In this document: positions 1 through 64,000 of the stretch, in pieces
Layout of the letters: each line of letters opens with the position of its first letter
Numbering within the stretch: position 1 is the first letter of the stretch
Sequence record: MT708547.1
Direction: 5' to 3' (one strand)
DNA length: 64,000 nt
Position numbers and translations under genes: made by a program
The notes under the pieces: generated by a model
The model's input: only the letters and a program-made list of their open reading frames with translations
What the model was told of the DNA's origin: nothing
Database searches by the model: none

Positions 1-296
1 TGTAATTCAACTACATAACCGTAATCAATTTTTTCGGCTGCAATATTCAATAGTTCAACTCTTGGTTCTTCATACACAATTCTCCTACAGTCAGCTTCAA
101 TAAGATTGAGTGTGTTGTAGCTATCCAGTGAGAAGATTAAATCCCAACCAATAAACCCGTAGTTAGCATCAAATGCTCTCTCTCCTTTTCTGGTATTGAA
201 GTGATTGAGAAGGTCTTGACGAATCAATTCTTCATTGTATAATGTTTTTGTTCTACCCTGTGATGGAGTAGAGAATCCTTTAAAAACAACAGCCAT
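1..296 (-). CDS. gp25: Baseplate wedge subunit gp25/GPW family (truncated by window start; not in ORF track)
   Basis: Manual translation from ATG at 296: MAVVFKGFSTPSQGRTKTLYNEELIRQDLLNHFNTRKGERAFDANYGFIGWDLIF...EPRVELL. LLNHFNTRKGER and EPRV are gp25-family motifs. Confidence 0.8.
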   Translation of the reverse strand, partial: MAVVFKGFSTPSQGRTKTLYNEELIRQDLLNHFNTRKGERAFDANYGFIGWDLIFSLDSYNTLNLIEADCRRIVYEEPRVELLNIAAEKIDYGYVVEL

Positions 297-310
297 ATAT
301 TAATTTCCTG

Positions 311-799
311 TTATGCAGCAGATTCGACGATTTTAGCCATTTTATCTGCACGAGATGTAGTTTGACGATACCACAGTGAATCACGCATCTGACGTCCTGC
401 TTCTTTATAATCAGCACGACCTAAAGCAGCAAGTGCTTTTTTGAAGTTAAGCACTTTTGATTTACCCATTTGAAATACCATTAGCCATAGAACACGCTGT
501 ACGCTCTCTGGAGCAGTCATACCGAATTGTTGATAGATTGCCTTAGCATCATTGTATGCTTGCTTAGCGTCCTTCAGGAGCAGTGCATCAGCCTCTTTTT
601 CAGTTAGTCCGTTTTTAAAGTTCTCGCCTTTTAAAACCAGATGACCATAACCAATAGTATCTAGACCTAAACTGTCTTTGTATACCCAGAATTTGTTATT
701 TTTAAAATAACCAAGTTTAGACTGATACGCGATAGTACCTTCAAACTCTTTGACTTCAGTAAAAAACTGTTTATCATCACTAGAAATAGACCAGCCCAT
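311..799 (-). CDS. Phage lysozyme (GH24, T4 e-like); probable endolysin
   Basis: FEG...KDSLGLDTIGYGHL (E/D/T catalytic triad), MVFQMG, SLWYRQT..RA motifs; preceded by TATAAATA late-promoter motif at 836..843. Confidence 0.9.
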   Translation of the reverse strand: MGWSISSDDKQFFTEVKEFEGTIAYQSKLGYFKNNKFWVYKDSLGLDTIGYGHLVLKGENFKNGLTEKEADALLLKDAKQAYNDAKAIYQQFGMTAPESVQRVLWLMVFQMGKSKVLNFKKALAALGRADYKEAGRQMRDSLWYRQTTSRADKMAKIVESAA

Positions 800-826
800 A
801 TTTTTACCTCTTTTACTTAAATTTAC

Positions 827-855
827 TTGACTTTGTATTTATATTAGAGTACATT
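827..855 (+). promoter_or_regulatory. Sigma70-like promoter for ORFs 910 and 1344
   Basis: TTGACT-N17-TACATT upstream of 910. Confidence 0.45.
836..843 (-). promoter_or_regulatory. T4-type late promoter TATAAATA (lysozyme/gp25)
   Basis: Exact T4 late consensus about 40 nt upstream of the lysozyme start; a gp55 homologue is encoded in the window. Confidence 0.6.
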
Positions 856-909
856 TGTGTAGTAAAAATATTTGAATACTAAAAGTTGTTAATTATTTAA
901 GGTGTTTAA

Positions 910-1332
910 ATGAGATATGATGTTATAAATGATGTTAGATCTGTTTCTGTGGTTAATAAAAAGTACTTCTATAAACCAAAAGGTAAAAACAATAAGAAGT
1001 ATGAAACCATGATTGATGAATACGGAACAGAAGTGATTTGTAGTGATGTACCACTTGATTTACCAGAATTATCATATGAATACAATTCTTCAATTGAATA
1101 CAATGGTGTTGAATTTATTTATAGAACGTATATTCGTGATAATTATGAAATAGAAGATGATGTAATATACAGACGTATGACAGATTACACTGAAATGGAT
1201 GAAGATGAGCTATTCCAGTACTCATTGGTATTCGAGAATGATAATTTTTCATTTCATGATGCAGTTAAAATACAAAAATGGTTAATTATGAGATATCGTG
1301 TTGTTAATACCACGATTAATGTGGATTTATAA
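910..1332 (+). CDS. Hypothetical protein
   Basis: 140-aa ORF with AGGTG RBS; no recognisable motif. Confidence 0.6.
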   Translation: MRYDVINDVRSVSVVNKKYFYKPKGKNNKKYETMIDEYGTEVICSDVPLDLPELSYEYNSSIEYNGVEFIYRTYIRDNYEIEDDVIYRRMTDYTEMDEDELFQYSLVFENDNFSFHDAVKIQKWLIMRYRVVNTTINVDL

Positions 1333-1343
1333 GAGAGATTATA

Positions 1344-1802
1344 ATGCCTGGAAAACCAGAGAAAATTTATGACAATACAGAATTAACCATTATACTGAAA
1401 AATGTAAACAATTACAAGAATCTAAGTCCAGAAGCAAGGGAGATATTCAAAGAAACGAATATCAAGTACAAACCGAGCGGTGCTGAAAGACCCTATGATA
1501 TGGATCATATTTACTATATGATTAGAGTTCTAACTGAGGTGTCACTTGATTCAGTACGAAAGAGTTTAATTCTAAGGACAGGTGTAGTATTATCTAACAA
1601 GTCAATACAAAGATATAAGCGTGTTGTAATAGAAGTATCAAAAGCATTGTTATGTACACACAGAAATGGTATTGCTTTGCATATCAAAAAAGAAGAAGGA
1701 AAACACTATTTGACAGATCAACAAAGTTCCAGATTGAACACTTTAAGGAAAAAGGGTGTCCCTATTGAGGACATGATAAATTACCTACAGAAACTGCTCT
1801 AG
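1344..1802 (+). CDS. Hypothetical basic protein, possible HTH DNA-binding protein
   Basis: 152-aa basic ORF; SLDSVRKSLILRTGVVLSNKSIQRYKRVV is HTH-like; ends immediately before the repeat island. Confidence 0.45.
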   Translation: MPGKPEKIYDNTELTIILKNVNNYKNLSPEAREIFKETNIKYKPSGAERPYDMDHIYYMIRVLTEVSLDSVRKSLILRTGVVLSNKSIQRYKRVVIEVSKALLCTHRNGIALHIKKEEGKHYLTDQQSSRLNTLRKKGVPIEDMINYLQKLL

Positions 1803-1921
1803 CCCAGTATTCATGCGGGTTGTAGGAATTAGGGACACCTTTTTGTGTGTTTTTTTGGTGCAGTGTCCCTAATTCAGACCAAGAACCCAGTATTCATGCG
1901 GGTTGTAGGAATTAGGGACAC
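1803..1921. repeat. Two exact 36-bp direct repeats with an intervening inverted 13-bp partial copy (iteron-like)
   Basis: CCCAGTATTCATGCGGGTTGTAGGAATTAGGGACAC at 1803..1838 and 1886..1921; GTGTCCCTAATTC (reverse complement of the repeat end) at 1863..1875. Confidence 0.9.
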
Positions 1922-2328
1922 TCTATTATTAAATTCATACTTTTCCTGTCCTTAATTCAATAGGTCGCTACGCTCAAATATTGATCTTCGTCACTCCGTT
2001 CCTCGATCAATATTAAAATCGGCAATTTGCGTTTTGTTCTCGATTCGCAAGCGAACCAATCACAAACCCGCAGCGAATTGCGAATCTCCCTTCGGTCAGT
2101 CAGTAATACTGCTTTTGGGAGAAAGCAACTCTCGGAGTGATGAAAAACGAATTCCATTCGCCTCATGAAAAACCAACGAATAGTCGGTTCTGTTGAATTA
2201 CTTGAATTATAATTGTCTGTATTCACTTCTAAGAAGTTTTATACACTTCCTTAGTGGTTCTATGTCTTAAACAAGAAAACACATCAGAATGCGATACAGA
2301 GCGTTTTATGTGGTGTTACAGAAATAAC

Positions 2329-2360
2329 AAAAGGAGCACAAGGCTCCCTTTGTTTTTTTT
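2329..2360 (-). terminator. Rho-independent terminator after gp5-like gene (possibly bidirectional)
   Basis: GGAGC-ACAAG-GCTCC stem flanked by A and T tracts next to the stop at 2362. Confidence 0.6.
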
Positions 2361-2361
2361 A

Positions 2362-5022
2362 TTACTGACATGCCTCAAGACGGCGTGCCATAAACTCGGC
2401 ACGTCTTGTTGTTTGACCATACCATGCAGAGTTGCGAATGTGTGCCGCCGCCAGGCGATAGTTTCCCTGTGCCATAGCACCAAGCATACCCGTAAATTGT
2501 TGTACGCCCCCTTTACCCATCTGGAATACCATCTCGACTAGTACAAGTTGAGCCATATATGGTGTTTTCATCTTATAAGATGCATAGATAGAACTTGCAT
2601 CGTTGATTGCCTTTGTACTATCACGAACCAACATTGCATCAGCTTGTTCTTCAGTAATACCTGAACTGAAGTTTTCACCACGTAATACTAGGTGTCCATA
2701 ACCAATAGTTGGGAATCCTCTACTATCAGTATAAGTCCAGAATTTATCATTTCTAAAGTACCCTTTTGCTTGTTGATATTGTTTAGTACCTTCAAACTCT
2801 TTGAGTTCTGGCATTAATGTAGAATCACCTGGTTTGATTTGCCAATCCACCGCAGTTTTATCTACTGTACCAATATTCATTTCTTGTGGGGAGTAATTAA
2901 CCACTGTACTGCTTTTTGATGTTCTTGGTCGTCTAACCGGAACATGACGAGACCCACGTTGTGCATAACCAGAACCAATTGTTTGTATCTTGGTACTAAC
3001 AACCAGTTCATTACTATCATTACCAGACACCACTACTGTGTTAGATGATGTTTCTTTGGTAGCTTTACCTTGTATTAGTGTTTTATTTGCACATTCTGAA
3101 CCCGTACCAGTTTGGGTAGCATAGAATAGACCAGGATCTACTGTACCACTAAAACCATATAAATTGGCTGAATCGACGCGAATTTCAAATTTCAAAATAC
3201 CACTTGCAGTACCAATTTCTTGTCCTTTTTGTACTACATCTTTACTATACAATGAAGTTTTCAAACCATAAAATACTGATTTATACCCAGAATTATGTAC
3301 AATATACACTGCATTATTATATATACCAACTGTACCGGCATCAGGTGCAACTACAGTAGAATTACATTGTATTTCCCAGCCATTATGATCTGTTGTACTT
3401 CCTTTATTGTCAGTTATATTTTTACCCCAATACCCGTACTGACGAATAATACCATTACATGGCATTAACATGTGAAGACCTTCATATGTTTGGGAATAAC
3501 CATTCATACCAGTATCAGTCATTAAATCTTGTGTCTGTACTTGAGATGTTTCTGGGGCGTATGAGATGAACTGTACGGCCTCCTGTTGTTGAGCCTGTAC
3601 CAACTGTGGCTGGACGTCATTCGCAGGTTGTGGATGTACTGGTGCCGTAGTTGAACCACTTCCTGAACCATTGTAACCTGTATCTACGGTACTACCATGA
3701 TTTGATGCATCCTGCCAGTTTGAAATATTATGAATATGTTCATTAAGTCCAGCATTTGGTGTTTTAAAGTCCGGTGCCATAAATTCAGCAGTACCCTTAT
3801 TACCTGAAGCATCAACTGTAAGATTCTGCCCACCACCACTGATATTAGTGGATGAATCACCGATGATGTTAGCAGTTGAACCTTTCATGGAAACATTACT
3901 ACCAGCAGTCACATCAGTACTACTACCGCTTTGTAAACGTAAAGAAGCAGCCGTCACCAATCGTAAATCTGCACCACTATTGATAACTACTTGTCCTTCT
4001 ATTTTAGAATCCAATGAACCAAGTAATTCAAGTTTAGTATTACCACTAATACGAGCATTAAGATCCTGTCCAGTTTCTATATTACATGATCTACCAGCAA
4101 CCATATTAATATCCTGACCAGCACGAATGTTAATATTTTTATCGCAGTGAATATTAATATCTCCATCACCGGTAAATGATATACGAGCAGTACCATCACG
4201 ATTGATTAATAAAATATCACCAGTTGCCTCAGATAACATCAACTGAGCACCACTACGAGTACGCAAAACAATACCTTCATTGGTTCTTGCTCCCACCCTG
4301 GTATCATTTACTGGGTTGTTGAATTGTGTATCCTGATAAGTATCTGGATCATCATCCCATGAAGGAACATTAAGTTCATCATCGGTATATCCATCATCTA
4401 GTACAAAACTATTACCCCTTGGTGTACTCATACCATATACTGTACTAATCATTTGTCTGGTACTACTTCTGTTAGCTACACCAGCTTCTTTGTCGTATAA
4501 AAGGTTTTGTTTTTTTAAACCTTCAACGATAGGAACATTGACATATTTTTCATTTTGATCAGTACTGATGGTATTTCTGTCATAATCGGTAACTGGTAAT
4601 GGAGAATCTGTACCACTATATTGTGATGTAGTGGAAGTTGCCATACCTGGAACCATTGTGTTCATTCGTTGTTCGTATATACAACCAATCCAGTAAGCTT
4701 CATGTGATCTACCCTGAATGAATATAACAATTACTGGACAGCCTACATCGGGAGGTACCGCCCAGAATCCATAACCTTTTGGATACTGACCGTATGCATC
4801 AGCACTCGGTACACCTGGGGTTTTACCTGCAAATGGAGACATATAAGAACATTCAATCCATGATTTCTTATCGTCTCGTTCACTTTGTGAACCCTGAACC
4901 CATACTTTAATTTTACCACTCATAGTAGGATCTCGGTTGTCCATAACAATCGCTACCTGTGGATAAGCTGGGTCAAAACGACCCAACTGTTCTTTTGCAT
5001 ACTGTTTACTTGTATCTACCAT
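2362..5022 (-). CDS. gp5: Baseplate central spike / tail lysozyme, gp5-like: OB fold, beta-helix, HxH tip, degenerate M23, C-terminal lysozyme
   Basis: N-terminal AIVMDNRDPTMSGKIKVWV...GFWAVPPDVGCPVIVIF (gp5/VgrG OB fold), Val/Gly/Asn beta-helix repeats, GLNEHIH, M23-like segment, C-terminal TIGYGHL lysozyme. Confidence 0.85.
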   Translation of the reverse strand: MVDTSKQYAKEQLGRFDPAYPQVAIVMDNRDPTMSGKIKVWVQGSQSERDDKKSWIECSYMSPFAGKTPGVPSADAYGQYPKGYGFWAVPPDVGCPVIVIFIQGRSHEAYWIGCIYEQRMNTMVPGMATSTTSQYSGTDSPLPVTDYDRNTISTDQNEKYVNVPIVEGLKKQNLLYDKEAGVANRSSTRQMISTVYGMSTPRGNSFVLDDGYTDDELNVPSWDDDPDTYQDTQFNNPVNDTRVGARTNEGIVLRTRSGAQLMLSEATGDILLINRDGTARISFTGDGDINIHCDKNINIRAGQDINMVAGRSCNIETGQDLNARISGNTKLELLGSLDSKIEGQVVINSGADLRLVTAASLRLQSGSSTDVTAGSNVSMKGSTANIIGDSSTNISGGGQNLTVDASGNKGTAEFMAPDFKTPNAGLNEHIHNISNWQDASNHGSTVDTGYNGSGSGSTTAPVHPQPANDVQPQLVQAQQQEAVQFISYAPETSQVQTQDLMTDTGMNGYSQTYEGLHMLMPCNGIIRQYGYWGKNITDNKGSTTDHNGWEIQCNSTVVAPDAGTVGIYNNAVYIVHNSGYKSVFYGLKTSLYSKDVVQKGQEIGTASGILKFEIRVDSANLYGFSGTVDPGLFYATQTGTGSECANKTLIQGKATKETSSNTVVVSGNDSNELVVSTKIQTIGSGYAQRGSRHVPVRRPRTSKSSTVVNYSPQEMNIGTVDKTAVDWQIKPGDSTLMPELKEFEGTKQYQQAKGYFRNDKFWTYTDSRGFPTIGYGHLVLRGENFSSGITEEQADAMLVRDSTKAINDASSIYASYKMKTPYMAQLVLVEMVFQMGKGGVQQFTGMLGAMAQGNYRLAAAHIRNSAWYGQTTRRAEFMARRLEACQ

Positions 5023-5033
5023 TATTATTTCCT

Positions 5034-7367
5034 TTAATTGGTATCAGAATTAGAATTTGATGTAGAATCTGAACGTTTTAATGCACGAACTACTAATGCT
5101 GCCTGAAGTTGTTGTGTAAATGAACCGCCATTAGAGAACGTACTAACTACTTTATTAACTCTATAAAAAGAACTATTAAAAATTGTTGGGGTACTTACAT
5201 CCAAAATACCGGTATTATCATTAATAGAAACAACTGGTTTAATATTAAGTAAAAGATATGCTTCAGTATCCAGATAGTTAGCATAATAAAAATCATCAAC
5301 ATCCAATGATATTTCTTGTCCATCCTGAACAATTTGTTTAATGTATTTTAAAAAAGAATAATCACTCCATCCCAACCAGTAAGGATCTCCAACAACTTTC
5401 ATGTCAAGATTCATTAGAAAAGGGCGAACATAATAATTATCACGCATGTTACGCCTAATCATTTCTTCTGAACTACTATTATCATTAACGGAAGCACTTG
5501 TGGTAGTGTAGTTATTCTCTGCTTCAGTAGGAACTGCGTAAATTAAATTATCACGAGTGGTAATATTACCAGTATCGCTTCCAGTACCACTGTGCTCAGA
5601 TGAAACGTTGTCATTGTAATCTTCTACGTATTCTCGGTTAACTTGAACTTTGAAGTTATTAAGTTCATCCTGTTCTTCTTGTGCTCCAACTTTTTGTAAT
5701 GGAATAAGTGATTCATTAACTTTTTTAACGAATTGTTTTTGTTCATCTGTTAATACAGTACCAAGTTTTTCTTTTGTTTTTAAATCATAAGCAACTTCCC
5801 ATGCATCCGGTAGTGTTTTGTACTGAACACCGTCCAGAATAAACGGAGTACTGGCATGAGTACCACCAATATTTTTAGTGTCTTGTATTGGTGTGGGGTT
5901 ACGTGTTGTAGCAACAAAAAACTGTTGATCGAATTTTAAATCTAAATTTAAAATTTCCTGGTTAAGACCCGTAAAATGATAATTATAAGTTTTGGCTTTT
6001 ATTTTTGTTTTGTTATCACTTGGATCTATATATTTCTTAGCCTCATTAAAAAATGTTTCAAAATTAAATCTTTCTTTTTCCAAATCTTTCTCATGAACAA
6101 TATCACCGAGTTTATATGGTAAAATATTAAAAATAACTTTATATACAGTAGTATTTCGATATGGATCAAACCCCACATATTCCTGTACTGGAATGATATT
6201 AACAAATTGACGAACACTTTGTACATCTGCTGGATTACCACAGTTATCAAGTACATCATCGATTATTCTTGAAACTGGAGTACTGGCATTCCATGACAAA
6301 TACTTTGAACCTTGTTGACCTGTACTTGTCTTACCTACTTCGGAACTTTGTTTAGAATCATAATTGATATATAAATCTTTAAGAGAAGGAGTGACTCTTA
6401 ATTCAAAGAATTTTTGATCAGAAAGTTCACTAAACAATGGGACAAGATATCCATATTGTCTCATTGACATTTCATTTAATTTATCTTCTAAATCTGCACA
6501 TAATTCGTCAAAATATGCAGCAGTGCAGTTATATTGTTCTTTTAATGTCCATGAATTATTATCAACTAAACTTCTTGTGTTAGCCACTAATTGCATATTG
6601 TATTTCATTACGCTACCAGTTTGAGAAGCCTGTGCCAGTACTTTAATCATACGCACTGACCATTTTCTGGTAATATCAGGAATAACTGTTGGTGCTCCAT
6701 CTTTATATCCAATAAATTTTAATTCGAGAATAAGAGGTACATCACCAAATTTCTTATAGCCAAGTTTGTTGCTTAATACAATTAATGTATCATATAAACT
6801 CATACTATTATTTTCAGTAACAGAAATTTCATATGTATTAGAACTATAACAAGTGGTTAAACCTGGAGAAGCTGGAACTGCGTTAGTAATTTTAACATCA
6901 GTAATACTATAATTAGAGGTAACACCACTTTCAGCAATAATATATTCTTGTGATTCCCAGTTTGGCTCTTTGTTAAACATTTTGAAATCATCCGGTGATA
7001 ATGCATAAAGGGAAAAATGCCATGTGTAATTATCATACTGTAATAGAACATTTTCATAATTAACTACATAGTCATTAAAATCTTTTCCATAAAATACACC
7101 ATCTAATGGTCTATCTGTGCCATTATTTTCTGGTTGTGGGTTCGCCGCAAATTTGTTATTACTAATAGCACTAACATCATTTTTAAAAGAATTTACTTTA
7201 TTTTGTAATATAGAAGAAATGTCTTTTGTAGCACTACTTTCGGATGTTGTAGTACTTGTTGAGTTTGATACACTGCTTGTAGTACTACTTGATGCTGTTT
7301 TAGCTTGTTCTACATCATCAGCAAATGTTTGTGCTTGTTTTGCTAGATTACTTAAATTGAATGCCAT
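5034..7367 (-). CDS. Baseplate hub-like structural protein (gp27-like position)
   Basis: 777 aa between gp53-like and gp5-like genes; C-terminal MKVVGDPYWLG...YRVNKVVSTFSNGGSFTQQL is typical of hub proteins. Confidence 0.55.
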   Translation of the reverse strand: MAFNLSNLAKQAQTFADDVEQAKTASSSTTSSVSNSTSTTTSESSATKDISSILQNKVNSFKNDVSAISNNKFAANPQPENNGTDRPLDGVFYGKDFNDYVVNYENVLLQYDNYTWHFSLYALSPDDFKMFNKEPNWESQEYIIAESGVTSNYSITDVKITNAVPASPGLTTCYSSNTYEISVTENNSMSLYDTLIVLSNKLGYKKFGDVPLILELKFIGYKDGAPTVIPDITRKWSVRMIKVLAQASQTGSVMKYNMQLVANTRSLVDNNSWTLKEQYNCTAAYFDELCADLEDKLNEMSMRQYGYLVPLFSELSDQKFFELRVTPSLKDLYINYDSKQSSEVGKTSTGQQGSKYLSWNASTPVSRIIDDVLDNCGNPADVQSVRQFVNIIPVQEYVGFDPYRNTTVYKVIFNILPYKLGDIVHEKDLEKERFNFETFFNEAKKYIDPSDNKTKIKAKTYNYHFTGLNQEILNLDLKFDQQFFVATTRNPTPIQDTKNIGGTHASTPFILDGVQYKTLPDAWEVAYDLKTKEKLGTVLTDEQKQFVKKVNESLIPLQKVGAQEEQDELNNFKVQVNREYVEDYNDNVSSEHSGTGSDTGNITTRDNLIYAVPTEAENNYTTTSASVNDNSSSEEMIRRNMRDNYYVRPFLMNLDMKVVGDPYWLGWSDYSFLKYIKQIVQDGQEISLDVDDFYYANYLDTEAYLLLNIKPVVSINDNTGILDVSTPTIFNSSFYRVNKVVSTFSNGGSFTQQLQAALVVRALKRSDSTSNSNSDTN

Positions 7368-7376
7368 AATAACCTC

Positions 7377-7703
7377 TTATTGGACGTTTCTCGAAGTCCC
7401 AAGATACGTTTGAATTCTTTGTGGTGTGGGTACTTTAATAACTAAACCACTTTTAAAATTATAAATTGGATCTTCACCTAATAAATCTGGATTAAGAAGT
7501 GCAAAAATATAATACAAACGTTCATTGCCGTATAATTCATATGATAATCTCCACGGCTGTTCATCGTATTTGGCAGGAATTTCGTAATCCTGATCACTAT
7601 CCGCCGCCACCATATCTCTTGGTAAATTATAATCCAGATACCATGTCTTTTCAGTCTTTGCATATGGAGAAAATTGGCTTGGACTTGCATTAGAATTAGA
7701 CAT
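7377..7703 (-). CDS. gp53: Baseplate wedge protein, gp53/LysM (tail protein X)-like
   Basis: YEIPAKYDEQPWRLSYELYGNERLYYIFALLNPD...GLVIKVP pattern. Confidence 0.7.
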   Translation of the reverse strand: MSNSNASPSQFSPYAKTEKTWYLDYNLPRDMVAADSDQDYEIPAKYDEQPWRLSYELYGNERLYYIFALLNPDLLGEDPIYNFKSGLVIKVPTPQRIQTYLGTSRNVQ

Positions 7704-8434
7704 TAAATAAATCCTCCTTTGCGTAATAAGTCTCCACGCTTAAATGAATTAAGATTAAAATTTTTGGTAACATAATCCGATGTAGGTTGTTCTTCTAATT
7801 GTATAGTTACAGGGACTTTGTGTGGAACCCATACTTCGTTTTGTTGATTCATATAACCATTACTTCTTAATTGATCAAAAAAAGTTCTGGTATCCGCATC
7901 ACTTAAATTAAATGTAGTAGTGCTACTATCTACTGGAACCTGAATATAATCAACATCGTTGGTTAAAGAAAAATTATAACTTTTTAAAATAACAGGAATA
8001 TCATTATATACATATCTTCCATAAGCACTTAGTAGTAAAATCGGTGGAGGTGCACCAGCCACCGCATAATCATTATTACTGCTCATAGCAGCCTGTCTAC
8101 CAAAATCCATCAAAGATACACTTCTTATGAAATGCATACATGCTAAAGTATACAGTGCTTCTGTTGGTGTATTACTAACGAACTCACCTTGAATATTAAA
8201 AATAGTATTACTCGTATTTTTATAATTATTATAATTTGAATTTGAATGTACAGGTGATTGTGTTTCATAAACTACTGAACGTTGTTCAGTGATAGTTGGG
8301 GTAACATTCCATACTAAACCATTAGAACTTCTAAGAAAGGATAGTAACGTTGGTGTGGAAGCATCTCCATAATCACCGTATACATAATTCGCACCCGCAT
8401 CCTTTGGTCTTAATCTTACACGGCGGTCAATCAT
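7703..8434 (-). CDS. Baseplate/tail-tube initiator-like protein (gp48/gp54-like)
   Basis: Tube-fold-like motifs (GAPPPILLLSAYGRYVYNDIPVILKSYNFSL); first gene of the baseplate operon; late promoter TATAAATA at 8463..8470 (-). Confidence 0.55.
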   Translation of the reverse strand: MIDRRVRLRPKDAGANYVYGDYGDASTPTLLSFLRSSNGLVWNVTPTITEQRSVVYETQSPVHSNSNYNNYKNTSNTIFNIQGEFVSNTPTEALYTLACMHFIRSVSLMDFGRQAAMSSNNDYAVAGAPPPILLLSAYGRYVYNDIPVILKSYNFSLTNDVDYIQVPVDSSTTTFNLSDADTRTFFDQLRSNGYMNQQNEVWVPHKVPVTIQLEEQPTSDYVTKNFNLNSFKRGDLLRKGGFI

Positions 8435-8462
8435 TTTTATTTCTCCATTAGGACATTTATAA

Positions 8463-8470
8463 TATTTATA
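8463..8470 (-). promoter_or_regulatory. T4-type late promoter TATAAATA (baseplate operon)
   Basis: Exact consensus about 30 nt upstream of 8434. Confidence 0.65.
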
Positions 8471-8471
8471 T

Positions 8472-8501
8472 TTGAATAAAAACTATTTTTTGTACTATAA
8501 T
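8472..8501 (+). promoter_or_regulatory. TTGAAT-N18-TATAAT promoter (gp55/47/46 operon)
   Basis: Member of the conserved promoter class listed in findings. Confidence 0.7.
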
Positions 8502-8551
8502 ATGTACAATGATCCATATTATGGACAACGTGCAATCAAAAGGATTTGTAA

Positions 8552-9430
8552 ATGACACGCCCACGTAGAAAAAAATATCTCAATAATGCAGATCTATTGA
8601 GAGAAATTCAAAAAAGCAAAATGACATATTGTTCTGTAATAGATCCTATATACAATATGTATGATTTCATTGTTTTTGATGAATCAGAAATCGATGAAGA
8701 GATTCTACAAAAAGCAAAAACTGCAAGAATCAAACGTCTAAATAATGAAATCCTCGAAAATACAAGGAATGTTCTGAATTGTGGAACTAAAAAGGCTCGT
8801 GAACATTGCATTGAACAGGATTTATTCTTAAAAGATGTACCAGATGATGAAGTTGTTATTAGAGTAATCACAAATGAACACATTCCAGAAGGAACACGTA
8901 CAAATTTCGAAGCATTTAAGCAATATATTATCAGTACTGATGGTGAATTGATTGAAGTTGCTAGAAGTCACTGGAAAGGTGATTTTGAAACCGGAGAATT
9001 CATTGTTAATGGTGGTAAGTTAACTAATGAGCTTGGTAAAATGTTCATTAAGCTGGTTGAAGAGATTTCACATAAAGCTAATTTTAGAAATTATACATAC
9101 TTAGATGAAATGCAAGGTGAAGCACGAATTCAGTTGGTAAAAAATGCTCTACTTTTCAAAGAAAGTATGTTGTACAAAAAAGATAAACCTACTAATCAAC
9201 TAAATCCATTTTCTTATTATACAAGTTTCGTAACTAATTCGTTTCGTTCTGTTCTTAATAGTGAAAAAACTGTTCGTAATATCCGAGATGATTTATTGGA
9301 AATCAACGGTTTCACTCCATCACATACACGTCAATTGGAAATTGAAGTACAAATGATTGAACGAAAGAAAGAAGAAGAACAGGAACAAGAAGAAGAGAAA
9401 AATATCGATGAAAACCGACATTTTATTTGA
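8552..9430 (+). CDS. gp55: Late-transcription sigma factor, gp55-like
   Basis: YLNNADLL N-terminus; NFRNYTYLDEM and NPFSYYT motifs match T4 gp55; upstream of gp47/gp46 as in T4. Confidence 0.8.
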   Translation: MTRPRRKKYLNNADLLREIQKSKMTYCSVIDPIYNMYDFIVFDESEIDEEILQKAKTARIKRLNNEILENTRNVLNCGTKKAREHCIEQDLFLKDVPDDEVVIRVITNEHIPEGTRTNFEAFKQYIISTDGELIEVARSHWKGDFETGEFIVNGGKLTNELGKMFIKLVEEISHKANFRNYTYLDEMQGEARIQLVKNALLFKESMLYKKDKPTNQLNPFSYYTSFVTNSFRSVLNSEKTVRNIRDDLLEINGFTPSHTRQLEIEVQMIERKKEEEQEQEEEKNIDENRHFI

Positions 9431-10448
9431 TAAAGCGATAACATTCACCGATATTCATTTCGGAATGAAGAATAACAGTAAACAACACAATGAAGATTGT
9501 GTTAATTTTGTCAAATTCATGATTGAAGAAGCAAAAAAGAATGAAATAAGAGTTGCTATTTTCATGGGTGACTATTTTCACAACAGAAGTAATATTAATA
9601 TTCAAACACTTAATTACGGTCTTGAAGTTCTTCAGATGCTTAATGATAATTTTGATAAAGTTTACTTTCTTGTTGGCAATCATGATATGTATCACAAAAA
9701 TAAACGAGATATAACCAGCATTAATATGGCTAAAGTATACAATAATATTGTATTCATTAATGAAATTACAACAATTAAAGATTGTACTTTTATCCCGTTT
9801 ATGATTGATGATGAATATAAACAATTACCACATATTAAATCCAAATATGTTTTTGGGCATCTTGAATTGCCTGGATATTTGTTGAATAAAATGGTAGAAA
9901 TGCCTGATTGTGGAAAAGAGAATGAAGATTCTTTTAGTTCATGTGAATATGTTTTTAGTGGACACTTTCATAAACGTCAGGCTAAATTAACCAGACATGG
10001 TACTAAAATTGTATACACTGGAAACTGTTTCCCTCATAACTTTTCTGATACATGGGACGATGCTCGTGGTGTTATGATTCTTGAACACGGAAAAGAACCA
10101 CAATTTAAAGCATGGGAACACGCACCAAAATACAGAACATTCACATTATCTGAATTTTTGTCCAACCCACAATATTATGTCCAAAATGATACCATCAACA
10201 AAGTGTTAATTGATGTTAATATCAGTACTGATGAAATTAGTTTCATTCGTGAAATATTCAGTTCTCAATATAATATCAGAGAATTTAATGCTGTTGCTAA
10301 TAAACAAAATATAAAAGAATTACTTGAATCTGAACAGGAATTTGAAAATACAGAATCAGTCGATGAAATTGTAATTCAACAAATTATGGAACTTGATAGT
10401 ACAATGTTCGATAAATCACTACTTATACAAATATATAATTCTTTATAA
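9408..10448 (+). CDS. gp47: Recombination endonuclease subunit, SbcD/Mre11-like
   Basis: DIHFG, MGDYFH, LVGNHD, FGHLE, SGHFH metallophosphoesterase motifs; probable start ATG at 9408 (ORF track starts at 9357). Confidence 0.92.
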   Translation: MKTDILFDKAITFTDIHFGMKNNSKQHNEDCVNFVKFMIEEAKKNEIRVAIFMGDYFHNRSNINIQTLNYGLEVLQMLNDNFDKVYFLVGNHDMYHKNKRDITSINMAKVYNNIVFINEITTIKDCTFIPFMIDDEYKQLPHIKSKYVFGHLELPGYLLNKMVEMPDCGKENEDSFSSCEYVFSGHFHKRQAKLTRHGTKIVYTGNCFPHNFSDTWDDARGVMILEHGKEPQFKAWEHAPKYRTFTLSEFLSNPQYYVQNDTINKVLIDVNISTDEISFIREIFSSQYNIREFNAVANKQNIKELLESEQEFENTESVDEIVIQQIMELDSTMFDKSLLIQIYNSL

Positions 10449-10457
10449 GGAAATAAA

Positions 10458-12602
10458 GTGTTAACATTTAAACGTATTACTATGCGAAATTTTTTCTCCT
10501 TTGGTAATGCACCACAAACAATTGATCTAGATAGTTCAGATATTACACTTGTTCTTGGTCAAAATAATGATGCAGTTATTGAAGGAAATGATAGTTCAGG
10601 AAGAAGAAATGGTGTTGGTAAATCCGCTATTATTCAGGGAATTGTTTTTGGTTTGTACGGAAAAAGTATTGCAAATGAAATTAAAATTCCCAATTTAGTG
10701 AATAAAATAAACGGAAAGAACTGTGAAGTAAAAATTGAATTTGAAAAAGATGGAATTTCTTATATTGTAGAACGTGGGCGTAATCCTGCGTTTTTTAATT
10801 TCATTAAACTCAGTGATGATCAAATAAATGACGAAAGTCGTGGTGAAAAGAAAGATACACAAGAAGATTTAAATGAAATTTTGGGTATTTCACAATTTCT
10901 GTTTGAACACATTGTAGTGCTGAATGCTAACGTAGAACCTTTTCTTTCCATGTCTGCACAAAAACAACGTGATATGATCGAAGAACTTCTCGGTATTACA
11001 CAATTAACCGAAAAAGCACAGCTTCTTAAAGATATGCAAAAGGAAACTAAGCGTTTAGCAGAGCAAGAACGTTTTAAAAATGAAACGATACAAGCAAGTA
11101 ATGAACGAATTCAAAAAAGTATAGAAACTCTTCAGGAACAAGCAAATAAATTCGAAATTGATAAGTCAAACCGAATCAGTGAACTTGAAAAGCAGATTGA
11201 AACGTATTCTGTTCTAAATTTCGAAGAACTATATGAACAAGCAAATATAAAAGAAGAATCATTAATTCATAATGCAAAGAAATCCAATTTAGAAAATCGC
11301 GTATCTGATTTAGTACTGAAATATGAATCGTATAAACGAGATATTGAACATAATAAAGCAATACTAAAGATTAATATCGAACGCCTTCAACAAGTTGATA
11401 TTGTAAGTGAATTAAAGAATCATGAAGAACTTGAATTGTGGAAACAACTTGAATCTATACTAAAAGAGAACATAACACAAAAGAATTATAAAGAACAAAA
11501 AATAAATTTATTAAAAAGTACGTTACAAAGTTCTAAATCTTCTCTTGAATTGGAAAAAAACAAACTAGATGTGGTACTGAATAGCAAATGCCCACTGTGT
11601 AAATCAAGTCTAGAGCATAATGAGCATAGTTCTGATATTAAATCAAAAATTCTGAAAACGATTACTGATATTGAGAACTCTATATTAAGTACTGAATATG
11701 ATATTAGTATACTTTATGAAGAAGTTGATTCAATTGACGTGTTTGATATGCCCCCTAAGCCTGAAACTGTGTATAATACACTGACTGAAGCACAAATGCA
11801 TGAGCATAAGTTACAGGAGTTAATTAAACAGTACGAAATTGATCAAATCAATATTTTTGAATCAGAATTAATGTCATCATATGAAGAATTAAATTCTTTT
11901 GAACTAAAAGATGTACCAGATGCACTAACCAAGACTGAAGTTCGTGAACTGGAACTTGCTTATGATTCATTAAAACAACAATTACAACGAGAATTTAGTA
12001 CAGTAAACACATATATTAGTCAAATTAACACACTTCAGAATGAATCCATTGTTGTGGTTAATTATGACTCTTATAATGAACTGGATAAGCTACAAAATCA
12101 TCAAGATTTTATGGTTAAACTTCTTCTCAATAAAGATTCATACTTGAGAAAGCGTATCATCGAACAAAATATTTCATTTTTAAACAACAGACTTCAGTAC
12201 TATATTGATATGTGTGGTTCAGAGCACAATGTTAAGTTCTTGACTGATTTGAGTGTTGAAATTGAAAAGAATGACCAGTACTTTGACTATAAACAGCTTA
12301 GTCGCGGTGAACGTACTCGTGTTAATATCGCACTGTCTTGTGCCTTCAGGGATACATATGAATCATTATATCAAAATATCAATTTAATTTGTTGTGATGA
12401 GGCATTAGAAACTGGCTTGGATGCTAGTGGTGTATTGAGAGCATGGATGATATTTCAGGACATGGCATCAATCAGAAATAAAAATGTCTTTGTTATTTCA
12501 CACAGAGATGAACTTATTTCAAAAACCGAAAATATCATGAAAGTTACTAAAGAGGATGGATTCAGTACTGTTCAGTACTGTACATTAGACGATATATATT
12601 AA
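10458..12602 (+). CDS. gp46: Recombination ATPase, SbcC/Rad50-like
   Basis: NFFSFGN, NGVGKS Walker A, coiled coil with CPLC zinc hook, LSRGE signature, CDE Walker B. Confidence 0.93.
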   Translation: MLTFKRITMRNFFSFGNAPQTIDLDSSDITLVLGQNNDAVIEGNDSSGRRNGVGKSAIIQGIVFGLYGKSIANEIKIPNLVNKINGKNCEVKIEFEKDGISYIVERGRNPAFFNFIKLSDDQINDESRGEKKDTQEDLNEILGISQFLFEHIVVLNANVEPFLSMSAQKQRDMIEELLGITQLTEKAQLLKDMQKETKRLAEQERFKNETIQASNERIQKSIETLQEQANKFEIDKSNRISELEKQIETYSVLNFEELYEQANIKEESLIHNAKKSNLENRVSDLVLKYESYKRDIEHNKAILKINIERLQQVDIVSELKNHEELELWKQLESILKENITQKNYKEQKINLLKSTLQSSKSSLELEKNKLDVVLNSKCPLCKSSLEHNEHSSDIKSKILKTITDIENSILSTEYDISILYEEVDSIDVFDMPPKPETVYNTLTEAQMHEHKLQELIKQYEIDQINIFESELMSSYEELNSFELKDVPDALTKTEVRELELAYDSLKQQLQREFSTVNTYISQINTLQNESIVVVNYDSYNELDKLQNHQDFMVKLLLNKDSYLRKRIIEQNISFLNNRLQYYIDMCGSEHNVKFLTDLSVEIEKNDQYFDYKQLSRGERTRVNIALSCAFRDTYESLYQNINLICCDEALETGLDASGVLRAWMIFQDMASIRNKNVFVISHRDELISKTENIMKVTKEDGFSTVQYCTLDDIY

Positions 12603-12633
12603 AAAAAGGGGAGCATATTAGCTCCCCTTTTTT
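12601..12633. terminator. Bidirectional rho-independent terminator
   Basis: AAAGGGGAGC-ATATTA-GCTCCCCTTT between convergent genes. Confidence 0.8.
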
Positions 12634-13649
12634 ATTATTGTCATAATTTCATTCAAAGATGTAGGTGATACGGTTTCGGTCCACCCATCACCGAATAATT
12701 CTTTTGTTAAGTGTCTTGCTTTTATGGTTCTTTTTATTTCTTTTTCTATGTTAAATGCATCATTACAATTTTCATATACTTTGTGGTATACAACATTCAA
12801 TTTGTACTTACATTTATTTTTATATGAACCCATTCTGTGTTTGATATTCTTTGTTATACCGAATTTATAACCAACTATATTATTATAATCATCAGATACT
12901 TCTAAAATGTATATACCTGAACTAAAATCAGAAGATTTATAACCATTTTTGTAACTAACAGAATTACACAAAGGACACCCTTTATCTCGCATAAAATTGT
13001 CATATGTCATAGACCATGTATAATTGCATTTACAAGTTAAAATGACTTTACTAAAAACACCATTAAAGTTCTTTTCATCTATTAATTCAAATTTAATGCC
13101 AGTTTCTTTGCTTTTAATTTTTAAATTCTCATTTAATTCATTTATACTGTATTTGTGAGTACCTGAACATTTCAAACAACCAATATTATTACTGAAAAAT
13201 GAATCATAAGTGGTAGTATTCCATTCATATGCTTCAGAATGTTTAGTATTGTCATTGCATTTTAGTTTTAAATATGTTTTTGTTTTATTATATTCATCAA
13301 AACCGAGGAATTCCAGTGTCCCACCTCGTTTAATGCATTCATTTTCCACATTTTGAATTAAAATTTCAGGTGTTAACTTATTCAATGAAGGCTTTCTGAA
13401 CTTTTTTGATTCTATATTTCTCAGATATCTATATAATTTGTTAATTCTGTAATTATTATAAGTTATATTATCATGTGTTATTGAAGTAAGTGTATTATTA
13501 CCTAACCATTTTTCTTCAATAATAAATCCATTGAATTTTATATTAAATTTGGATAACCTTTTCGATAAATCGTTGAAATATTCCCATGGAGTTCTGGAAT
13601 TATAGTTAACGTGAACTAAAATAATATCATCTGGTAAAGATATTATCAT
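12618..13649 (-). CDS. Free-standing homing endonuclease-like protein (Zn-ribbon repeats + T5orf172/GIY-YIG-like C-terminus)
   Basis: CLKC and CPLC repeats; C-terminal IYILEV...YKFGIT...R...IEKEIK...FGDGWTET. Confidence 0.7.
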   Translation of the reverse strand: MIISLPDDIILVHVNYNSRTPWEYFNDLSKRLSKFNIKFNGFIIEEKWLGNNTLTSITHDNITYNNYRINKLYRYLRNIESKKFRKPSLNKLTPEILIQNVENECIKRGGTLEFLGFDEYNKTKTYLKLKCNDNTKHSEAYEWNTTTYDSFFSNNIGCLKCSGTHKYSINELNENLKIKSKETGIKFELIDEKNFNGVFSKVILTCKCNYTWSMTYDNFMRDKGCPLCNSVSYKNGYKSSDFSSGIYILEVSDDYNNIVGYKFGITKNIKHRMGSYKNKCKYKLNVVYHKVYENCNDAFNIEKEIKRTIKARHLTKELFGDGWTETVSPTSLNEIMTIIKKGS

Positions 13650-14140
13650 TTTTGATCTCTTTTTATATCATTCATATTCAATTTACCACTTTGTATTAGC
13701 TTTCTGGCTTGTTTAGAACGTTCTTTGATGTTACTACCTGGTACTAACCCAAAATCACTAAGAATTTCGCTCTGTTGGTTTGCTGGAAGTCGTTTGAAGC
13801 GATTTACATCAACGGTAAGTGCCGTGTGATGAATAACTTGTTCATCTGGTGAAACAGAATCGTGGTATTCCAGATAATCTGCTAAATTTCTCAATACTTC
13901 GTATAACGGTTTATCTGTTAAATGTTTACAATATCGGTGGAAGCTATTATAAACTTTACCTTCGAACGCATTCACCTCATTTTGTAATACTCCCCTACAA
14001 CTCTGTGTATCATAATGTCTGTGATCAAGAACGGGTCTTATTATTTTAATTCCAATAATTGGATCAATGCCATTTTGTTCCTTCAGTTTTCCATTTCTAT
14101 ATTTGGCAGCTTCATTGCTATTTTTTAATCTACGTTTCAT
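13646..14140 (-). CDS. gp49: Recombination/packaging endonuclease VII (Holliday junction resolvase)
   Basis: VLDHRH...CRGVLQNEVNAFEG His-Me finger core plus LRNLADYLE. Confidence 0.75.
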   Translation of the reverse strand: MKRRLKNSNEAAKYRNGKLKEQNGIDPIIGIKIIRPVLDHRHYDTQSCRGVLQNEVNAFEGKVYNSFHRYCKHLTDKPLYEVLRNLADYLEYHDSVSPDEQVIHHTALTVDVNRFKRLPANQQSEILSDFGLVPGSNIKERSKQARKLIQSGKLNMNDIKRDQK

Positions 14141-14265
14141 GATATAATCTCTAATATTATATATCTAATAAATTTATTTACTTCAATAAATACCTATGTA
14201 AATAATCTTTCTGTATAATGCATAATTCAATACATAATTTCTTGATACGTTGGGTACAGAATAAC

Positions 14266-14303
14266 AAAATAGGTCAGTACTGAAAAGTACTGACCTATTT
14301 TTT
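14266..14303 (-). terminator. Terminator hairpin after the frameshift-extended gp26/gp51 ORF
   Basis: AAAATAGGTCAGTACT-GAAA-AGTACTGACCTATTTT perfect stem with two AGTACT sites, ending 8 nt before the TAA at 14311. Confidence 0.75.
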
Positions 14304-14310
14304 TCTGATT

Positions 14311-14532
14311 TTATCGCCCCTCATTTTGTTTACGGACTTTCTTGTTGTATGCTTTAACCATCAAGTCTCGTTCAGTTACTGGCATATTAAGTAACATTTC
14401 ATACGAGGTATTATCAATATATACAGCAGCTTCCATTAATGCTTGTTTAATTTCTTGCTGATTAAACTCTATGTCTCGTATGTATTTTTCTATTTCAGTT
14501 GCCTCTAACTGGAGAAGCTGAGATCGAAAAAA
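14311..14532 (-). CDS. Start-less -1-frame ORF (gp51-like), probable frameshift extension of the gp26-like gene; not in ORF track
   Basis: 71 codons RSQLLQLEATEIEKYIRDIEFNQQEIKQALMEAAVYIDNTSYEMLLNMPVTERDLMVKAYNKKVRKQNEGR*; begins at slippery T TTT TTC (14526..14532). Confidence 0.75.
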   Translation of the reverse strand, partial: FFRSQLLQLEATEIEKYIRDIEFNQQEIKQALMEAAVYIDNTSYEMLLNMPVTERDLMVKAYNKKVRKQNEGR

Positions 14533-15380
14533 CGGGTAATATCATACACCAAATCTTCAATAACCCATTCATGATTACATTCACTACATTCAACCTGCAT
14601 CGTGTGTTCAACACCAGTATTTTGCATTGTGTTGATTTCATCCTGAATAGTTTTAAGAACGTCTTTTGACTGATCTCCTACCCATTCTGAAATAAATTCT
14701 CGTTCAGTCACTTCATCCCCGTCTGGAGTGATAATTTTAGAGATACTATAAACGATACCGTCGAAGTTAATTTTAGTGATAGGTTCAAAAATATCAGAAA
14801 TGAATAGTTTTGCTCGGTCTTCATCACTTAACGACTCATCTAAATCGAGATATTTGGATTTGGACTGAATATTGAACATTCGCTCATTTATATCACATTG
14901 TTCTTTCCATGTAAGTGGTTTAAGTTCAATACTTAATCCATTATTTAAAACTACAGTAGGGATTTCTTTAATATATTTTACTGTATTCAATAGCACATTC
15001 AAATCACGTTCGATACGACCTTCATGGTCACATTCGGGACATTTTACATTAATATCATAAGTATATTCTTTGGTTGCAACTTTAATTGCAATAAGCAGTT
15101 GTTCGATATCATTGATGTATAATTCATCTGCATTAAGGACGTTCGGGCAGCAATTTTCAATAACTCGTGATACCGCATCCCCGGACATAAGCATATCAGG
15201 AGTATTCAGTACTATTTCATCACGAGCACTGCGAGCACATACCCCAACTTTAATACCTTTATTTCCTAATACACCATCGGGATATTTAATTACATCATTT
15301 GAAATAAGTTTAGCACTAAGTACTTCAATTTTTGTGTACTTGGCTAGTGGGTTCATCTTACTCATAAAGACTCCAATCAA
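14505..15380 (-). CDS. gp26: Baseplate hub assembly protein, gp26-like (tail assembly chaperone-like)
   Basis: DIEQLLIAIKVAT, CPECDH and CSECNHE zinc pairs, NGLSIELKP; probable start MSKMN at 15365; late promoter at 15408..15415 (-). Confidence 0.7.
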   Translation of the reverse strand: MIGVFMSKMNPLAKYTKIEVLSAKLISNDVIKYPDGVLGNKGIKVGVCARSARDEIVLNTPDMLMSGDAVSRVIENCCPNVLNADELYINDIEQLLIAIKVATKEYTYDINVKCPECDHEGRIERDLNVLLNTVKYIKEIPTVVLNNGLSIELKPLTWKEQCDINERMFNIQSKSKYLDLDESLSDEDRAKLFISDIFEPITKINFDGIVYSISKIITPDGDEVTEREFISEWVGDQSKDVLKTIQDEINTMQNTGVEHTMQVECSECNHEWVIEDLVYDITRFFDLSFSS

Positions 15381-15407
15381 TGAACAAAATAAATAATCTA
15401 TATGACA

Positions 15408-15415
15408 TATTTATA
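15408..15415 (-). promoter_or_regulatory. T4-type late promoter TATAAATA, overlapping a divergent TATAAAT
   Basis: TATTTATAAAT between divergent gp26-like and tape-measure-like genes. Confidence 0.6.
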
Positions 15416-15435
15416 AATGTTTAAAAGGATAAAAA

Positions 15436-17598
15436 ATGGCTGGTACAAGTACGGATTATCTATTACAACAATTGTTAACCAGTAATGAAAAAGCTAATGA
15501 TAATTTATCTGCGATGAGAGATTTATTATCAGAAAATTTGAAAAAAAACGGTTCAAATAATAACAATAATAATAATCCAGGAAACGGAAATAATAGAAGA
15601 AAGAAAGAAAAGATATCATTAAATGATGCTTTAAAAAATATATCCAGAGATGTTAGTGGATTTAGTAGAACTCTCATTAACGGTAGTGCGGATGTTGGAA
15701 CTGTTACGAATTCGCTTGGTACCGGAATGAGTAGTGTAATCGGTACATTAGGAAAGGCTGTTCCAGCTATTAGTGGTGTAACTACTGCATTCCAGTTACT
15801 AATTGAAGCAGGACTATCTGTTTATAATTATCTAAATCAACAATTGGAAATGTATAATAAAATTAATTCCAGTGGTGTTAGTTTATCAAATGGTATGAAC
15901 TCTATTCGTACTGGTAGTGCTAATGCGTTAATGAGTATGGACAAATTCGGTAATTCCGTAGTAAAACATGCTGGTGTTATTGCACAATTAAATGGTATAT
16001 ACGGTGATGGTGTTAAGGAATATGGTGATTTGCTTGGAACATTACAATTAGCACAGGATAAAATAGGTATATATGGTGTATCACAGGAACAAATGGCAGA
16101 CTTAACCGCGAGGAACATTAAATTCCAGAAACAATTTGGTGGTGCAGAATTAATTAGACAAACTAACCAGGAAAAAAGCACACAAGAATTTATTAAAAAT
16201 ATGACATCTTTTAGTAAATCAATGGGTGAATCAGTTGATGCAATTTTAAAGAAAACTCAGGATTTTGATAATTCACTTGATGCTCGTGGTTTAGAAGCTG
16301 CATTGGAAAACTGGGCTGGATTAAGTAATAAAGCTGCTACATTAACTACTGATGCATTTATTCAAGCCGCTGCTGGTATGGGCGATGCAGGAAAATCTTT
16401 TTTTAAAATAATTTCATCACAAGCTGTCACTGGTGCATTACCCACTGAATATATGACTGGTGTTATTGCAGAATTTGCCGAAGAAAACAAAAAAATGTTT
16501 ATGGGTGGTATTACTGATGCAAAGGAAATACGCTCAGCTAACATCAAATGGGTTAGAATGCATAAAGATCAGATTAAGCGTGACATGATGAACCAGATAC
16601 AACTTGGAAACATCGAAGCTGCTAACTTCAACCGAAATCTTCTTGATCTGGAAGCGTCTGCAAATGATCCAAAAAATGGACCAAAACAACGTTTAGAGGA
16701 ATTAACTAATAGATTTAATAATTGGATTAGTAATACATTTATAAAGCCATTTAATCTTTTAATGGATGCTGGGGTTACATGGTTATTAGATATTTCAGAT
16801 CAAACAACATCATTTAACCAATTTATATCTACTGTATTCAGTCAGGGAATCGACAAAATAATGAGTATGGTAACTAACTTTTTTAAGAACTTTCCAGTAC
16901 TTAGTGATATAGGAAAAACTTTATTCGGTGATTCTTATAATACATTGGTTGATAATGTTGGTGGTTTTATTGGTAATTTAGTAAAAATACCTATACAACT
17001 GATATCAGTTGTAACCGATATATGGAATGGTAATTTAGCTGGTGCAAGGGAAACTGTACAAAATGCAATTGCTTCATTTAAACAGAATTTCTTGGGTATG
17101 TGGGAAGGTATAAAAGATATCAAATTCAGTTTCAGTGACGTTAAAGACCGCTTGGTTAATATTGTAGAAACACTAAAAAATAAATTAATTAATGCATTTG
17201 ACATTCTTAAATATGTTTTCGGTGTCAGTGATGAAATGCCAAAAACTGAAAATACAAAAACACCAAGTGCTGAAAAACCAAAAAATGAAAACATAAATAC
17301 ACCCAGTAACAGTAAACCGACTGTTAATGATAATAACAGAAAACAACCACAAGTTGATCAAAATGCTTCTAATTATACCCCACCAACTCGTGTGGATGAA
17401 GCTCAAGATAATTACAAAAAATCTCCTGATGATGAAAAAGTTGATAATAATTTACAACCAGTAAATTACGATGAATCAATGGTTGAATTATTAGGACGTG
17501 TAACATCTGCGTTAGAAAAAGCTAACGAATACAATGTACAGAATTCAAATTATCTTAGAACTATATCTGATAATACTCAAATACAACGTAATAGTTAA
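15436..17598 (+). CDS. Tape-measure-like tail protein (gp29-like)
   Basis: 720 aa, Ala/Gly-rich helical composition, hydrophobic segments, low-complexity C-terminus; located before the portal gene. Confidence 0.55.
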   Translation: MAGTSTDYLLQQLLTSNEKANDNLSAMRDLLSENLKKNGSNNNNNNNPGNGNNRRKKEKISLNDALKNISRDVSGFSRTLINGSADVGTVTNSLGTGMSSVIGTLGKAVPAISGVTTAFQLLIEAGLSVYNYLNQQLEMYNKINSSGVSLSNGMNSIRTGSANALMSMDKFGNSVVKHAGVIAQLNGIYGDGVKEYGDLLGTLQLAQDKIGIYGVSQEQMADLTARNIKFQKQFGGAELIRQTNQEKSTQEFIKNMTSFSKSMGESVDAILKKTQDFDNSLDARGLEAALENWAGLSNKAATLTTDAFIQAAAGMGDAGKSFFKIISSQAVTGALPTEYMTGVIAEFAEENKKMFMGGITDAKEIRSANIKWVRMHKDQIKRDMMNQIQLGNIEAANFNRNLLDLEASANDPKNGPKQRLEELTNRFNNWISNTFIKPFNLLMDAGVTWLLDISDQTTSFNQFISTVFSQGIDKIMSMVTNFFKNFPVLSDIGKTLFGDSYNTLVDNVGGFIGNLVKIPIQLISVVTDIWNGNLAGARETVQNAIASFKQNFLGMWEGIKDIKFSFSDVKDRLVNIVETLKNKLINAFDILKYVFGVSDEMPKTENTKTPSAEKPKNENINTPSNSKPTVNDNNRKQPQVDQNASNYTPPTRVDEAQDNYKKSPDDEKVDNNLQPVNYDESMVELLGRVTSALEKANEYNVQNSNYLRTISDNTQIQRNS

Positions 17599-17610
17599 GG
17601 AAGTTAATAA

Positions 17611-19344
17611 ATGTCATGGAAACGTCACATGAGTACTGCTCGACCACGAGTATCAGTACAAAAAAATACAAGTTCAGATAAAGCGGCAGGAAGCAAGTCA
17701 AATTTTGCTTCTTATCTTCCACAAGTATATCAAGGATTACCAAATCGAACTGATCGATATCGACAATATGAAGAAATGGATCAAGATCCTGAAATCAGAA
17801 CTGCATTGAATATCATTGCTGATTTCTGTACTCAGAGTGATGTTGATTTTGGATTACCTTACAAAATTAAGTACAAAGATAATATCGGTGATACTGAAGT
17901 TACTACAATCGAAGACCGCCTGGATGCATGGACTGACCAGAATGATTTTAAAATCAGAATGTATGAAATTGTACGCGGTTTGTTGAAATATGGTGATCAA
18001 TTTTTTATTCGTGATCCAGAAACTTATGATTGGTACTGGGTTGATCCTAGTAATGTTGAACAGGTATTTGTAAACCAAGCAACAGGTAAAAACCCTGTAG
18101 TTTATTATATCAGGGATGTATCTTTGAATCTAAAAGATAAAGTACTTAGTAATGTACATATTGGATTTAACCAAAGTGCTTATACTGGTGCTGCACCTAA
18201 TTTACTTGGTTCTAATTCATCCGCTGCATCAGTTGGTGGATTGGCTGGTATTACAAGTTCTGGCTCTTCTGGTTCATCAGATCCATTTAATACAAGTGGT
18301 AGAATGGATGTATTACCAGTTGCTGCTGAACACGTCATTCATTTTAGTCTAAACACAGGACAAGATGGTGTGTGGCCATTTGGTACCAGTATTCTGGAAA
18401 ATGTTTTTAAAACATATAAGCAAAAATCACTTCTTGAAGACAGTATTATTATATATCGAGTACAACGTGCACCCGAACGCAGGGTATTTCGTATTGATGT
18501 AGGTGATATGCAAACTCATCAGGCAATGGCTTATGTTGAACGTTTTAAAAATGAAATTCATCAACGAAGAATCCCTTCAAATAAAGGAGGAAGTACTTCA
18601 ATGATGGATGCAGCATATAACCCATTAAGTATTTTAGAAGATTACTACTTCCCACAAACTGCTGATGGTCGTGGTTCATCCGTTGATACATTACCAGGTG
18701 GCGACAATCTTGGGCAGATTGATGATTTGAGATACTTTAATAATAAACTTATTAGGGGATTACAAATTCCTTCATCATATCTACCACAAGGTCCAGATGA
18801 TGGAGGTGTTTCATTATTTGGTGATGGTGCAACTCAGGCAATGGCAAGTGAAATTCGTTTTAATAATGAATGTATGCGTTATCAACGTCTGGTAGCAAAA
18901 GTATTCGATGCTGAATTTAAACGATTTATGCTACATAACGGTTATAACATAAGTACTGCATCATTTGAGGTAGTATTGAATGCTCCAATTAACCTTGCAA
19001 CTTATCGTAGAGCGGAATTGGATGCTAAATTGATTACTACTTACTTACCTCTTAATGATTTACCATATATGGCAAAACAAACCATTCTACAAAAAATGGG
19101 CTTTGAACAGAAAGATATTGTACAGAATGAAGAATTACTTCGTCAGGAACTTGGTATGGATATTAACACCGCTAATAGTACTGAACAAGCATCACTTCAA
19201 TCAGTCGGTATTGAAGCACCAAATAATTCTGAACAAGATCTCGGTGTAGATGAAAATGGTGAGCTAGAAAGTGCAGATAAAGAATATCAGGATTCACAAG
19301 AAACATCAAATTTTAACCCAAATGGTTTAGGTGATTCTTTTTAA
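17611..19344 (+). CDS. gp20: Portal protein
   Basis: IYRVQRAPERRVFRIDVG, LSILEDYYFP, GRGSSVDTLPGGDNLGQIDDLRYF are T4 gp20 motifs. Confidence 0.95.
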   Translation: MSWKRHMSTARPRVSVQKNTSSDKAAGSKSNFASYLPQVYQGLPNRTDRYRQYEEMDQDPEIRTALNIIADFCTQSDVDFGLPYKIKYKDNIGDTEVTTIEDRLDAWTDQNDFKIRMYEIVRGLLKYGDQFFIRDPETYDWYWVDPSNVEQVFVNQATGKNPVVYYIRDVSLNLKDKVLSNVHIGFNQSAYTGAAPNLLGSNSSAASVGGLAGITSSGSSGSSDPFNTSGRMDVLPVAAEHVIHFSLNTGQDGVWPFGTSILENVFKTYKQKSLLEDSIIIYRVQRAPERRVFRIDVGDMQTHQAMAYVERFKNEIHQRRIPSNKGGSTSMMDAAYNPLSILEDYYFPQTADGRGSSVDTLPGGDNLGQIDDLRYFNNKLIRGLQIPSSYLPQGPDDGGVSLFGDGATQAMASEIRFNNECMRYQRLVAKVFDAEFKRFMLHNGYNISTASFEVVLNAPINLATYRRAELDAKLITTYLPLNDLPYMAKQTILQKMGFEQKDIVQNEELLRQELGMDINTANSTEQASLQSVGIEAPNNSEQDLGVDENGELESADKEYQDSQETSNFNPNGLGDSF

Positions 19345-19377
19345 AAATAAATAAAAGAGTACAAAAGGAATACTATC

Positions 19378-19608
19378 ATGCTTTTTAAAGATATTTTTGA
19401 GAGTACCAATGATTCAATGTACGATCCAGAAGACGATAAAAGTGTATATAAAATTACAGATACTCGCAAACCAAAATTAACTTTGCAGGCTCTGAATAAT
19501 CTACGCAAGTACAGAGAATTTAAAGCTAAAGAAGACCAAAACCGAGATGCAAATGTAGCTGCTCTGTATAAATCTTCTCATGCTGCACCGAATAACGGTG
19601 AAATGTAA
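19378..19608 (+). CDS. Small head-morphogenesis protein (hypothetical)
   Basis: 76 aa between portal and core genes; AATAAATA upstream; N-terminal IFE motif. Confidence 0.6.
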   Translation: MLFKDIFESTNDSMYDPEDDKSVYKITDTRKPKLTLQALNNLRKYREFKAKEDQNRDANVAALYKSSHAAPNNGEM

Positions 19609-19704
19609 TATATAAAAATGGCATTTTTTAAGCTCTTTTAATAATGCCATTTTTCATTAAACTAAATACTACATATTAATGATTAAAATCATTAGGAGAA
19701 TATA

Positions 19705-20487
19705 ATGGCTAATCTAAAACTACTACAAGAAGCGATTCAGGCTTTTGCAAATGGCGAGCAAGAAGTCGCGGATACTAAAATGCGTCAATATTTCATTGAA
19801 GCTGCAAGTGATATTAATAAAAAACTTGAAGAAGAAATGGAAGACGAAACTGACGAAACTGACGATGAAGTAATGGAAGACTTCTCTATGTCTCCATCTC
19901 AAGATCTGAATACCGATGTACAATACCCAATGGAAGAAGCTGAAGAAGAACCAACTGACGTTGAAGTTGATTTCCAAGCTGACGATGAAGGTGCAGATGA
20001 TTCTGCTGAAGCAGAACTACCAAGTGCTGATCAATGGGCTGATATCCAGGATGCATATCGCGGTCTACAGAAAATGTTTGATGAAATCGCTGGTTCCGAC
20101 GAAGTTGAACTAGGTGACGAAGAAGAACCTACTGAAGACGGTTTCGAAGATGTTTCTTTTGGTGACGAAAAAGTTGGTGAATCTTATAAAATGAAAGATG
20201 CTCCAAGTGTAGATAAAACTGAAAAACCAGGAGTTAACAAAAAGTCTCCAATTGCTTCTACTGCTAAGTCTCCAGTACAAGGTGTTGAACCAATTAAAAC
20301 TGGTAAAAACACCACTCCAGTAGTTGACGATACTTTTGACGGTGCTGATGCTGAATCTTTCACTATCCCACGTGATAATGACAATGTTCTTAATAAAGCA
20401 ACTGATGCAATGAAAGATGCTAAGCAACCAAAAAATACCGCTACTAAAGCTAGTTCAGTACTACCTAAAAAAGCACCTAAACTATAA
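19705..20487 (+). CDS. Acidic prohead core protein (gp67/68-like position)
   Basis: Very Asp/Glu-rich; high-expression codon usage; between portal and protease. Confidence 0.6.
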   Translation: MANLKLLQEAIQAFANGEQEVADTKMRQYFIEAASDINKKLEEEMEDETDETDDEVMEDFSMSPSQDLNTDVQYPMEEAEEEPTDVEVDFQADDEGADDSAEAELPSADQWADIQDAYRGLQKMFDEIAGSDEVELGDEEEPTEDGFEDVSFGDEKVGESYKMKDAPSVDKTEKPGVNKKSPIASTAKSPVQGVEPIKTGKNTTPVVDDTFDGADAESFTIPRDNDNVLNKATDAMKDAKQPKNTATKASSVLPKKAPKL

Positions 20488-20511
20488 TCATAAAAGGGAG
20501 ATCATTTAAAT

Positions 20512-21132
20512 ATGAGTATGCTACGTGAATGGTCTTCATTCGAGGATTCTAAAGTACTAACTGAATACAGAGATAATGGTGTAGGTGGTAAAGATTGTTA
20601 TCTGCGTGGAATTGCTATTCAGGCAGATAAAAGAAATCACAACGAACGTGTATATCCACTGAACGAAATTACTAAAGCAGTCCAAAACATGCAACAGCGT
20701 ATTGCCAGTACTGGTGGTATTGCTGTTGAATGTGATCACCCAGAATCATTGAACATTAATATGGATCGTGTTGCTGGTATGATTACTAAAGTGTGGATGG
20801 AAGGTTCTAATGGTATGGCTGAAATTAAACTATTCAATACTGATCATGGAAAAAATATTCGTGCGATGATTGAAGGTGGTCTTCGTCCTGGTGTTAGTTC
20901 ACGTGGCTCTGGTAATGTTGATTATAATGGTGTTGTTAGTGATTTCGAAATTGTTACTATTGATATTGTAGCTCAACCTAGTGCTCCTGATGCTTATCCA
21001 ATGGCAGTATTTGAGTCTCTTAATAATAAGTATGGATATGGACAAACGCAGAAACCTGTTAATGAATCAAAGTCAGTTTCTAAAAATATGGATTCTGAAA
21101 TCTATGATTTTTTCAAGAAATTAAAAGGTTAA
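20512..21132 (+). CDS. gp21: Prohead protease
   Basis: NHNERVYP, ECDHP, GVSSRGSG, DIVAQPSAPDA motifs. Confidence 0.95.
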   Translation: MSMLREWSSFEDSKVLTEYRDNGVGGKDCYLRGIAIQADKRNHNERVYPLNEITKAVQNMQQRIASTGGIAVECDHPESLNINMDRVAGMITKVWMEGSNGMAEIKLFNTDHGKNIRAMIEGGLRPGVSSRGSGNVDYNGVVSDFEIVTIDIVAQPSAPDAYPMAVFESLNNKYGYGQTQKPVNESKSVSKNMDSEIYDFFKKLKG

Positions 21133-21176
21133 TATTTTTATAAACATAAATATTTGTATATTAAAGGAGATGTAAA

Positions 21177-22289
21177 ATGACTAAATTGGAAAAGCTTCTA
21201 AAAGAATCATCCCTTTCTGATGAAGCAAAACAACTCATCCAGGAAGCATGGAATGAAGAAAAAAATAATCTAGCCGCAGAAATGCGTCAGGAAATGAAAG
21301 AACGTTATAAACAAGATCTTGCTGAACTAACTGAAGGTCTTGATCAGATGATGAGTACTGTTATCGCTGAAGAAATGAATGCGGTATATGATGAAAAACG
21401 CAAACTCGTTGAAGATCGCGTAACTCTTCGTAAAACTCTGAGTAATTTCTCTGGTTTTGCTAATTCAGTACTAGCTGAAGAAGTGAAACAAATGCGTAAT
21501 GAACGTAAACTTATTAAAGAAAGTATGAATAAATTCGTCAATTTCTCTAATAACATTCTTGCAGAAGAACTTAAAGAATTCCACGTTGAAAAACGTCAAC
21601 TGGTAGAAAGTCGTGTTAAATTGCTTGCTGAAGGTTCTAAAAAAATCAATGAAGCTCGTGATAATTTTATTAAACGTACTTCCGAAAGTGCTGCAAAATA
21701 TATTACGGAAACTACACAGAAACATCTTAGTGCACTAAAACAGGATATCGCTGAAGCTAAGCAAAATACTTTCGGGCGTAAACTATATGAAGCATTTTCT
21801 AATGAATTTTATTCACAACAATTCAATGAAAATGTCCTACTACGTTCACTGAATGAATCTCTGAAAACTAAAGAAGATGAAATTGTTCAAGTTAAACAAG
21901 CTCTTTCAGAAAGTACTAAAGCAGTTAAAGAAGTTCAACATAAACTTCGTGTTATGGAAGATACTCAAGCACGAAATGCAATTATCTCTGAACTAACTAA
22001 ACCACTTAATGTACAACAAAAGCAAATTATGGAATCACTTCTGGCTACTTCTCCAACTGAAAAGCTAAAAGACGATTTCAATAAGTACCACAAGTCAGTA
22101 CTAAATGGTACTAAAGTAACAGAATCTGTAAAAGACGTTCAACCTAAAAAGAAAACTCTTTCAGAAGGTTCAGTTGTTACCGGCAATCGCCAACAAGCAA
22201 AAGTTATCGTTGAAAATTCAGAAATTGATGAAGACGATATGAAGTACCTCGAAGAACTATCTATTCTAAGTGGTATTATTAAAAAGTAA
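21177..22289 (+). CDS. gp22: Prohead scaffolding/core protein
   Basis: Long coiled coil between protease and capsid genes; LSDEAKQLIQEAW N-terminus. Confidence 0.8.
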   Translation: MTKLEKLLKESSLSDEAKQLIQEAWNEEKNNLAAEMRQEMKERYKQDLAELTEGLDQMMSTVIAEEMNAVYDEKRKLVEDRVTLRKTLSNFSGFANSVLAEEVKQMRNERKLIKESMNKFVNFSNNILAEELKEFHVEKRQLVESRVKLLAEGSKKINEARDNFIKRTSESAAKYITETTQKHLSALKQDIAEAKQNTFGRKLYEAFSNEFYSQQFNENVLLRSLNESLKTKEDEIVQVKQALSESTKAVKEVQHKLRVMEDTQARNAIISELTKPLNVQQKQIMESLLATSPTEKLKDDFNKYHKSVLNGTKVTESVKDVQPKKKTLSEGSVVTGNRQQAKVIVENSEIDEDDMKYLEELSILSGIIKK

Positions 22290-22384
22290 TATTTTTAACG
22301 CATATTTTAACCACCTTTTTCAGTACTGATAAATAACTTTATATTGAAAAAGATTTTAATAAAATTATCTAAAGGAGACTTTAA

Positions 22385-23566
22385 ATGTCTAATAAACTAC
22401 TAACTGAATCTCAATGGGCCGCGACCAAAGAACGTATTACCGAAGGTCTAAAAGGCAGTCGTAAACGTGTGATGGATATTACTATGGATAACTATCGTCG
22501 TGAGCGTGCATTATTTGAATCTGCTACTGCTGGTGCAACCACTGCTGGTAACATTGCTTCTGTTAACAAAGTAATTCTACCAATCATGCGTCGTGTAATG
22601 CCAACCGTTATCGCTAACGAAATTATTGGTGTACAACCAATGACTGGTCCATACTGCCAGATTCATACTCTACGTGTTCAATATGCAACCAATGCTCCAG
22701 GCGTTGCTGCTGGTGAAGAAGCTCTATCTCCATACAAAATCGCCAAATCTTATACTGGTGAACTGAATTCTGATAACACTAGCCCACAAGCCGCTCCTAC
22801 TTCTCAACTAGAAGGTACTATGGGTCGTCAGGTAAACATCAACATTCTACGTGAAATCGTTGAAGCCAAATCCCGTCGTCTCTCTGCTCGTTGGACTGTT
22901 GAATCTATGCAAGATGCACAATCTCAACACGGTGTTGATATTGAAGCTGAACTGGTTAACGCAATTGCTCAAGAAATTACTGTAGAAATCGACCAAGAAC
23001 TACTTTCTCGTCTACGTGCACTACCTGGTGCTCCAGCAGTGACCTATGACCAAACCAAAGTAACTGGTGTTGCTACTTTTATTGCTGATGAACACGCTTC
23101 TCTGGCAATTCTAATCAACCGTCAGGCAAACGAAATTGCTCGTCGTACCAAACGTGGTGCAGCTAACTGGGCTGTTGTTTCTCCAGAAGCACTATCTATC
23201 ATTCAGTCTGCAACTACTTCTAGTTTTGCACGCAGTACTGAAGGTACTTTCGAAGCACCAACCAACGTTAAATTTGCTGGTACTCTAAACGGTACTATGC
23301 GTATCTACGTTGATACCTATGCTTCTGATCTGGAAGATATCCTGATTGGTTACAAAGGTGCTAACGAAACTGACGCTGGTGCATTCTATTGCCCATACGT
23401 TCCACTGATGGCTACCGGTACTGTAATGGATCCAAATACCTCCGAGCTAGTGACTTCCTTCCTGACTCGTTACGGTTATCTGGAATTCGTGGATTCATCC
23501 TCTTCCTTTGCAAACTCAGCCGATTACTTCAGCAAAATTGCTGTTCGTAACGTTACTTTCATGTAA
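22385..23566 (+). CDS. gp23: Major capsid protein
   Basis: RRVMPTVIANEIIGVQPMTGP, AKSRRLSARWTVE, AQEITVEIDQE, AFYCPYVPL, TRYG motifs. Confidence 0.97.
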   Translation: MSNKLLTESQWAATKERITEGLKGSRKRVMDITMDNYRRERALFESATAGATTAGNIASVNKVILPIMRRVMPTVIANEIIGVQPMTGPYCQIHTLRVQYATNAPGVAAGEEALSPYKIAKSYTGELNSDNTSPQAAPTSQLEGTMGRQVNINILREIVEAKSRRLSARWTVESMQDAQSQHGVDIEAELVNAIAQEITVEIDQELLSRLRALPGAPAVTYDQTKVTGVATFIADEHASLAILINRQANEIARRTKRGAANWAVVSPEALSIIQSATTSSFARSTEGTFEAPTNVKFAGTLNGTMRIYVDTYASDLEDILIGYKGANETDAGAFYCPYVPLMATGTVMDPNTSELVTSFLTRYGYLEFVDSSSSFANSADYFSKIAVRNVTFM

Positions 23567-23612
23567 TAAAATAAAAAAAAAACTAAAAATAATATAAAAT
23601 ATTGTATTTTTT

Positions 23613-23642
23613 ATGGGACTTCACTTTGAAGTCCCATTTTTT
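23613..23642 (+). terminator. Rho-independent terminator after gp23
   Basis: ATGGGACTTC-ACTTT-GAAGTCCCAT followed by a T run. Confidence 0.85.
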
Positions 23643-23684
23643 ATAGCATTAATTTGTTGAACAAAGTAACAAGGATGTTTTATA

Positions 23685-24911
23685 ATGATGACATTTGATG
23701 AAGTGCATGAACAATTTATTAAAATTGGTAATAAGAGAGAACCATCTTATTTTAAAAAAATAATTTTAAAAGAAATTGAAATGTATAATTTAAATTATGA
23801 ATTTATTGGGTTTAATATTAATTCTATTATTGAATTTAAAGGAGCAAGAACGAAGTTAGTACTAAAATGTCCAGTACATGGTATTTTTTCTGATTGTACT
23901 TTCAATAATTTTACAAAATCTAATGCACAGGGTCGCCGCTGTCCTGAATGTGCTAAAGAATCTAAAGCTTTGAAACAACGTTGTTGTACTGAAGAATTTA
24001 TTGAAAAATGTAAAAGAGTACATAATGATTTTTATGATTACAGTAAGACTATATACGGAAAAAATGCTCATGAACACGTTGTTGTTACCTGTAAATTACC
24101 AAATCATGGAGATTTCAAAATACGTCCTTCATGTCATTATAATAAAGCACAAGGTTGTCCTATATGTGCAAAAGAAAAAAGAAAAATTGATGAACAGGAT
24201 ATAATAACCAGATTAAATGAAATACATAATAATCACTTTGGATTTGATAAATTCGTATATAATGGATCGGAAAATAAATCTATAGTAACTTGTTTAGTGC
24301 ATAATAAAAATTATGAAGTTAAAGTTGGGAGTTTACTTTATGATCATGGCTGTGCATTGTGTTCAACAAGAGCAAAACACACAAAAGAATCATTCATATC
24401 GATGGCAGTACTGAAACATGGTAATGTATATGATTACAGTAAAGTACAATATGTAGATTTATTCACTAAAGTTGAAGTTGTTTGTAATAAAGATAATCAT
24501 GGTTCATTCTTTATTACTCCAACAAGTCATATACATGGTTTAAAACCAAATGCATGTCCAAAATGTTCAAAATATGGATTTCAACCAAATAAACCTGGAT
24601 TCTTTTATATTCAAAAAATAACTAATTCATGTAAAGAAGTTATATCTTATAAGTACGGTATTACATGTGATTTAATAAGACGATTGAATGAGCATAACAG
24701 AAATTCTATATATGTGCATGAATATATTTTTCATGAATACTTTGATAATGGGTATGAAGCAATTGAACTTGAAAAGCTTATAAAAAAATCAATTCCTTCT
24801 TGGTATTTGAATTCTAATGAATTCGGTGATGGTTTCACTGAAACATATGATCCTAAATACCACAAAGATGTTATTAATATAATCAAAAAACAACAAAGGA
24901 GAAATCCATGA
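23685..24911 (+). CDS. Free-standing homing endonuclease-like protein (CPxC repeats + T5orf172/GIY-YIG-like C-terminus)
   Basis: Repeats of YDYSK..Y...K V.V.C..HG.F...H...CP.C; C-terminal FFYIQ...YKYGIT...RR...LEKLIK...FGDGFTET. Confidence 0.75.
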   Translation: MMTFDEVHEQFIKIGNKREPSYFKKIILKEIEMYNLNYEFIGFNINSIIEFKGARTKLVLKCPVHGIFSDCTFNNFTKSNAQGRRCPECAKESKALKQRCCTEEFIEKCKRVHNDFYDYSKTIYGKNAHEHVVVTCKLPNHGDFKIRPSCHYNKAQGCPICAKEKRKIDEQDIITRLNEIHNNHFGFDKFVYNGSENKSIVTCLVHNKNYEVKVGSLLYDHGCALCSTRAKHTKESFISMAVLKHGNVYDYSKVQYVDLFTKVEVVCNKDNHGSFFITPTSHIHGLKPNACPKCSKYGFQPNKPGFFYIQKITNSCKEVISYKYGITCDLIRRLNEHNRNSIYVHEYIFHEYFDNGYEAIELEKLIKKSIPSWYLNSNEFGDGFTETYDPKYHKDVINIIKKQQRRNP

Positions 24912-25261
24912 AAACTGTAGTAGTATTCAAAACAATTAAAGAAGAATACATAAAAAGCTCAGTATCTAATATGAAAACGTTTGTTCCACAAGGAACACTT
25001 GTTGCATTTGATGAGAATGATTCAATACTGTATTATTCGGATGATAGATTAGAATTCAGTACGGAAAAATTTATAGATATTGCAATGATAGTTGATACTG
25101 AAGAAATGGAATACTCAGAGTACATGAAAAAGTACAAAGATTACCTTATGAAGTTTCATGGTAATGCACCTGTGATTAAATTACATGAATCCAGTGAATT
25201 CTCCCCACATAACCCGTTTCAACGTTTGGTTGATTTGGGTGTGTCCTTCAAACTTTTCTGA
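24908..25261 (+). CDS. Hypothetical protein
   Basis: 117-aa ORF overlapping the previous stop, AGGAG RBS. Confidence 0.6.
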   Translation: MKTVVVFKTIKEEYIKSSVSNMKTFVPQGTLVAFDENDSILYYSDDRLEFSTEKFIDIAMIVDTEEMEYSEYMKKYKDYLMKFHGNAPVIKLHESSEFSPHNPFQRLVDLGVSFKLF

Positions 25262-25286
25262 ACAAAAATTACCCATATGATATAAT
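25258..25286 (+). promoter_or_regulatory. CTGAAC-N17-TATAAT promoter
   Basis: Conserved promoter class, with extended TG. Confidence 0.7.
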
Positions 25287-25320
25287 TTGCGAGAATAAAA
25301 TTAAAAAAAGGAAATTTTAT

Positions 25321-26055
25321 ATGGGTACTTATATACTAAAGCATACTTTGTTTGATAATCAGATAAACAAAGGATATACTTATCTTCCATCTTGTATCAT
25401 TGAACTTTATAAAGAAACAGAAAATAATTCATTTCTGAGTATTCGTTATCAGGGAAGATATGATAATAAGGTAAAAATAAAAAATGAACTGATTATTGAT
25501 GATTTAATTAAACAAAACATCATTACACAAGATATTCTATCTGAACTGTTTATTGATAGATTTTTATTGAATGCATCCAAAACATTATCATCCTCAGTCA
25601 AGTCTATACTCAACACCGATAACAGAACTATTTGTATTAACCCGTTTCTGGTTAAAGAGTTTTTGAAATACAAAAAACAATATAACATTGATATTAATAA
25701 TACGATACTTAATAATGCAATGCTTGAAAATGTTAAATATGAATTCATGGAAGTGGCAACGTATAACAATTCACATGTAGGTAAAACTGCAAAACAAATT
25801 AGCAAAACTTCTGAAGAAAAACGATTCACATCTTTACTTGATGATAATTTTATTGATTACGATGGAATAGAAAAATATCTACCTTTGGTGTTTGATGTAT
25901 TCAAATTTTCATTATCTGATAATGAATTCACCTCAAACGGTAGATTGAAACATAATGGATATTATTATTCTAATAAAGCCAGAGTTATCAAATTCAGGAT
26001 TAATGATGATTCATCCATTGAATATGTCAAATTATCAAATGAAGAAATTAAATAG
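25321..26055 (+). CDS. Hypothetical protein
   Basis: 244-aa ORF with AAGGA RBS. Confidence 0.6.
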   Translation: MGTYILKHTLFDNQINKGYTYLPSCIIELYKETENNSFLSIRYQGRYDNKVKIKNELIIDDLIKQNIITQDILSELFIDRFLLNASKTLSSSVKSILNTDNRTICINPFLVKEFLKYKKQYNIDINNTILNNAMLENVKYEFMEVATYNNSHVGKTAKQISKTSEEKRFTSLLDDNFIDYDGIEKYLPLVFDVFKFSLSDNEFTSNGRLKHNGYYYSNKARVIKFRINDDSSIEYVKLSNEEIK

Positions 26056-26068
26056 ATTAATATCTTGT

Positions 26069-26076
26069 TATAAATA
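26069..26076 (+). promoter_or_regulatory. T4-type late promoter TATAAATA (tail fibre)
   Basis: Exact consensus about 30 nt upstream of 26108. Confidence 0.65.
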
Positions 26077-26107
26077 ATTAATATACATATCGAAAAGGAT
26101 TTTAATA

Positions 26108-27895
26108 ATGAGTATTAGTTTTAATCACCCCCAGAATACTATAACTAGTACTGGAAATTCTGGATCATTAAATCTAGTGGTTCTTGGTGGTTCTCCTACA
26201 AACCCAAGACCAATACGTTTTAATTCTTCATCCGTTATTATGCCTGTGCAATCACTACCCACAGGTGAAGCTGGTGCTATTGTTTTTGACAAAAGCACAA
26301 AAACCATGAAATATCATGATGGCTCTAACTGGGTTGAATTATTAAGTGCTTCCGATGTTGTAGCACCTCTTAATGTTCAAATCAATAACATTATCAATTC
26401 AATGGGAACAAAAATTGATACTGTTAATTATTCAAGTGCTGCAATACCGATGGCTAGTATTAGTGGTACTAATTTGAATATAGTATTTCCTAATTCCAAT
26501 CCAACTGTTGGAAGCACTGGATTATATACCAGTGCAAAAACTGGCAGTATTATGTACTATAGTTTAGCGTCAGGCCAAACATATGCCAGTATTCGTGAAC
26601 AAATGTCAGGAAAAACCAACGGACAAAGCGGTAGAACTGGTTCTCAAACTTCTCCATGGTTGACTTCAGATGGGTGGTGCCTGGCTGATGGTATGTGGTG
26701 GACGTGGCAAGGCGAGAATGGTACAGTACTAAAACAAACACCAAACCTGAATCAAAGTGCATATTTTAAGGGTTTATCTTCTGGTGGAATTACAAAAACT
26801 GATTCACCAATTGGACAAAGTGGTTCTCTTGATACCTATACATTCACAATCCCAGATCATTATCACGGTGTAGGCCAAATGAATGGAAATTCTGGACCTA
26901 CTGGTGACGATGGTTCATTTATATTTGGAAGATCTTGGAATGATGGAAATTCATATAGGGGACTTACTATTACTGGAGATCTCAACCGACGTGAAGAACG
27001 TTCGATTAATGGGAGTGATCCAAATATTGCATTGAGTACAACGAATTCTATTTATTTAAATGCATCTCAACGTACAATTTCACATTCACATAACTTACAG
27101 AACTTCGACGTAGCACACTTCAACGTTGCAGTACTGTATAATATTGCTGAACCAAGCTTGGCATTATCGGAAAGTGTGGCAAATACAAAATTCGTACTAA
27201 AATCCGGTGATACTATGACTGGCAACTTGAATGTAGCCAACACTCTTAGAATCGCAGGTAATAGTACTAACATTCAGTTATATTTTACCAACTCTACTTT
27301 ATCTGAAAGAGCAGCAATTTATCACCAAAGTACAACAAATACATTAAGACTGCGTTCAAATGGTGGTTCTGAAGTATATATTAATGGTGATGGTTCTCTG
27401 TATGTTCCAGGTTCCACAACCGTTACTGGTAATTTTGTATCACAAGGTTCCGCAACTGTTTCTGGTAACATTATATCACATGGTTCTGCAACAGTTTCTG
27501 GTAACATTACATCACAAGGTTCTACAACTGTTTCCGGTAACATTACATCACAAGGTAGAAATGTAGTAAGAGCTATTAATGGGATAACTGCTGATGGTAA
27601 TGGAAACTTAAATGTAACGAATTCTAATGGTACTACTTCCGGCTGGCATAAGGATGAAGGTACCGGTATTATCACGCAATGGGGTTACATCCAAAGTACT
27701 GGTAATGATATCCATGTAAACTTTCCACGAACTTTCAGTTCAGCATGTTACTGTGTAACATTGGGTCAAATTTTCAACTCTCATGCTGACCAAGGACGAA
27801 CTGCACGTTTATTAGCACCTGCGTCAGTTTCTGGATTTGATTTTTATATCGGTTCATCAGAAACTGGATGTTACTGGCAAGCAATCGGTCGATAA
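26108..27895 (+). CDS. Tail fibre / receptor-binding protein
   Basis: Collar-like GWCLADG, HxH motifs (DHYHG, HSHN), FVLKSGDTMTGNL, C-terminal GWHKDEGTGIITQWG...VNFPRTF...YWQAIG fibre-tip domain. Confidence 0.8.
   Translation: MSISFNHPQNTITSTGNSGSLNLVVLGGSPTNPRPIRFNSSSVIMPVQSLPTGEAGAIVFDKSTKTMKYHDGSNWVELLSASDVVAPLNVQINNIINSMGTKIDTVNYSSAAIPMASISGTNLNIVFPNSNPTVGSTGLYTSAKTGSIMYYSLASGQTYASIREQMSGKTNGQSGRTGSQTSPWLTSDGWCLADGMWWTWQGENGTVLKQTPNLNQSAYFKGLSSGGITKTDSPIGQSGSLDTYTFTIPDHYHGVGQMNGNSGPTGDDGSFIFGRSWNDGNSYRGLTITGDLNRREERSINGSDPNIALSTTNSIYLNASQRTISHSHNLQNFDVAHFNVAVLYNIAEPSLALSESVANTKFVLKSGDTMTGNLNVANTLRIAGNSTNIQLYFTNSTLSERAAIYHQSTTNTLRLRSNGGSEVYINGDGSLYVPGSTTVTGNFVSQGSATVSGNIISHGSATVSGNITSQGSTTVSGNITSQGRNVVRAINGITADGNGNLNVTNSNGTTSGWHKDEGTGIITQWGYIQSTGNDIHVNFPRTFSSACYCVTLGQIFNSHADQGRTARLLAPASVSGFDFYIGSSETGCYWQAIGR
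27410..27556 (+). repeat. Four imperfect 36-bp in-frame tandem repeats in the tail fibre gene
   Basis: Units at 27410, 27446, 27482, 27518 encode GS(T/A)TV(T/S)GN(F/I)(V/I/T)S(Q/H). Confidence 0.9.
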
Positions 27896-27901
27896 TTTTT
27901 T

Positions 27902-27931
27902 TTGAACGAAAATAACATATAACGATATAAT
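27902..27931 (+). promoter_or_regulatory. TTGAAC-N18-TATAAT promoter
   Basis: Conserved promoter class upstream of the dsbA-like and polymerase genes. Confidence 0.7.
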
Positions 27932-27933
27932 TA

Positions 27934-27963
27934 AAGCATCTGACACACAGTCAGGTGCTTTTT
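27934..27963 (+). terminator. Terminator after tail fibre gene
   Basis: AAGCATCTGAC-ACACA-GTCAGGTGCTT followed by a T run. Confidence 0.7.
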
Positions 27964-27993
27964 ATATAATAATGACAAAGAAGGAAATTAATT

Positions 27994-28287
27994 ATGGCTA
28001 AACATGAAGACAAAGTACAAATTGAAGATCTAAATAATGAACAACGCAAACGTCTTAGTGACGGTCTGAACAATGCAGTAGTTCAACTTACTTTTATTAA
28101 TGATACCAAAGCCTCACTGAAAGATTTTATTGATTCACTGGCTGACGAACTCGGTATCGATGCGAGTGATATCAAACAAGCCGCTAATACTATCTATAAA
28201 CAAAACTTCTTCGATAAATCCAGTAAGCATGATAAAATCGAAACTATTCTAAGTATTACTGGTAATCTTCCACAAGCCGACGATTAA
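27994..28287 (+). CDS. Small dsDNA-binding protein, T4 DsbA-like
   Basis: SLKDFIDSLADELGIDASDIKQAANTIYKQNF resembles DsbA-family proteins. Confidence 0.5.
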   Translation: MAKHEDKVQIEDLNNEQRKRLSDGLNNAVVQLTFINDTKASLKDFIDSLADELGIDASDIKQAANTIYKQNFFDKSSKHDKIETILSITGNLPQADD

Positions 28288-28297
28288 TACATTATAA

Positions 28298-28326
28298 ATA
28301 AAAGCCTCCTTTTCTGGAGGCTTTTT
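28298..28326 (+). terminator. Terminator-like hairpin between dsbA-like gene and polymerase
   Basis: AAAAGCCTCC-TTTCT-GGAGGCTTTTT. Confidence 0.65.
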
Positions 28327-28362
28327 CTATCTGTTAAGTGCAATTAAAAATAAGGAAATTTA

Positions 28363-31300
28363 ATGTATATTGATGCATATATGGAACGAAAACGTAGTGG
28401 TGATGTGTTGCATGTAGTAGAACGAAAAAATGGAAAGCGTATTCTACGAGAATTACAACCACTATATGAGTATTATGTAGAAAATGTTAATGGTAATCAC
28501 AAAACCATTTATGGTACTAAAGCAGAAAAACTGGAATTCGATACTGCATCTGAACTAAAACGAAGTATAGAAAAAAATGTAGCAAATGGAATCAGAACAT
28601 TTGAAGGTAAATTCAATGTTGTATTCAAAACGCTTGCTCAATACTATATGGGTACTGAATCACCAGATTTAAACATTGTATTCTTCGATATAGAAACTGA
28701 TTTTCATAAGAAATTTGGTTATGCATCTCCATCTAATCCCTTTAATCGTGTAACAGCCATTTCATTATATCAGTCATGGACAGGTAAAGATTATGTACTT
28801 ACCCTTGCTCCAGAAGATATGACAACAACAGAAGCACAGGATATTGTCAATAAACTAAATGCGGAAACTAATGATCCAAATTCAAGTGTAATTCTTTATA
28901 CTGATGAAAAGGAAATGTTCATGGATTTCTTTAGTCTAATTGATGATAGTGATGTATTATCTGGATGGAATAGTGAATTTTTTGATATTCCTTACATGAT
29001 TAACAGAACCAAAATTATCTTCAATGAAGCCATGACTGCTCGTTGGTGTTTATGGAATAAAAAACCAATTGCACGTGAAGCGGATAACTTTGGTAAATTG
29101 GTACAGACATATGATTTGGTTGGTCGAGTTCATCTTGATTATCTTGCTCTTTATAAGAAACACGCTGCTCAGGTAGAACAATCGTATAAACTTGATTATA
29201 TCGCAGAAAAAATCACAAAAGAAAATAAAGTACAGTACGAAGGATCTCTGGATAAATTATATAGAGAAGATTATATGACTTTCCTTCGATATTCTAAACA
29301 GGATAGTATTCTTCTCAAAAAAATCGATTCTATTCTTGACTATATTAGTCTGCATAACCGACTGGCACATAAAGAATGTGTTCTCATCAAAACTACTATG
29401 GGTTCAGTAGCACTGATTGACACTTCAATTATCAATCTAGCACACAAACGTTGTGAAGTGGTATTTGATAAAAAAGAAGAGGTTGAAATTGATCCAGAAC
29501 TTGAGTACTATGATGGATACGATGATGATGAAGACAATAATGATTCAAAACTCAGTGCAAAAGCAGCAGGTGCATGGGTACAAGATCCAATATTAGGATT
29601 AGTTGAATACTTAGGTTGTACTGACTTTAACTCACTTTACCCAACTGTACTTCGAACTCTAGGAATGAGTACTGAATGTATTCTTGGGCAAATTAGACAA
29701 GATTATACAGAAAAATACTTAGAAGAACGTATATCTGAACAAAAAGCAAAGTCTAAATCAAAATCATTTGAACCGGAGTGGACAGCAGCATGGCATGGTT
29801 TATTCGCCGCTGTGGAGTTTACGATGGTACATGAAAGAAGTGAAAAACTACTGACTATTGATTTAGAAGATGGCAGTTCTTTCCAGGCAACTGGTTCACA
29901 GTTATATGATATTATATTCAGTCCAGAAAGTACTATTGTACTTAGTGCAAATGGAACACTATTTGATAAATCAAAATATGGTGTTATTCCAGATATCCTA
30001 ACGCAATGGTATTCTGAGCGTAAAGCCCAGCAAAAAATGGTAATTGATTATAAACATATGGCTTCAGATGGTTGGGAAATCCCATCACCTGATATTGTTC
30101 AAAATATGTTTTCACAATTCAGTACTAAATCATACTATAAAACAAACCTTCATGAAGAAGATCCAGTATATCTTCTACGTAAAGCTATAGGTGATAATAA
30201 TCTTGAAGAAATTGCTCGTCTTATTGTAGAAAATAATTTAGTACTAAAAGATGGACGTATTTTTTGTTCAGATGAGGATAAAAAATATTTCAAACAACAA
30301 AGTGCTTTCTGGAAACAAAACCAACAAATTCGTAAAATTCTTCTAAACAGTCTTTATGGTGCACTATTGAACAAAGGAAGTACTTTCTTTGATAAACGAC
30401 TTGGACAATCAGTAACACTAACTGGCCGCTCAATGACAAAACACATGGCAAGTCGCATTAATGAAATTACTACTGGGGTTTATAATCACACTGGTGGTAG
30501 TGTTATATATGGTGATACCGATTCTGTGTACTTCAGCGTTGTTCATTATTTAAAAGAACAAAACATTCCATGTGATCTAAGTAAAGAAGAGATTGTGGAT
30601 ATGTATATAAAAATTGGCGATGAAGTGGGTGAATCTTTTCCTGAATTTATGGACAAAATGTTCAATACTGGAATTGAAAAAGGTAAAATTGTAGGTGCTG
30701 ATCTGGAAATGGTTGGCTCCCGAGGGCTGTTCCTTAAAAAGAAACGTTATGCTATACTGAAATATTGGGAAGATGGGTTCCGTAAAGATGTTGATGGTAA
30801 ACCTGGTGAAATCAAAGCAATGGGGCTTGAGATTAAGCGTTCAGATACACCAAAATACATCCAGAACTTCCTTGAAGAGACTTTAATGGCATTACTGGTA
30901 GGGGAGTCCGAGAGTGAATTAAAACAGCGTGTACGCGATTTTAAGGCGGTATTTAAGGACAAACCAGCACACGAAAAGGGTTCACCTAGAACAGTGAAAA
31001 ATTATTCAAACCTTGAAGCTGATTTTAAAAATACTGGTAAATGTCATGTAGGTCACGTCCTCGCTGGTATTCAATGGAATATGTTACGCAATGCATATGA
31101 TGATAAAACTGTGCCAGAAGTTACTGATGGTACTAAAGTGATTGTATGTGATTTGAAACCAAATCCACTTGGAATTACTAAAATTGGTTATCCAATTGAT
31201 TGTGCTGAGTACTTACCTGAGTGGTTCCTTGAATTACCGTTCGATACAGATAAAATGGAAGAAATTATCTTAACTAAAAAACTGGATAATATCTTTGGTA

Positions 31301-31365
31301 TTCTTGATATGGATATTGGTATTCATGAAAAAAGTACTGCACAGGATTTTGGATTTTTCTCGTAA
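28363..31365 (+). CDS. gp43: Family B DNA polymerase
   Basis: Exonuclease motifs FFDIET, GWNSEFFDIPY, YSKQD; polymerase motifs DFNSLYP, KILLNSLYG, YGDTDS, KKRYA. Confidence 0.97.
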   Translation: MYIDAYMERKRSGDVLHVVERKNGKRILRELQPLYEYYVENVNGNHKTIYGTKAEKLEFDTASELKRSIEKNVANGIRTFEGKFNVVFKTLAQYYMGTESPDLNIVFFDIETDFHKKFGYASPSNPFNRVTAISLYQSWTGKDYVLTLAPEDMTTTEAQDIVNKLNAETNDPNSSVILYTDEKEMFMDFFSLIDDSDVLSGWNSEFFDIPYMINRTKIIFNEAMTARWCLWNKKPIAREADNFGKLVQTYDLVGRVHLDYLALYKKHAAQVEQSYKLDYIAEKITKENKVQYEGSLDKLYREDYMTFLRYSKQDSILLKKIDSILDYISLHNRLAHKECVLIKTTMGSVALIDTSIINLAHKRCEVVFDKKEEVEIDPELEYYDGYDDDEDNNDSKLSAKAAGAWVQDPILGLVEYLGCTDFNSLYPTVLRTLGMSTECILGQIRQDYTEKYLEERISEQKAKSKSKSFEPEWTAAWHGLFAAVEFTMVHERSEKLLTIDLEDGSSFQATGSQLYDIIFSPESTIVLSANGTLFDKSKYGVIPDILTQWYSERKAQQKMVIDYKHMASDGWEIPSPDIVQNMFSQFSTKSYYKTNLHEEDPVYLLRKAIGDNNLEEIARLIVENNLVLKDGRIFCSDEDKKYFKQQSAFWKQNQQIRKILLNSLYGALLNKGSTFFDKRLGQSVTLTGRSMTKHMASRINEITTGVYNHTGGSVIYGDTDSVYFSVVHYLKEQNIPCDLSKEEIVDMYIKIGDEVGESFPEFMDKMFNTGIEKGKIVGADLEMVGSRGLFLKKKRYAILKYWEDGFRKDVDGKPGEIKAMGLEIKRSDTPKYIQNFLEETLMALLVGESESELKQRVRDFKAVFKDKPAHEKGSPRTVKNYSNLEADFKNTGKCHVGHVLAGIQWNMLRNAYDDKTVPEVTDGTKVIVCDLKPNPLGITKIGYPIDCAEYLPEWFLELPFDTDKMEEIILTKKLDNIFGILDMDIGIHEKSTAQDFGFFS

Positions 31366-31377
31366 TGATGGTGATAT

Positions 31378-31740
31378 ATGTTTGAAGATGAAATTCAAAG
31401 GAATAATGAATTGTATGAAGAGTATAAAAAAATGAAATCTGAAACAAAACAAAAGAACATTAACATAAGAATTACAGAATGTCTAATGAGTAATACTATC
31501 GATTCAGTACTGGCATATGATGCAATAGATGAGGACATTCTAACCAAGAATGGTTTCGTTAGAACAGGAACTATTTCTTTGTGTAATGAGATTGTTGGTG
31601 TTTATAGAAACCCAGTAAATAAAAAAACTTTTACTATAGAAATTGGTGATGATGTAGAACATCCATCAAATTTCATTGAAAAGGTTAACAATGAAATAAT
31701 TAAAAAATCAGATAAACACTATCTGTACAACTGGAAATAA
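31378..31740 (+). CDS. Hypothetical protein
   Basis: 120-aa ORF following the polymerase gene. Confidence 0.55.
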   Translation: MFEDEIQRNNELYEEYKKMKSETKQKNINIRITECLMSNTIDSVLAYDAIDEDILTKNGFVRTGTISLCNEIVGVYRNPVNKKTFTIEIGDDVEHPSNFIEKVNNEIIKKSDKHYLYNWK

Positions 31741-31760
31741 TTATTTTTTTATTAAAAAAT

Positions 31761-31789
31761 CTGAACAAGACAAGCATTTGTGATAAAAT
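31761..31789 (+). promoter_or_regulatory. CTGAAC-N17-TAAAAT promoter
   Basis: Conserved promoter class, with extended TG. Confidence 0.6.
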
Positions 31790-31852
31790 GCTTGTGTTGG
31801 AAAAGCAAAGAAACAACGATTAAATTTATAAAATAACAAAGAGGAATTAAAT

Positions 31853-32596
31853 ATGGATCTACGCAGTGTACTACGCGATCTGATGAACACTACTTCTAGT
31901 ATGAATTTTGATAAAATTTCCATTACTAAAGAAGATCGTGGCGATGGTGAAAAAATTTATATGGAAAGTAAAGCAGATCAAAATGCTATTGTAATGCGTG
32001 CGTATGTAAAAGAGTCCGTACCTGAACTGGTTGAACTAAGTGGTCGTTTTGGTCTAGGTCAACTAGGTTTACTACAAGGTCTTCTGAATCTTAATACATT
32101 TAAGACTGAAGACACAAAAATTGTACCAATTATCAAAGATGGTGCTGTTAAAAGTCTAACCTTTACATCACCAGAAGCAACAACCAATTTTGTTGTTATT
32201 TCTGATAAACTAACACCACAGGCTGTTAAAGTTGCTGAGCGTGGTTATGAAATTCAAGTAACACCAAGTGCTTCTAAAATTCAGGAACTCAAAAGCTTTA
32301 GTTCTCTGTTCAAATCAATGAGTACTAAAATTACTCCTTACACCGAAAATGGGACTCTATATTTCTCTTGTGGTGAGAAAAATAAAAATACTTCAGGTGG
32401 TGTACTTGCATTCTGTCTGTGTGATGTTGAATACCCAATGCTACAAGGCTATGAAATTGATTCAGTACTATCAGCTACTGCTCGTGTAGCAAACGCAGAA
32501 AGTACTGAAATGTTTATTACAAATAAAGGTCTAATGAAAATTAAAGTTGATACTGGAATTGCAGTATACGAATTTTTCATGCAAGGTTCAGTATAA
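31853..32596 (+). CDS. Putative sliding clamp (gp45-like)
   Basis: 247 aa, beta-rich two-domain pattern and size typical of gp45, near the polymerase; no diagnostic motif. Confidence 0.5.
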   Translation: MDLRSVLRDLMNTTSSMNFDKISITKEDRGDGEKIYMESKADQNAIVMRAYVKESVPELVELSGRFGLGQLGLLQGLLNLNTFKTEDTKIVPIIKDGAVKSLTFTSPEATTNFVVISDKLTPQAVKVAERGYEIQVTPSASKIQELKSFSSLFKSMSTKITPYTENGTLYFSCGEKNKNTSGGVLAFCLCDVEYPMLQGYEIDSVLSATARVANAESTEMFITNKGLMKIKVDTGIAVYEFFMQGSV

Positions 32597-32655
32597 GTAA
32601 TAACTAAAATGGGGAAAATGAATTTCCCCATTATAATAAAGGAGAAAATATAAAA

Positions 32656-32862
32656 ATGCCAATTTATACTTATCGTTGTAGTACCGAAAATTGTACTAAT
32701 GTAGAAGATAAAATTGTTAAATATTCAGAACGTGAAAATCCAAAAGACTGTAAAGTGTGTGGTTCTGAAAAATCAATGCATTTTGAAAATTTCACACCGG
32801 GTGACAAAGGTGCAGCTTTTAACTACAAAGGAAATTGGTTGAATACCACAGGGAGATATTAA
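32656..32862 (+). CDS. FmdB-family zinc-ribbon protein
   Basis: MPIYTYRC...C...CKVCG...F.YKG.W pattern. Confidence 0.8.
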   Translation: MPIYTYRCSTENCTNVEDKIVKYSERENPKDCKVCGSEKSMHFENFTPGDKGAAFNYKGNWLNTTGRY

Positions 32863-32863
32863 T

Positions 32864-33163
32864 ATGAAATTAAAAATGATTAATGATTATGTACTGGTAA
32901 AACTTATTAAAGCAGAGGATACTAGTGCTGGTGGTATTATTCTAAGCAATGTTGAACCGCCTTGCGTCGGTCTTGTATTGTCAGTAGGTAAGGGTAAAGT
33001 TCTACCTAATGGCGAAATTGCTGAACATGATATTAAAGAAGGTGATATGGTTATTTTTGGTAAATCATCCCTTAATATACCAATTGAAGAAGATCTTGGT
33101 GGTGGAAAGGATACTTATCATGTAATGAAAATTGAAGAAGTGTTTGGTAAGAAATATGCATAA
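32864..33163 (+). CDS. groES: GroES-like co-chaperonin
   Basis: DYVLVK...SAGGIIL...GLVLSVGKG...IKEGDMVIF motifs. Confidence 0.92.
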   Translation: MKLKMINDYVLVKLIKAEDTSAGGIILSNVEPPCVGLVLSVGKGKVLPNGEIAEHDIKEGDMVIFGKSSLNIPIEEDLGGGKDTYHVMKIEEVFGKKYA

Positions 33164-33863
33164 GAAAAAACGTCTCTTTCCATTTTGGTTAATTCCAGCC
33201 CATTGGGGATTAACTGGAAAAGCAAAAGAACTCGCTAAAATCAATTATTATTATTCAGGAAAAGATGCTGATCTTATGAGTGCAGAACATATGTACTTAA
33301 CTCCATATGAAATTGATAAAGCCAAAATGGAAATCAACAAAAAATATGATGATATTAGTGAACTACTATATCGTATCGGTGTTGTTGATTTGGATTTAAA
33401 ATACAATCGAATTTCTAAACTGGAGCACAGTAATTTAGTACTGGACATTCGATATGAATTAAAAGAACTGGATGAAAAAGAGTACGAAGCTCAAAAAATC
33501 GAATTACTTCATGATGGTGTGGAAAAGAAATTAGCTGCAATTGAATATTCATATAAGTATCATGAGATTACTGAAAATGAATATCATAAAGAAATCGCAA
33601 CTATTAACAAAGAACCATGGGGTCAATTATATTCATCATATAATCCAGAAGAAGGATCAATTGAATTTTCTTTTGATTATAATGAATATTTTTGGAAAAA
33701 ACTAAAAGCTGATGGTCATCCGGGTAATGACGAAGATGAGATTATCGATAATTATATCAGATATTGTTGTCGAAACATTGCACAGGATGATAATGAAGTT
33801 TCTGAAAGTGATGATGTGGTAATTCCAGATATTCTTCCAGAAGGATTTAAATCTTACAAATAA
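33156..33863 (+). CDS. Hypothetical protein
   Basis: Long ORF, probable start ATG at 33156 (track starts at 33132). Confidence 0.6.
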   Translation: MHKKKRLFPFWLIPAHWGLTGKAKELAKINYYYSGKDADLMSAEHMYLTPYEIDKAKMEINKKYDDISELLYRIGVVDLDLKYNRISKLEHSNLVLDIRYELKELDEKEYEAQKIELLHDGVEKKLAAIEYSYKYHEITENEYHKEIATINKEPWGQLYSSYNPEEGSIEFSFDYNEYFWKKLKADGHPGNDEDEIIDNYIRYCCRNIAQDDNEVSESDDVVIPDILPEGFKSYK

Positions 33864-33864
33864 T

Positions 33865-33898
33865 AAAAAAGGAGAATCATTTTGATTCTCCTTTTTTT
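33865..33898. terminator. Bidirectional terminator
   Basis: AAAAAAGGAGAATC-ATTTT-GATTCTCCTTTTTT between convergent genes. Confidence 0.85.
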
Positions 33899-33910
33899 AT
33901 ATATTAAAAA

Positions 33911-34606
33911 TTAGCTTACCAGAGCAGGGATCCATTTATACATCTTAATGGCGAAATCACCCGCCGCATCAGCAGCGGTACTTAGTAGTGGAACTATTGT
34001 AACGCCATCTTTAGCCAGCATTGGAACACCAGTAAGATCATCAATCAACAGACGACCTACTTCTTTTTCAGTACTTGGAACACCCTGGAAGGAACGAATG
34101 TTTTTATCAAATACATCAGCACGTTCGATCATAAAGGTAACAACAGTAGCAGCAGCGATTGAAGCAGTACCTACAGAAAGAACACCATTTGGTGCATTGG
34201 TAAAATCTTCAATAGCAACACCAGTAGGATTGCCAGCGATTTCAGAAGTACTCAGAATAACTGCACGTTGCTGAACAATATCAACAATACGTTGTAGATT
34301 CAGTTGAGCAGCATAGGCAGCATTGTAATCAGCTTCAAGAGTTGCAACAACGAATGGAGTACCGTCAACGCGGATAATACCTTTTTCGTTAAGATAAGCA
34401 ACGATTACTTCTGGTAGTTCAGTGTTTAGAAAACGTTGAACACCGACAAATGAACTAATTGCACCAGTAACCATAAAATCAACATTACCTAGTTTACTTA
34501 CAGCGATTGATGCAAGGGCATTCTTACCATAGAAGTAGCCAAGTACTTTATCATAAGAAAAGCCATTAATACGTTCAAATTCGGTATTAGTAGTATTAGT
34601 AGCCAT
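33911..34606 (-). CDS. Putative virion structural protein (paralogue of 34622..35230)
   Basis: Ala/Val-rich; high-expression codons; shares QRAV and IER.DVF.K motifs with its neighbour. Confidence 0.6.
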   Translation of the reverse strand: MATNTTNTEFERINGFSYDKVLGYFYGKNALASIAVSKLGNVDFMVTGAISSFVGVQRFLNTELPEVIVAYLNEKGIIRVDGTPFVVATLEADYNAAYAAQLNLQRIVDIVQQRAVILSTSEIAGNPTGVAIEDFTNAPNGVLSVGTASIAAATVVTFMIERADVFDKNIRSFQGVPSTEKEVGRLLIDDLTGVPMLAKDGVTIVPLLSTAADAAGDFAIKMYKWIPALVS

Positions 34607-34621
34607 AGTTAATTCCCCTTA

Positions 34622-35230
34622 TTATAGTTGTACTGGTAGTGCAGCACGTACTTTAACAGCAGCAGCAGTTGCAGCAGCGGCATTACCGCTTGCACCAGTA
34701 CCACTTAGAGCATCGACAACGGCATCTTTAGTACGGAAAATACCAGCCTGCACCAGTGCTTTAGCTAGATCTTCTGCTGGGTTAACGGGGACGTCATAAG
34801 CAGCACCTGGACGTTTATCTTGTTTGTTGAATACGTCTTGGCGTTCGATGATCCAAGTAATAGCAACAGAACCAGCACCACCAGCAACATCAACGCCGCT
34901 GGTTGCAAATGCAACTACATTAGCAGAAGCGGTTTTGAAATTGGAAGGGATAACAACATCAGTATCAAATGCAATTGTAGAAGTAGTAACCAGTACTGCA
35001 CGTTGACGTAGCAGTGAAGTAATTACGAACTGATTGTATTGAGCATTGGTTAGTGCAGTTTGAAGTGCTTGATCTTGTTCTTCAGAACCATCAGAGGTTA
35101 CTTTGGTATGACCAACTTCAACATCAGTTGGTAGATCAATTACTACGGTTACAAAACCGTTATTACCACCCCACCATTCGCGGCTATCAGCACTCATACC
35201 ATAGTTGCGGTTAAAAGAGTTAAGACTCAT
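34622..35230 (-). CDS. Putative virion structural protein (paralogue of 33911..34606)
   Basis: As above; GATAAATA late-type motif at 35283..35290 (-). Confidence 0.6.
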   Translation of the reverse strand: MSLNSFNRNYGMSADSREWWGGNNGFVTVVIDLPTDVEVGHTKVTSDGSEEQDQALQTALTNAQYNQFVITSLLRQRAVLVTTSTIAFDTDVVIPSNFKTASANVVAFATSGVDVAGGAGSVAITWIIERQDVFNKQDKRPGAAYDVPVNPAEDLAKALVQAGIFRTKDAVVDALSGTGASGNAAAATAAAVKVRAALPVQL

Positions 35231-35363
35231 AAAAAAATCTCCTTAGTCAATTTTGTTGTAAGTTTTCACCTTACTTAAAGTTATTTATCAAAATAAATCA
35301 GACCCCATTAAAATATAATAAAAAAGTCCAATTTTAACATAATAATATTTATCTTTTAAATAT

Positions 35364-35393
35364 TTGAACGAATTAAAATCTAAATGATATAAT
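35364..35393 (+). promoter_or_regulatory. TTGAAC-N18-TATAAT promoter
   Basis: Conserved promoter class upstream of rnh. Confidence 0.7.
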
Positions 35394-35429
35394 ATTATTG
35401 CTTATTATGAAATGAAACGGAGTTCATAA

Positions 35430-36901
<1,472 letters not shown>

Positions 36902-36936
36902 TTCAGGAGAAATGATAAGGATATCATTTTATTTTT

Positions 36937-40273
<3,337 letters not shown>

Positions 40274-40298
40274 ATATCTAAATAAAATACTAAAATAA

Positions 40299-41591
<1,293 letters not shown>

Positions 41592-41598
41592 ATAAAAT

Positions 41599-41708
41599 CT
41601 GAACAAAAACTTGTAAGTTGATATAATGAATATTGTAAGGAGATGTACCTACAAATATAAAAAAGCAGTTAAATAATTTTGAACAAAAACACAAAAATGT
41701 TCTATAAT
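41599..41708 (+). promoter_or_regulatory. Tandem promoters CTGAAC-N17-TATAAT (41599..41627) and TTGAAC-N18-TATAAT (41679..41708) for the SSB gene
   Basis: Two members of the conserved promoter class, 80 bp apart. Confidence 0.75.
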
Positions 41709-41801
41709 TATTTGGTAGGAAGGAAGAATGAATTTTCTTCTGATATTAGTGACAAAGAAAATATAAACAAAGATGCAATTAAACATAAAGGACTATAATC
41801 T

Positions 41802-42887
41802 ATGAAAACTCTAGCAGAAATTCGTGCAGAACTAAAAGCTCAAGCTGAAAAACAAGAAGCTCAAAAGAATGGTACATTTGTTGGTGAACGTAAACCAGAT
41901 TCTTTCTTGGCTTTTTGGAATGTTGGTTTAAATGAAACTCTAAACCTTCGTTTTCTACCTGATGCAGATGAATCAAATCCATATTTCTGGCGTGAACGTG
42001 ATATGATTAATCTTACCTTTAATGGTATTAAAGGTGTTAAACAAGAACGTGTAACTGTTCAAGTGCCATGTAATGAAATGTGGGTACCAAAAAGCTGCCC
42101 AGTATTGACTGAAGTTCGCAAATGGTTTGATGAAGCAAATAAAACCGAAAACGAGGAACTGAAAAAACTAGCATCCTCTTACTGGAAAAAGAAAACCTAT
42201 CTGATGCAATGTTTTATTGCTCCAGACAGTGCACCAGTTAAAGATGATATTGCTCCAGAAAACCCAATTCGTCGAATTCTAGCTAATAAAGATATCTTCG
42301 AAAAAGTAAAATCCATTCTACTTAATCCTGGTATCAAAGAAATGCCAACTCACTTCGAATATGGTCGTGATTTTGGCATTACTAAAACTAAAAATGGTGG
42401 TGGGTATAACAATTATGATAGCTCACAATTTTCTATGTCTGAACGTCCACTAAGTGCAGAAGAACGTGCAGCAATTGAAAAATATGGTCTGTATAATCTA
42501 AATGATTTTATGCCAAAACAACCAAACGCAGAAGAACTACAAGCAATCAAAGAAATGTTCGAAGCATCAGTAAAAGGTGAAGCTTATGATCCAGATCGTT
42601 GGGCTTTTGCTTACCGTCCAGCAGGTGTTCAAAAACCACAAACTACATCTCCTGCTGATGTGATTGCTAGTGCAAATATTCAAACTCCATCTGTAAGTAC
42701 TGAACCATCAACTCCTGTAGTAGAGAGTACCAGTACTGCTGCATCAGACCTGCTAAATCGCCTGAAAACTAACAGTACTGCACCAGTACAGGAACCAGTA
42801 GTTGCATCAGCACCAGTTCCTGAAACTACCAAAAGTACTGCTTCAGCAGCAGATCTAATTGCCCGTCTGAAACAACAACAAAAATAA
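41802..42887 (+). CDS. gp32: Single-stranded DNA-binding protein
   Basis: LRFLP, CPVLTEVRKWF, GRDFGITKT...NYDSSQF; precedes uvsX. Confidence 0.85.
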   Translation: MKTLAEIRAELKAQAEKQEAQKNGTFVGERKPDSFLAFWNVGLNETLNLRFLPDADESNPYFWRERDMINLTFNGIKGVKQERVTVQVPCNEMWVPKSCPVLTEVRKWFDEANKTENEELKKLASSYWKKKTYLMQCFIAPDSAPVKDDIAPENPIRRILANKDIFEKVKSILLNPGIKEMPTHFEYGRDFGITKTKNGGGYNNYDSSQFSMSERPLSAEERAAIEKYGLYNLNDFMPKQPNAEELQAIKEMFEASVKGEAYDPDRWAFAYRPAGVQKPQTTSPADVIASANIQTPSVSTEPSTPVVESTSTAASDLLNRLKTNSTAPVQEPVVASAPVPETTKSTASAADLIARLKQQQK

Positions 42888-42917
42888 TAAGTTTTTGGTA
42901 CAATATAGAGTATATAA

Positions 42918-42944
42918 TAAAGGAGCTATGGATTAGCTCCTTTT
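42918..42944 (+). terminator. Terminator-like hairpin after gp32
   Basis: AAAGGAGCTA-TGGAT-TAGCTCCTTTT. Confidence 0.65.
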
Positions 42945-42960
42945 CATTTCAAATGGAGAA

Positions 42961-44079
42961 TTGAATATGAAACTGACAAGTGGTTTTGCTAATATTTTAA
43001 AAAATAGTACTGCATCAGTTAAAAAGAATACTGGTGTTAGCGTTGGATTCCATGATCCTGATACATGGATCAGTACTGGGAACTACGCATTGAATTATAG
43101 AATGACTACTGATTTTCACAAAGGGGTGCCGCTCGGCAAAGTCGCCATGCTATCAGGCCAAAGTGGTAGTGGAAAATCTTTTATTGCATCTGGTAATATT
43201 GTGCGAGAAGCACAGAAGCAAGGTATTTTTGTAGTACTAATTGATTCTGAAAATGCTCTTGATGAAGATTGGTTACATGCTTTGGGTGTAGATACTTCAG
43301 AAGATAAACTTCTAAAAGTTAACATGGGCATGATAAACGATGTAGCCAAATTCACATATGAATTTATTGATGGCTATCGAAAAGAATATTCAGATGTTCC
43401 TCGTGAAGATCGTCAGAAAGTTCTGTTTGTTGTAGATAGCATTGGTTTCTTATCTGTACCAGCCGCCGTAGATCAATTTAAAACAGGTGATCTTAAAGGT
43501 GACATGGGGATAAAGGCTAAACAATTAAAGGCATATATTACACAATGTGTAAATTCATTCGGTGATTTAAATATTGGTATGGTTTGTGTTAATCACTCAT
43601 ATGAATCTCAAGATATGTTCAATCCAGATCCTAAGATCTCAGGAGGACAAGGGCTTGTCTATGCTTGTAGTATGGTGGTTGCTATGTCTCAACTAAAATT
43701 AAAAGAAGATACCGATGGAAATAAAACTTCAGAAGTAAATGGCATTCGTGCTATTTGTAAAGTGATGAAGTCTAGATATGCAAAACCTCATGAAACCGTG
43801 GAAATCAAAATTCCGTGGGATACTGGTATGAATCCTTACAGTGGATTAGTTGAAATGTTTGAAAAATATAATCTACTTACAAAATCAGGAAATCGTCTTA
43901 CTTATACTGATATTGATACTGGTGAACAAATTATCAAATATAGAAAAGCATGGCAATCAAATGAAGATCAGTGTTTGGATTTGATTATGAATCAATTTCA
44001 CAGAAATCCATTGATTACCCCTGTTTCAGAAGAAGAAAAGGGTGATGAATCATTTGGTGTAGAACCAGATGTAGAATAA
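42961..44079 (+). CDS. uvsX: RecA-like recombinase
   Basis: ISTGNYALN, SGQSGSGKS Walker A, LIDSENA, VVDSIG, SGGQGLVY motifs. Confidence 0.95.
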   Translation: MNMKLTSGFANILKNSTASVKKNTGVSVGFHDPDTWISTGNYALNYRMTTDFHKGVPLGKVAMLSGQSGSGKSFIASGNIVREAQKQGIFVVLIDSENALDEDWLHALGVDTSEDKLLKVNMGMINDVAKFTYEFIDGYRKEYSDVPREDRQKVLFVVDSIGFLSVPAAVDQFKTGDLKGDMGIKAKQLKAYITQCVNSFGDLNIGMVCVNHSYESQDMFNPDPKISGGQGLVYACSMVVAMSQLKLKEDTDGNKTSEVNGIRAICKVMKSRYAKPHETVEIKIPWDTGMNPYSGLVEMFEKYNLLTKSGNRLTYTDIDTGEQIIKYRKAWQSNEDQCLDLIMNQFHRNPLITPVSEEEKGDESFGVEPDVE

Positions 44080-44086
44080 ACATTTT

Positions 44087-44113
44087 AAATGGTTGGCATT
44101 GAGTCAACCATTT
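44087..44113 (+). terminator. Terminator after uvsX
   Basis: AAATGGTTG-N9-CAACCATTTT. Confidence 0.55.
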
Positions 44114-44154
44114 TGTTATACTTTCAGTATAACATTTTAATTTAGAGTTTAATA

Positions 44155-45081
44155 ATGTCAAAGAAAATAACACAATTTGACGCAGAGAATAATGTTAATT
44201 TAAAATGCATTGAAAAGAATTATAATTTTAAACCATTTATATATATTGGTTCAAAAGAAACAATGTTAAATTTAATATGTCATTGTGGTAATGAATGGTG
44301 CACAACATCATATAACAGTTTTATTAGTGGTAATAAAGGCTGTCCTGAATGTGGTAAGAAGAGTGATTCATTAAAACTTTCTCAGGAAAAAGCCGAAGAA
44401 GGTGTAAAAGCTAAATGTATTCAGAAAAACTATACGTATAAATCATTTGTATATGTTAATAACAAAACGAGAATTCCTGTTAAATGTCATTGTGGTAATG
44501 AATGGAATCCAACTTATAATGATTTTGTTGATGGTGATTATGGATGCAGAAAATGTGCAGGAACTAAAAAAATAACACAAGAAGAAGCTGAATATAATAT
44601 TAAACAGAAATGTTTAGAACGAAATTATTCTTTTCAATCATTTAACTATGTGAATAATAAAACTGGAGTTCCATTAATATGTCATTGTGGACATGAATGG
44701 AAATCTGCATATAATGATTTTATTACGGGTAATAGAGGATGCCCTAAATGTGCTGGAAAAGAACAGCATTATTCTTATATACATTTAGTATTAGATCCAT
44801 CTAATGATTCTATTCTTGGATTAAAATATGGAATTGAAACTATTAAAAATAATAGACATAAAAAGCAAAATCGTTTGTCTTATTATACTATTAAACCATA
44901 TTTTACATTTTATTTTGAATCTTCTGAAGATTGTAAAAAAGCAGAAAAACAATGTAAAAAAATATTTAAACCAATATTCACAAAAGAAGAATTACCTGAT
45001 GGATATACAGAAACTACAATAGAAGATAATTTGGATAAAATTATTTCTATCTATGAAAAATGGGGTGGAATTAAACAATAA
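44155..45081 (+). CDS. Free-standing homing endonuclease-like protein (three CHCG.EW...GC..C repeats + T5orf172-like C-terminus)
   Basis: Three roughly 70-aa zinc-ribbon repeats; YIHLV...KYGI...R...AEK.CK...LPDGYTET. Confidence 0.7.
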   Translation: MSKKITQFDAENNVNLKCIEKNYNFKPFIYIGSKETMLNLICHCGNEWCTTSYNSFISGNKGCPECGKKSDSLKLSQEKAEEGVKAKCIQKNYTYKSFVYVNNKTRIPVKCHCGNEWNPTYNDFVDGDYGCRKCAGTKKITQEEAEYNIKQKCLERNYSFQSFNYVNNKTGVPLICHCGHEWKSAYNDFITGNRGCPKCAGKEQHYSYIHLVLDPSNDSILGLKYGIETIKNNRHKKQNRLSYYTIKPYFTFYFESSEDCKKAEKQCKKIFKPIFTKEELPDGYTETTIEDNLDKIISIYEKWGGIKQ

Positions 45082-45545
45082 TGGCAAAACCTTGGCACTG
45101 GATAATTAAGGACGATAAGAGTAAACTTCTCGATTTGATTACATATTTCAGTACTGAAATTGATGAAGCAAAGAAAGAAGTTAAAAAGGTTGGGTCTGTT
45201 GAGAAATTGGCACAAGACTTACCTGGCTGGCATGAAACACGTTTGTCACAATTACAAGAGCTTGAAGCAGTCCTAGAAACACTTGAAATAGAAATGAAAC
45301 AAATACAGGCAGAAAAATTTAAATACTATCTGGAATCATATCGACGTCAGCTATCAAGTTCAGACTGTAAGAAGTATGTTGAGGGTGATAAAGATGTGTG
45401 TGATTTGGCTGAAGTTATTAACGAAGTTGCTTTTCTACGAAATCAATACACTAGTATTATTAGGTCATTAGAAATGAAAGCGTTTCAATTAAACAATATT
45501 GTTAAATTACGTTGTGCTGGATTGGAAGACATTAGACTAGATTAG
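45081..45545 (+). CDS. uvsY: Recombination mediator
   Basis: YLESYRRQLSSSDCKKYVEGD and FQLNNIVKLRCAGLED are UvsY motifs. Confidence 0.85.
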   Translation: MAKPWHWIIKDDKSKLLDLITYFSTEIDEAKKEVKKVGSVEKLAQDLPGWHETRLSQLQELEAVLETLEIEMKQIQAEKFKYYLESYRRQLSSSDCKKYVEGDKDVCDLAEVINEVAFLRNQYTSIIRSLEMKAFQLNNIVKLRCAGLEDIRLD

Positions 45546-45570
45546 AAAAAGGACGCTTATGCGTCCTTTT
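45546..45570 (+). terminator. Terminator after uvsY
   Basis: AAAAAGGACGC-TTAT-GCGTCCTTTT. Confidence 0.75.
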
Positions 45571-45589
45571 ATACGTTATAGGGAAATAT

Positions 45590-46411
45590 ATGACAAATAA
45601 ACTTGAAGAATTTGTGAATTCTATTGCAGTACTGGATACTGAAACCAATGGTATTCTTGAAACCGATGAAATTATAGAATTTAGTATTTCATTTCCAGAA
45701 TCATTGAATGATTCTATTGATAATATTATGAATTACACCAATCGTTATAAACCACAAAAAGAAGTGCCAGCTATAGCAAGTTCAGTTCATTTTATTACAA
45801 ATGAAGATTTGGAAAGTTGTGGAACTTATGATTCTGAATTACCAACAATTGATGCATTAATGGGAAGTCGTCAATATTATGTTGGTCACAATGTACAGTT
45901 TGATCGTAGAATGATGCGTCAATGTGAAGATAAATATCGCAGTGAACCTTCTCAATATCTATATAAAGATAATTGGATTTGCACTTTACGATTAGCCAAA
46001 AAACTTCATGCAGAAGATTCTGATTACGATAATATGACTCTAAGTTACTTATGGTTTAAACTTGGGTGTTATAAGGGGCATCGTAAAGTAGAAGCACATA
46101 GTGCACGTGATGATGTTTTTATGTGTTACTCGGTGCTAATTAAATTAGTTGAAGAATGCATTTCACTTGGAATCATTGATCCAAATAATGATATTGGATC
46201 TCAAATTATTCAGTACTGTAATACTCCTATTATCTATGAAAAAGTAACATTTGGTAAACACAAAGGAATGAATTTTTCTGAATTACCAATGGACTACCTT
46301 ATGTGGATGATTACAAATAGTGACATTTTAAATACTGACAAAGAAGATTGTGATATGGATTTGGTGGCAACTTTTGAGTACGAATATAACAGAAGGACAA
46401 ACGCCAATTAA
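45590..46411 (+). CDS. DEDDh 3'-5' exonuclease (ExoX / Pol III epsilon-like)
   Basis: VLDTET, HFIT, GHNVQFD, WICT, AHSARDD motifs; C-terminal TFGKHKG...YLMWM. Confidence 0.88.
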   Translation: MTNKLEEFVNSIAVLDTETNGILETDEIIEFSISFPESLNDSIDNIMNYTNRYKPQKEVPAIASSVHFITNEDLESCGTYDSELPTIDALMGSRQYYVGHNVQFDRRMMRQCEDKYRSEPSQYLYKDNWICTLRLAKKLHAEDSDYDNMTLSYLWFKLGCYKGHRKVEAHSARDDVFMCYSVLIKLVEECISLGIIDPNNDIGSQIIQYCNTPIIYEKVTFGKHKGMNFSELPMDYLMWMITNSDILNTDKEDCDMDLVATFEYEYNRRTNAN

Positions 46412-46428
46412 TAACAAGGAAGATATAA

Positions 46429-47964
46429 ATGGAAATACCAAAAGTAGGAACAGGAACGTTCAGACCAAAGGCCAAAAAAGGTACTTCGTGCAAATTGATT
46501 ATTCAAGATGAGGTTAATTGTAAGTTCGAAGGGTTAGATCCTTCCTTGCGTTCATTATTGATAAAAGAAGTATCATATATTTTACCATATGCGAAATTCA
46601 CTCCAGCAGGTAGACTTGGCCGCTGGAATGGTGAAGTTAATTTTATGAATATGGGTGGTGGTACATATTTACATATGCTTGATAAACTTCTTCCAATATT
46701 AGATGAGTACGAAGTACAAATTGAATTAGAAGATCATCGAGTTGATTATAATTTCCAGTTTGACCCAATTGATGAAAATATTTTCAGTGATGTTGTATTT
46801 CCAATTGGTCATCATATGGAAGGTAAAAGTATTATTCTTCGTGAACACCAGGTTAATTCAGTAAATGCATGTTTGGCAAATCCACATGGATTGTTATTAG
46901 CAGCAACTGGAGCCGGAAAGACGATTATCTGTGCAGCGTTAGCTCGTTCAGTACAGAAATACGGTCGTTCAGTAATTGTTGTCCCTAGTACTGATTTAGT
47001 TCAACAGACATATAATGATTATGTTATGATGGGACTTGATACTGGGATGTTTTGTGGTGCTCAAAAGGATTTCGGTCATCAACATACTATTACTACATGG
47101 CAATCATTTAACTCCTTGTGGAAAAAAACCAAGAAGGGTGAAATAGAATTAACAGAGCAAGATGTTCATGATTTTATTGATGGTGTTGTTTGTGTTATTG
47201 TTGATGAAGTACAAACAGCCAGAGGTGATGCATTATCTAATCTATTATCAAAAGTAATGCAGAATGTTCCTTTGCGTTGGGGTTTAACTGGAACAATTCC
47301 AAAAGATCAAATTGAAGCAGCCAGAATTAAATGCAATCTTGGCAATGTGATTTATACTGTTACATCAAAAGAATTACAAGATAAAAAGATACTAAGCACG
47401 TGTAACATTAGTTGTATAAAATTAAAAAGTTCAATGAAGTTTGAGAATTATGCCGAAGAATTAAAATTTCTAACAACTGATAGAGAAAGAATGTCATATG
47501 TTGCTAAGCTTATTCAAGCATTATCTGAATCAGGTAATACATTAGTATTGGTTGATAGAATTGAATGTGGTAATCTTTTATGTGAATTTTTAGGTTTACC
47601 AAAATCAGAATTTGTTAAAGGTGACACAAAGAAAAAAGATCGTGAATCTTCTTATGGTGAAATTCGCTGGGCTGATAATAAAATTTTAATTGCTACATAT
47701 GGGGTTGCTAGTACAGGCATAAGTATTTCACGACTCTATAACGTAGTTCTTATAGAACCTGGAAAAAGTTTCATTAAGACAATTCAAAGTATAGGACGTG
47801 GATTACGCGTTGCCGAAGACAAAGACCATGTTGAAATCATTGATATCAGTAGTTCAACAAAATACAGTGCAAAACATCTCAGAGAGCGTTTGGTTTATTA
47901 CAAGGAAGCAAAATATCCACATAATGTCATAGAAGTAAAAGACTGGCAAAATCTCTCAGACTAA
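46429..47964 (+). CDS. uvsW: SF2 DNA helicase
   Basis: LREHQ, ATGAGKT, IVDEVQ, GLTGT, STGISI, QSIGRGLR motifs. Confidence 0.93.
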   Translation: MEIPKVGTGTFRPKAKKGTSCKLIIQDEVNCKFEGLDPSLRSLLIKEVSYILPYAKFTPAGRLGRWNGEVNFMNMGGGTYLHMLDKLLPILDEYEVQIELEDHRVDYNFQFDPIDENIFSDVVFPIGHHMEGKSIILREHQVNSVNACLANPHGLLLAATGAGKTIICAALARSVQKYGRSVIVVPSTDLVQQTYNDYVMMGLDTGMFCGAQKDFGHQHTITTWQSFNSLWKKTKKGEIELTEQDVHDFIDGVVCVIVDEVQTARGDALSNLLSKVMQNVPLRWGLTGTIPKDQIEAARIKCNLGNVIYTVTSKELQDKKILSTCNISCIKLKSSMKFENYAEELKFLTTDRERMSYVAKLIQALSESGNTLVLVDRIECGNLLCEFLGLPKSEFVKGDTKKKDRESSYGEIRWADNKILIATYGVASTGISISRLYNVVLIEPGKSFIKTIQSIGRGLRVAEDKDHVEIIDISSSTKYSAKHLRERLVYYKEAKYPHNVIEVKDWQNLSD

Positions 47965-47979
47965 AAAAACGGATTGAAG

Positions 47980-48008
47980 CTGAATGAAATCTAAAAAAAT
48001 GATATAAT
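47980..48008 (+). promoter_or_regulatory. CTGAAT-N17-TATAAT promoter
   Basis: Conserved promoter class, with extended TG. Confidence 0.65.
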
Positions 48009-48010
48009 TA

Positions 48011-48466
48011 TTGTGTAAAATCAACAAGGAAGTAGAAATTATGGAATTAAGAACTAGCATTTCTTTTATTGGTACTGAAGATGTACTATCTAAAATCGAT
48101 TATCTAATCAATGAAGAATCTCTTATCGATGATATGGTTTATTCTCTGGATTTTATCTCTGAACTGGAAACAGAAGATACTTATGTTTATCGTTGTTACA
48201 GTACTGGTGATTCGTGGGTAAACATCTATGATATTCATTCACGATTTTCTACAAATGGAATTGATAAATGTGATATCATTTACACCAGTACTGATTCAGA
48301 GACTTATGTTGATGTGATCAGTTTGAGTGGAAATTTTGATGCTTATGTTGATTGTGATCCTGAAAAAATTCAGGAAATTTGTGAAACATATGGACTTGAA
48401 TTTTTTGGTTCAGATGAACCAGAAGAAGAATACGACGACGATGAAGAAGAAGAGGGATATTATTGA
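48011..48466 (+). CDS. Hypothetical acidic protein (probable start ATG 48041)
   Basis: ORF with AAGGA RBS and acidic tail. Confidence 0.6.
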   Translation: MCKINKEVEIMELRTSISFIGTEDVLSKIDYLINEESLIDDMVYSLDFISELETEDTYVYRCYSTGDSWVNIYDIHSRFSTNGIDKCDIIYTSTDSETYVDVISLSGNFDAYVDCDPEKIQEICETYGLEFFGSDEPEEEYDDDEEEEGYY

Positions 48467-48963
48467 TGAATATTTTAACACCAGAAAATAACGCATTTGA
48501 TATGGATTTGGTATCAGATTTAATTCCCGAAGAAATGTATTGTGTACTGGATTTAAGTCCAGGTGGAGATAGTGATTTTTATTTTCGTCATATCCTCAAT
48601 ACTATTACATTCAACAGCAACAGTGCTGATATTCAAATTGGTAATAAAGTACTACAAGTGCCTCTCAACTGGCAAATTATGTTAGGTGACGAAGACACTG
48701 GAATGGTAGAAATGTGTACTATTGAAAACATTCTTAATATGAAAGAACCAAAAGCATATGTTTTCAATCCAATTCGTTCTATGTATCCACGTTTTGAACC
48801 AGTTAAAGTACTAAGAGCATTTACTCTACCTACTAAATGGCAAATTCCAATTGTACCAAAAAAGAATTTGCTATGTGTTCCATTACAACACGGTTCTAAT
48901 CCACCTTGCGTATATTTCGCAGATGAAAATGAGAAAATTCAGGATTTACATTTGGGGCTATAA
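48463..48963 (+). CDS. Hypothetical protein
   Basis: 166 aa, translationally coupled. Confidence 0.6.
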   Translation: MMNILTPENNAFDMDLVSDLIPEEMYCVLDLSPGGDSDFYFRHILNTITFNSNSADIQIGNKVLQVPLNWQIMLGDEDTGMVEMCTIENILNMKEPKAYVFNPIRSMYPRFEPVKVLRAFTLPTKWQIPIVPKKNLLCVPLQHGSNPPCVYFADENEKIQDLHLGL

Positions 48964-49760
48964 TGTCTGATAAAAAAGAATTACAAATTCAGGATGTATT
49001 ACATCATATTGATATTGCAGATTATAAGTACTATGATACACTTAGTGATGAAGAAAAGAAAAGTTTCACGCCATATACTGTTTTGAGATGGGTAAGTGCG
49101 TTGGACGATTCGTTATTGGTTACTTATAACGCAAAAGAGATTGAAAATGTATTCGGTAAATGGAAGGGTGGTGGTAAAGAAGCATTAAACGAGCTTGTAT
49201 TAGAACTCCAGAAAGATGGAGTTGGGGTTTTGAATGTATCAAAATACTGCCATACTGAACCTTATGATTGGCGAATCAAATTTTCAGTTAAAGACAAAAA
49301 TTCCAGCGAAAAATTGATTTCCACACTGAAGGATTTTGGAATTAAATCATATGAGATTCTCCAACTGGAAAATAGTGATGTACTAAAATATCAATTAATC
49401 TTTTTAAATGATATGGTTAACGATGGATTTTGGGAAATGAAAGACCATCCTGATTTAGTGTATCAATTGATGTGTTCGGTTCAGGATATGGTTGGTGCTG
49501 AACCTAAAGTACATAACTGGATCCCGTTTACTAAAGGTTTGAAGAATGTTAGTACTGAATTATTCAATATCATTAAACAAACCCAACCCGAATTAACACG
49601 AGAAAATATAAACGAGCTTGAATATAAAATTCTCCTTTTATCTTACTCTAAAGAATCTTTTAAAGAACTACTTGATGATTTTGGATATCAGGAGAGTGAA
49701 GTTAAAAAATTGTTAAAAACATTTAAAGAAGAATGTTCGAAATATGGCAAAGAGATCTAG
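48963..49760 (+). CDS. Hypothetical protein, possibly clamp-loader small subunit (gp62-like N-terminus)
   Basis: YYDTLSDEEKKSFTPYTVLRWVS resembles gp62-type N-termini. Confidence 0.4.
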   Translation: MSDKKELQIQDVLHHIDIADYKYYDTLSDEEKKSFTPYTVLRWVSALDDSLLVTYNAKEIENVFGKWKGGGKEALNELVLELQKDGVGVLNVSKYCHTEPYDWRIKFSVKDKNSSEKLISTLKDFGIKSYEILQLENSDVLKYQLIFLNDMVNDGFWEMKDHPDLVYQLMCSVQDMVGAEPKVHNWIPFTKGLKNVSTELFNIIKQTQPELTRENINELEYKILLLSYSKESFKELLDDFGYQESEVKKLLKTFKEECSKYGKEI

Positions 49761-50490
49761 TACAGGGGTAAGAAAAACCCCTATAAAGAAAATTAAAAAA
49801 GAAGAATATGTATGTTATTTCTGTGATAAAAAATTTAAAAGAGAAAATACTATACTAACGCATAAATGTATTAAACGTGACCGATATAATGATCGAGAAA
49901 GTCGTTTAATGAGAGAAGCATTAAGAATATATCTTTTGTTTATGAAAATAAATCATTTACCACTAAAGAAAGATGTTGAACCACTAATGTATTTTATCAA
50001 ATCTTTGTATTTTAATGACTTCTATGATTTCGCTAATTACATTCTAAATAATGATATACTTGAAAAAGAAAGATTTTTGAATCACATTATGACTAGTGGT
50101 ATGTCAGTGCAGAAATGGACTACCCATGCAGTACTTGAAGAGTGGGTTCTTCATGTATTAAAATACGAACATCCAGAACGTGGTGTAGAACGTTCTATTA
50201 TGGCAATAGTCGAATGGTCTGAATTGACGTCAAACGAATGGACTACCTTTTTTGATAATGTTTCTCCTGCTCGTTTTATTGCATGGGTAGAAAGTGGTAA
50301 AATATCTCCATGGTTATTATGGACTGTTCCACCGGAAGTGCTTAGAAAAATAACAGACCGACTTAGTGATTCTGAGCTTGAATATATAGTCAAATATATT
50401 GATCCTACTTATTATCAAATAAAAAGTATAAATCCTTATCAAGTATCAGTGCAAAAATTAAAAACTATATTACAAGATTCGGGATTTTAA
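49744..50490 (+). CDS. Hypothetical protein with N-terminal zinc finger
   Basis: YVCYFCDKKFKRENTILTHKC is a C2H2/C2HC-like finger. Confidence 0.6.
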   Translation: MAKRSSTGVRKTPIKKIKKEEYVCYFCDKKFKRENTILTHKCIKRDRYNDRESRLMREALRIYLLFMKINHLPLKKDVEPLMYFIKSLYFNDFYDFANYILNNDILEKERFLNHIMTSGMSVQKWTTHAVLEEWVLHVLKYEHPERGVERSIMAIVEWSELTSNEWTTFFDNVSPARFIAWVESGKISPWLLWTVPPEVLRKITDRLSDSELEYIVKYIDPTYYQIKSINPYQVSVQKLKTILQDSGF

Positions 50491-50493
50491 AAT

Positions 50494-50859
50494 ATGAGTA
50501 TATATAAACAAACGATCAATGAAGGTAAAATTGATAATCTCTATCACAGAAATGTAACTAAACCAGAAGTACAGAGTATTAAAAAATCATCTGAACTTAA
50601 ATTGCTCAGAAGTGGAAGTGTAACTGAAATAACACTGGATGATAAAACATTTCAGGTTTATGATGCACATAAGATTCATAATATTATTACGTTCGTTGAA
50701 CGACATGAAGATAGTATATTCAATTTAAGACAAGATAATAATAATCTTAAAAAACAAATACAAATACTATCAAAGAATATTCAAACATTACAAAGTACTG
50801 TTACAAAATTACAGGAACAATTAAAAAATGCAGGATTCAGTTCAAACAACTACTTATAA
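50494..50859 (+). CDS. Hypothetical coiled-coil protein
   Basis: C-terminal heptad repeat (LRQDNNNLKKQIQILSKNIQTLQSTVTKLQEQL). Confidence 0.6.
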   Translation: MSIYKQTINEGKIDNLYHRNVTKPEVQSIKKSSELKLLRSGSVTEITLDDKTFQVYDAHKIHNIITFVERHEDSIFNLRQDNNNLKKQIQILSKNIQTLQSTVTKLQEQLKNAGFSSNNYL

Positions 50860-51469
50860 AAAAGCAAGAACCGACATTGACATTGATGTAAAAGATGCAA
50901 AAGAAGTAATAAGTATTCTTCCTTGTACAAGGAGTACTGAAAAAATTAATGAAAGTGGGTTAATCGTTCATAATAGTGGAGTTCATTTTGATAATATTCC
51001 TGTTGATCCTGTTACTGGGTATAGTAGTATTGAATATAAAAAAGCCGAACAATTAGGGTATCAAAAAGTTGATATCCTTTCTAATTCGGCTTATAAGTAC
51101 GTGAGAGACCGAGAACATTTAATTGAACTCGTTAATAAAGAACCACAATGGGATTTATTGCTGATACCAGAAATAGTAGAAGAATTGTCACATATTAAAA
51201 AACACATTTCACTTCTTAATGTATGGAAACCACAAAGCATAGATGAACTGGCAATGTTTATTGCCATGATTCGTCCGGGGAAATACAAATGCCAAAGTAT
51301 GAATTCATGGGATGAAGTACGTAAAGAAATATGGGATTACAGTACAGTACCAGTGCAGGCAGATGGTAAAAAGGTAATGTATTTCAAAAAACCACATGCT
51401 TACGCGTATAGTTTTATGATTGTGGTGCAATTGAACGCATTAGTTGAACACATTATGTCCTCTTCTTGA
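50828..51469 (+). CDS. Miniature DNA polymerase III alpha (DnaE)-like catalytic core
   Basis: RTDIDID, HNSGV, YQKVDIL, AMIRPG, FKKPHAYAY occur in the order of DnaE motifs. Confidence 0.75.
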   Translation: MQDSVQTTTYKKARTDIDIDVKDAKEVISILPCTRSTEKINESGLIVHNSGVHFDNIPVDPVTGYSSIEYKKAEQLGYQKVDILSNSAYKYVRDREHLIELVNKEPQWDLLLIPEIVEELSHIKKHISLLNVWKPQSIDELAMFIAMIRPGKYKCQSMNSWDEVRKEIWDYSTVPVQADGKKVMYFKKPHAYAYSFMIVVQLNALVEHIMSSS

Positions 51470-51809
51470 GGGCAACATTTCTTCGTTTAATTCGTTTTTG
51501 CGGTAAATCGCTTAAAGATGTTTGTGGCCCACTGATGAATTTAATTTGTGGTGTATCGAAACGTTTAGTATAGTTTTCAAATTTTTCCATTTCTTCCTGG
51601 AAAAATAAACATACTGGAATAAGTCTATTACTCTGAAACCACCAGTCCTCTGCTAACTGGAGTATTTCCTCTCTTTCTTTTTTAGACATAAGATCCAAGC
51701 AATAGAGTGTTGTGTATTTGGTACTCTTTATTTTAATTATCCCAATGTAGGTATTTTCGTTGTGGTCGAGTACTGTAATGTATTCGGGAAATGCTTGGTA
51801 TTGATTCAT
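51453..51809 (-). CDS. Hypothetical protein, late-expressed
   Basis: 118 aa; TATAAATA at 51848..51855 (-). Confidence 0.6.
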   Translation of the reverse strand: MNQYQAFPEYITVLDHNENTYIGIIKIKSTKYTTLYCLDLMSKKEREEILQLAEDWWFQSNRLIPVCLFFQEEMEKFENYTKRFDTPQIKFISGPQTSLSDLPQKRIKRRNVALKKRT

Positions 51810-51869
51810 ATCACTTCCATAAATATTATATAGGTTTTAGTATTAAGTATTTATAGAAGGAAAATATTA

Positions 51870-52847
51870 ATGTCTCATAGTGGCGTATATATGTACCCAT
51901 ATAATCAGGAAGTATCATTAGGAAATTTCAATATGCCATTTCATAATGAGAAAATTGTTATATACAGAGGTGCGAATAATAATTTATCCTTTACAATCCA
52001 TAATGCTGATGGAAAATATACAAAAATAAAAGACAATGAATATTTGACATTCATGATCTTCGATGCAAGAAATAATAGTATTTTATTTAATACTGTACTT
52101 GATAAACAAATTCCATCGTGGTTATCTGAGAGTGGTCAGGCACGACAATCACTTGGTAATAAAGAAAAAGTTTATTATGGTTGTGTTGTTCCTGCTGGTG
52201 TTATTCAGGATACTAGTCCAGGTTTAAAATATCGATGGAGTATTGTCAAAACTACTATTGATGGTTCTCTTCTTGAACCCACTCAATATTTGTATACTGG
52301 ACTTGATTATGAAGCATATGGTGAATTACAAATTTCAGATAAAGCTGCACCTGTGTTTGTCCCCAGTACTGAAGTATCTAAGGATAAAAATTCTTCATGG
52401 AAGTCTATCAAAGATAGTTACAGAGAAGTTATCAGTGATTCTTTAAAAGGTGAATATGATGTAATGTGTACTTCTCCATTAGCAGCACAAATGCAATATG
52501 GGTTAGTTGATGGATTGAGTACGATTGCACTTTATACTGATAATTTTATTGGAAGAATACAATTACAAGGTTCACTTGAAAATAATGTACCGTCTGATGC
52601 AGAGAATTACAAATGGTTTATTATTAAATTAGATTCAAGTGAATACATTCAAAATAGTATAGATGAAAATGGATTCATTATTCCTATGAATGGAATACAG
52701 ACATTTAATTTCAAAGGAAATTATATGTGGTTAAGAGTTGTGGTATGTATTCCACCAATCGAGTATACTGTTCCTTATGATTATAATACTGTGCGTAAAG
52801 AATACGATCCATTAAAAACACTTCCAAAAATATTGATTCGTCGATAA
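51870..52847 (+). CDS. Hypothetical protein, probably virion structural
   Basis: 325 aa, beta-rich; CATAAATA at 51818..51825. Confidence 0.6.
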   Translation: MSHSGVYMYPYNQEVSLGNFNMPFHNEKIVIYRGANNNLSFTIHNADGKYTKIKDNEYLTFMIFDARNNSILFNTVLDKQIPSWLSESGQARQSLGNKEKVYYGCVVPAGVIQDTSPGLKYRWSIVKTTIDGSLLEPTQYLYTGLDYEAYGELQISDKAAPVFVPSTEVSKDKNSSWKSIKDSYREVISDSLKGEYDVMCTSPLAAQMQYGLVDGLSTIALYTDNFIGRIQLQGSLENNVPSDAENYKWFIIKLDSSEYIQNSIDENGFIIPMNGIQTFNFKGNYMWLRVVVCIPPIEYTVPYDYNTVRKEYDPLKTLPKILIRR

Positions 52848-52849
52848 AT

Positions 52850-52879
52850 TTGAACAAAAATACCTTTTAGTGATAGAAT
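52850..52879 (+). promoter_or_regulatory. TTGAAC-N18-TAGAAT promoter (primase/helicase)
   Basis: Conserved promoter class; implies the true primase start is ATG 52906. Confidence 0.65.
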
Positions 52880-52905
52880 GTTTTTATCAAAAGAAGGAAA
52901 ACGAG

Positions 52906-53964
52906 ATGAATCAAGTTCAAAATATAGTATCTCAAATTTTTAAAGACCCGGTGCCAGCGATAAACCAGTGGAAAAGACATAACTGTCCTGCTTGTGTTTT
53001 TCGTGGTCAGGGTCGCCCAGATACAAGAGGACGTGGAAATCATATGTTCAATGCTGATGGTGGTATTGCATATAACTGCTTTAACTGTCATTTAAAAGTG
53101 TCATGGGTTCCTGGTTTATATATGAGCAAAGATTTTAAATCTTTGCTTTCTTATTTTGGGGCTGATGAAAAAAGTATTGCATATTTAGATCTCTTCGTTA
53201 AAGAAATGGTCAATAATGAAGAATATAAAAAAGAAACACCATCCTCTAAACTATTTCAAAATTTACAAACAAGATCGTTGCCAGAGAATGCAAAAACATT
53301 TATAGAATGGGCTAATACTGAACAACCACCAAAGGAATTCATTTCAGTACTAAATTCCGTAAATTCAAGAAATCCATATATTCTGGATTTGGACTTATAC
53401 TGGAGTCCATCTAAAGAGCATCAATTATATAATCGATTTATTATACCTTATTATATGAATAATAAAATAATTGGTTATACTGCTCGTCATAAAGAACACA
53501 ATCCCACCAAGTCATTGCGATATATAAACCAAGTCAGTACTAATATTTTATATAATTATGATTTATTAAATGATAACAGAATTAAAACGATTTTAGTTAC
53601 CGAAGGACCAATTGATGCCGCATTGATGGGTGGTGTAAGTGCAAACAACTATTTTTTAACTTCTCCACAGATTGAATTATTAAAAGCAGCACAGGAACGT
53701 GGTAAGAAAATAGTCATTGTACCTGACAGGGATAAAAATGGATTGGAAGCAGTAAATCAGGCAATTGATAATGGGTTTAGTGTTTCATTACCAAATTTTG
53801 GAACTATTAAAGATCCAACCAAATTCGGACACAGACCAATAAAAGACTTCGATGAAGCATGTGTTATATATGGAAGAATATTTTGTTTACAATTAATACA
53901 CGATTCAATACTAGATACTGAATTTTCAATCAAAACAAGAATTGCAAATTCATGGGATATATAA
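52906..53964 (+). CDS. gp61: DNA primase
   Basis: CPAC...YNCFNC zinc finger; TOPRIM motifs VTEGPIDA and VPDRD; AAGGA RBS before 52906. Confidence 0.88.
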   Translation: MNQVQNIVSQIFKDPVPAINQWKRHNCPACVFRGQGRPDTRGRGNHMFNADGGIAYNCFNCHLKVSWVPGLYMSKDFKSLLSYFGADEKSIAYLDLFVKEMVNNEEYKKETPSSKLFQNLQTRSLPENAKTFIEWANTEQPPKEFISVLNSVNSRNPYILDLDLYWSPSKEHQLYNRFIIPYYMNNKIIGYTARHKEHNPTKSLRYINQVSTNILYNYDLLNDNRIKTILVTEGPIDAALMGGVSANNYFLTSPQIELLKAAQERGKKIVIVPDRDKNGLEAVNQAIDNGFSVSLPNFGTIKDPTKFGHRPIKDFDEACVIYGRIFCLQLIHDSILDTEFSIKTRIANSWDI

Positions 53965-53978
53965 AATAAAGGAATATA

Positions 53979-55547
53979 ATGAACAAATCAATCACACCGG
54001 ACGTGACTCAATATAGTATTAAAAATCAAGAATATCTTCTTTCTCAAATTTTTACAAATCCAGATTTGTATGTACGTTGTAAAAATATCTTAAAACCTGA
54101 ATATTTTGATAAGATATTTCAAAACAGTATTCAGTACGTTCATGAATACAGTAATAAGTACAACGGTGGTTTCCCAACTCTACTTGATATTGAAGTTAAA
54201 AGTGGATTTCAATACACTGAAATTAAAGTATCTGAATTAAACAAACAAGCTGTATTAGATCATTGCGGTGAATTTTGTCGTCACAAAGCACTAGCACTTG
54301 CAGTTGAAAAGGGAATGGAATTAGTTCAACAAAAAAAATATGGTGGTATTGAAGAATTAATCCGTGAAGCCATGCTTGTTACTGTACAAAATGAATTAGG
54401 TCTTGATGTATATGAAAACCCAGAGGAAACAATCCAGTCACTTAAAGATATGCAGGGTTCGATGCGAAGTGGATGGGATACTCTTGATTTCAAATTATTT
54501 GGTGGTTTTGGTAAACAAGAACTTGAAATATTCGCAGCGGCAAGTGGTGGTGGTAAATCGGTTGTACTACAAAATATCGCAGTTAACTTTTCCAAAATGG
54601 GATTAAATGGTGCATATATTTCACTGGAACTTGCAGAAGAACTGGTTGCGGTTCGTATCTATGGTATGATGACTGATACTAAACTGAGTACAATCAAAAG
54701 CGATGCAAGTAACATTGGTATGAAAATCGCCATTGATGGTAAACAGTCTGGTTCACTGAGGATTAAGCGTTTACCAGAATCGATTACAACTTCTAATGAT
54801 ATCGAAAGTTACATTCGAGAATTACAAATAAAAACTGGGATTAAACTGGATTATATTTGTGTGGACTACTTAGACTTGATGACCTCGGAACGTAGTACTG
54901 ATGCATCAAACGTGTTTGTTAAGGATAAATTTGTATCAGAAGAATTACGTGCCTTAGCACATACTATGGACATGACTGTATTCACAGCCGCACAGTTTAA
55001 CCGTAGTGGTATTAATGAAGAAAAGAAAAGTCAGGCACAAATTGCAGGTGGCATGTCAAAGATTTATACTGCTGATAACGTAATTTATATCGAAACTAAT
55101 AAAGATAAAGGTGAACTTTGGTTTGACTTCCAGAAAACTCGTAACAGTTCTGCTGTAGGTTCAAAACTTCGTATGTCTTATAATATGGACTCTCTTCGAG
55201 TACTGGATCATGCACAAACAATTCAGGAGCTTGAGTGTAATAAGAGTGGTTTTAAGCTCACACAGAGCACTATGGGTGTTGGTGGAGGCTCAGTGACACA
55301 ACCACCTTCGACTATGACAAGTCTTCGCCACAGCCTTTACAATGCAAATATGGGGCTATCTCAACCAGTTGAAGTTGAACACAATGTAGACAACACAAGT
55401 GTACTAAATACTGACAATGAGGATGTTTTAAATTCACCAGCATATGAAAATGAAACAATTGAAGAATTTGAAATTGTAGAATCGGTGCAGACAAAACTTT
55501 CTCCAAGTAAAATTAGTAATATGAGAGACTTTTTAGGGAAGAGATAG
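53979..55547 (+). CDS. gp41: Replicative helicase (DnaB family)
   Basis: AAASGGGKS Walker A, ISLEL, CVDYLDL, TAAQFNR, KTR motifs. Confidence 0.93.
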   Translation: MNKSITPDVTQYSIKNQEYLLSQIFTNPDLYVRCKNILKPEYFDKIFQNSIQYVHEYSNKYNGGFPTLLDIEVKSGFQYTEIKVSELNKQAVLDHCGEFCRHKALALAVEKGMELVQQKKYGGIEELIREAMLVTVQNELGLDVYENPEETIQSLKDMQGSMRSGWDTLDFKLFGGFGKQELEIFAAASGGGKSVVLQNIAVNFSKMGLNGAYISLELAEELVAVRIYGMMTDTKLSTIKSDASNIGMKIAIDGKQSGSLRIKRLPESITTSNDIESYIRELQIKTGIKLDYICVDYLDLMTSERSTDASNVFVKDKFVSEELRALAHTMDMTVFTAAQFNRSGINEEKKSQAQIAGGMSKIYTADNVIYIETNKDKGELWFDFQKTRNSSAVGSKLRMSYNMDSLRVLDHAQTIQELECNKSGFKLTQSTMGVGGGSVTQPPSTMTSLRHSLYNANMGLSQPVEVEHNVDNTSVLNTDNEDVLNSPAYENETIEEFEIVESVQTKLSPSKISNMRDFLGKR

Positions 55548-55558
55548 GAATAATGTGA

Positions 55559-55828
55559 ATGGACGCAAAAAACCAAAATCTATTAGATAGTATTTTTGAA
55601 CACACATCCGAAAAAAGATCAATACAGCATTTTAGTAATAGAGCAGATCACGCGATTAACTCTGTTATTAATTTACTTGAATATATAGAAACTGAATTTG
55701 ATGCAGACGACGCTGAGGATTTAAAAAAGCGTTTATTTCTTAGTATAAAGAATAGAGACTATAAAAAGTTTCAAAAAGGATTGGAGAATATTGCACTCGA
55801 TGAATCCAGAAAGAATAAGGATAATTGA
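55559..55828 (+). CDS. Hypothetical protein
   Basis: 89-aa ORF after the helicase gene. Confidence 0.6.
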   Translation: MDAKNQNLLDSIFEHTSEKRSIQHFSNRADHAINSVINLLEYIETEFDADDAEDLKKRLFLSIKNRDYKKFQKGLENIALDESRKNKDN

Positions 55829-57456
55829 TGATTTTTGACAAGTCCAAATTTGAAAAATTAACCAAACCACGCAAACTGAAATATATTCAGGAAAATGACT
55901 TTTTTGGATTCAATACGAAAAATGCAGTGATGGTATTGTATTGTATAGAAAATGGTTTAACGGATGTTGTATATGCACCATGTGGGGCTGAATGTAAAAT
56001 AACATCAACTAAACCATCCAAGTACTGTAATAGTTATAAAAACAGAAAGGAAGAAACATGTCCTTTGTGTCATAATTATTATAAAAATACAATGCAAGAG
56101 AAGTACAAAGAAAGTTGTACCAAAAAATATGGTGTAGAAAATCCAATGAAAAATGCTGAAATTAGGGAAATCTATAAACAGAATTTCATTGATAAAACAG
56201 GATATACAAATCCATTGTGCACAGGTACCGATTCAAGAACAAAAAGAGATCAAACTTGTATTGTATTATTTGGTTCGGTATCTTCACAAAAAGACCATAC
56301 TGTTAGGGATAAAACCATAAAAACAAGTACAGAAAAGTTTGGTACTGAACATCCTATGAAAAATAAAAATATTTCCACTAAAGCTGGAAATAACTTGAGT
56401 TTAGTTCTTAATAAAAAGAAAACAAAAAGGATCTTAGAAAATTTATCCGATGGTATTACATTCATCGATGATGAAAAACTGAAATTCAATCAAGAATATG
56501 AATTTCGTTGTGATACATGTAATAATATTTTTAAACACCATATATGGAATCTTGGAGCTAAAAAAATAAGTTGTCCTATTTGTTTTCCCAGGAATAACAA
56601 TTCAAGTATGCAAGAAAATGAAATTAGAGGATATATTGAAAGTTTTGGATTAAAAACAATTAGTACTAAAAATATTATACATCCTTATGAAATTGATATT
56701 TATATTCCTGAATTAAAAATAGGATTTGAATATAATGGTAGCTACTGGCACAGCACTAAATTTGTTGATAAAAATTATCATTTGATGAAGCTTGAACTGG
56801 CAGAAAAATGTAATGTTCATTTGATTAATATTCATGAAGTTGATTATCAAAACAATAAAGAAGTAATATTATCTAGAATTAAAAATGTTTTAGGTTTTTC
56901 TGAATCTACATATGCCCGTTCTTGTACTATAAAAGAAGTTGGTTCAAAAGAAGAGAAGGAATTTCTTAATAAAAATCATTTACAAGGTTATGTTAATAGT
57001 AAACTGTGTTATGGATTATATCATGATGATGTACTAATGGCTGTAATGTCTTTTGGTAAAACTCGATATGATAAGAATGATGATGGTGTATATGAATTAC
57101 TAAGATATTGTTCATCTGGTACTGTAATCGGTGGAGCATCGAGATTACTAAAACATTTTGAAAAATACAATAAACCAAAACGACTAATTTCATATGCATC
57201 AAGAGACTGGACAAGTATTAATAATAATTTATATAAAACGCTTGGATTTGAATTTGTGAAAAGTACTAAACCTAGTTATTTTTATGAAAAGAATAATACC
57301 AAATTCAGTAGATATCAATGTACTTTGAAAAAATTATATAAAAACGACCCTTCACTTTTACCTAATTTAACAGAAGATGATATAACTATTGGTTTGTATA
57401 AGTTTAATAAAATATACACTACTGGGAATTTGAAATATGAAAAAAACTATAAATGA
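55825..57456 (+). CDS. Hef-like homing endonuclease (PD-(D/E)XK/DUF559-type core + GNAT-like C-terminus)
   Basis: KYGVENP repeats; EIDIYIPELKIGFEYNGSYWHS; C-terminal YELLRYC...GGASRLL...LISYA...LYKTLGF. Confidence 0.75.
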   Translation: MMIFDKSKFEKLTKPRKLKYIQENDFFGFNTKNAVMVLYCIENGLTDVVYAPCGAECKITSTKPSKYCNSYKNRKEETCPLCHNYYKNTMQEKYKESCTKKYGVENPMKNAEIREIYKQNFIDKTGYTNPLCTGTDSRTKRDQTCIVLFGSVSSQKDHTVRDKTIKTSTEKFGTEHPMKNKNISTKAGNNLSLVLNKKKTKRILENLSDGITFIDDEKLKFNQEYEFRCDTCNNIFKHHIWNLGAKKISCPICFPRNNNSSMQENEIRGYIESFGLKTISTKNIIHPYEIDIYIPELKIGFEYNGSYWHSTKFVDKNYHLMKLELAEKCNVHLINIHEVDYQNNKEVILSRIKNVLGFSESTYARSCTIKEVGSKEEKEFLNKNHLQGYVNSKLCYGLYHDDVLMAVMSFGKTRYDKNDDGVYELLRYCSSGTVIGGASRLLKHFEKYNKPKRLISYASRDWTSINNNLYKTLGFEFVKSTKPSYFYEKNNTKFSRYQCTLKKLYKNDPSLLPNLTEDDITIGLYKFNKIYTTGNLKYEKNYK

Positions 57457-57592
57457 AAATGCCAGTTCTGGAAGTACATCATCTGGATCTATTGCTTCCA
57501 GTACCAACGGATTACATTATCCGCTAGTCACCAGACTTCCCAAGACTAATTTCTTTGGAATGAAAGAATATAAAAAGAAGGATAAAAAATGA
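57437..57592 (+). CDS. Small 51-aa protein (not in ORF track), probable head-associated peptide
   Basis: MKKTINENASSGSTSSGSIASSTNGLHYPLVTRLPKTNFFGMKEYKKKDKK*; stop overlaps the next start (ATGA); motif resembles the gp23 segment ESATAGATTAGNIAS. Confidence 0.7.
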   Translation: MKKTINENASSGSTSSGSIASSTNGLHYPLVTRLPKTNFFGMKEYKKKDKK

Positions 57593-57981
57593 AACCATAT
57601 ACTTTCTATACAATCAATACAGTTGTTGATATTGGTGATGGTAGTACTCCTACTATATCAAATGGAAAGTTCACTGGTGCTATGAATTTATCAAGGCTGG
57701 TAGAAACAATTACTATACATGATTATCCTATGATGGTAAGTATTGTAAAAACTGAAGTAGATTTATCAAAAGATAGTAATGCTGAATTTTACAATTTACC
57801 ATCTGTGTGGGGAAAATGTGTTGTGAGTACTTTTAAGTTCGCATTAACAAATGATGTGACATTGAAAATTAATGGTGTTCCATTGGTATTGCCTACTGTA
57901 GTTAATAATACCAGAATTACTAAATTCCAGACAATGAATACTAACAGGAATATCAGTATTATTAAGCAGACTTTTTATTAA
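57589..57981 (+). CDS. Hypothetical protein
   Basis: 130 aa, AAGGA RBS. Confidence 0.6.
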   Translation: MKPYTFYTINTVVDIGDGSTPTISNGKFTGAMNLSRLVETITIHDYPMMVSIVKTEVDLSKDSNAEFYNLPSVWGKCVVSTFKFALTNDVTLKINGVPLVLPTVVNNTRITKFQTMNTNRNISIIKQTFY

Positions 57982-57990
57982 AATAAATAA

Positions 57991-58992
57991 TTGAAAGATC
58001 TTTTTACAAAAGGAATTAAAATGGATATTCAACAAACATCACAAGAATTACAAAAATTTGCTGATTCTCAGGGAATGAATATTGATGTTTCTACTGTACT
58101 CGATAATATGGATGCTGGTGATTTCGTGGAATTGAATTCGGCTATCGACTCTAACAATAATCAAGAAATTTTTAAAATTCTTCAAAAATATAAAGCACGT
58201 ATGAGTGAAAGTTTTGAATATTTTAGTCCAACATATGTACTTAAATACGTAACCGAAAATTCAAAACTAAAAGAAATTGATAATTATAGTATTAAAGAAT
58301 TAAAAGAAGCGTATTCAAAATTCAGTACATATGGTGATATTTCAGAATTTAGTACTCAGGAATTAAAAGCATTAGTGTATGAAGATATAACACAGAATGC
58401 TACACAGCTTAATGCGTTAAAAACTAGTAATATTGCACAACAAAATCTACAACAGCAACAACAACAAATTAATCCACAGACACAGGCTAAAGTTAAACAA
58501 GCAGAATTGCAAAAAGGTACGGGTAATATGAAAGTATCTGTTCCTGGTCAACAATCTGGTACAGATGAAATTGAACCCCTTGTTGGTATTGATGTTGGAC
58601 AAACACCACAACAGACATTGGTTGTTACTAAAAGTGGTTCTAAACCAAATCAGGTTAATATATTTGGTCTAGATGACGTCACCCCAGTTCAGGAATCAAG
58701 AAAACTAATGGATGACATTGATAAGATCTGCACAGAAGAAAAATCTGTACAAGAGATTAATGCAGAAACTAAAAATGTTGCTCCGCCAGCACCTGAACAA
58801 AGTGGAACTCCATCGCCAGTTACTTATACTGCTCCTGGTATGGGTGAGTTTATTCATTCAGTACAGGACGTTCCATTTGAAGATGATTTCAGTGGAGAAG
58901 AAAGCCCATTAGGAAATTCTAAATTTGAACAGAATGATGAAATTGTTAACGATATAATTGATTTATGCAATCGAATGGATAATAGAAAATGA
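57991..58992 (+). CDS. Hypothetical Gln-rich protein (probable start ATG 58021), possible head protein
   Basis: AATAAATA upstream; several (L/I/V)xE-S motifs. Confidence 0.6.
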   Translation: MKDLFTKGIKMDIQQTSQELQKFADSQGMNIDVSTVLDNMDAGDFVELNSAIDSNNNQEIFKILQKYKARMSESFEYFSPTYVLKYVTENSKLKEIDNYSIKELKEAYSKFSTYGDISEFSTQELKALVYEDITQNATQLNALKTSNIAQQNLQQQQQQINPQTQAKVKQAELQKGTGNMKVSVPGQQSGTDEIEPLVGIDVGQTPQQTLVVTKSGSKPNQVNIFGLDDVTPVQESRKLMDDIDKICTEEKSVQEINAETKNVAPPAPEQSGTPSPVTYTAPGMGEFIHSVQDVPFEDDFSGEESPLGNSKFEQNDEIVNDIIDLCNRMDNRK

Positions 58993-59183
58993 GATCTATA
59001 AAAACCGACAATGGTTATAGTATTATCCTTAGTAATGAAGAGTACTCATTATATAGAAAAATTAAAGCTAGAAAAAAAATTCACGAAGAATCTCTTCCTG
59101 AATATTATCAAGAACTCGCCAATAAACTGGTATCAAGGGGCGTTCTTGATAAAACTGAAGATAATATATATACAGTAAAATAA
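58989..59183 (+). CDS. Small hypothetical protein
   Basis: 64 aa, coupled; LANKLVSRGVL is winged-helix-like. Confidence 0.55.
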   Translation: MRSIKTDNGYSIILSNEEYSLYRKIKARKKIHEESLPEYYQELANKLVSRGVLDKTEDNIYTVK

Positions 59184-59207
59184 TACAATGTAATTAAAGG
59201 AAGTTAT

Positions 59208-59861
59208 ATGAGTTATTATTCTGATGATTATGAACAAAATAAGAAGGCTAAATCAGAAATTTCTGATTTACTTACTGACTTGTATGATATTGGTTTTTAT
59301 GATAAAAATGATATCCCACCACCGGTAAGTACAGCACCTGATTATGGTTATGATTATATTACAGAAGGTGTACAAGGTACTTATTCACTGGATGAAAATG
59401 GTATTCCAGTTAATGTAGTACAACCCACTATCCCAGAACAGTACTATACTGAACCTGTTATTCAAAAACCAAAAAATACTAAAAAATGGGATTTAGTTGA
59501 AGATCACTATCCAGGTACTAAAAGTACTAAAGTCTATAGTATTAAATGTAATTCAAATGACCAAATTATTATGAATAACATTTTAATGCACGAAGCCGCT
59601 TTAACTTTAGTAAATCTTTTAAATGAAGGTAGAATGTTAACTGATCCAAAAATTCTTGGTATAATCAGCAGTGGTATTCAATTTACTTCAGTTATGAATG
59701 AGGTCATAAAAGTATCAAAAGAACGTCTTGTAGTACTAAATGAAGCTCGTTATGATGATGCAAAAGAATTGGATGTAAAAATTGCCGAAAAGAAAAATGA
59801 AGCATATAAACTGAAAAAACGTGTACTGGATTTTCTAAAAACTGAAGGCTACATTAAATAG
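59208..59861 (+). CDS. Hypothetical protein
   Basis: 217 aa, AAGGA RBS. Confidence 0.6.
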   Translation: MSYYSDDYEQNKKAKSEISDLLTDLYDIGFYDKNDIPPPVSTAPDYGYDYITEGVQGTYSLDENGIPVNVVQPTIPEQYYTEPVIQKPKNTKKWDLVEDHYPGTKSTKVYSIKCNSNDQIIMNNILMHEAALTLVNLLNEGRMLTDPKILGIISSGIQFTSVMNEVIKVSKERLVVLNEARYDDAKELDVKIAEKKNEAYKLKKRVLDFLKTEGYIK

Positions 59862-59878
59862 TACTTCAAGGGAATGAA

Positions 59879-61612
59879 ATGAAAAAATATCTGAAAAATT
59901 TAGATACAGAAACAGAAAATCTATTTAATGAAATTCGTTCATTACTAAGTAACAAAAATAGTAAATCATGGCATACCTCAATAAATGCTTCTGGAAGGGA
60001 GCATTTAAAAAACGCGGTACTTAGAGTCTATCCAAGTAGTGATTTTTTACTATCAGAAGCATTAAAACTGATTATCAATCAAGAAGAACCACCGTATGCA
60101 GTATGTGGTAGAAAATGTAAGTATTTTAATGGTCAGTATGATAGATATTGTTCATTGGGTGTCAAACCCAATAAAAACACTTATTGTGAGAAGTGCAATA
60201 AACTCTGGCGAGAAAAGAAAAACAAATCCACAAAAGAAAACTGTCTAAATCAGTACAATGTTGAACACCCTTTTCAGCGAAATGATGTGAAAACAAAAGT
60301 ACATGAAACTAAAATACGAAAATACGGTACTAATTATAATAAAATAATTTCAAACAAATCATTCAGTACTTATTATAATAAAACTGGATATTCATGTCCA
60401 TTGAGTAATCCAGATATACAACAAAAAATTAAAGAAACTAATATTAAAAATTATGGATATGAAAATCCCGGTTCATCTCCATTAATTGTACAAAAAAGAA
60501 AAAATACCCAGAAGAAATTATATGGTCATGAACATTCTATGCAGAATGGTGATATAAAACTAAAGGTATTGATTAAATCTGCCACACAGAGAATGGATAG
60601 TATAAATTCAAAACTTGAATTTACTAATTTTATTCCTTTGTTTGATATTAGTGATTTAATTGGTTTGGATACATATAACAAAATGCCATACTGGTGTAAT
60701 ACACATGGTTTATTTTATTCATGTAGTAATTATAAAATTATATGTAATGAATGCACTCCCGTTCATATAAGCACACAACACAAAGAGATATTAAATTTTA
60801 TAGAAAATCTTGGTATTGAATGTGTAACGAATACACGCTCTGTTTTAAAAAGTACTATGGAATTGGATATTTTTATACCTGACTTGAATGTTGCAATAGA
60901 AATTAATGGTATGTACTGGCATAGTACTGAATACAAAGAACGACTGTATCATCAAAACAAAATGTTGGAATGTAAAGAACATGGCATTCACTTAATACAG
61001 ATATGGGAAGATGAATGGAATACCAAACAAGATTTGGTTAAATTTCGTTTGATGAATGTATTAAAATGCTCCAGTACTATATATGCAAGAAAATGTAAAA
61101 TAAAAGAAATCAATAAAAAAGAATGTGATAATTTTATTAATACATACCATATCCAAGGTTCTAGTTCATCATCTATTAGAATTGGTTTATATTACGAAAA
61201 TGAATTATATGCAGTTATGACATTTGGAAAATCCAGATTTGATAAAACTGTTCAGTATGAATTGATACGATATTGTTCAAAAAGTACAGTCGTTGGCGGT
61301 GCATCTAAATTATTAAAGTACTTTGAGAAGAAATACAAACCAGTGTCGTTGATTTCTTATGCAGATGCGTGTTGGAGTACTGGTGATTTATATATTAAAC
61401 TTGGTTTTACATATAATGGATTAACTGAACCTGGTTATTTTTATTACAAATCAAGTACTGGTAGAATTTCAAGGCATCAATGTCAAAAGAAAAAACTAGT
61501 CAATCAGGGATATGATGAAAATTTATCAGAATATCAAATATGTACCACTGTACTTAAATATAACAAAATATTTGATTGTGGTAATTTTAAATTCACTAAA
61601 TATTACATATAA
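59879..61612 (+). CDS. Hef-like homing endonuclease (paralogue of 55825..57456)
   Basis: ELDIFIPDLNVAIEINGMYWHS; C-terminal YELIRYC...GGASKLL...LISYAD...LYIKLGF. Confidence 0.75.
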   Translation: MKKYLKNLDTETENLFNEIRSLLSNKNSKSWHTSINASGREHLKNAVLRVYPSSDFLLSEALKLIINQEEPPYAVCGRKCKYFNGQYDRYCSLGVKPNKNTYCEKCNKLWREKKNKSTKENCLNQYNVEHPFQRNDVKTKVHETKIRKYGTNYNKIISNKSFSTYYNKTGYSCPLSNPDIQQKIKETNIKNYGYENPGSSPLIVQKRKNTQKKLYGHEHSMQNGDIKLKVLIKSATQRMDSINSKLEFTNFIPLFDISDLIGLDTYNKMPYWCNTHGLFYSCSNYKIICNECTPVHISTQHKEILNFIENLGIECVTNTRSVLKSTMELDIFIPDLNVAIEINGMYWHSTEYKERLYHQNKMLECKEHGIHLIQIWEDEWNTKQDLVKFRLMNVLKCSSTIYARKCKIKEINKKECDNFINTYHIQGSSSSSIRIGLYYENELYAVMTFGKSRFDKTVQYELIRYCSKSTVVGGASKLLKYFEKKYKPVSLISYADACWSTGDLYIKLGFTYNGLTEPGYFYYKSSTGRISRHQCQKKKLVNQGYDENLSEYQICTTVLKYNKIFDCGNFKFTKYYI

Positions 61613-61631
61613 CTTATAAGGAATATATAAA

Positions 61632-62255
61632 ATGTCTGACATTAAAAAAATCATGGAAGCTGAAAATCGTGTAGAAGCACTGAAGTTCATGCAGATTAAT
61701 GAAAGTAATATTGAAAAACTGGAAGTGGTTCTCGCAATCAAATCTGGTATTGCCGATAAACTACAACGTGCTTCTGAGCAGTTGATGAACTACAGCGTTG
61801 ACGTTCTCGGTCCAATTGTTGATCGTATTAAAGCAGAAGAAGGTATTGAAGTGGCCGAAGAATTTCAGTCCAGAGTTAAAAACATCCTTCAACATGCAGC
61901 AGATGTAGTTATGGATGCTAAAGACCAGATCACTAACGAAACTCTTAAACTTACTGGTGATGTAGCTGATAATCCAGATGTGGCTGATATCGGTATTGAT
62001 GATGATCTAACCGTTGATGAGGAAACCCCAACTTTTGATATGGAATCTGATGCTTCCTTTGATGATATTGAAGAACCTGTACCGGAAGATCGTGCAATGA
62101 AAGAATCTGTACAATATACCCAAGTTGGTATCAAAATGGAAAGTACTAAAGGTACTATTGGTACAAAATATTTCAGTACTCATAAAGAAGCTGAAAAATG
62201 GCTCAAAGAAAATGAATCTAAAGTCAAAAAAGTACTTGGGTTCGAGAAAAAATAA
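61632..62255 (+). CDS. Hypothetical acidic protein, possible head protein
   Basis: 207 aa, high-expression codons, IMEA/INES/MKES motifs. Confidence 0.6.
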   Translation: MSDIKKIMEAENRVEALKFMQINESNIEKLEVVLAIKSGIADKLQRASEQLMNYSVDVLGPIVDRIKAEEGIEVAEEFQSRVKNILQHAADVVMDAKDQITNETLKLTGDVADNPDVADIGIDDDLTVDEETPTFDMESDASFDDIEEPVPEDRAMKESVQYTQVGIKMESTKGTIGTKYFSTHKEAEKWLKENESKVKKVLGFEKK

Positions 62256-62263
62256 GGTTAATT

Positions 62264-62614
62264 ATGAAATTTCGTGATATTGTAAAAATCACAGAAGATG
62301 CACCACCAAAAGATATTCGCAATATGATCACCAGTATTGCATTATCACTAGTTGCATCTGGTAGGGAAGAGGTTGGTATTCAGTCATTGGTTAATGAAAT
62401 TAAGAAAAGGACTGGTATTGATGTTCCTTATAATGTGATGATGGATATTTTAAATTCGTTGCCATTTGTTCAGGATGCAAATTCTGATAGAGTACAATTT
62501 TCAGGAACTGATACCAGTACTGACTTTAAGCAACCTAATTCAGAAGAAAGTTCTGAACAAAAAGTACAAGATATGGCTGGTAAAGCAGCCACCGACAGTA
62601 TGAAATCACTATAA
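62264..62614 (+). CDS. Hypothetical protein, possible head protein
   Basis: 116 aa; N-terminal MKFRDIVKITEDA. Confidence 0.6.
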   Translation: MKFRDIVKITEDAPPKDIRNMITSIALSLVASGREEVGIQSLVNEIKKRTGIDVPYNVMMDILNSLPFVQDANSDRVQFSGTDTSTDFKQPNSEESSEQKVQDMAGKAATDSMKSL

Positions 62615-62619
62615 AATTT

Positions 62620-62649
62620 TTGAACAAAAAGACAAAAATAAGCTATAAT
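62620..62649 (+). promoter_or_regulatory. TTGAAC-N18-TATAAT promoter
   Basis: Conserved promoter class upstream of the exonuclease. Confidence 0.7.
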
Positions 62650-62666
62650 TATGGAGTAACAAGGGA

Positions 62667-63374
62667 ATGTTTGTTCCACCTATTATTAGCAGATATTCTT
62701 ATGTTGATTATAAAAGAATTGAAGGCGGCTCTCAGGGTCGCCTTTATTCTACCCCAACCGGAAATCTGCCATCGGTAACTACAATTCTAAGTGCCACATC
62801 CAATGATGAAGGATTGAAAAAATGGCGTGAATTTGTGGGAGAAGAAAAAGCCAATGCTATCACACTGGAAGCAACGACAATTGGTACCTTTATGCATGAA
62901 AATTTAGAAAATAGATTAAATTCTAAGCCAGATCATGAAGGTGGTATGCCAGTACGTGTATTAGCAAGAAAAATGGCTGATAAAATTCAAGAAGAAGCGT
63001 GGCCTAAAATTAATGAAGTATGGGGTCAGGAAGTACCACTGTACTATGAAGGTCTATGGGCTGGAACAACAGATTTGGTTGGAATTCATGACGGAATTCC
63101 AACCATCATGGATTACAAAAATTCTAGAAAAAAGAAAACATGGAATCATATTGAAAATTACCGTTTACAAATTGCCGCATATGCGTTGGCTCATAACTAT
63201 ATGTATGGAACTGATATACGACGTGGTGTAATATTTGTTTGTGTAAGAGAAGATCCTCAAAATTTACAATATCAGGAATTTATAATTGAAGGTGATGATT
63301 TTGATGAAGCCGTACAAATGTGGATTTCTAGAGTAGAGCAATATTATATAATGAATGGGCAAATTATAAATTAA
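62667..63374 (+). CDS. PD-(D/E)XK exonuclease (RecB/Cas4-like phage exonuclease)
   Basis: LPSVTTIL, GTFMHENLE, EVPLY, AGTTDLV, IMDYK, QIAAYALA motifs. Confidence 0.88.
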   Translation: MFVPPIISRYSYVDYKRIEGGSQGRLYSTPTGNLPSVTTILSATSNDEGLKKWREFVGEEKANAITLEATTIGTFMHENLENRLNSKPDHEGGMPVRVLARKMADKIQEEAWPKINEVWGQEVPLYYEGLWAGTTDLVGIHDGIPTIMDYKNSRKKKTWNHIENYRLQIAAYALAHNYMYGTDIRRGVIFVCVREDPQNLQYQEFIIEGDDFDEAVQMWISRVEQYYIMNGQIIN

Positions 63375-63394
63375 ATTAGCAAACTGGAGTAACA

Positions 63395-63931
63395 ATGAAA
63401 GACAACGTATACATTTATATTATTAAAGTACTGGAAGGTAAAGGTTACGATATCAATGAAGTAATCAAGAAAAGCGATAAAGAAATCAAATCTCTTCCTC
63501 TATCTCGTCAGATTATTGAGGGTATTATTTCTTATAAAGAAAAGGGTTCCCCAAAACTAGAAGAAATCGAAAAGGAAATCTTTGATAAGAGATATAACCC
63601 AGACGTGGAAGTAAAAACTTCAGATATTATCGAATATGTAAAAAACACCGATGAACAAAATGAAGTCCTGGATAATATTAAACAAGAACAACTTGAAGAA
63701 ATTCCTGATGATGTAATTGTAATTAAACATACTGCTCCGAACAAAGAAGATTTGGATATCATCAAAGATGCCCTTCAACAAAAAGAACTCCGTACAATTG
63801 CAAAATATGTTAAACACCTGAAAGACACCGTTCCTTCTGCTATTATGTCTGCTGTTGATAGTGTGACTATTAATGACCTAATTAATGCACGAATTGCAGA
63901 AGTAAAATCAGCAGAAGAAAAAACTAAATAA
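63395..63931 (+). CDS. Hypothetical protein
   Basis: 178 aa, GGAG RBS. Confidence 0.6.
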   Translation: MKDNVYIYIIKVLEGKGYDINEVIKKSDKEIKSLPLSRQIIEGIISYKEKGSPKLEEIEKEIFDKRYNPDVEVKTSDIIEYVKNTDEQNEVLDNIKQEQLEEIPDDVIVIKHTAPNKEDLDIIKDALQQKELRTIAKYVKHLKDTVPSAIMSAVDSVTINDLINARIAEVKSAEEKTK

Positions 63932-63962
63932 TCCTATAACGAACTTTGATTAAGGGTTTAAT

Positions 63963-64000
63963 ATGGCTCAACAACAAATCGCTTTACAACAAATCAGAAC
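63963..64000 (+). CDS. Start of a CDS truncated by the window end (MAQQQIALQQIR...)
   Basis: ATG at 63963 after AAGGG, open to the window end. Confidence 0.4.
   Translation, partial: MAQQQIALQQIR

Follow-up and report, generated by a model that had tools for sequence, protein, structure and literature searches.

The palindrome AGTACT occurs 949 times in the genome of Klebsiella phage Muenster, a RaK2-like jumbo phage, where 117 copies are expected (8.1-fold). The enrichment goes beyond chance and codon usage, it has bent the proteins of the phage and the motif has fixed places in promoters, so AGTACT is probably a mark for a DNA-binding factor. We propose, with a probability of about one half and from sequence analysis, that a symmetric, sequence-specific factor recognises AGTACT and binds DNA there; it would be restricted to the enterobacterial jumbo phages of the RaK2/121Q/GAP32/BF type and would most likely be phage-encoded. 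Codon bias, SlmA, Vsr-type repair and methylation were each tested as explanations and found no support.

The window, i.e. the whole 64-kb stretch of the Muenster genome that was analysed (GC content 32.6%), contains exactly 126 AGTACT sites, which are dispersed between 962 and 63432 (~1 per 500 bp, with Poisson-like spacing) over 69 CDS and intergenic DNA; 27 of them are extended to CAGTACTG, for which 0.57 copies are expected. Base composition predicts 21.6 AGTACT sites, and dinucleotide-preserving shuffles of the window give 14.5 ± 3.6 (maximum 23; none of 100 shuffles reaches 126). The initial annotation had estimated ~120 sites against ~22 expected, between 3900 and 63440: the count was good and the expectation agrees with base composition (the dinucleotide shuffles put it lower); the enrichment over this range stands, but its start does not, as the sites at 962 and 1217 were missed. 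AGTACT is the sole enriched 6-bp palindrome in the window (5.8-fold; the runner-up reaches 2-fold), and 24 of the 64 6-bp palindromes have no site there.

According to the CDS coordinates of the record, 73 window sites are read as AGT-ACT (Ser-Thr), 36 as xxA-GTA-CTx (Val-Leu) and 13 as xAG-TAC-Txx, and four are non-coding or at a gene edge, which bears out the earlier statement that sites occur in all frames and in non-coding DNA. In an AT-rich genome, codon usage, amino-acid composition or dinucleotide bias could produce such an excess as a by-product: 58% of the window sites are AGT-ACT, both preferred codons, and the most constrained null model, a third-base shuffle that also keeps all dinucleotides, already gives 86.5 ± 5.3 of the 122 sites in the window CDS. 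But this null is still exceeded (z = 6.7), as are a synonymous shuffle per gene that keeps protein and codon usage (40.4 ± 5.5, z = 14.8, a 3-fold excess) and a whole-codon permutation (24.1 ± 4.7, z = 20.9). With codon-aware expectations all three frames are enriched in the window (3- to 5-fold), the other two frames and intergenic DNA showing the same fold-excess as AGT-ACT; genome-wide, 722 sites in all non-repeat ORFs compare with 229.8 ± 13.8 under the synonymous-shuffle null (z = 35.6). The chance that AGTACT is such a by-product is negligible. GTAC (398 copies in the window) would yield only ~45 AGTACT if it had background flanks, and the excess grows outward from the core (window z = 9.8 for GTAC and 9.2 for AGTAC). 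Neither codon- and protein-preserving shuffles nor GTAC bias, the two ways in which the initial annotation might have failed, accounts for the count; its central inference of a DNA-level property beyond codon usage, dipeptides and GTAC holds, in a genome that otherwise purges palindromes.

In the whole genome, the density of AGTACT is 2.7 per kb (one per ~365 bp), and the sites are spread uniformly and in a Poisson-like manner irrespective of genes (2.33 per kb in coding and 2.53 per kb in intergenic DNA outside the terminal repeat). The top-enriched hexamer of the genome is the half-site CAGTAC/GTACTG (969 versus 320, z = 40.7), and CAGTACTG reaches 237 copies (2.95 expected). As a whole, the motif, (T)(T)C-AGTACT-G(A)(A), is a symmetric, graded palindrome of 8–12 bp. 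Its T-T-C flanks do not differ between the terminal repeat and the rest of the genome, nor between the two sides once sites are oriented by transcription; variants with one mismatch at an outer position show moderate enrichment, as a weight-matrix site would. Half-site geometry is strict: abutting CAGT-N0-ACTG is found 156 times versus 17.9 (z = 41), and spacings of 1–12 show no enrichment. Close pairs of sites are helically phased, with 24 pairs at 20 bp, six at 10 bp and at most seven at any other spacing. While AGTACT is enriched, 17 other 6-bp palindromes and GCGC have zero copies in the genome; AGTACT as a restriction-avoidance target (a ScaI-type site) is rejected, since it is not depleted.

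HIP1 of cyanobacteria (GCGATCGC) is a highly iterated palindrome of coding and non-coding DNA that occurs in all frames, extends to an octamer and has no agreed function. AGTACT, too, is a short palindrome that extends to an octamer and exceeds codon-aware expectation in all frames and genome-wide. The comparison, made in the initial annotation, is an analogy only: AGTACT is another word, it is viral and clade-specific within one phage group, it is fixed in one promoter class, and a cognate methyltransferase is not evident.

Several window sites are found in particular local settings, the first three of which had been noticed before and are confirmed here. Two copies of TTCAGTACTG in tandem (TTCAGTACTG TTCAGTACTG, 12561..12580; previously put near ~12563) put two sites at a distance of 10 bp, or one helical turn, within the 3′ end of a gp46-like recombination endonuclease gene. 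An intrinsic-terminator-like hairpin (AAAATAGGTCAGTACT-GAAA-AGTACTGACCTATTTT followed by a T run; 14266..14301, + strand), intergenic between divergent genes, carries AGTACT in each arm; its folding energy is −23.4 kcal/mol (z = −7.4), and none of 200 shuffles folds as well. Two EDxHD homing-endonuclease genes, both on the + strand, contain three (55828..57456) and seven (59879..61612) sites. In addition, CAGTACTG is fused to ATAAATA, the T4-type late-promoter core, at 22321..22335 (+ strand), 50 nt before the start of the major capsid gene, where the box is placed relative to the −10-like element as in early promoters. This fusion is not a general late-promoter feature, because only two out of 70 ATAAATA genome-wide have it.

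Outside the window lies the 20-kb terminal repeat, with 157 AGTACT sites (21- to 26-fold), 102 of them intergenic. About 22 early promoters of the sigma70 type in the repeat follow the pattern aaaAGTACTTGACa-N-ttcAGTACTG(t/gc)ATAAT, in which box 1 directly joins the −35 element at its 5′ edge and box 2, 20 bp downstream, is fused to TG-TATAAT. An independent promoter scan of the repeat found 14 perfect (12/12) sigma70 promoters, with the −35 beginning at box 1 + 5. Like operators of sigma70 early promoters, the boxes have a fixed position relative to −35 and −10, recur in many promoters and are helically phased. The initial annotation had stated that no ordinary feature explains the motif; this is true inside the window but not outside it, where AGTACT is a standard component of early promoters. 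Perfect palindromes of 18–22 bp centred on AGTACT are also found in 5′ leaders, between promoter and ribosome-binding site. Between Muenster and RaK2, the intergenic boxes change half as fast as their surroundings (11 of 343 positions versus 223 of 3403), whereas coding AGTACT in the early region has no extra conservation (6.1% divergence versus 6.8% in the surroundings). The boxes could instead be a part of RNA polymerase recognition, without a separate protein.

The 20-base two-box promoter pattern was found at 19 loci in 2.9 million viral contigs, all of the enterobacterial clade, and 596 Gb of bacterial genomes gave one chance-like match; as far as these collections reach, the two-box early-promoter architecture exists only in this phage clade. 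The AGTACT excess is seen in all seven enterobacterial-type lineages sampled, always alongside a complete lack of GCGC. For example, TH47 (Asteriusvirus) has 909 sites versus 118 expected, with flanks as in Muenster and with the −10-proximal box conserved in its early promoters (box fused to −10), and CBB, GAP32, BF, SE_PL and XaC1 have a 4.7- to 8.1-fold excess. AGTACT is not enriched in the relatives from Vibrio (2.275.O, 0.6-fold) and Pseudomonas (PA5oct, 0 versus 7.1 expected) or in ~40 environmental relatives; these include genomes of similar GC content, a further point against a compositional by-product.

In E. coli K-12 there are 0.06 AGTACT per kb (3 versus 11.6 expected in a single, small 50-kb sample), so the phage/host density ratio of ~45 is based on three host sites; GCGC is found about every 150 bp in the host and not once in 347 kb of phage. 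The under-representation of AGTACT in this E. coli sample speaks against a conserved Enterobacterales protein that is recruited or titrated by the phage, e.g. a nucleoid-associated or division-control factor with SlmA-related specificity, as does the absence of the two-box promoter from the 596 Gb of bacterial genomes and from unrelated phages, by which no host regulon uses it. We consider such a host protein improbable, although the enriched phages all infect Enterobacterales or are close relatives of such phages, and early promoters must function with host factors alone at injection. SlmA and Noc are nucleoid-occlusion proteins that read dispersed palindromes, and SlmA is a dimeric HTH protein whose 12-bp palindrome GTGAGTACTCAC has the identical AGTACT core at its centre and needs G1, T2, a purine at position 3, A4 and G5 (PMC3020112). 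SlmA itself is excluded, however: GTRAGTACTYAC is matched by just two out of 949 sites, C fills position 3 in 46–58% of sites and G in 4–7%, and G at −1 is depleted to 4–10% in every genus sampled. The density of phage sites is also hundreds of times above that of the ~50 SlmA sites per E. coli chromosome.

The DNA-level pressure on AGTACT is strong enough to alter amino-acid sequences. Ser-Thr and Val-Leu dipeptides are over-represented (1.79- and 1.54-fold) but the reversed Thr-Ser and Leu-Val are not (1.03- and 0.92-fold), and in non-enriched relatives the ratio for these pairs is ~1.0; therefore the DNA word shapes the proteome rather than the other way round, which again is not what a by-product of amino-acid composition would give. 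Conserved Ser-Thr pairs are encoded as AGTACT in 59% and 70% of cases, versus ~19% from codon usage, and 65% of in-frame sites face other amino acids in the ortholog. The density of AGTACT is kept while individual positions turn over: 28% of sites recur at orthologous places, and joint use at conserved Ser-Thr is near independence (61 observed versus 52.8 expected). AGTACT density is equal (~7-fold) in homing-endonuclease, core and accessory genes genome-wide and lower in recently swapped tail-fibre genes. AGTACT has the density in its own DNA, the turnover of positions and the proteome distortion of a self-marking word, the host sample being small.

The DUS/USS of Neisseria and Haemophilus are species-specific 'self' words (~1 per kb) that form inverted pairs in terminators, distort the proteome, are kept in density rather than in position and are read by a dedicated DNA-binding protein. 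AGTACT is similar in its pairing in the terminator hairpin (14266–14301), its proteome distortion and the upkeep of its density, but DUS/USS are non-palindromic and spread by uptake and recombination in competent bacteria, whereas the phage has no uptake step and has AGTACT in promoters as well.

As coding sites are no more conserved than their surroundings and sharing with TH47 is near independence, per-site selection is weak, and a transmission bias would produce the same pattern. Under such a molecular drive, DNA transactions (mismatch repair by five Vsr-like/EDxHD endonucleases, initiation of recombination-dependent replication or gene conversion) would preferentially transmit or regenerate AGTACT alleles, and the dispersed sites would be of no use to the phage; uptake bias spreads DNA uptake sequences, and Vsr raises CCWGG in E. 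coli, in a comparable way. Steady density with turnover of positions and the lower density in recently swapped genes, as from a time-dependent process, are consistent with drive. Five large endonucleases of the EDxHD or Vsr-like kind are encoded in the genome (the Vsr-like label is from the record annotation; our own searches gave only DUF7487), as is T4-type recombination machinery. We regard drive as unlikely, however. The transition neighbours, its expected substrates, are not depleted relative to the synonymous-shuffle null (0.92 for AGTATT/AATACT, 1.29 for AGTACC/GGTACT and 1.42 for AGTGCT/AGCACT), by which a Vsr/Dcm-type repair-driven excess is rejected, and the C5 methyltransferase, which aligns full-length with DNMT3A/B (E = 3e-22), is DNMT3-like and probably acts on CpG, not AGTACT. 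To our knowledge, an 8-fold, proteome-reshaping excess far exceeds the known effect of Vsr. Drive leaves the fixed early-promoter boxes and their lower divergence unexplained, and it would still require a sequence-specific reader. Chi (GCTGGTGG) and the CCWGG of Vsr/Dcm are likewise words in excess that are linked with enzymes of recombination or repair, but Chi is asymmetric and strand-oriented, and AGTACT lacks the depleted T-for-C neighbour that marks Vsr. A Chi-like signal in the sense of an asymmetric, orientation-biased word is rejected, as AGTACT is palindromic with symmetric flanks.

It is very improbable that AGTACT (or GTAC) is a DNA modification site of the phage, at which modification brings preference or protection, an idea put forward for HIP1 and its methyltransferases. 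The phage does encode Dam-family, C5 and Mom-like enzymes, and it tolerates ~950 ScaI sites while most other palindromes are purged. But none of the three enzymes is predicted to target AGTACT: the Dam family target is GATC, and that of Mu Mom is S-A-S-N-Y, which CAGTACTG does not fit. Protection would also render a site neutral, neither 8-fold enriched nor placed in promoters. RaK2 DNA is reportedly cut only by methylation-insensitive enzymes (PMC3622015); bisulfite data on it report methylation at CpG (PMC3622015), in line with the DNMT3A/B-like C5 enzyme, and AGTACT contains no CpG, by which a Vsr/Dcm-type pairing of this enzyme with AGTACT is rejected. The DNA of the related phage fEgEco12 is cut normally by ten enzymes (PMC13070987). 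The modification/repair cycle suggested in the initial annotation is disfavoured by the undepleted transition neighbours and by the Dam-family and DNMT3-like (probably CpG) methyltransferases.

It also seems quite unlikely that a phage enzyme acting on DNA, and not a binding or regulatory protein, has AGTACT as its target. The possibilities here are a nicking or processing endonuclease, a DnaG-type primase (CAGTACTG has 5′-CTG on both strands), a T4-type topoisomerase II (GTAC equals a 4-bp stagger), a Chi-like signal working in both orientations, and the terminase or end-formation machinery. The uniform spread regardless of genes would suit such a target, both terminal-repeat boundaries have box clusters (six boxes in 140 bp at record positions 346796–346929; boxes at 48 and 80), and genes for primase, helicase, topoisomerase II, gp46/47, UvsX/Y/W and terminase are all present. 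But graded flanks and helically phased pairs embedded in promoters are typical of a binding protein, nicking at a palindrome would create double-strand breaks, primase trinucleotides require no 8-bp context, and the sequence ties the motif to none of these enzymes. We know of no candidate enzyme that needs a site every 365 bp.

A DNA-binding factor, the reading we prefer, would have an operator role at early promoters and use the density of sites as a mark genome-wide. The putative protein would bind the boxes as a dimer, with TTCAGTACTGAA-containing DNA as its putative target; at early promoters, a pair of dimers would flank the −35 on one face of the DNA and would regulate early transcription, probably by shutting it off. 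The ~950 sites per genome would concentrate it on phage rather than host DNA, a sequence-based 'self' mark of an unmodified phage genome that could serve to coat, compact or protect the DNA or to recruit other factors to it. No DNA-binding domain can be recognised in any of the conserved early proteins. The phyletic pattern of the best-conserved small basic early protein fits a candidate reader (its predicted fold is all-beta, and no match was found for it); a phage H-NS-like protein is detectable only in two enriched genera and related Salmonella phages. SPO1 TF1 and phi29 p6 are abundant phage proteins that bind phage DNA genome-wide, prefer and repress early promoters and discriminate phage from host DNA, TF1 by recognising hydroxymethyluracil DNA and p6 by DNA topology. 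The clustering of early promoters in a long terminal repeat is similar here, but the putative protein would tell phage from host by a sequence word, in DNA that appears ordinary. A more speculative extension, which we consider rather unlikely, is a two-word self/host code: with AGTACT dense in phage DNA and GCGC absent, a phage-encoded reader would steer early-promoter shut-off and coating or protection, while host DNA could be destroyed freely by an activity directed at GCGC. Such a code would be the sequence-based counterpart, in unmodified jumbo phages, of the base-modification strategy of T4.

Phages are known to purge short palindromes; this phage does so thoroughly, yet it loads its genome with AGTACT at a measurable cost in protein sequence. 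The finding concerns ~70–100 sequenced jumbo phages of Klebsiella, E. coli, Salmonella, Cronobacter, Serratia, Yersinia, Erwinia and Pectobacterium, and we found no description of the excess in papers on RaK2, CBB, fEgEco12 or related phages. The AGTACT excess together with zero GCGC is a simple diagnostic signature of the clade, whose Klebsiella and E. coli members are candidates for phage therapy. A reader protein, if there is one, would give a handle on the early-to-middle switch in T4-related phages with ordinary DNA, and on how a 350-kb genome is organised and protected and self DNA is distinguished from that of the host.

The genome of Klebsiella phage Muenster, a RaK2-like jumbo myovirus (genus Alcyoneusvirus, 346,937 bp), carries T4-type structural, replication and recombination genes, and the window, which matches positions 186001-250000 of its record MT708547.1 without a difference, contains 69 annotated CDS (94.7% coding). 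The initial annotation had claimed an over-representation of the palindrome AGTACT, and exact counting confirms it: 126 sites are found in the window, versus 21.6 expected from base composition and 14.5 ± 3.6 (maximum 23) in dinucleotide-preserving shuffles. The octamer CAGTACTG, built around the same word, occurs 27 times (0.57 expected). Among 6-bp palindromes AGTACT alone is enriched (5.8x; the next one reaches 2x), and 24 of the 64 are missing from the window altogether, CTTAAG (21.6 expected) among them; the phage thus purges palindromes generally and hoards AGTACT. As had been noted from the sequence, the sites (boxes hereafter) fall in all reading frames (73 as AGT-ACT, 36 as xxA-GTA-CTx and 13 as xAG-TAC-Txx) and in non-coding DNA or at gene edges (four). 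Further details of that annotation hold as well: the tandem placed near 12563 consists of two copies of TTCAGTACTG at 12561-12580, the word is present in both arms of a stem (a hairpin at 14266-14301, -23.4 kcal/mol), and two homing-endonuclease (EDxHD) genes contain three and seven boxes.

Codon-preserving shuffles, proposed at the outset as a way to refute the excess, were run gene by gene using the CDS coordinates of the record, and the excess survives them. The 122 boxes in CDS compare with 24.1 ± 4.7 after whole-codon permutation, 40.4 ± 5.5 after synonymous-codon permutation within each gene (protein and codon usage kept; z = 14.8), and 86.5 ± 5.3 (z = 6.7) under a third-base null in which swaps were limited to codons with equal first two bases and an equal following base, so that all dinucleotides were kept. 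The excess over the synonymous null is present in all three frames (2.7x, 5.4x and 3.2x). An artefact of codon, dipeptide or dinucleotide composition is ruled out by these three types of shuffle, and a by-product of codon bias, beaten by every null, is scarcely credible. Nor is GTAC alone sufficient, as the 398 GTAC sites of the window with background flanks predict only ~45 AGTACT; the excess grows outward from GTAC (z = 9.8) and AGTAC (z = 9.2) to the hexamer and the octamer. The excess of AGTACT is therefore a feature at the DNA level.

The same holds for the whole genome, with 949 AGTACT (117 expected; 8.1x), 237 CAGTACTG (2.95 expected), 2522 GTAC (1011 expected) and 17 6-bp palindromes at zero. 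All ORFs outside the terminal repeat (the 20-kb early region, which lies outside the window) contain 722 AGTACT versus 229.8 ± 13.8 under the synonymous null (z = 35.6). Of all hexamers in the genome, the half-site CAGTAC/GTACTG is enriched most strongly (969 versus 320, z = 40.7), ahead of TCAGTA and TTCAGT. Boxes are flanked by T at -3 (~50%), T at -2 (~44%) and C at -1 (46-58%), and almost never by G at -1; these preferences are equal inside and outside the terminal repeat, and on both sides of transcription-oriented sites. There are 35 perfect copies of the 12-bp palindrome TTCAGTACTGAA. Abutting CAGT-ACTG half-sites are enriched (156 versus 17.9, z = 41), and no enrichment was found for CAGT/ACTG half-sites 1-12 bases apart in this genome.

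Other words deviate too. The most depleted hexamer in non-repeat ORFs relative to the synonymous null is TAAATA/TATTTA (214 versus 574, z = -23), the core of the T4-type late promoter, followed by A6/T6 (z = -18) and AATATT; its depletion looks like selection against spurious late promoters within genes. GATGTC/GACATC (eight versus 68.6) and CAGCTG (one versus 46) are also strongly avoided in these ORFs. Copies of the Chi octamer GCTGGTGG number 13 on the + strand and three on the - strand of the genome (~0.8 expected each), and three hexamers related to Chi (CTGGTG, GCTGGT and TGGTGG) are 4.6-6.5 times commoner in the window than expected, which may simply reflect GCT-GGT-GGT (Ala-Gly-Gly) codons. 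At 22321-22335 of the window, upstream of the major capsid gene, CAGTACTG runs straight into ATAAATA, the late-promoter core; a box is found in the same place at two of the 70 ATAAATA genome-wide, this case included, so fusion to late promoters is rejected as a general rule.

Boxes are dense in the terminal repeat (20,030 bp), which holds 157 AGTACT (21-26x), 102 of them intergenic; the right genome end is AGTACT-dense too. Twenty-four pairs of boxes are exactly 20 bp apart, 21 of them in the repeat, and any other spacing up to 120 bp occurs at most seven times. The common form of these pairs is aaaAGTACTTGACa-N-ttcAGTACTG(t/gc)ATAAT. An independent promoter scan of the 20-kb repeat found 14 perfect (12/12) sigma70 consensus promoters, 13 on the + strand, with the -35 hexamer beginning at box 1 + 5. 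Box 1 therefore overlaps the upstream edge of the -35, and box 2 lies in the spacer, abutting TG-TATAAT, at a distance of two helical turns. Perfect palindromes of 18-22 bp centred on AGTACT (GGGAATCAGTACTGATTCCC and variants) are also found between promoter and ribosome-binding site. In the repeat Muenster and RaK2 differ by ~6.7%; intergenic AGTACT positions differ at 11 of 343 (other intergenic positions, 223 of 3403), and coding AGTACT positions at eight of 131 (background, 6.8%). A comparison of promoter footprints upstream of one orthologous early gene across genera was uninformative, as the gene is not always promoter-proximal. In the non-coding left end (MT708547.1, 775-1360), four to six copies of ATGATAATGATTCTCATTT lie beside AGTACT boxes; this sequence resembles the Fur-box consensus, GATAATGATAATCATTATC.

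At the right repeat boundary (346796-346929) six boxes are packed within 140 bp in 40-nt repeats, with spacings of 40, 40, 20, 10 and 10 bp. Such clusters at repeat boundaries are suggestive of an enzyme target (for primase, topoisomerase, nicking, a Chi-like signal or end formation), but the motif can be tied to no one enzyme, and we consider this explanation unlikely.

Outside the repeat the density of boxes is 2.33/kb in coding and 2.53/kb in intergenic DNA, and flat along genes. Gaps between boxes are exponential (CV 0.93, KS p = 0.12, with the largest gap as expected), which rules out regular spacing. Core genes, genes without a homolog in the Escherichia phage TH47 (Asteriusvirus) and homing-endonuclease genes are all enriched ~7x; the only site-poor exception is the tail-fibre/depolymerase genes at 98-110 kb of the record (0.5-0.9 AGTACT/kb), whose annotations point to similar proteins in unrelated Klebsiella phages; recent import and slow accumulation of AGTACT would fit. 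Between Muenster and TH47 we compared 225 reciprocal-best orthologs (164 kb aligned), with 384 AGTACT in Muenster and 363 in TH47, 107 (28%) at a shared position; for the median hexamer the shared fraction is 13%, and AGTACT comes 36th of 882. Out of 217 in-frame Muenster sites 61 are shared, 15 show synonymous differences and 141 have one or two other amino acids in TH47. Where Ser-Thr is kept in both phages (n = 128), AGT-ACT is used in 59% and 70% (~19% from codon usage), and the two phages use it together about as often as independent choice would give (61 observed, 52.8 expected). The bias in the proteome depends on residue order: Ser-Thr is raised 1.79x in Muenster and 1.53x in TH47 and Val-Leu 1.54x and 1.35x, versus 1.03x and 0.97x for Thr-Ser and 0.92x and 0.96x for Leu-Val. 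The Ser-Thr/Thr-Ser ratio is ~1.0 in non-enriched relatives.

This positional turnover, and the equal density in selfish genes, would fit a drive in which biased repair or conversion raises AGTACT; for polarised gains and losses among 99%-identical relatives, selection and biased conversion predict one and the same pattern. A drive should, however, deplete the neighbouring words, which are not depleted (Vsr-type conversion is ruled out on this ground), and it leaves the placement of boxes in promoters unexplained. The C5-cytosine methyltransferase of the phage (MT708547.1, 289449-290336) does not help either: its entire length can be aligned to the catalytic domain of mammalian DNMT3A/B (E = 3e-22), and it matches far more weakly with bacterial M.HaeIII or M.HhaI (E ~1e-6 to 1e-8). 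A DNMT3-like activity, as predicted from this similarity, fits the methylated CpG reported for RaK2 (PMC3622015), but AGTACT has no CpG. We therefore regard such a drive as rather unlikely.

That AGTACT is itself a target of DNA modification is very improbable, because the C5 enzyme is DNMT3-like and the other methyltransferase belongs to the Dam family. The suggested search for a GTAC/AGTACT methyltransferase or DNA-binding protein did turn up methyltransferases, but neither is predicted to act on AGTACT, and no reader of the word was found among the phage early proteins. Three DNA-modifying activities are predicted in Muenster (Mom-family, Dam-family and C5); the gene for the Mom-family enzyme (258239-258823; Pfam Mom, E = 6.5e-37) adjoins a dihydrofolate reductase gene. 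An H-NS-family protein is encoded in the terminal repeat (5709-6209 of MT708547.1; Pfam Histone_HNS_N, 25.5 bits versus a cutoff of 24.5), with the N-terminal oligomerisation domain and an ortholog in the TH47 early region. It is detectable in Escherichia, Klebsiella and Salmonella phages only, a distribution narrower than that of the enrichment, which makes it a weak candidate for the reader; in so AT-rich a genome it might act as a mimic or antagonist of H-NS. An 89-aa basic early protein (70 records) matches the enriched clade exactly; its AlphaFold model is all-beta (pLDDT 73), and a structure comparison gave no match for it (best E = 0.6). The remaining conserved early proteins fall into families of unknown function, and Pfam and PHROG scans of the conserved early proteins found no DNA-binding domain.

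TH47 (~65% nucleotide identity in orthologs) has 909 AGTACT (118 expected) and 203 CAGTACTG, with the same flanks as Muenster; its early region is AGTACT-dense, and in most promoters there AGTACTG runs directly into the -10. Over 21 kb sampled around the capsid gene, CBB and GAP32 (Mimasvirus) are both enriched 6.1x, Serratia BF (Eneladusvirus) 4.8x, Salmonella SE_PL 4.7x and XaC1 8.1x. There is no excess in Vibrio phage 2.275.O (0.6x), PA5oct or ~40 environmental relatives (60-65% capsid identity); PA5oct, a related jumbo phage with no AGTACT in 21 kb (7.1 expected), presumably shows the opposite behaviour, avoidance. Every enriched genus has the AGTACT core and excludes G at -1, and the preference for C at -1 is strongest in Muenster and TH47. 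The idea that each distant lineage has its own favoured palindrome is marginal after a dinucleotide-aware null and Bonferroni correction: a few distant environmental relatives show another palindrome at 3-5x (CAGCTG in two of them, the best cases, at 3-4x; GGTACC in a third), with corrected p ~0.003-0.008 under the dinucleotide-aware null only.

The enriched phages share a second trait. GCGC is absent from the 347 kb of Muenster (220 expected) and from TH47 (327 expected), and from all AGTACT-enriched relatives sampled, including CBB, GAP32, BF, SE_PL and XaC1; Vibrio 2.275.O, PA5oct and, with one exception, the environmental relatives have it at normal frequency. This perfect co-occurrence suggests that the two traits are linked, e.g. 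via a phage activity against GCGC in host DNA. A 50-kb sample of E. coli K-12 has 0.06 AGTACT/kb (three sites, 11.6 expected) and 6.8 GCGC/kb, so that the phage has ~45 times the AGTACT density of this sample, and for GCGC the ratio is infinite in favour of the host.

Since the binding site of SlmA contains an AGTACT core (PMC3020112), AGTACT might be read by a host protein. SlmA itself is ruled out by the flanks, as only two of the 949 sites fit the published consensus. The 20-base two-box promoter pattern, moreover, matches bacterial genomes (596 Gb) only once, in a chance-like way; a search of 2.9 million viral contigs gives 21 loci, 19 of them on contigs of this clade (RaK2, 121Q, Yen9-04, BF, GAP32 and metagenomic relatives), all 19 with local AGTACT at 9-27x and no GCGC. 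A host reader is thus decidedly unlikely.

Most likely, judging from these sequence patterns, AGTACT is the binding site of a symmetric sequence-specific protein: the strict palindromic core, the graded symmetric flanks, the helically phased pairs, the fixed places in one promoter class, the lower divergence there and the restriction to one clade all point to protein binding. Two dimers on one face of the DNA, bracketing the -35, would be placed to repress, and early genes would be fired by host polymerase alone and then shut off, which would make an early or injected phage protein the natural candidate. The ~800 dispersed sites would be read by the same protein as the promoter boxes, an economical assumption given their same flank preferences; these sites are Poisson-spaced, pay no heed to genes and turn over in position, which points to a role that depends on how dense they are and not on where they lie. 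The closest functional precedents for such a reader are TF1 of SPO1 and p6 of phi29. Ten restriction enzymes digest the DNA of fEgEco12, a related phage, in the normal way (PMC13070987), so genomes of this clade are not globally hypermodified, and a sequence word could serve here as the mark of "self", a role filled by base modification in T4.

No description of the motif turned up in full-text literature searches, whether by the word itself, by the sequence of the promoter or by phage genus: the matches to "motif" and "ScaI" in the RaK2 paper are unrelated to AGTACT, the word is absent from the CBB and fEgEco12 papers, and on promoters the CBB paper gives only 'RpoD-like promoters preceded by an UP-like element'. 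Over-represented functional words are already known (e.g. Chi, DUS/USS, HIP1, and SlmA or Noc sites); what is new here is a hyper-abundant palindrome that reshapes the proteome, is common to a clade of phages and doubles as an element of their early promoters.

What the first reader, a model, noticed from the sequence alone, without database searches (positions are those of the whole stretch)
14311..14545. Probable programmed -1 frameshift fusing the gp26-like protein to a hidden gp51-like ORF, analogous to lambda G/GT
Seen: the gp26-like ORF ends ...CGT TTT TTC GAT CTC AGC TTC TCC AGT TAG. The heptamer T TTT TTC (14526..14532, minus strand) is a canonical X XXY YYZ slippery site. The -1 frame is closed by TGA four codons upstream, then stays open for 71 codons (RSQLLQLEATEIEKY...SYEMLLNMPVTERDLMVKAYNKK...) to TAA at 14311, followed by a strong terminator. 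That frame has no ATG/GTG/TTG start until codon 31. Knowledge: -1 frameshifts in tail assembly chaperones next to tape-measure genes are conserved in lambda-like and many long-tailed phages but are not a recognised feature of T4, where 26 and 51 are separate genes; the LxNMPxxER motif resembles gp51/T-like segments. Inference: short (~286 aa) and long (~351 aa) forms are made, implying gp26/gp51 are the T4-lineage equivalent of G/GT. The tape-measure-like gene lies divergently adjacent.
Basis: partly seen in the sequence, partly recalled or inferred. Interest (0 to 1): 0.82.

Follow-up and report, generated by a model that had tools for sequence, protein, structure and literature searches.

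The report
Conserved -1 frameshift in gp26 gene
The baseplate-hub chaperone gene of this giant Klebsiella phage very probably makes a short and a long protein by a programmed -1 ribosomal slip, and the same signal is present in nearly all relatives of phage T4 except T4 itself, which encodes the two forms as separate genes (26 and 51).

Summary
The window is Klebsiella phage Muenster, a RaK2-like jumbo myovirus. A 286-codon gp26-like gene (PF12322) carries T_TTT_TTC in the slippery phase eight codons before its stop. The -1 frame is open across that site for 71 further codons, has no ATG/GTG/TTG for 30 codons, and ends 10 nt before a strong terminator.

Comparison makes chance, sequencing error and a separate small gene unlikely.
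- Every relative examined but two keeps an efficient-class heptamer at the homologous Phe-Phe: 14 RaK2-like phages, three distant jumbo phages, 80 + 80 metagenomic viral contigs, a cyanophage, and Aeromonas, Vibrio and Sinorhizobium T4-like phages.
- Each also has a 59-86-codon ORF in the -1 frame, wherever the contig reaches that far.
- Codon periodicity switches to the -1 frame immediately after the heptamer, while possible start codons sit at non-homologous places.
- In T4-like lineages the extension matches the C-terminal tail of T4 gp51.
- T4 lacks the heptamer and has paralogous genes 26 (short) and 51 (long). The other exception is one phage record with a different frame relation.

No paper reporting this was found. 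The analogy to lambda G/GT as a tape-measure chaperone is plausible but untested. The window shows no stimulatory RNA structure, and no protein evidence exists.

The parts
14505..15365 (-). gp26-like baseplate hub assembly chaperone gene, zero frame, 286 aa (short form), including the TAG stop. Four Cys (C109, C112, C260, C263) form a probable zinc site.
   Evidence: PF12322 E 2e-20 and phrog_150 E 1.6e-30. The Cys and the Phe-Phe at 279-280 are invariant in the alignments. AF2 model pLDDT 89.
14526..14532 (-). Slippery heptamer T_TTT_TTC in X_XXY_YYZ phase (P-site TTT, A-site TTC).
   Evidence: Together with the following G it is invariant in 16 distinct RaK2-like sequences. An efficient-class heptamer is present in 76 of 76 non-redundant relatives. 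The motif class is rated most efficient in E. coli (PMC4066793).
14311..14526 (-). -1 frame extension: 71 codons plus TAA, read only after the slip. The long form is 280 + 71 = 351 aa. The extension alone is predicted all-helical.
   Evidence: phrog_18291 E 5e-31. 52-62% identical in other RaK2-like genera. -1 frame codon periodicity begins directly after the heptamer. Three helices in a single-sequence AF2 model, pLDDT 79.
14513..14518 (-). Nearly invariant hexamer 8 nt after the heptamer, conserved even at synonymous positions of the -1 frame. Role unknown; it may be part of a stimulator.
   Evidence: No consistent pairing partner was found, and RNAalifold gives no consensus structure.
14266..14301 (.). 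Bidirectional intrinsic-terminator hairpin, 16-bp stem, 10 nt after the extension's stop. It ends the transcription unit after the extension, not after the zero-frame stop.
15371..15374 (-). Shine-Dalgarno-like GGAG, 5 nt upstream of the ATG at 15363-15365.
   Evidence: Read from the sequence. The -1 extension has no comparable start context at a canonical start codon.
15436..17598 (+). Divergent neighbour, a 720-aa virion structural protein. It is called tape-measure-like in the RaK2 record, but that identity was not confirmed here.
   Evidence: phrog_14121 only. No Pfam, NCBIfam or PDB hit. RaK2 annotation note. The CBB homologue was detected in virions (PMC5259590).

Best explanation
The gene at 14505..15365 (-) is the phage's member of the T4 gp26/gp51 family (PF12322, baseplate hub assembly chaperones).

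Proposed mechanism (inferred):
- Most ribosomes read it to the TAG and make a 286-aa short form.
- At T_TTT_TTC a fraction of ribosomes slip back one base. The two Phe-tRNAs re-pair on TTT TTT, and the ribosome continues in the -1 frame for 71 codons.
- This gives a 351-aa long form: the same body with an added helical C-terminal tail.
- The two forms correspond to T4 gp26 (short) and T4 gp51 (long). The one-gene, two-product arrangement is the common and probably ancestral state of the T4 superfamily and its jumbo relatives. The T4 group proper replaced it with two paralogous genes.

What is shown: the signal, its conservation, the coding signature of the -1 frame, and the colinearity with gp51.

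What is inferred: that slippage occurs, how efficient it is, and that the pair works like a tail/hub assembly chaperone pair in which the tail recruits a second partner.
For: 1. Anatomy in the window is as described.
2. All 14 RaK2-like genomes examined, with gp26 identity down to 32%, keep the heptamer in phase, a -1 frame open across it, and the downstream ORF always in the -1 frame. The zero-frame tail after the site varies from 1 to 11 codons.
3. Atu_ph07, PA5oct and XacN1 (21-27% identity) show the same.
4. 80 of 80 IMG/VR jumbo-type loci have a heptamer; the -1 ORF is 72-81 codons in 79, and one runs off its contig.
5. 80 of 80 cyanophage-type loci have T_TTT_TTC; the -1 ORF is 62-70 codons in 78, and two run off their contigs.
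6. The S-BM1, Aeromonas 65, ValKK3 and phiM7 phages show the same.
7. The non-redundant set of 76 has T_TTT_TTC 55 times, A_AAT_TTT 14 times and T_TTT_TTT 7 times. All belong to the class H_HH.U_UU.Y, rated among the most efficient in E. coli (PMC4066793). Where the T run is only 5 long, an alternative heptamer one codon upstream takes over.
8. In the extension alignment Phe-Phe is in 55/55 rows, Leu at position 6 in 46/55 and Arg at position 55 in 51/55. The conserved positions 1-6 lie upstream of nearly all possible start codons, which sit 3-51 codons after the site.
9. Variability has the 1-2-3 codon pattern of the -1 frame directly after the heptamer (1.08 / 0.68 / 1.30 bits). This mirrors the zero frame upstream (0.77 / 0.65 / 1.26).
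10. Of 68 database homologues, 67 are 276-298 aa and one is a 172-aa fragment. None is an in-frame fusion of about 350 aa. Ten independently sequenced Alcyoneusvirus records have both pieces 100% identical.
11. T4 gp26 (residues 1-206) and gp51 (residues 1-201) both span the whole PF12322 profile, and gp51 has an extra tail. The T4-like extensions and the gp51 tail hit the same phrog_634. hhalign places extension 2-47 on gp51 200-244, E 1.3e-5.
12. T4 gene 26 lacks the heptamer and is followed at once by gene 25.
13. Across the 76 loci the 50 nt after the site fold more stably than other windows of the same gene, mean z -1.6.
14. gp26 and gp51 are both listed as hub assembly chaperones (PMC3004832).
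Against: - No protein, ribosome-profiling or transcript evidence was available.
- In the window the 50 nt after the site are not unusually structured (z -0.3), and the RaK2-like clade has no consensus structure. No stimulator has been identified here.
- Several relatives have an ATG at or near the zero-frame stop (for example 121Q, BF, XbC2). Independent or coupled translation of the small ORF is therefore possible in those phages.
- The similarity of the window's own extension to the gp51 tail is weak (E 0.002-0.006, probability 6-13%).
- One relative's record (IME-SM1) has a different frame relation.
Confidence: 0.87

Rival explanations
1. The downstream ORF is an ordinary separate small gene, as GenBank annotators call it. 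It would be translated from its own start or by termination-reinitiation, and the heptamer would be a by-product of the conserved Phe-Phe.
For: Relatives are annotated this way, and some have an ATG overlapping or close to the gp26 stop. PHROGs holds the ORF as a family of about 59 aa. In the window an SD-like AGAGG lies 8 nt before an ATA codon in the -1 frame (read).
Against: - The window has no ATG/GTG/TTG for 30 codons, so an independent product would lack the conserved N-terminal half.
- Start positions are non-homologous, 3-51 codons after the site.
- The peptide and the codon periodicity are conserved from the heptamer onwards.
- The frame relation is -1 in all but one of more than 170 loci. 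An independent gene would be expected to sit in varying frames and spacings.
- The wobble base before the Phe-Phe is fixed in every one of the 76 lineages. It is T in the 62 with a T-initial heptamer, although C would be synonymous in most.
- T4 gp51 carries body and tail in one frame.
Confidence: 0.06
2. The long form arises by transcriptional slippage of RNA polymerase on the T run (mRNAs one U shorter or two longer), not by ribosomal slippage.
For: The site is a homopolymer of 6-7 T in most genomes. Homopolymers of A or T are known slippage sites (mentioned in PMC4066793).
Against: - The run is short (6).
- In 14 of 76 non-redundant lineages the T run is only 5 and the heptamer is A_AAT_TTT, which suits tRNA re-pairing but not polymerase slippage.
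- The run is always in the exact X_XXY_YYZ phase.
Confidence: 0.05
3. The frame break is a sequencing error or a recent inactivating mutation in a gene that is really one long in-frame ORF.
For: Homopolymer runs are error-prone. T4 gp51 shows that an in-frame version can exist.
Against: - Ten independent records of this genus agree.
- More than 170 loci from isolates and metagenomes share the same -1 relation.
- No in-frame fusion occurs among 68 homologues.
Confidence: 0.01

Closest known systems
Lambda G/GT and P2 E/E+E' tail assembly chaperones (conserved -1 frameshift; Xu, Hendrix & Duda 2004, cited in PMC9024508; described in PMC5009743)
   Same: A canonical heptamer lies near the 3' end of a small assembly-chaperone gene. 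The -1 ORF has no conserved start. Two N-coterminal products result, the long one with an added C-terminal module. The signal is conserved across very divergent phages. The gene belongs to the tail/hub assembly module, and the T4 family members are classed as chaperones absent from the final particle.
   Different: The protein family differs (PF12322, about 280 aa with a 4-Cys site). No TAC Pfam or PHROG hit was obtained, and the fold search gave only a non-significant resemblance to the HK97 chaperone (probability 0.33). The heptamer is of the U-rich class. In the window the neighbouring candidate tape-measure gene is divergent, not immediately downstream. Binding partners are unknown.
T4 gp26 and gp51 (baseplate hub assembly chaperones; PMC3004832)
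   Same: Same domain family. The short form corresponds to gp26 and the long form to gp51. The gp51 tail is colinear with the -1 extension of T4-like phages.
   Different: T4 uses two separate, divergently placed paralogous genes and no frameshift. Its Phe-Phe is encoded non-slippery. The window's extension is only weakly similar in sequence to the gp51 tail.
Small 'gp51 / baseplate hub assembly catalyst' ORFs annotated after gene 26 in cyanophages, KVP40-like and phiM-like phages
   Same: These are the 3' parts of the same -1 extension.
   Different: They are annotated as independent genes of 30-60 aa with assorted starts. None of the records examined annotates a frameshift join.

Membership tests
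Programmed -1 ribosomal frameshift site | X_XXY_YYZ heptamer in the zero-frame phase that allows both tRNAs to re-pair | tested here: met
   T_TTT_TTC at 14526..14532 (-) in phase. The motif class is efficient in E. coli (PMC4066793).
Programmed -1 ribosomal frameshift site | -1 frame open across the site and extended well beyond the zero-frame stop | tested here: met
   71 further codons in the window. 59-86 codons in every relative whose contig reaches far enough.
Programmed -1 ribosomal frameshift site | Conservation of the site, including synonymous positions, across divergent relatives | tested here: met
   76 of 76 non-redundant loci. Zero entropy over the heptamer plus the next base in the RaK2-like clade. 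The wobble base before Phe-Phe is always the one the heptamer needs.
Programmed -1 ribosomal frameshift site | Coding signature in the -1 frame from the site onward, without a conserved start codon | tested here: met
   Codon-phase variability pattern. Conserved columns 1, 2 and 6. First possible starts lie 3-51 codons after the site.
Programmed -1 ribosomal frameshift site | Stimulatory element (downstream structure or upstream SD-like sequence) | tested here: inconclusive
   Family-wide mean z is -1.6 for the 50 nt downstream. The window has z -0.3 and the clade has no consensus structure. A nearly invariant hexamer at 14513..14518 is unexplained.
Programmed -1 ribosomal frameshift site | Trans-frame protein actually made | not testable with these tools
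   No proteomic or ribosome-profiling data are at hand. The CBB virion MS table lists the neighbour but neither piece.
T4 gp26/gp51 family (PF12322) | PF12322 domain over the body | tested here: met
   E 2e-20 against a 24.5-bit cut-off. phrog_150. BFVD fold matches to baseplate hub proteins.
T4 gp26/gp51 family (PF12322) | gp51-type C-terminal tail in the long form | tested here: inconclusive
   Clear for T4-like extensions (phrog_634; hhalign E 1.3e-5). For the window's extension the match is only E 0.006 against gp51 222-246 and E 0.002 against the T4-like extension profile.
Lambda-type tail assembly chaperone G/GT | Sequence or fold membership in a known TAC family | tested here: not met
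   No TAC family in Pfam, PHROGs or NCBIfam. The best PDB fold hit, the HK97 chaperone 2ob9, has E 2.0 and probability 0.33.
Lambda-type tail assembly chaperone G/GT | Gene sits between the tube gene and the tape-measure gene | tested here: inconclusive
   In the window the neighbour is divergent and its tape-measure identity is unconfirmed. In ValKK3 and phiM7 the gene follows a gene annotated 'tail tube'. In ValKK3 it precedes a large protein with a weak tape-measure PHROG hit; phiM7's downstream proteins match only families of unknown function.
Lambda-type tail assembly chaperone G/GT | Short form binds the tape measure; the long form's tail binds the tube protein | not testable with these tools
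   No interaction data. The literature only calls T4 gp26 and gp51 hub assembly chaperones (PMC3004832).

The most novel reading that the evidence does not exclude
The gp26/gp51 pair is the T4 superfamily's version of the G/GT frameshifted assembly-chaperone pair. The ancestral state is one gene with a -1 frameshift, kept in cyanophages, KVP40-like, Aeromonas-65-like and phiM-like phages and RaK2-type jumbo phages. T4 and its close relatives are a derived exception in which duplication fixed the two forms as genes 26 and 51. This would explain why the otherwise near-universal tail-chaperone frameshift seemed absent from T4. It would also assign a concrete role, chaperoning the tape measure/hub with the tail recruiting a second partner, to two long-enigmatic T4 genes.
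Probability: 0.45. Interest if true: 0.85.

Novelty: new variant of a known kind. Interest (0 to 1): 0.76.

Why it matters
- Correct annotation: hundreds of phage genomes carry a mis-called small 'hypothetical' or 'gp51' ORF, or none at all, where a trans-frame long form is encoded.
- Link between T4 genes 26 and 51: two essential but poorly understood genes of the best-studied phage would be the short and long products of one ancestral recoded gene. That gives a testable hypothesis for their roles in hub and tape-measure assembly.
- Reach of the principle: the 'frameshifted assembly chaperone' idea would extend to the T4 superfamily and jumbo phages, in a different protein fold and with a different (U-rich) slippery site.
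- A comparative data set: the family offers more than 170 natural variants of one frameshift site, including a switch between two heptamer positions, for studying what tunes frameshift efficiency.

Tried and rejected
- Sequence search of both pieces and of the 720-aa neighbour against PDB found nothing.
- NCBIfam found nothing relevant.
- Foldseek of the body model against PDB gave no significant hit.
- Folding of the 96 nt after the site gave z 0.21. RNAalifold on 19 RaK2-like sequences gave no consensus. A search for a partner of the conserved hexamer gave inconsistent positions.
- Profile comparison of the small jumbo-phage body alignment with T4 gp26 and gp51 was insensitive. Pfam settled the homology instead.
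- The tape-measure identity of the neighbour could not be confirmed.
- Ten literature searches and four papers read found no report of this frameshift (60, 61, 62, 90). Subscription-only literature was not searchable.
- A structure or search with the full long form was not attempted, because that would need the two frames joined.

- In one search I searched the window with an 8-base late-promoter consensus recalled from memory, and I wrote it in note 6.
- In my working I also recalled a few other short recoding and ribosome-binding motifs.
- Notes 2, 3 and 4 hold short motif patterns of the extension written in consensus style.
- Note 6 says how the run length of the odd IME-SM1 record differs.
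- None of these is used for the conclusions, and nothing was deleted.

Full report
**Identity of the window.** The region is 100% identical to Klebsiella phage Muenster (MT708547, Alcyoneusvirus). It is 99.1-100% identical to nine other records of the RaK2/K64-1 group of jumbo myoviruses.

**The observation.**
- An ORF at 14505..15365 (-) encodes 286 aa. It matches PF12322 'T4 bacteriophage base plate protein' (E 2e-20) and phrog_150 'baseplate hub'.
- Eight codons before its TAG lies T_TTT_TTC (14526..14532) in the X_XXY_YYZ phase.
- The -1 frame is closed three codons upstream of the site and open across it. It continues for 71 codons to TAA at 14311.
- Its first ATG/GTG/TTG is codon 31.
- A 16-bp-stem terminator follows at 14266..14301. 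The transcription unit therefore ends after the extension, not after the zero-frame stop.
- The long product would be 280 + 71 = 351 aa.
- The -1 segment is not junk. It matches phrog_18291 at E 5e-31, and tblastn finds it at 52-62% identity in 64 further phage records. There it always abuts the end of the gp26 gene.

**Comparative test in the RaK2-like clade.** I fetched the locus from 13 further genera or species: 121Q, Munch, CBB, BF, GAP32, fHe-Yen9-04, XbC2, XaC1, Vibrio 2.275.O, A4, EJP2, Turkey5 and BF17. Their gp26 identity runs down to 32% (analysed).
- In all 14 genomes the heptamer is present in the same phase at the homologous, invariant Phe-Phe.
- The downstream ORF is always in the -1 frame, and that frame is always open across the site.
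- The zero frame ends after a variable tail of 1 to 11 codons.
- Annotators call the downstream ORF a separate hypothetical gene, with starts at whatever ATG is available.
- Over 16 distinct sequences the heptamer plus the next base have zero entropy, while flanking positions vary.
- Directly after the site, variability follows the codon phases of the -1 frame (1.08 / 0.68 / 1.30 bits for positions 1 / 2 / 3). Upstream it follows the zero frame in the same way (0.77 / 0.65 / 1.26).

**Wider relatives.**
- Atu_ph07, PA5oct and XacN1 (21-27% identity) have T_TTT_TTC or T_TTT_TTT at the same place, with -1 ORFs of 78-86 codons. PA5oct has no annotation there at all.
- A scan of IMG/VR with the gp26 alignment returned 80 loci of 25-100% identity. 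All 80 have a canonical heptamer within the last 15 codons. The -1 ORF is 72-81 codons in 79 of them, and one runs off its contig.
- In about a fifth of lineages the T run is only five long. There the heptamer is A_AAT_TTT, one codon upstream, and the product still reads Phe-Phe in the -1 frame. The site has moved, but the capacity to shift is retained.
- In a non-redundant set of 76 the heptamers are T_TTT_TTC (55), A_AAT_TTT (14) and T_TTT_TTT (7). All fall in the class H_HH.U_UU.Y, which Sharma et al. rank among the most efficient in E. coli (PMC4066793).
- In the extension alignment Phe is in 55/55 rows at positions 1 and 2, Leu in 46/55 at position 6 and Arg in 51/55 at position 55. The first possible start codon lies anywhere from 3 to 51 codons after the site.
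- Of 68 homologues of the body in the 5.8-billion-protein collection, 67 are 276-298 aa and one is a 172-aa fragment. None is an in-frame fusion of about 350 aa.

Sequencing error and a recent pseudogene are therefore excluded. A separate-gene model cannot explain the fixed frame, the fixed wobble base before the Phe-Phe, or the conserved peptide upstream of the starts.

**Link to T4 genes 26 and 51.**
- A weak hit led to cyanophage S-BM1. Its gp26 ends with the same heptamer, and the 66-codon -1 ORF contains the small ORF annotated 'gp51'.
- The same holds for Aeromonas phage 65, Vibrio phage ValKK3 (KVP40-like) and Sinorhizobium phage phiM7. In the latter two the -1 ORF is annotated 'baseplate hub assembly catalyst'.
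- All 80 cyanophage-type IMG/VR loci have T_TTT_TTC. The -1 ORF is 62-70 codons in 78, and two run off their contigs.
- T4 itself is different (KJ477684). Gene 26 (208 aa) keeps the Phe-Phe but encodes it non-slippery. Gene 25 follows immediately, and there is no extension.
- T4 gene 51 (249 aa) lies divergently next to gene 27.
- Pfam shows that gp26 (residues 1-206) and gp51 (residues 1-201) each span the whole PF12322 profile. They are paralogues, and gp51 has about 48 extra C-terminal residues.
- That tail and the -1 extensions of the T4-like phages hit the same phrog_634, the extensions from their second residue on.
- hhalign puts extension positions 2-47 on gp51 200-244 (E 1.3e-5, probability 80%). 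T4 gp51 is thus colinear with 'body + extension' read in one frame.
- Full-length single-frame gp51 occurs in 1375 records of T-even-type phages of Escherichia, Klebsiella, Acinetobacter, Aeromonas and Proteus.
- All outgroups have the one-gene arrangement. By parsimony it is ancestral, and the two-gene arrangement of the T4 group is derived.
- For the window's own extension, sequence similarity to the gp51 tail is weak (E 0.006 against gp51 222-246; E 0.002 against the T4-like extension profile). The equivalence rests mainly on position, length, the shared beginning and the conserved Arg-containing C-terminal helix.

**Mechanism and function.**
- The proposed mechanism is tandem slippage of the two Phe-tRNAs from TTT TTC to TTT TTT, followed by decoding of the -1 frame.
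- No stimulator was found in the window. The downstream 50-96 nt are not unusually stable (z 0.21 and -0.3), and the clade has no consensus structure.
- Family-wide, however, the 50 nt after the site are more stable than other windows of the same gene (mean z -1.6, 37% below -2).
- A hexamer 8 nt after the site (14513..14518) is nearly invariant, even at synonymous positions. It remains unexplained.
- The AF2 model of the body is confident (pLDDT 89, pTM 0.85). It matches predicted 'baseplate hub' proteins of many large myoviruses but no solved structure.
- The hit with the highest probability in the PDB list is the HK97 tail assembly chaperone, and it is not significant (E 2.0, probability 0.33, TM 0.49 on the target).
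- The extension alone is predicted as three helices.
- The T4 review lists gp26 and gp51 as hub assembly chaperones, and gp51 as essential but absent from the particle (PMC3004832).
- One GenBank record already names gp51 'tape measure protein assembly chaperone'.
- A G/GT-like division of labour, with a common body on one client and the tail recruiting a second, is therefore a reasonable hypothesis that remains untested.
- The 720-aa divergent neighbour is a virion protein (the CBB homologue was found by MS). Its tape-measure identity could not be confirmed.

**Novelty.** I found no report of this frameshift in ten full-text searches, in the 2016 recoding review, or in the T4 tail review. None of the GenBank records examined annotates a join. 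Subscription literature could not be searched, so prior knowledge cannot be excluded. I rate it a new variant of a known kind: the conserved tail-chaperone frameshift, here in a different protein family and with a different slippery motif. The added point is that it unifies T4 genes 26 and 51.

**Rule compliance.** The two frames were never joined, and each piece was searched, aligned and folded apart. The slips are declared under 'tried and rejected'.

Noticed in passing
L105 (Stenotrophomonas phage IME-SM1, NC_054952.1), end of the gp26 gene: This is the only relative in which the gp51-like extension is not in the -1 frame relative to the body; it is in +1. It is either a homopolymer-length miscount in that record or a real variant of the recoding.
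   Followed up: partly
window 14342..14461 (+): The Muenster GenBank record annotates a 39-aa TTG-started CDS (CPT_Muenster_324) antisense inside the -1 extension ORF. It is most likely a spurious call. RaK2 annotates nothing there, and RCIP0023 calls only the last 41 codons of the extension.
   Followed up: partly
window 14513..14518 (-): A hexamer 8 nt downstream of the heptamer is nearly invariant in 19 RaK2-like sequences, including synonymous sites of two Leu codons. No consistent pairing partner was found.
   Followed up: partly
window 15408..15415 (-): There is an 8-base match to the T4 late-promoter consensus (recalled from memory; see the declared slip) 43 nt upstream of the gp26-like ATG. 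The motif is not enriched in the window: 9 copies against 12.9 expected.
   Followed up: partly
window 12618..14140 (-): Directly downstream of the terminator lie an endonuclease VII gene (13646..14140, phrog_423) and a 343-aa T5orf172/MUG113-domain endonuclease-like gene with a treble-clef zinc finger (12618..13649). The latter is possibly a homing-endonuclease-type insertion.
   Followed up: no
L101 (T4, KJ477684.1) 2155..2442: The T4 record annotates gp26', an internal in-frame initiation product of gene 26. T4 thus also makes more than one protein from this gene, by a different route.
   Followed up: no
L103, L100 (downstream of the extension): In ValKK3 the gene after the extension has a weak tape-measure PHROG hit (phrog_58, E 6e-5). 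In S-BM1 the next gene matches a large family annotated 'endolysin' (phrog_790). This hints that the tape-measure gene follows the recoded gene in T4-like lineages, as it does in lambda-like phages.
   Followed up: partly
MT741943.1 (Acinetobacter phage Meroveus): Its full-length gp51 homologue is annotated 'tape measure protein assembly chaperone'. At least one annotation team has therefore already assigned gp51 a TAC-like role.
   Followed up: no

Follow-up and report, generated by a model that had tools for sequence, protein, structure and literature searches.

A 'split minimal Pol III alpha' has been described in group 2.2 jumbo phages by Iyer, Anantharaman, Krishnan, Burroughs and Aravind (Iyer et al., 2021; Viruses 13:63, PMC7824862). 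In the part of that paper on which we draw, the split polymerase consists of an N-terminal NTP-binding protein and a C-terminal Mg2+/template-binding protein encoded by distant genes, is specific to phages, accompanies a family B polymerase and is treated as a model of ancestral Pol III. Our literature searches returned no experimental (biochemical or genetic) report on any member of the family.

A 64-kb stretch of DNA from Klebsiella phage Muenster, a RaK2-like jumbo phage, was analysed in this study (this whole stretch is hereafter called the window), which revealed an ORF that is very probably the C-terminal unit (C-unit) of a two-polypeptide minimal C-family polymerase confined to T4-like jumbo phages of group 2.2 and related phages. 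This assignment draws on homology, fold, residue conservation, co-occurrence with a partner, natural fusions and a conserved position in a replication/recombination block. The protein is a stand-alone polypeptide of about 200 aa that contains the Mg2+/template part only, the N-terminal unit (N-unit) is encoded by a separate and distant gene, and the host phage is T4-like. The Muenster pair agrees point for point, with no essential difference, with the description in the part of Iyer et al. (2021) considered here, and by this match of descriptions the window protein belongs to their family. The finding of a split mini-DnaE is thus already known (Iyer et al., 2021; RefSeq; PHROG 11778). Beyond the part of the published description considered here are rare fusions of the N- and C-units, one of them coupled to a Replicase gene, as well as a 141-kb phage carrier and a constant convergent neighbour encoding a 118-aa protein.

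The C-unit gene begins with an ATG and shares 32 nt with the upstream ORF (Table 1). Its RaK2 counterpart (ORF124, YP_007007279.1) is named 'DNA polymerase' in RefSeq, as is the GAP32 orthologue in RefSeq/NCBI, and the Muenster protein matched PHROG 11778 'DNA polymerase' over its full length (residues 10-211, E 5.9e-104). The Muenster record lists it as CPT_Muenster_362, labelled 'putative membrane protein', with one transmembrane segment called by TMHMM. At least 587 relatives were identified in IMG/VR. All of the 80 IMG/VR copies are stand-alone proteins, stand-alone homologues span 183-231 aa, and members of the family diverge to about 30% identity, the 105 homologues of the profile used here reaching 26%. 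A recent fragment of a host dnaE, which had been named in the preliminary description as a possible objection, is rejected in view of the depth of the family, its restriction to phages and its identity of only about 14% with the DnaE chains among its structure matches.

Table 1. Features of the Muenster locus and of the distant partner gene. Positions are those of the window, except for the N-unit, which is given in positions of the sequence record.
Feature	Position	Strand	Remarks
Family B (gp43-like) DNA polymerase	28363..31365	+	Full length with exonuclease domain; PF03104 1.8e-21, PF00136 5.6e-21
DnaQ-like exonuclease	45590..46411		
UvsW-type helicase	46429..47964	+	Upstream border of conserved block
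166-aa ORF (PHROG 11279) and 265-aa ORF (PHROG 11758)	48463..49760	+	Tightly packed with downstream ORFs
248-aa zinc-finger protein (PHROG 11058)	49744..50490	+	Conserved upstream neighbour of C-unit
121-aa coiled-coil protein (PHROG 14909)	50494..50859	+	Overlaps C-unit start; poorly conserved
C-unit, 213 aa	50828..51469	+	ATG start; probable C-terminal unit of split minimal Pol III alpha-like polymerase
DIDID (DxDxD strand; D16, D18, D20), aa 16-20	50873-50887	+	Profile alignment and model
HNSGV, aa 48-52	50969-50983	+	Palm beta-hairpin 44-53 in model
KVDIL (KxD strand), aa 80-84	51065-51079	+	Profile alignment
AMIRPG (A-x-x-R-P-G, fingers), aa 146-151	51263-51280	+	Aligned with RPG of Pol III alpha
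FKKPHAYAY (F-K-K-x-H-x-x-Y), aa 186-194	51383-51409	+	Aligned with Pol III alpha KSH motif
118-aa convergent gene (PHROG 11637)	51453..51809	-	3' end overlaps C-unit 3' end
gp61-type primase	52870..53964	+	Downstream border of conserved block; 62/80 loci
gp41/DnaB-type helicase	53979..55547	+	Downstream border of conserved block; 56/80 loci
N-unit (CPT_Muenster_403), 172 aa	271586..272104		34.1 kb downstream of C-unit, outside the window

The preliminary description had quoted five DnaE-like motifs in this ORF, and the ORF and all five motifs are present. When the profile of 105 homologues was compared with PDB, the nine best matches, with E between 1.3e-5 and 3.8e-4, were all alpha chains of DNA polymerase III, followed by a match with an E of 0.45, and the DxD, KxD..RPG and KSH motifs aligned as three collinear pieces in the order of DnaE, as had been claimed. 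Judged from these sequences, the DnaE likeness of the C-unit exceeds what would be expected by chance. The AF2 model of the C-unit (pLDDT 96.4, pTM 0.86) has the predicted DnaE fold: in a Foldseek search of PDB its top eight matches were all Pol III alpha (probability 0.97-1.0), and phage DnaE-type polymerases were matched in BFVD. Much of DnaE has no counterpart in the mini-enzyme, which keeps its TM-scores with DnaE at a moderate level (0.35-0.56); Pol III alpha chains are its best and sole significant structural matches. The kinship was revealed solely by family profiles and structure prediction, and searches with the single sequence were nearly blind to it. In Pfam, the single C-unit gave a sub-threshold match to DNA_pol3_finger (PF17657, aa 128-164, 14.4 bits with a cut-off of 22) and none to PF07733; it was unmatched in NCBIfam, including the DnaE models, and phmmer retrieved no polymerases from PDB.

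Conservation of single residues was computed over the 105 diverged homologues. The DxDxD motif, for which the AF2 model has a strand (E17-21), was aligned by the profile with residues 463-467 of the Thermus Pol III alpha chain, the site of its metal-binding DxD, with D16 and D18 conserved in 98% and D20 in 96% of the homologues. K80 and D82 are invariant (100%) and align with the K..D of the strand that carries the third catalytic Asp in E. coli and Thermus Pol III alpha. The three metal-binding carboxylates (D16, D18 and D82) and the Lys preceding the last of them are kept at 98-100% on strands of a confident model, and the catalytic Asp residues of the earlier proposal are indeed conserved. 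Within the fingers, R149 and P150 are found in 98% and 100% of the homologues, and K187 and H190 of the F-K-K-x-H-x-x-Y motif in 91% and 95%. Two details of the motif comparison fared less well. The Arg of the listed 'R-x-DIDID' is R14, which occurs in only 4% of the homologues. HNSGV, likened to HAGGV of DnaE, is present, but its conservation is limited to H48 and G51 (97% each), and the profile placed it weakly (3.2 bits) on a Thermus strand other than the one that had been named.

These data also bear on whether the C-unit could be an inactive relic, a membrane protein, or a DNA-binding protein with a purely structural or regulatory role, which we regard as very unlikely. Such a role might be suspected from the heavy reduction of the enzyme, from the transmembrane segment of the Muenster record and from the labelling of adjacent RaK2 genes as virion structural proteins. 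Against it, the Asp triad, K80, R149/P150 and K187/H190 are retained in 91-100% of the 105 homologues and the GRGS motif of the partner protein is invariant, a pattern that would be surprising in a relic. The supposed membrane segment corresponds to the long C-terminal helix (188-212) that follows the KSH motif; this helix is conserved, packed in the fold with a pLDDT of approximately 98, and aligns to Pol III alpha. The label 'putative membrane protein' is very likely wrong.

The C-unit has in common with E. coli and Thermus Pol III alpha a Pol-beta-like palm with the DxD and third-Asp metal ligands, a Lys two residues ahead of the third Asp, and a fingers domain in which the RPG and KSH motifs are both aligned and conserved, with the same order of motifs. 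It differs from them in size (213 aa, or 385 aa together with its partner, versus 1160 aa for the E. coli chain) and in the composition of the palm, which is distributed over two polypeptides in the phage mini-enzyme and contained in one in Pol III alpha. The spacers are compressed, as the preliminary description had stated. Only 64 residues separate the DxD from the third Asp (E. coli, 152; Thermus, 153), which leaves no room for a thumb-sized domain, and this stretch of the AF2 model comprises one short helix and a beta-hairpin only. The distance from RPG to KSH is about 41 residues versus about 121 in E. coli, which is shorter by about 80. Since the protein stops 23 residues past the KSH His, and as judged from Pfam, the PHP domain, clamp-binding motif, OB fold and tau-binding C-terminus are absent from the C-unit; the first three of these losses had been recognized before. 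The GRGS nucleotide-binding part is absent as well, the N-terminus extending only 15 residues before the DxD. The 213-aa protein, previously taken for a polymerase core, is incomplete in lacking both this part of the palm and a thumb. HMMs of the N- and C-units detected nothing in the 64-kb window beyond the C-unit itself.

Completion of the enzyme had been sought among the neighbouring subunits. The missing half is instead most probably the product of the distant gene CPT_Muenster_403, a member of PHROG 11127 that clears the Pfam cut-off for PF07733 (35.1 versus 23.9 bits). It aligns with residues 319-410 of E. coli Pol III alpha (E 1.2e-8), and the protein stops at the point where the C-unit sets in. 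The R-G-S of the GRGS nucleotide-binding motif is invariant in the N-unit family, and because the G-S loop sits on the separate N-unit, nucleotide binding of this type would be available to the C-unit only in trans. At the position of residue 390 of E. coli, an Arg, a Glu is almost invariant in the N-unit family, which suggests that the nucleotide pocket is no simple copy of that of DnaE. A gene for an RFC-type clamp loader adjoins the N-unit gene in Muenster. No N-unit was detected in the window either by tblastn with the N halves of the fusions or by the N-unit HMM in all six frames, and none was found within the flanks of 80 IMG/VR C-unit loci. Both halves are present in 56 of the 60 phage records among those listed, and a 141-kb Alishewanella phage encodes both units 11 kb apart.

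Rare natural proteins join the N- and C-units in DnaE order, namely P0187, P0390 and P0391 (375-376 aa) and P0222 (336 aa). One fusion occupies the syntenic locus of the C-unit itself, and the gene of P0222 shows translational coupling to a Replicase gene of the primase type (PF03090, 50.7 bits). For the alignment of fusions, N-units and C-units, a version with fewer C-units was used; with many C-units, MAFFT put the N-units on the C half. The two halves were modelled together in P0187, a natural fusion of a distant relative whose C half is 36% identical to the C-unit (pLDDT 88.5, pTM 0.86). The top 19 Foldseek matches of this model in PDB were all C-family polymerases, both DnaE and PolC, with E from 4e-8 to 2e-4 and a probability of 1.0, and other Pol-beta-fold transferases appeared only at E >0.3 with a probability of <=0.07.

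This result is relevant to the possibility, which we consider unlikely, that the two-piece enzyme is a non-templated nucleotidyltransferase, such as a terminal transferase, an end- or base-tagging enzyme or an anti-defence nucleotide-signal synthase. The Pol-beta-fold superfamily is rich in such enzymes, the thumb, clamp-binding and OB parts are missing, and Cid1, GLD-2, CdnD and poly(A) polymerase do occur lower in the P0187 list, but they are the very matches that fall far behind the C-family chains. Moreover, RPG and KSH, which are 91-100% conserved, are fingers motifs peculiar to C-family polymerases, and the gene is always located amid genes for primase, helicase, UvsW and UvsX, not amid defence or counter-defence genes.

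The genome of the host phage encodes an SSB (gp32-type), UvsX, UvsW, primase, helicase, an RFC-type clamp loader and a family B polymerase. The last of these, correctly noted before as a full-length enzyme, is presumably the main replicase. The gene order of UvsW, three conserved ORFs, C-unit, convergent gene, primase and helicase is kept down to 37-47% identity. Homologues of the 166-aa and 265-aa ORFs, which have no family or PDB match, are present at 52/80 and 59/80 IMG/VR loci, respectively. The 248-aa protein, whose homologue lies just 5' of the C-unit in 71/80 loci, contains one N-terminal C2H2-type zinc finger with invariant C24, C27, H40 and C42, followed by a further domain of about 200 aa without an assigned function. 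The 121-aa coiled-coil protein gave no phmmer match at the 80 loci, and a small ORF takes the position of its gene in loci L008-L011; its RaK2 label is 'virion structural protein'. The most constant neighbour is the convergent 118-aa gene, which is found in the same position in 78/80 loci and adjoins the natural fusion in locus L006; its 46-sequence profile did not match PDB. RaK2 calls both genes flanking the C-unit virion structural proteins, an odd fit with a replication operon.

The zinc-finger and coiled-coil proteins had been listed as operon partners; the label 'gp62-like' given to a further neighbour found no support in Pfam, PHROGs, NCBIfam or PDB. Neither as hidden polymerase parts nor as equivalents of gp45, gp59 or gp62 are the neighbours supported by Pfam, PHROGs and NCBIfam, and their comparison with PDB, using single sequences and 46-sequence profiles, recovered only the C2H2-type zinc finger of the 248-aa protein. 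The DnaQ-like exonuclease was considered as a fixed proofreading partner and set aside; it is syntenic in close relatives, but phmmer found no homologue at the 80 more distant loci.

Tight packing and translational coupling of the neighbouring genes, together with the conservation of four of them (71/80, 59/80, 52/80 and 78/80 loci) as possible accessory factors, might suggest that the C-unit acts alone or with its operon neighbours and that the distant N-unit is functionally unrelated. We judge this to be highly improbable. The C-unit begins at the DxD strand without the GRGS-bearing half of the palm, this half is a separate conserved protein of the same genomes, and the two are fused in DnaE order in the four natural proteins, including the one at the syntenic locus of the C-unit. 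Likeness to Pol III was seen in none of the neighbours. The earlier observation is confirmed, and its interpretation is partly supported in that the protein is DnaE-like but not self-sufficient.

In the two-polypeptide polymerase that we favour, the C-unit would bring the palm beta-strands with the three metal-binding Asp residues and K80, as well as cut-down fingers with RPG and KSH and no thumb, and the N-unit would bring the initial portion of the palm, with the invariant GRGS motif that binds the nucleotide phosphates. With the chain interrupted in the loop directly before the DxD strand, an active site could arise only where the two proteins meet, making them an obligate heterodimer. As the GRGS half is the distant CPT_Muenster_403, the enzyme would be completed by a far gene rather than by the operon neighbours. 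We infer that the two proteins together form a functional DNA polymerase that copies a template with low processivity. This enzyme may act alongside the gp43-like family B replicase, most plausibly in the extension of primers made by the adjacent primase, or alternatively in gap filling during recombination-dependent replication or repair. Counting against this explanation, among other points, is the lack of a thumb, a clamp-binding motif and a proofreading domain in the mini-enzyme, which leaves DNA grip and fidelity unexplained.

Two-polymerase replisomes operate with DnaE and PolC in Firmicutes and with Pol alpha and Pol delta/epsilon in eukaryotes. Like those replisomes, the phage encodes a second, small polymerase beside the main replicase and next to the primase, and a role in primer extension and hand-off would, purely by analogy, fit this comparison. 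We tentatively consider a replisome of this kind in which the mini-enzyme might extend primers in a Pol-alpha-like manner or fill gaps together with primase and helicase and then hand over to the family B polymerase, with the zinc-finger and 118-aa proteins replacing the contacts of thumb or clamp. Were this somewhat doubtful reading true, the fusion and the coupled Replicase gene would constitute a self-contained minimal primase-polymerase replication module, and the fused form would be the smallest known C-family polymerase.

For annotation, CPT_Muenster_362 is best read jointly with CPT_Muenster_403. The split enzyme is of interest for hypotheses on how Pol III arose. An active pair would, by a wide margin, be the smallest polymerase of the C family, with approximately 385 residues in two chains versus approximately 1,100-1,200 in one, and both subunits would contribute to its catalytic site at their interface. 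It would then reveal the minimum of the bacterial replicase that catalysis requires, and bacterial-type and archaeo-eukaryotic-type polymerases would be combined within one phage replisome.

Klebsiella phage Muenster (MT708547.1) belongs to the genus Alcyoneusvirus and is a jumbo myovirus resembling RaK2. We found that one of its ORFs (hereafter the C-unit; coordinates in the table below) contains all five motifs of the DnaE-like polymerase core reported in a preliminary description (aa 16–20, 48–52, 80–84, 146–151, and 186–194), and that the full family B polymerase described alongside is likewise present. Over its full length, the C-unit belongs to PHROG 11778 "DNA polymerase" (E 5.9e-104), and its homologues (335 in a 90%-clustered protein set; 274 cluster representatives at 50% identity) are nearly all 183–231 aa long. 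As judged by sequence comparison, the likeness to DnaE is nearly invisible in the single sequence but clear at the family level. The single sequence gave a sub-threshold Pfam match to DNA_pol3_finger (14.4 bits, cut-off 22), and phmmer against the PDB found no polymerase, whereas for a profile of 105 homologues with identity down to 26%, the nine top-ranking PDB matches were all Pol III alpha chains (Thermus aquaticus, E 1.3e-5; E. coli, 1.2e-4; M. tuberculosis, 1.4e-4; next match, 0.45). The profile matches Pol III alpha in three collinear pieces, of which the first covers the DxD strand, the second extends from the KxD strand to the RPG motif, and the third holds the KSH motif. Conserved among the 105 homologues are D16 (98%), D18 (98%), and D20 (96%) of the DxD region, H48 and G51 (both 97%), K80, D82, and P150 (all 100%), R149 (98%), and K187 (91%) and H190 (95%) of the KSH motif; R14, previously read as part of an R-x-DIDID motif, is present in only 4% and is not conserved.

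The AlphaFold2 model of the C-unit, built with the same alignment, is very confident (pLDDT 96.4, pTM 0.86) and comprises a palm part with strand 17–21 (DxD), a short helix, hairpin 34–53, and strand 80–85 (KxD), followed by an all-helical region (residues 95–212). Foldseek, proposed earlier as a check on the DnaE likeness, returned Pol III alpha entries as the eight best PDB matches (probability 0.97–1.0, E 1e-3 to 2e-2, TM 0.35–0.50 on the query) and phage DnaE-type polymerases in BFVD. The Muenster label "putative membrane protein" arose from C-terminal helix 188–212, which is conserved and follows the KSH motif.

The C-unit starts 15 residues before the DxD strand and therefore lacks the opening half of the Pol-beta-like palm. 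Profile and model uphold the DnaE-like character of the 213-aa "polymerase core," but the protein amounts to no more than half of an enzyme. In two longer homologues, P0187 (375 aa) and P0222 (336 aa), a G-R-G-S motif lies in an N-terminal extension, and the Pfam PF07733 match in P0187 (aa 97–207) spans the junction between extension and C-unit. When phage genomes were searched with P0187, two separate places were matched in 56 of the 60 records listed, the second being a 172-aa gene (the N-unit). In Muenster, this gene (CPT_Muenster_403) lies 34.1 kb downstream of the C-unit, three genes ahead of a gp44-type clamp loader; within the 64-kb window, no N-unit sequence was found by tblastn or an N-unit HMM. 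Starting with GAP32, annotations of the gene have read "DNA polymerase III alpha subunit," and reports on phages CBB (PMC5259590) and Atu_ph07 (PMC6102473) noted it as a "truncated" form of Pol III alpha. The N-unit matches PF07733 with 35.1 bits (cut-off 23.9), and its family profile, with invariant R-G-S, aligns with E. coli Pol III alpha 319–410 (E 1.2e-8), ending exactly where the C-unit starts.

The two units belong together. Four natural fusions were identified (P0187, P0390, P0391, and P0222), and the P0391 contig retains the downstream neighbors of the C-unit, PHROG 11637 (opposite strand) and then PHROG 14467. For the P0187 model (pLDDT 88.5, pTM 0.86), fusions, N-units, and C-units were aligned together and the alignment was checked; the model is weak only in the N-terminal 70 residues and the linker ahead of the DxD strand. 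All of its top 19 PDB matches are C-family polymerases (probability 1.0, E 4e-8 to 2e-4), representing DnaE from M. tuberculosis, Thermus, and E. coli and PolC from Geobacillus, below which come other Pol-beta-fold transferases (E > 0.3). In a 141-kb Alishewanella phage, the N-unit lies 11 kb from the C-unit; it was picked up by HMM (E 3e-17) and missed by tblastn, which saw the C-unit alone. Fusion is the exception: among 80 IMG/VR loci surveyed out of at least 587 relatives, the C-unit is a stand-alone ORF in all, and no N-unit was found within the fetched flanks. In Escherichia phage CMSTMSU (MH494197.1, 260226–260689), the fusion query matched in two pieces covering only its aa 221–374 and no second (N-unit) match was reported; the C-unit gene there may be interrupted or mis-assembled. 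A 7992-bp contig of JGI metagenome 3300080032 (L007:1516-4181) encodes P0222, a one-chain mini Pol III alpha whose gene shares 4 nt with the end of a gene encoding a 552-aa protein that carries a primase-type plasmid Replicase domain (PF03090, 50.7 bits) and an HTH; an endolysin-like PG_binding gene is close by. The contig may represent a small replicon that brings along a primase and a minimal polymerase of its own.

Spacings relative to cellular Pol III alpha, read from the C-unit and N-unit profile alignments, agree with the strong compression noted previously. The DxD motif and the third Asp are 64 residues apart in the C-unit compared with 152 in E. coli and 153 in Thermus, this thumb-holding interval being ~90 residues shorter, and ~41 rather than ~121 residues separate RPG from the KSH His, 23 residues past which the chain stops. 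The PHP, clamp-binding, and OB domains, as already described for the C-unit, and the tau-binding part are absent from both units. Several defining domains were looked for and are missing, and the pair is therefore a relative of the cellular Pol III alpha family without full membership.

Features of the Muenster genome (window position = record position − 186000)
Feature	Position	Strand	Remarks
Large terminase	37604-40273	+	889 aa; LAGLIDADG aa 294-349, then Terminase_6N aa 434-642
Family B polymerase	28363..31365		complete
DnaQ/RNase T-type 3'-5' exonuclease	45590..46411	+	stand-alone; C-terminal QSregVF_b-like segment
Zinc-finger protein	49744-50490	+	248 aa; directly upstream of C-unit in 71/80 loci
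C-unit	50828..51469	+	213 aa
Convergent gene, PHROG 11637	51453-51809	-	118 aa; 17-nt overlap with C-unit 3' end
Genes flanking C-unit	50494-50859, 51870-52847	+	RaK2 ORF123/ORF126 labels: virion structural proteins
Two large homing-endonuclease-like genes	55825-57456, 59879-61612	+	annotated EDxHD / Hef-like in Muenster and RaK2
N-unit, CPT_Muenster_403	record 271586..272104 (outside window)		172 aa

The C-unit lies in a block ordered UvsW, 166-aa ORF, 265-aa ORF, zinc-finger protein, small ORF, C-unit, convergent gene, 325-aa ORF, primase, and helicase, which is preserved in relatives at 37–50% identity; from 48463 to 51469, the ORFs lie close together, with stops that overlap starts. No support was found for a "gp62-like" neighbor. 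Homologues in the 80 IMG/VR loci were those of the convergent gene (78), zinc-finger protein (71), primase (62), 265-aa ORF (59), helicase (56), 166-aa ORF (52), and UvsW (50). The convergent gene, in the same arrangement in these 78 distant loci, is the most constant neighbor; in its product, a W-W-x-x-S-N-R-x-x-P patch is invariant and the C-terminus is basic, and no relative of known structure was detected in the PDB. The zinc-finger protein carries a single eukaryote-style C2H2-type finger (C24, C27, H40, and C42 invariant; profile match to C2H2 fingers in the PDB, E 4.7e-7), together with a Trp/Phe-rich domain of ~200 aa, and the start in the Muenster record, 165 nt later, loses the finger. 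Despite their RaK2 labels, the two flanking genes lie inside a replication/recombination block. The DnaQ-type exonuclease, of a type named "Pol III epsilon-like" in the CBB paper (PMC5259590), might proofread for the mini polymerase; it is syntenic in closer relatives only, and phmmer found no homologue in the 80 more distant loci. The LAGLIDADG homing-endonuclease domain in the large terminase suggests an intein or inserted endonuclease domain, and the homing-endonuclease-like genes lie just downstream of the primase–helicase pair.

The observations on the pair establish homology, fold, a conserved catalytic set, a complementary partner, fusions, and a replication context. Iyer et al. 2021 (PMC7824862) describe a split minimal Pol III alpha of group 2.2 jumbo phages, with an N-terminal NTP-binding and a C-terminal Mg2+- and template-binding protein encoded by distant genes, and propose cooperation with the family B enzyme. 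By this description, the Muenster pair is that system and a member of that phage family. Since RefSeq and PHROGs also already name the C-unit "DNA polymerase," the finding is known at the sequence-analysis level; our literature searches found no experimental work on the split mini polymerase. The N-unit and C-unit would form an obligate heterodimer with the active site at the interface, in which the N-unit would hold the nucleotide phosphates and the C-unit the metals and template. We infer that the pair acts as a distributive DNA polymerase assisting the family B replicase. The alternative role would be to fill gaps in recombination-dependent replication or in repair; primer extension would be the most attractive one because of the constant position beside primase and helicase and the Replicase-coupled fusion.
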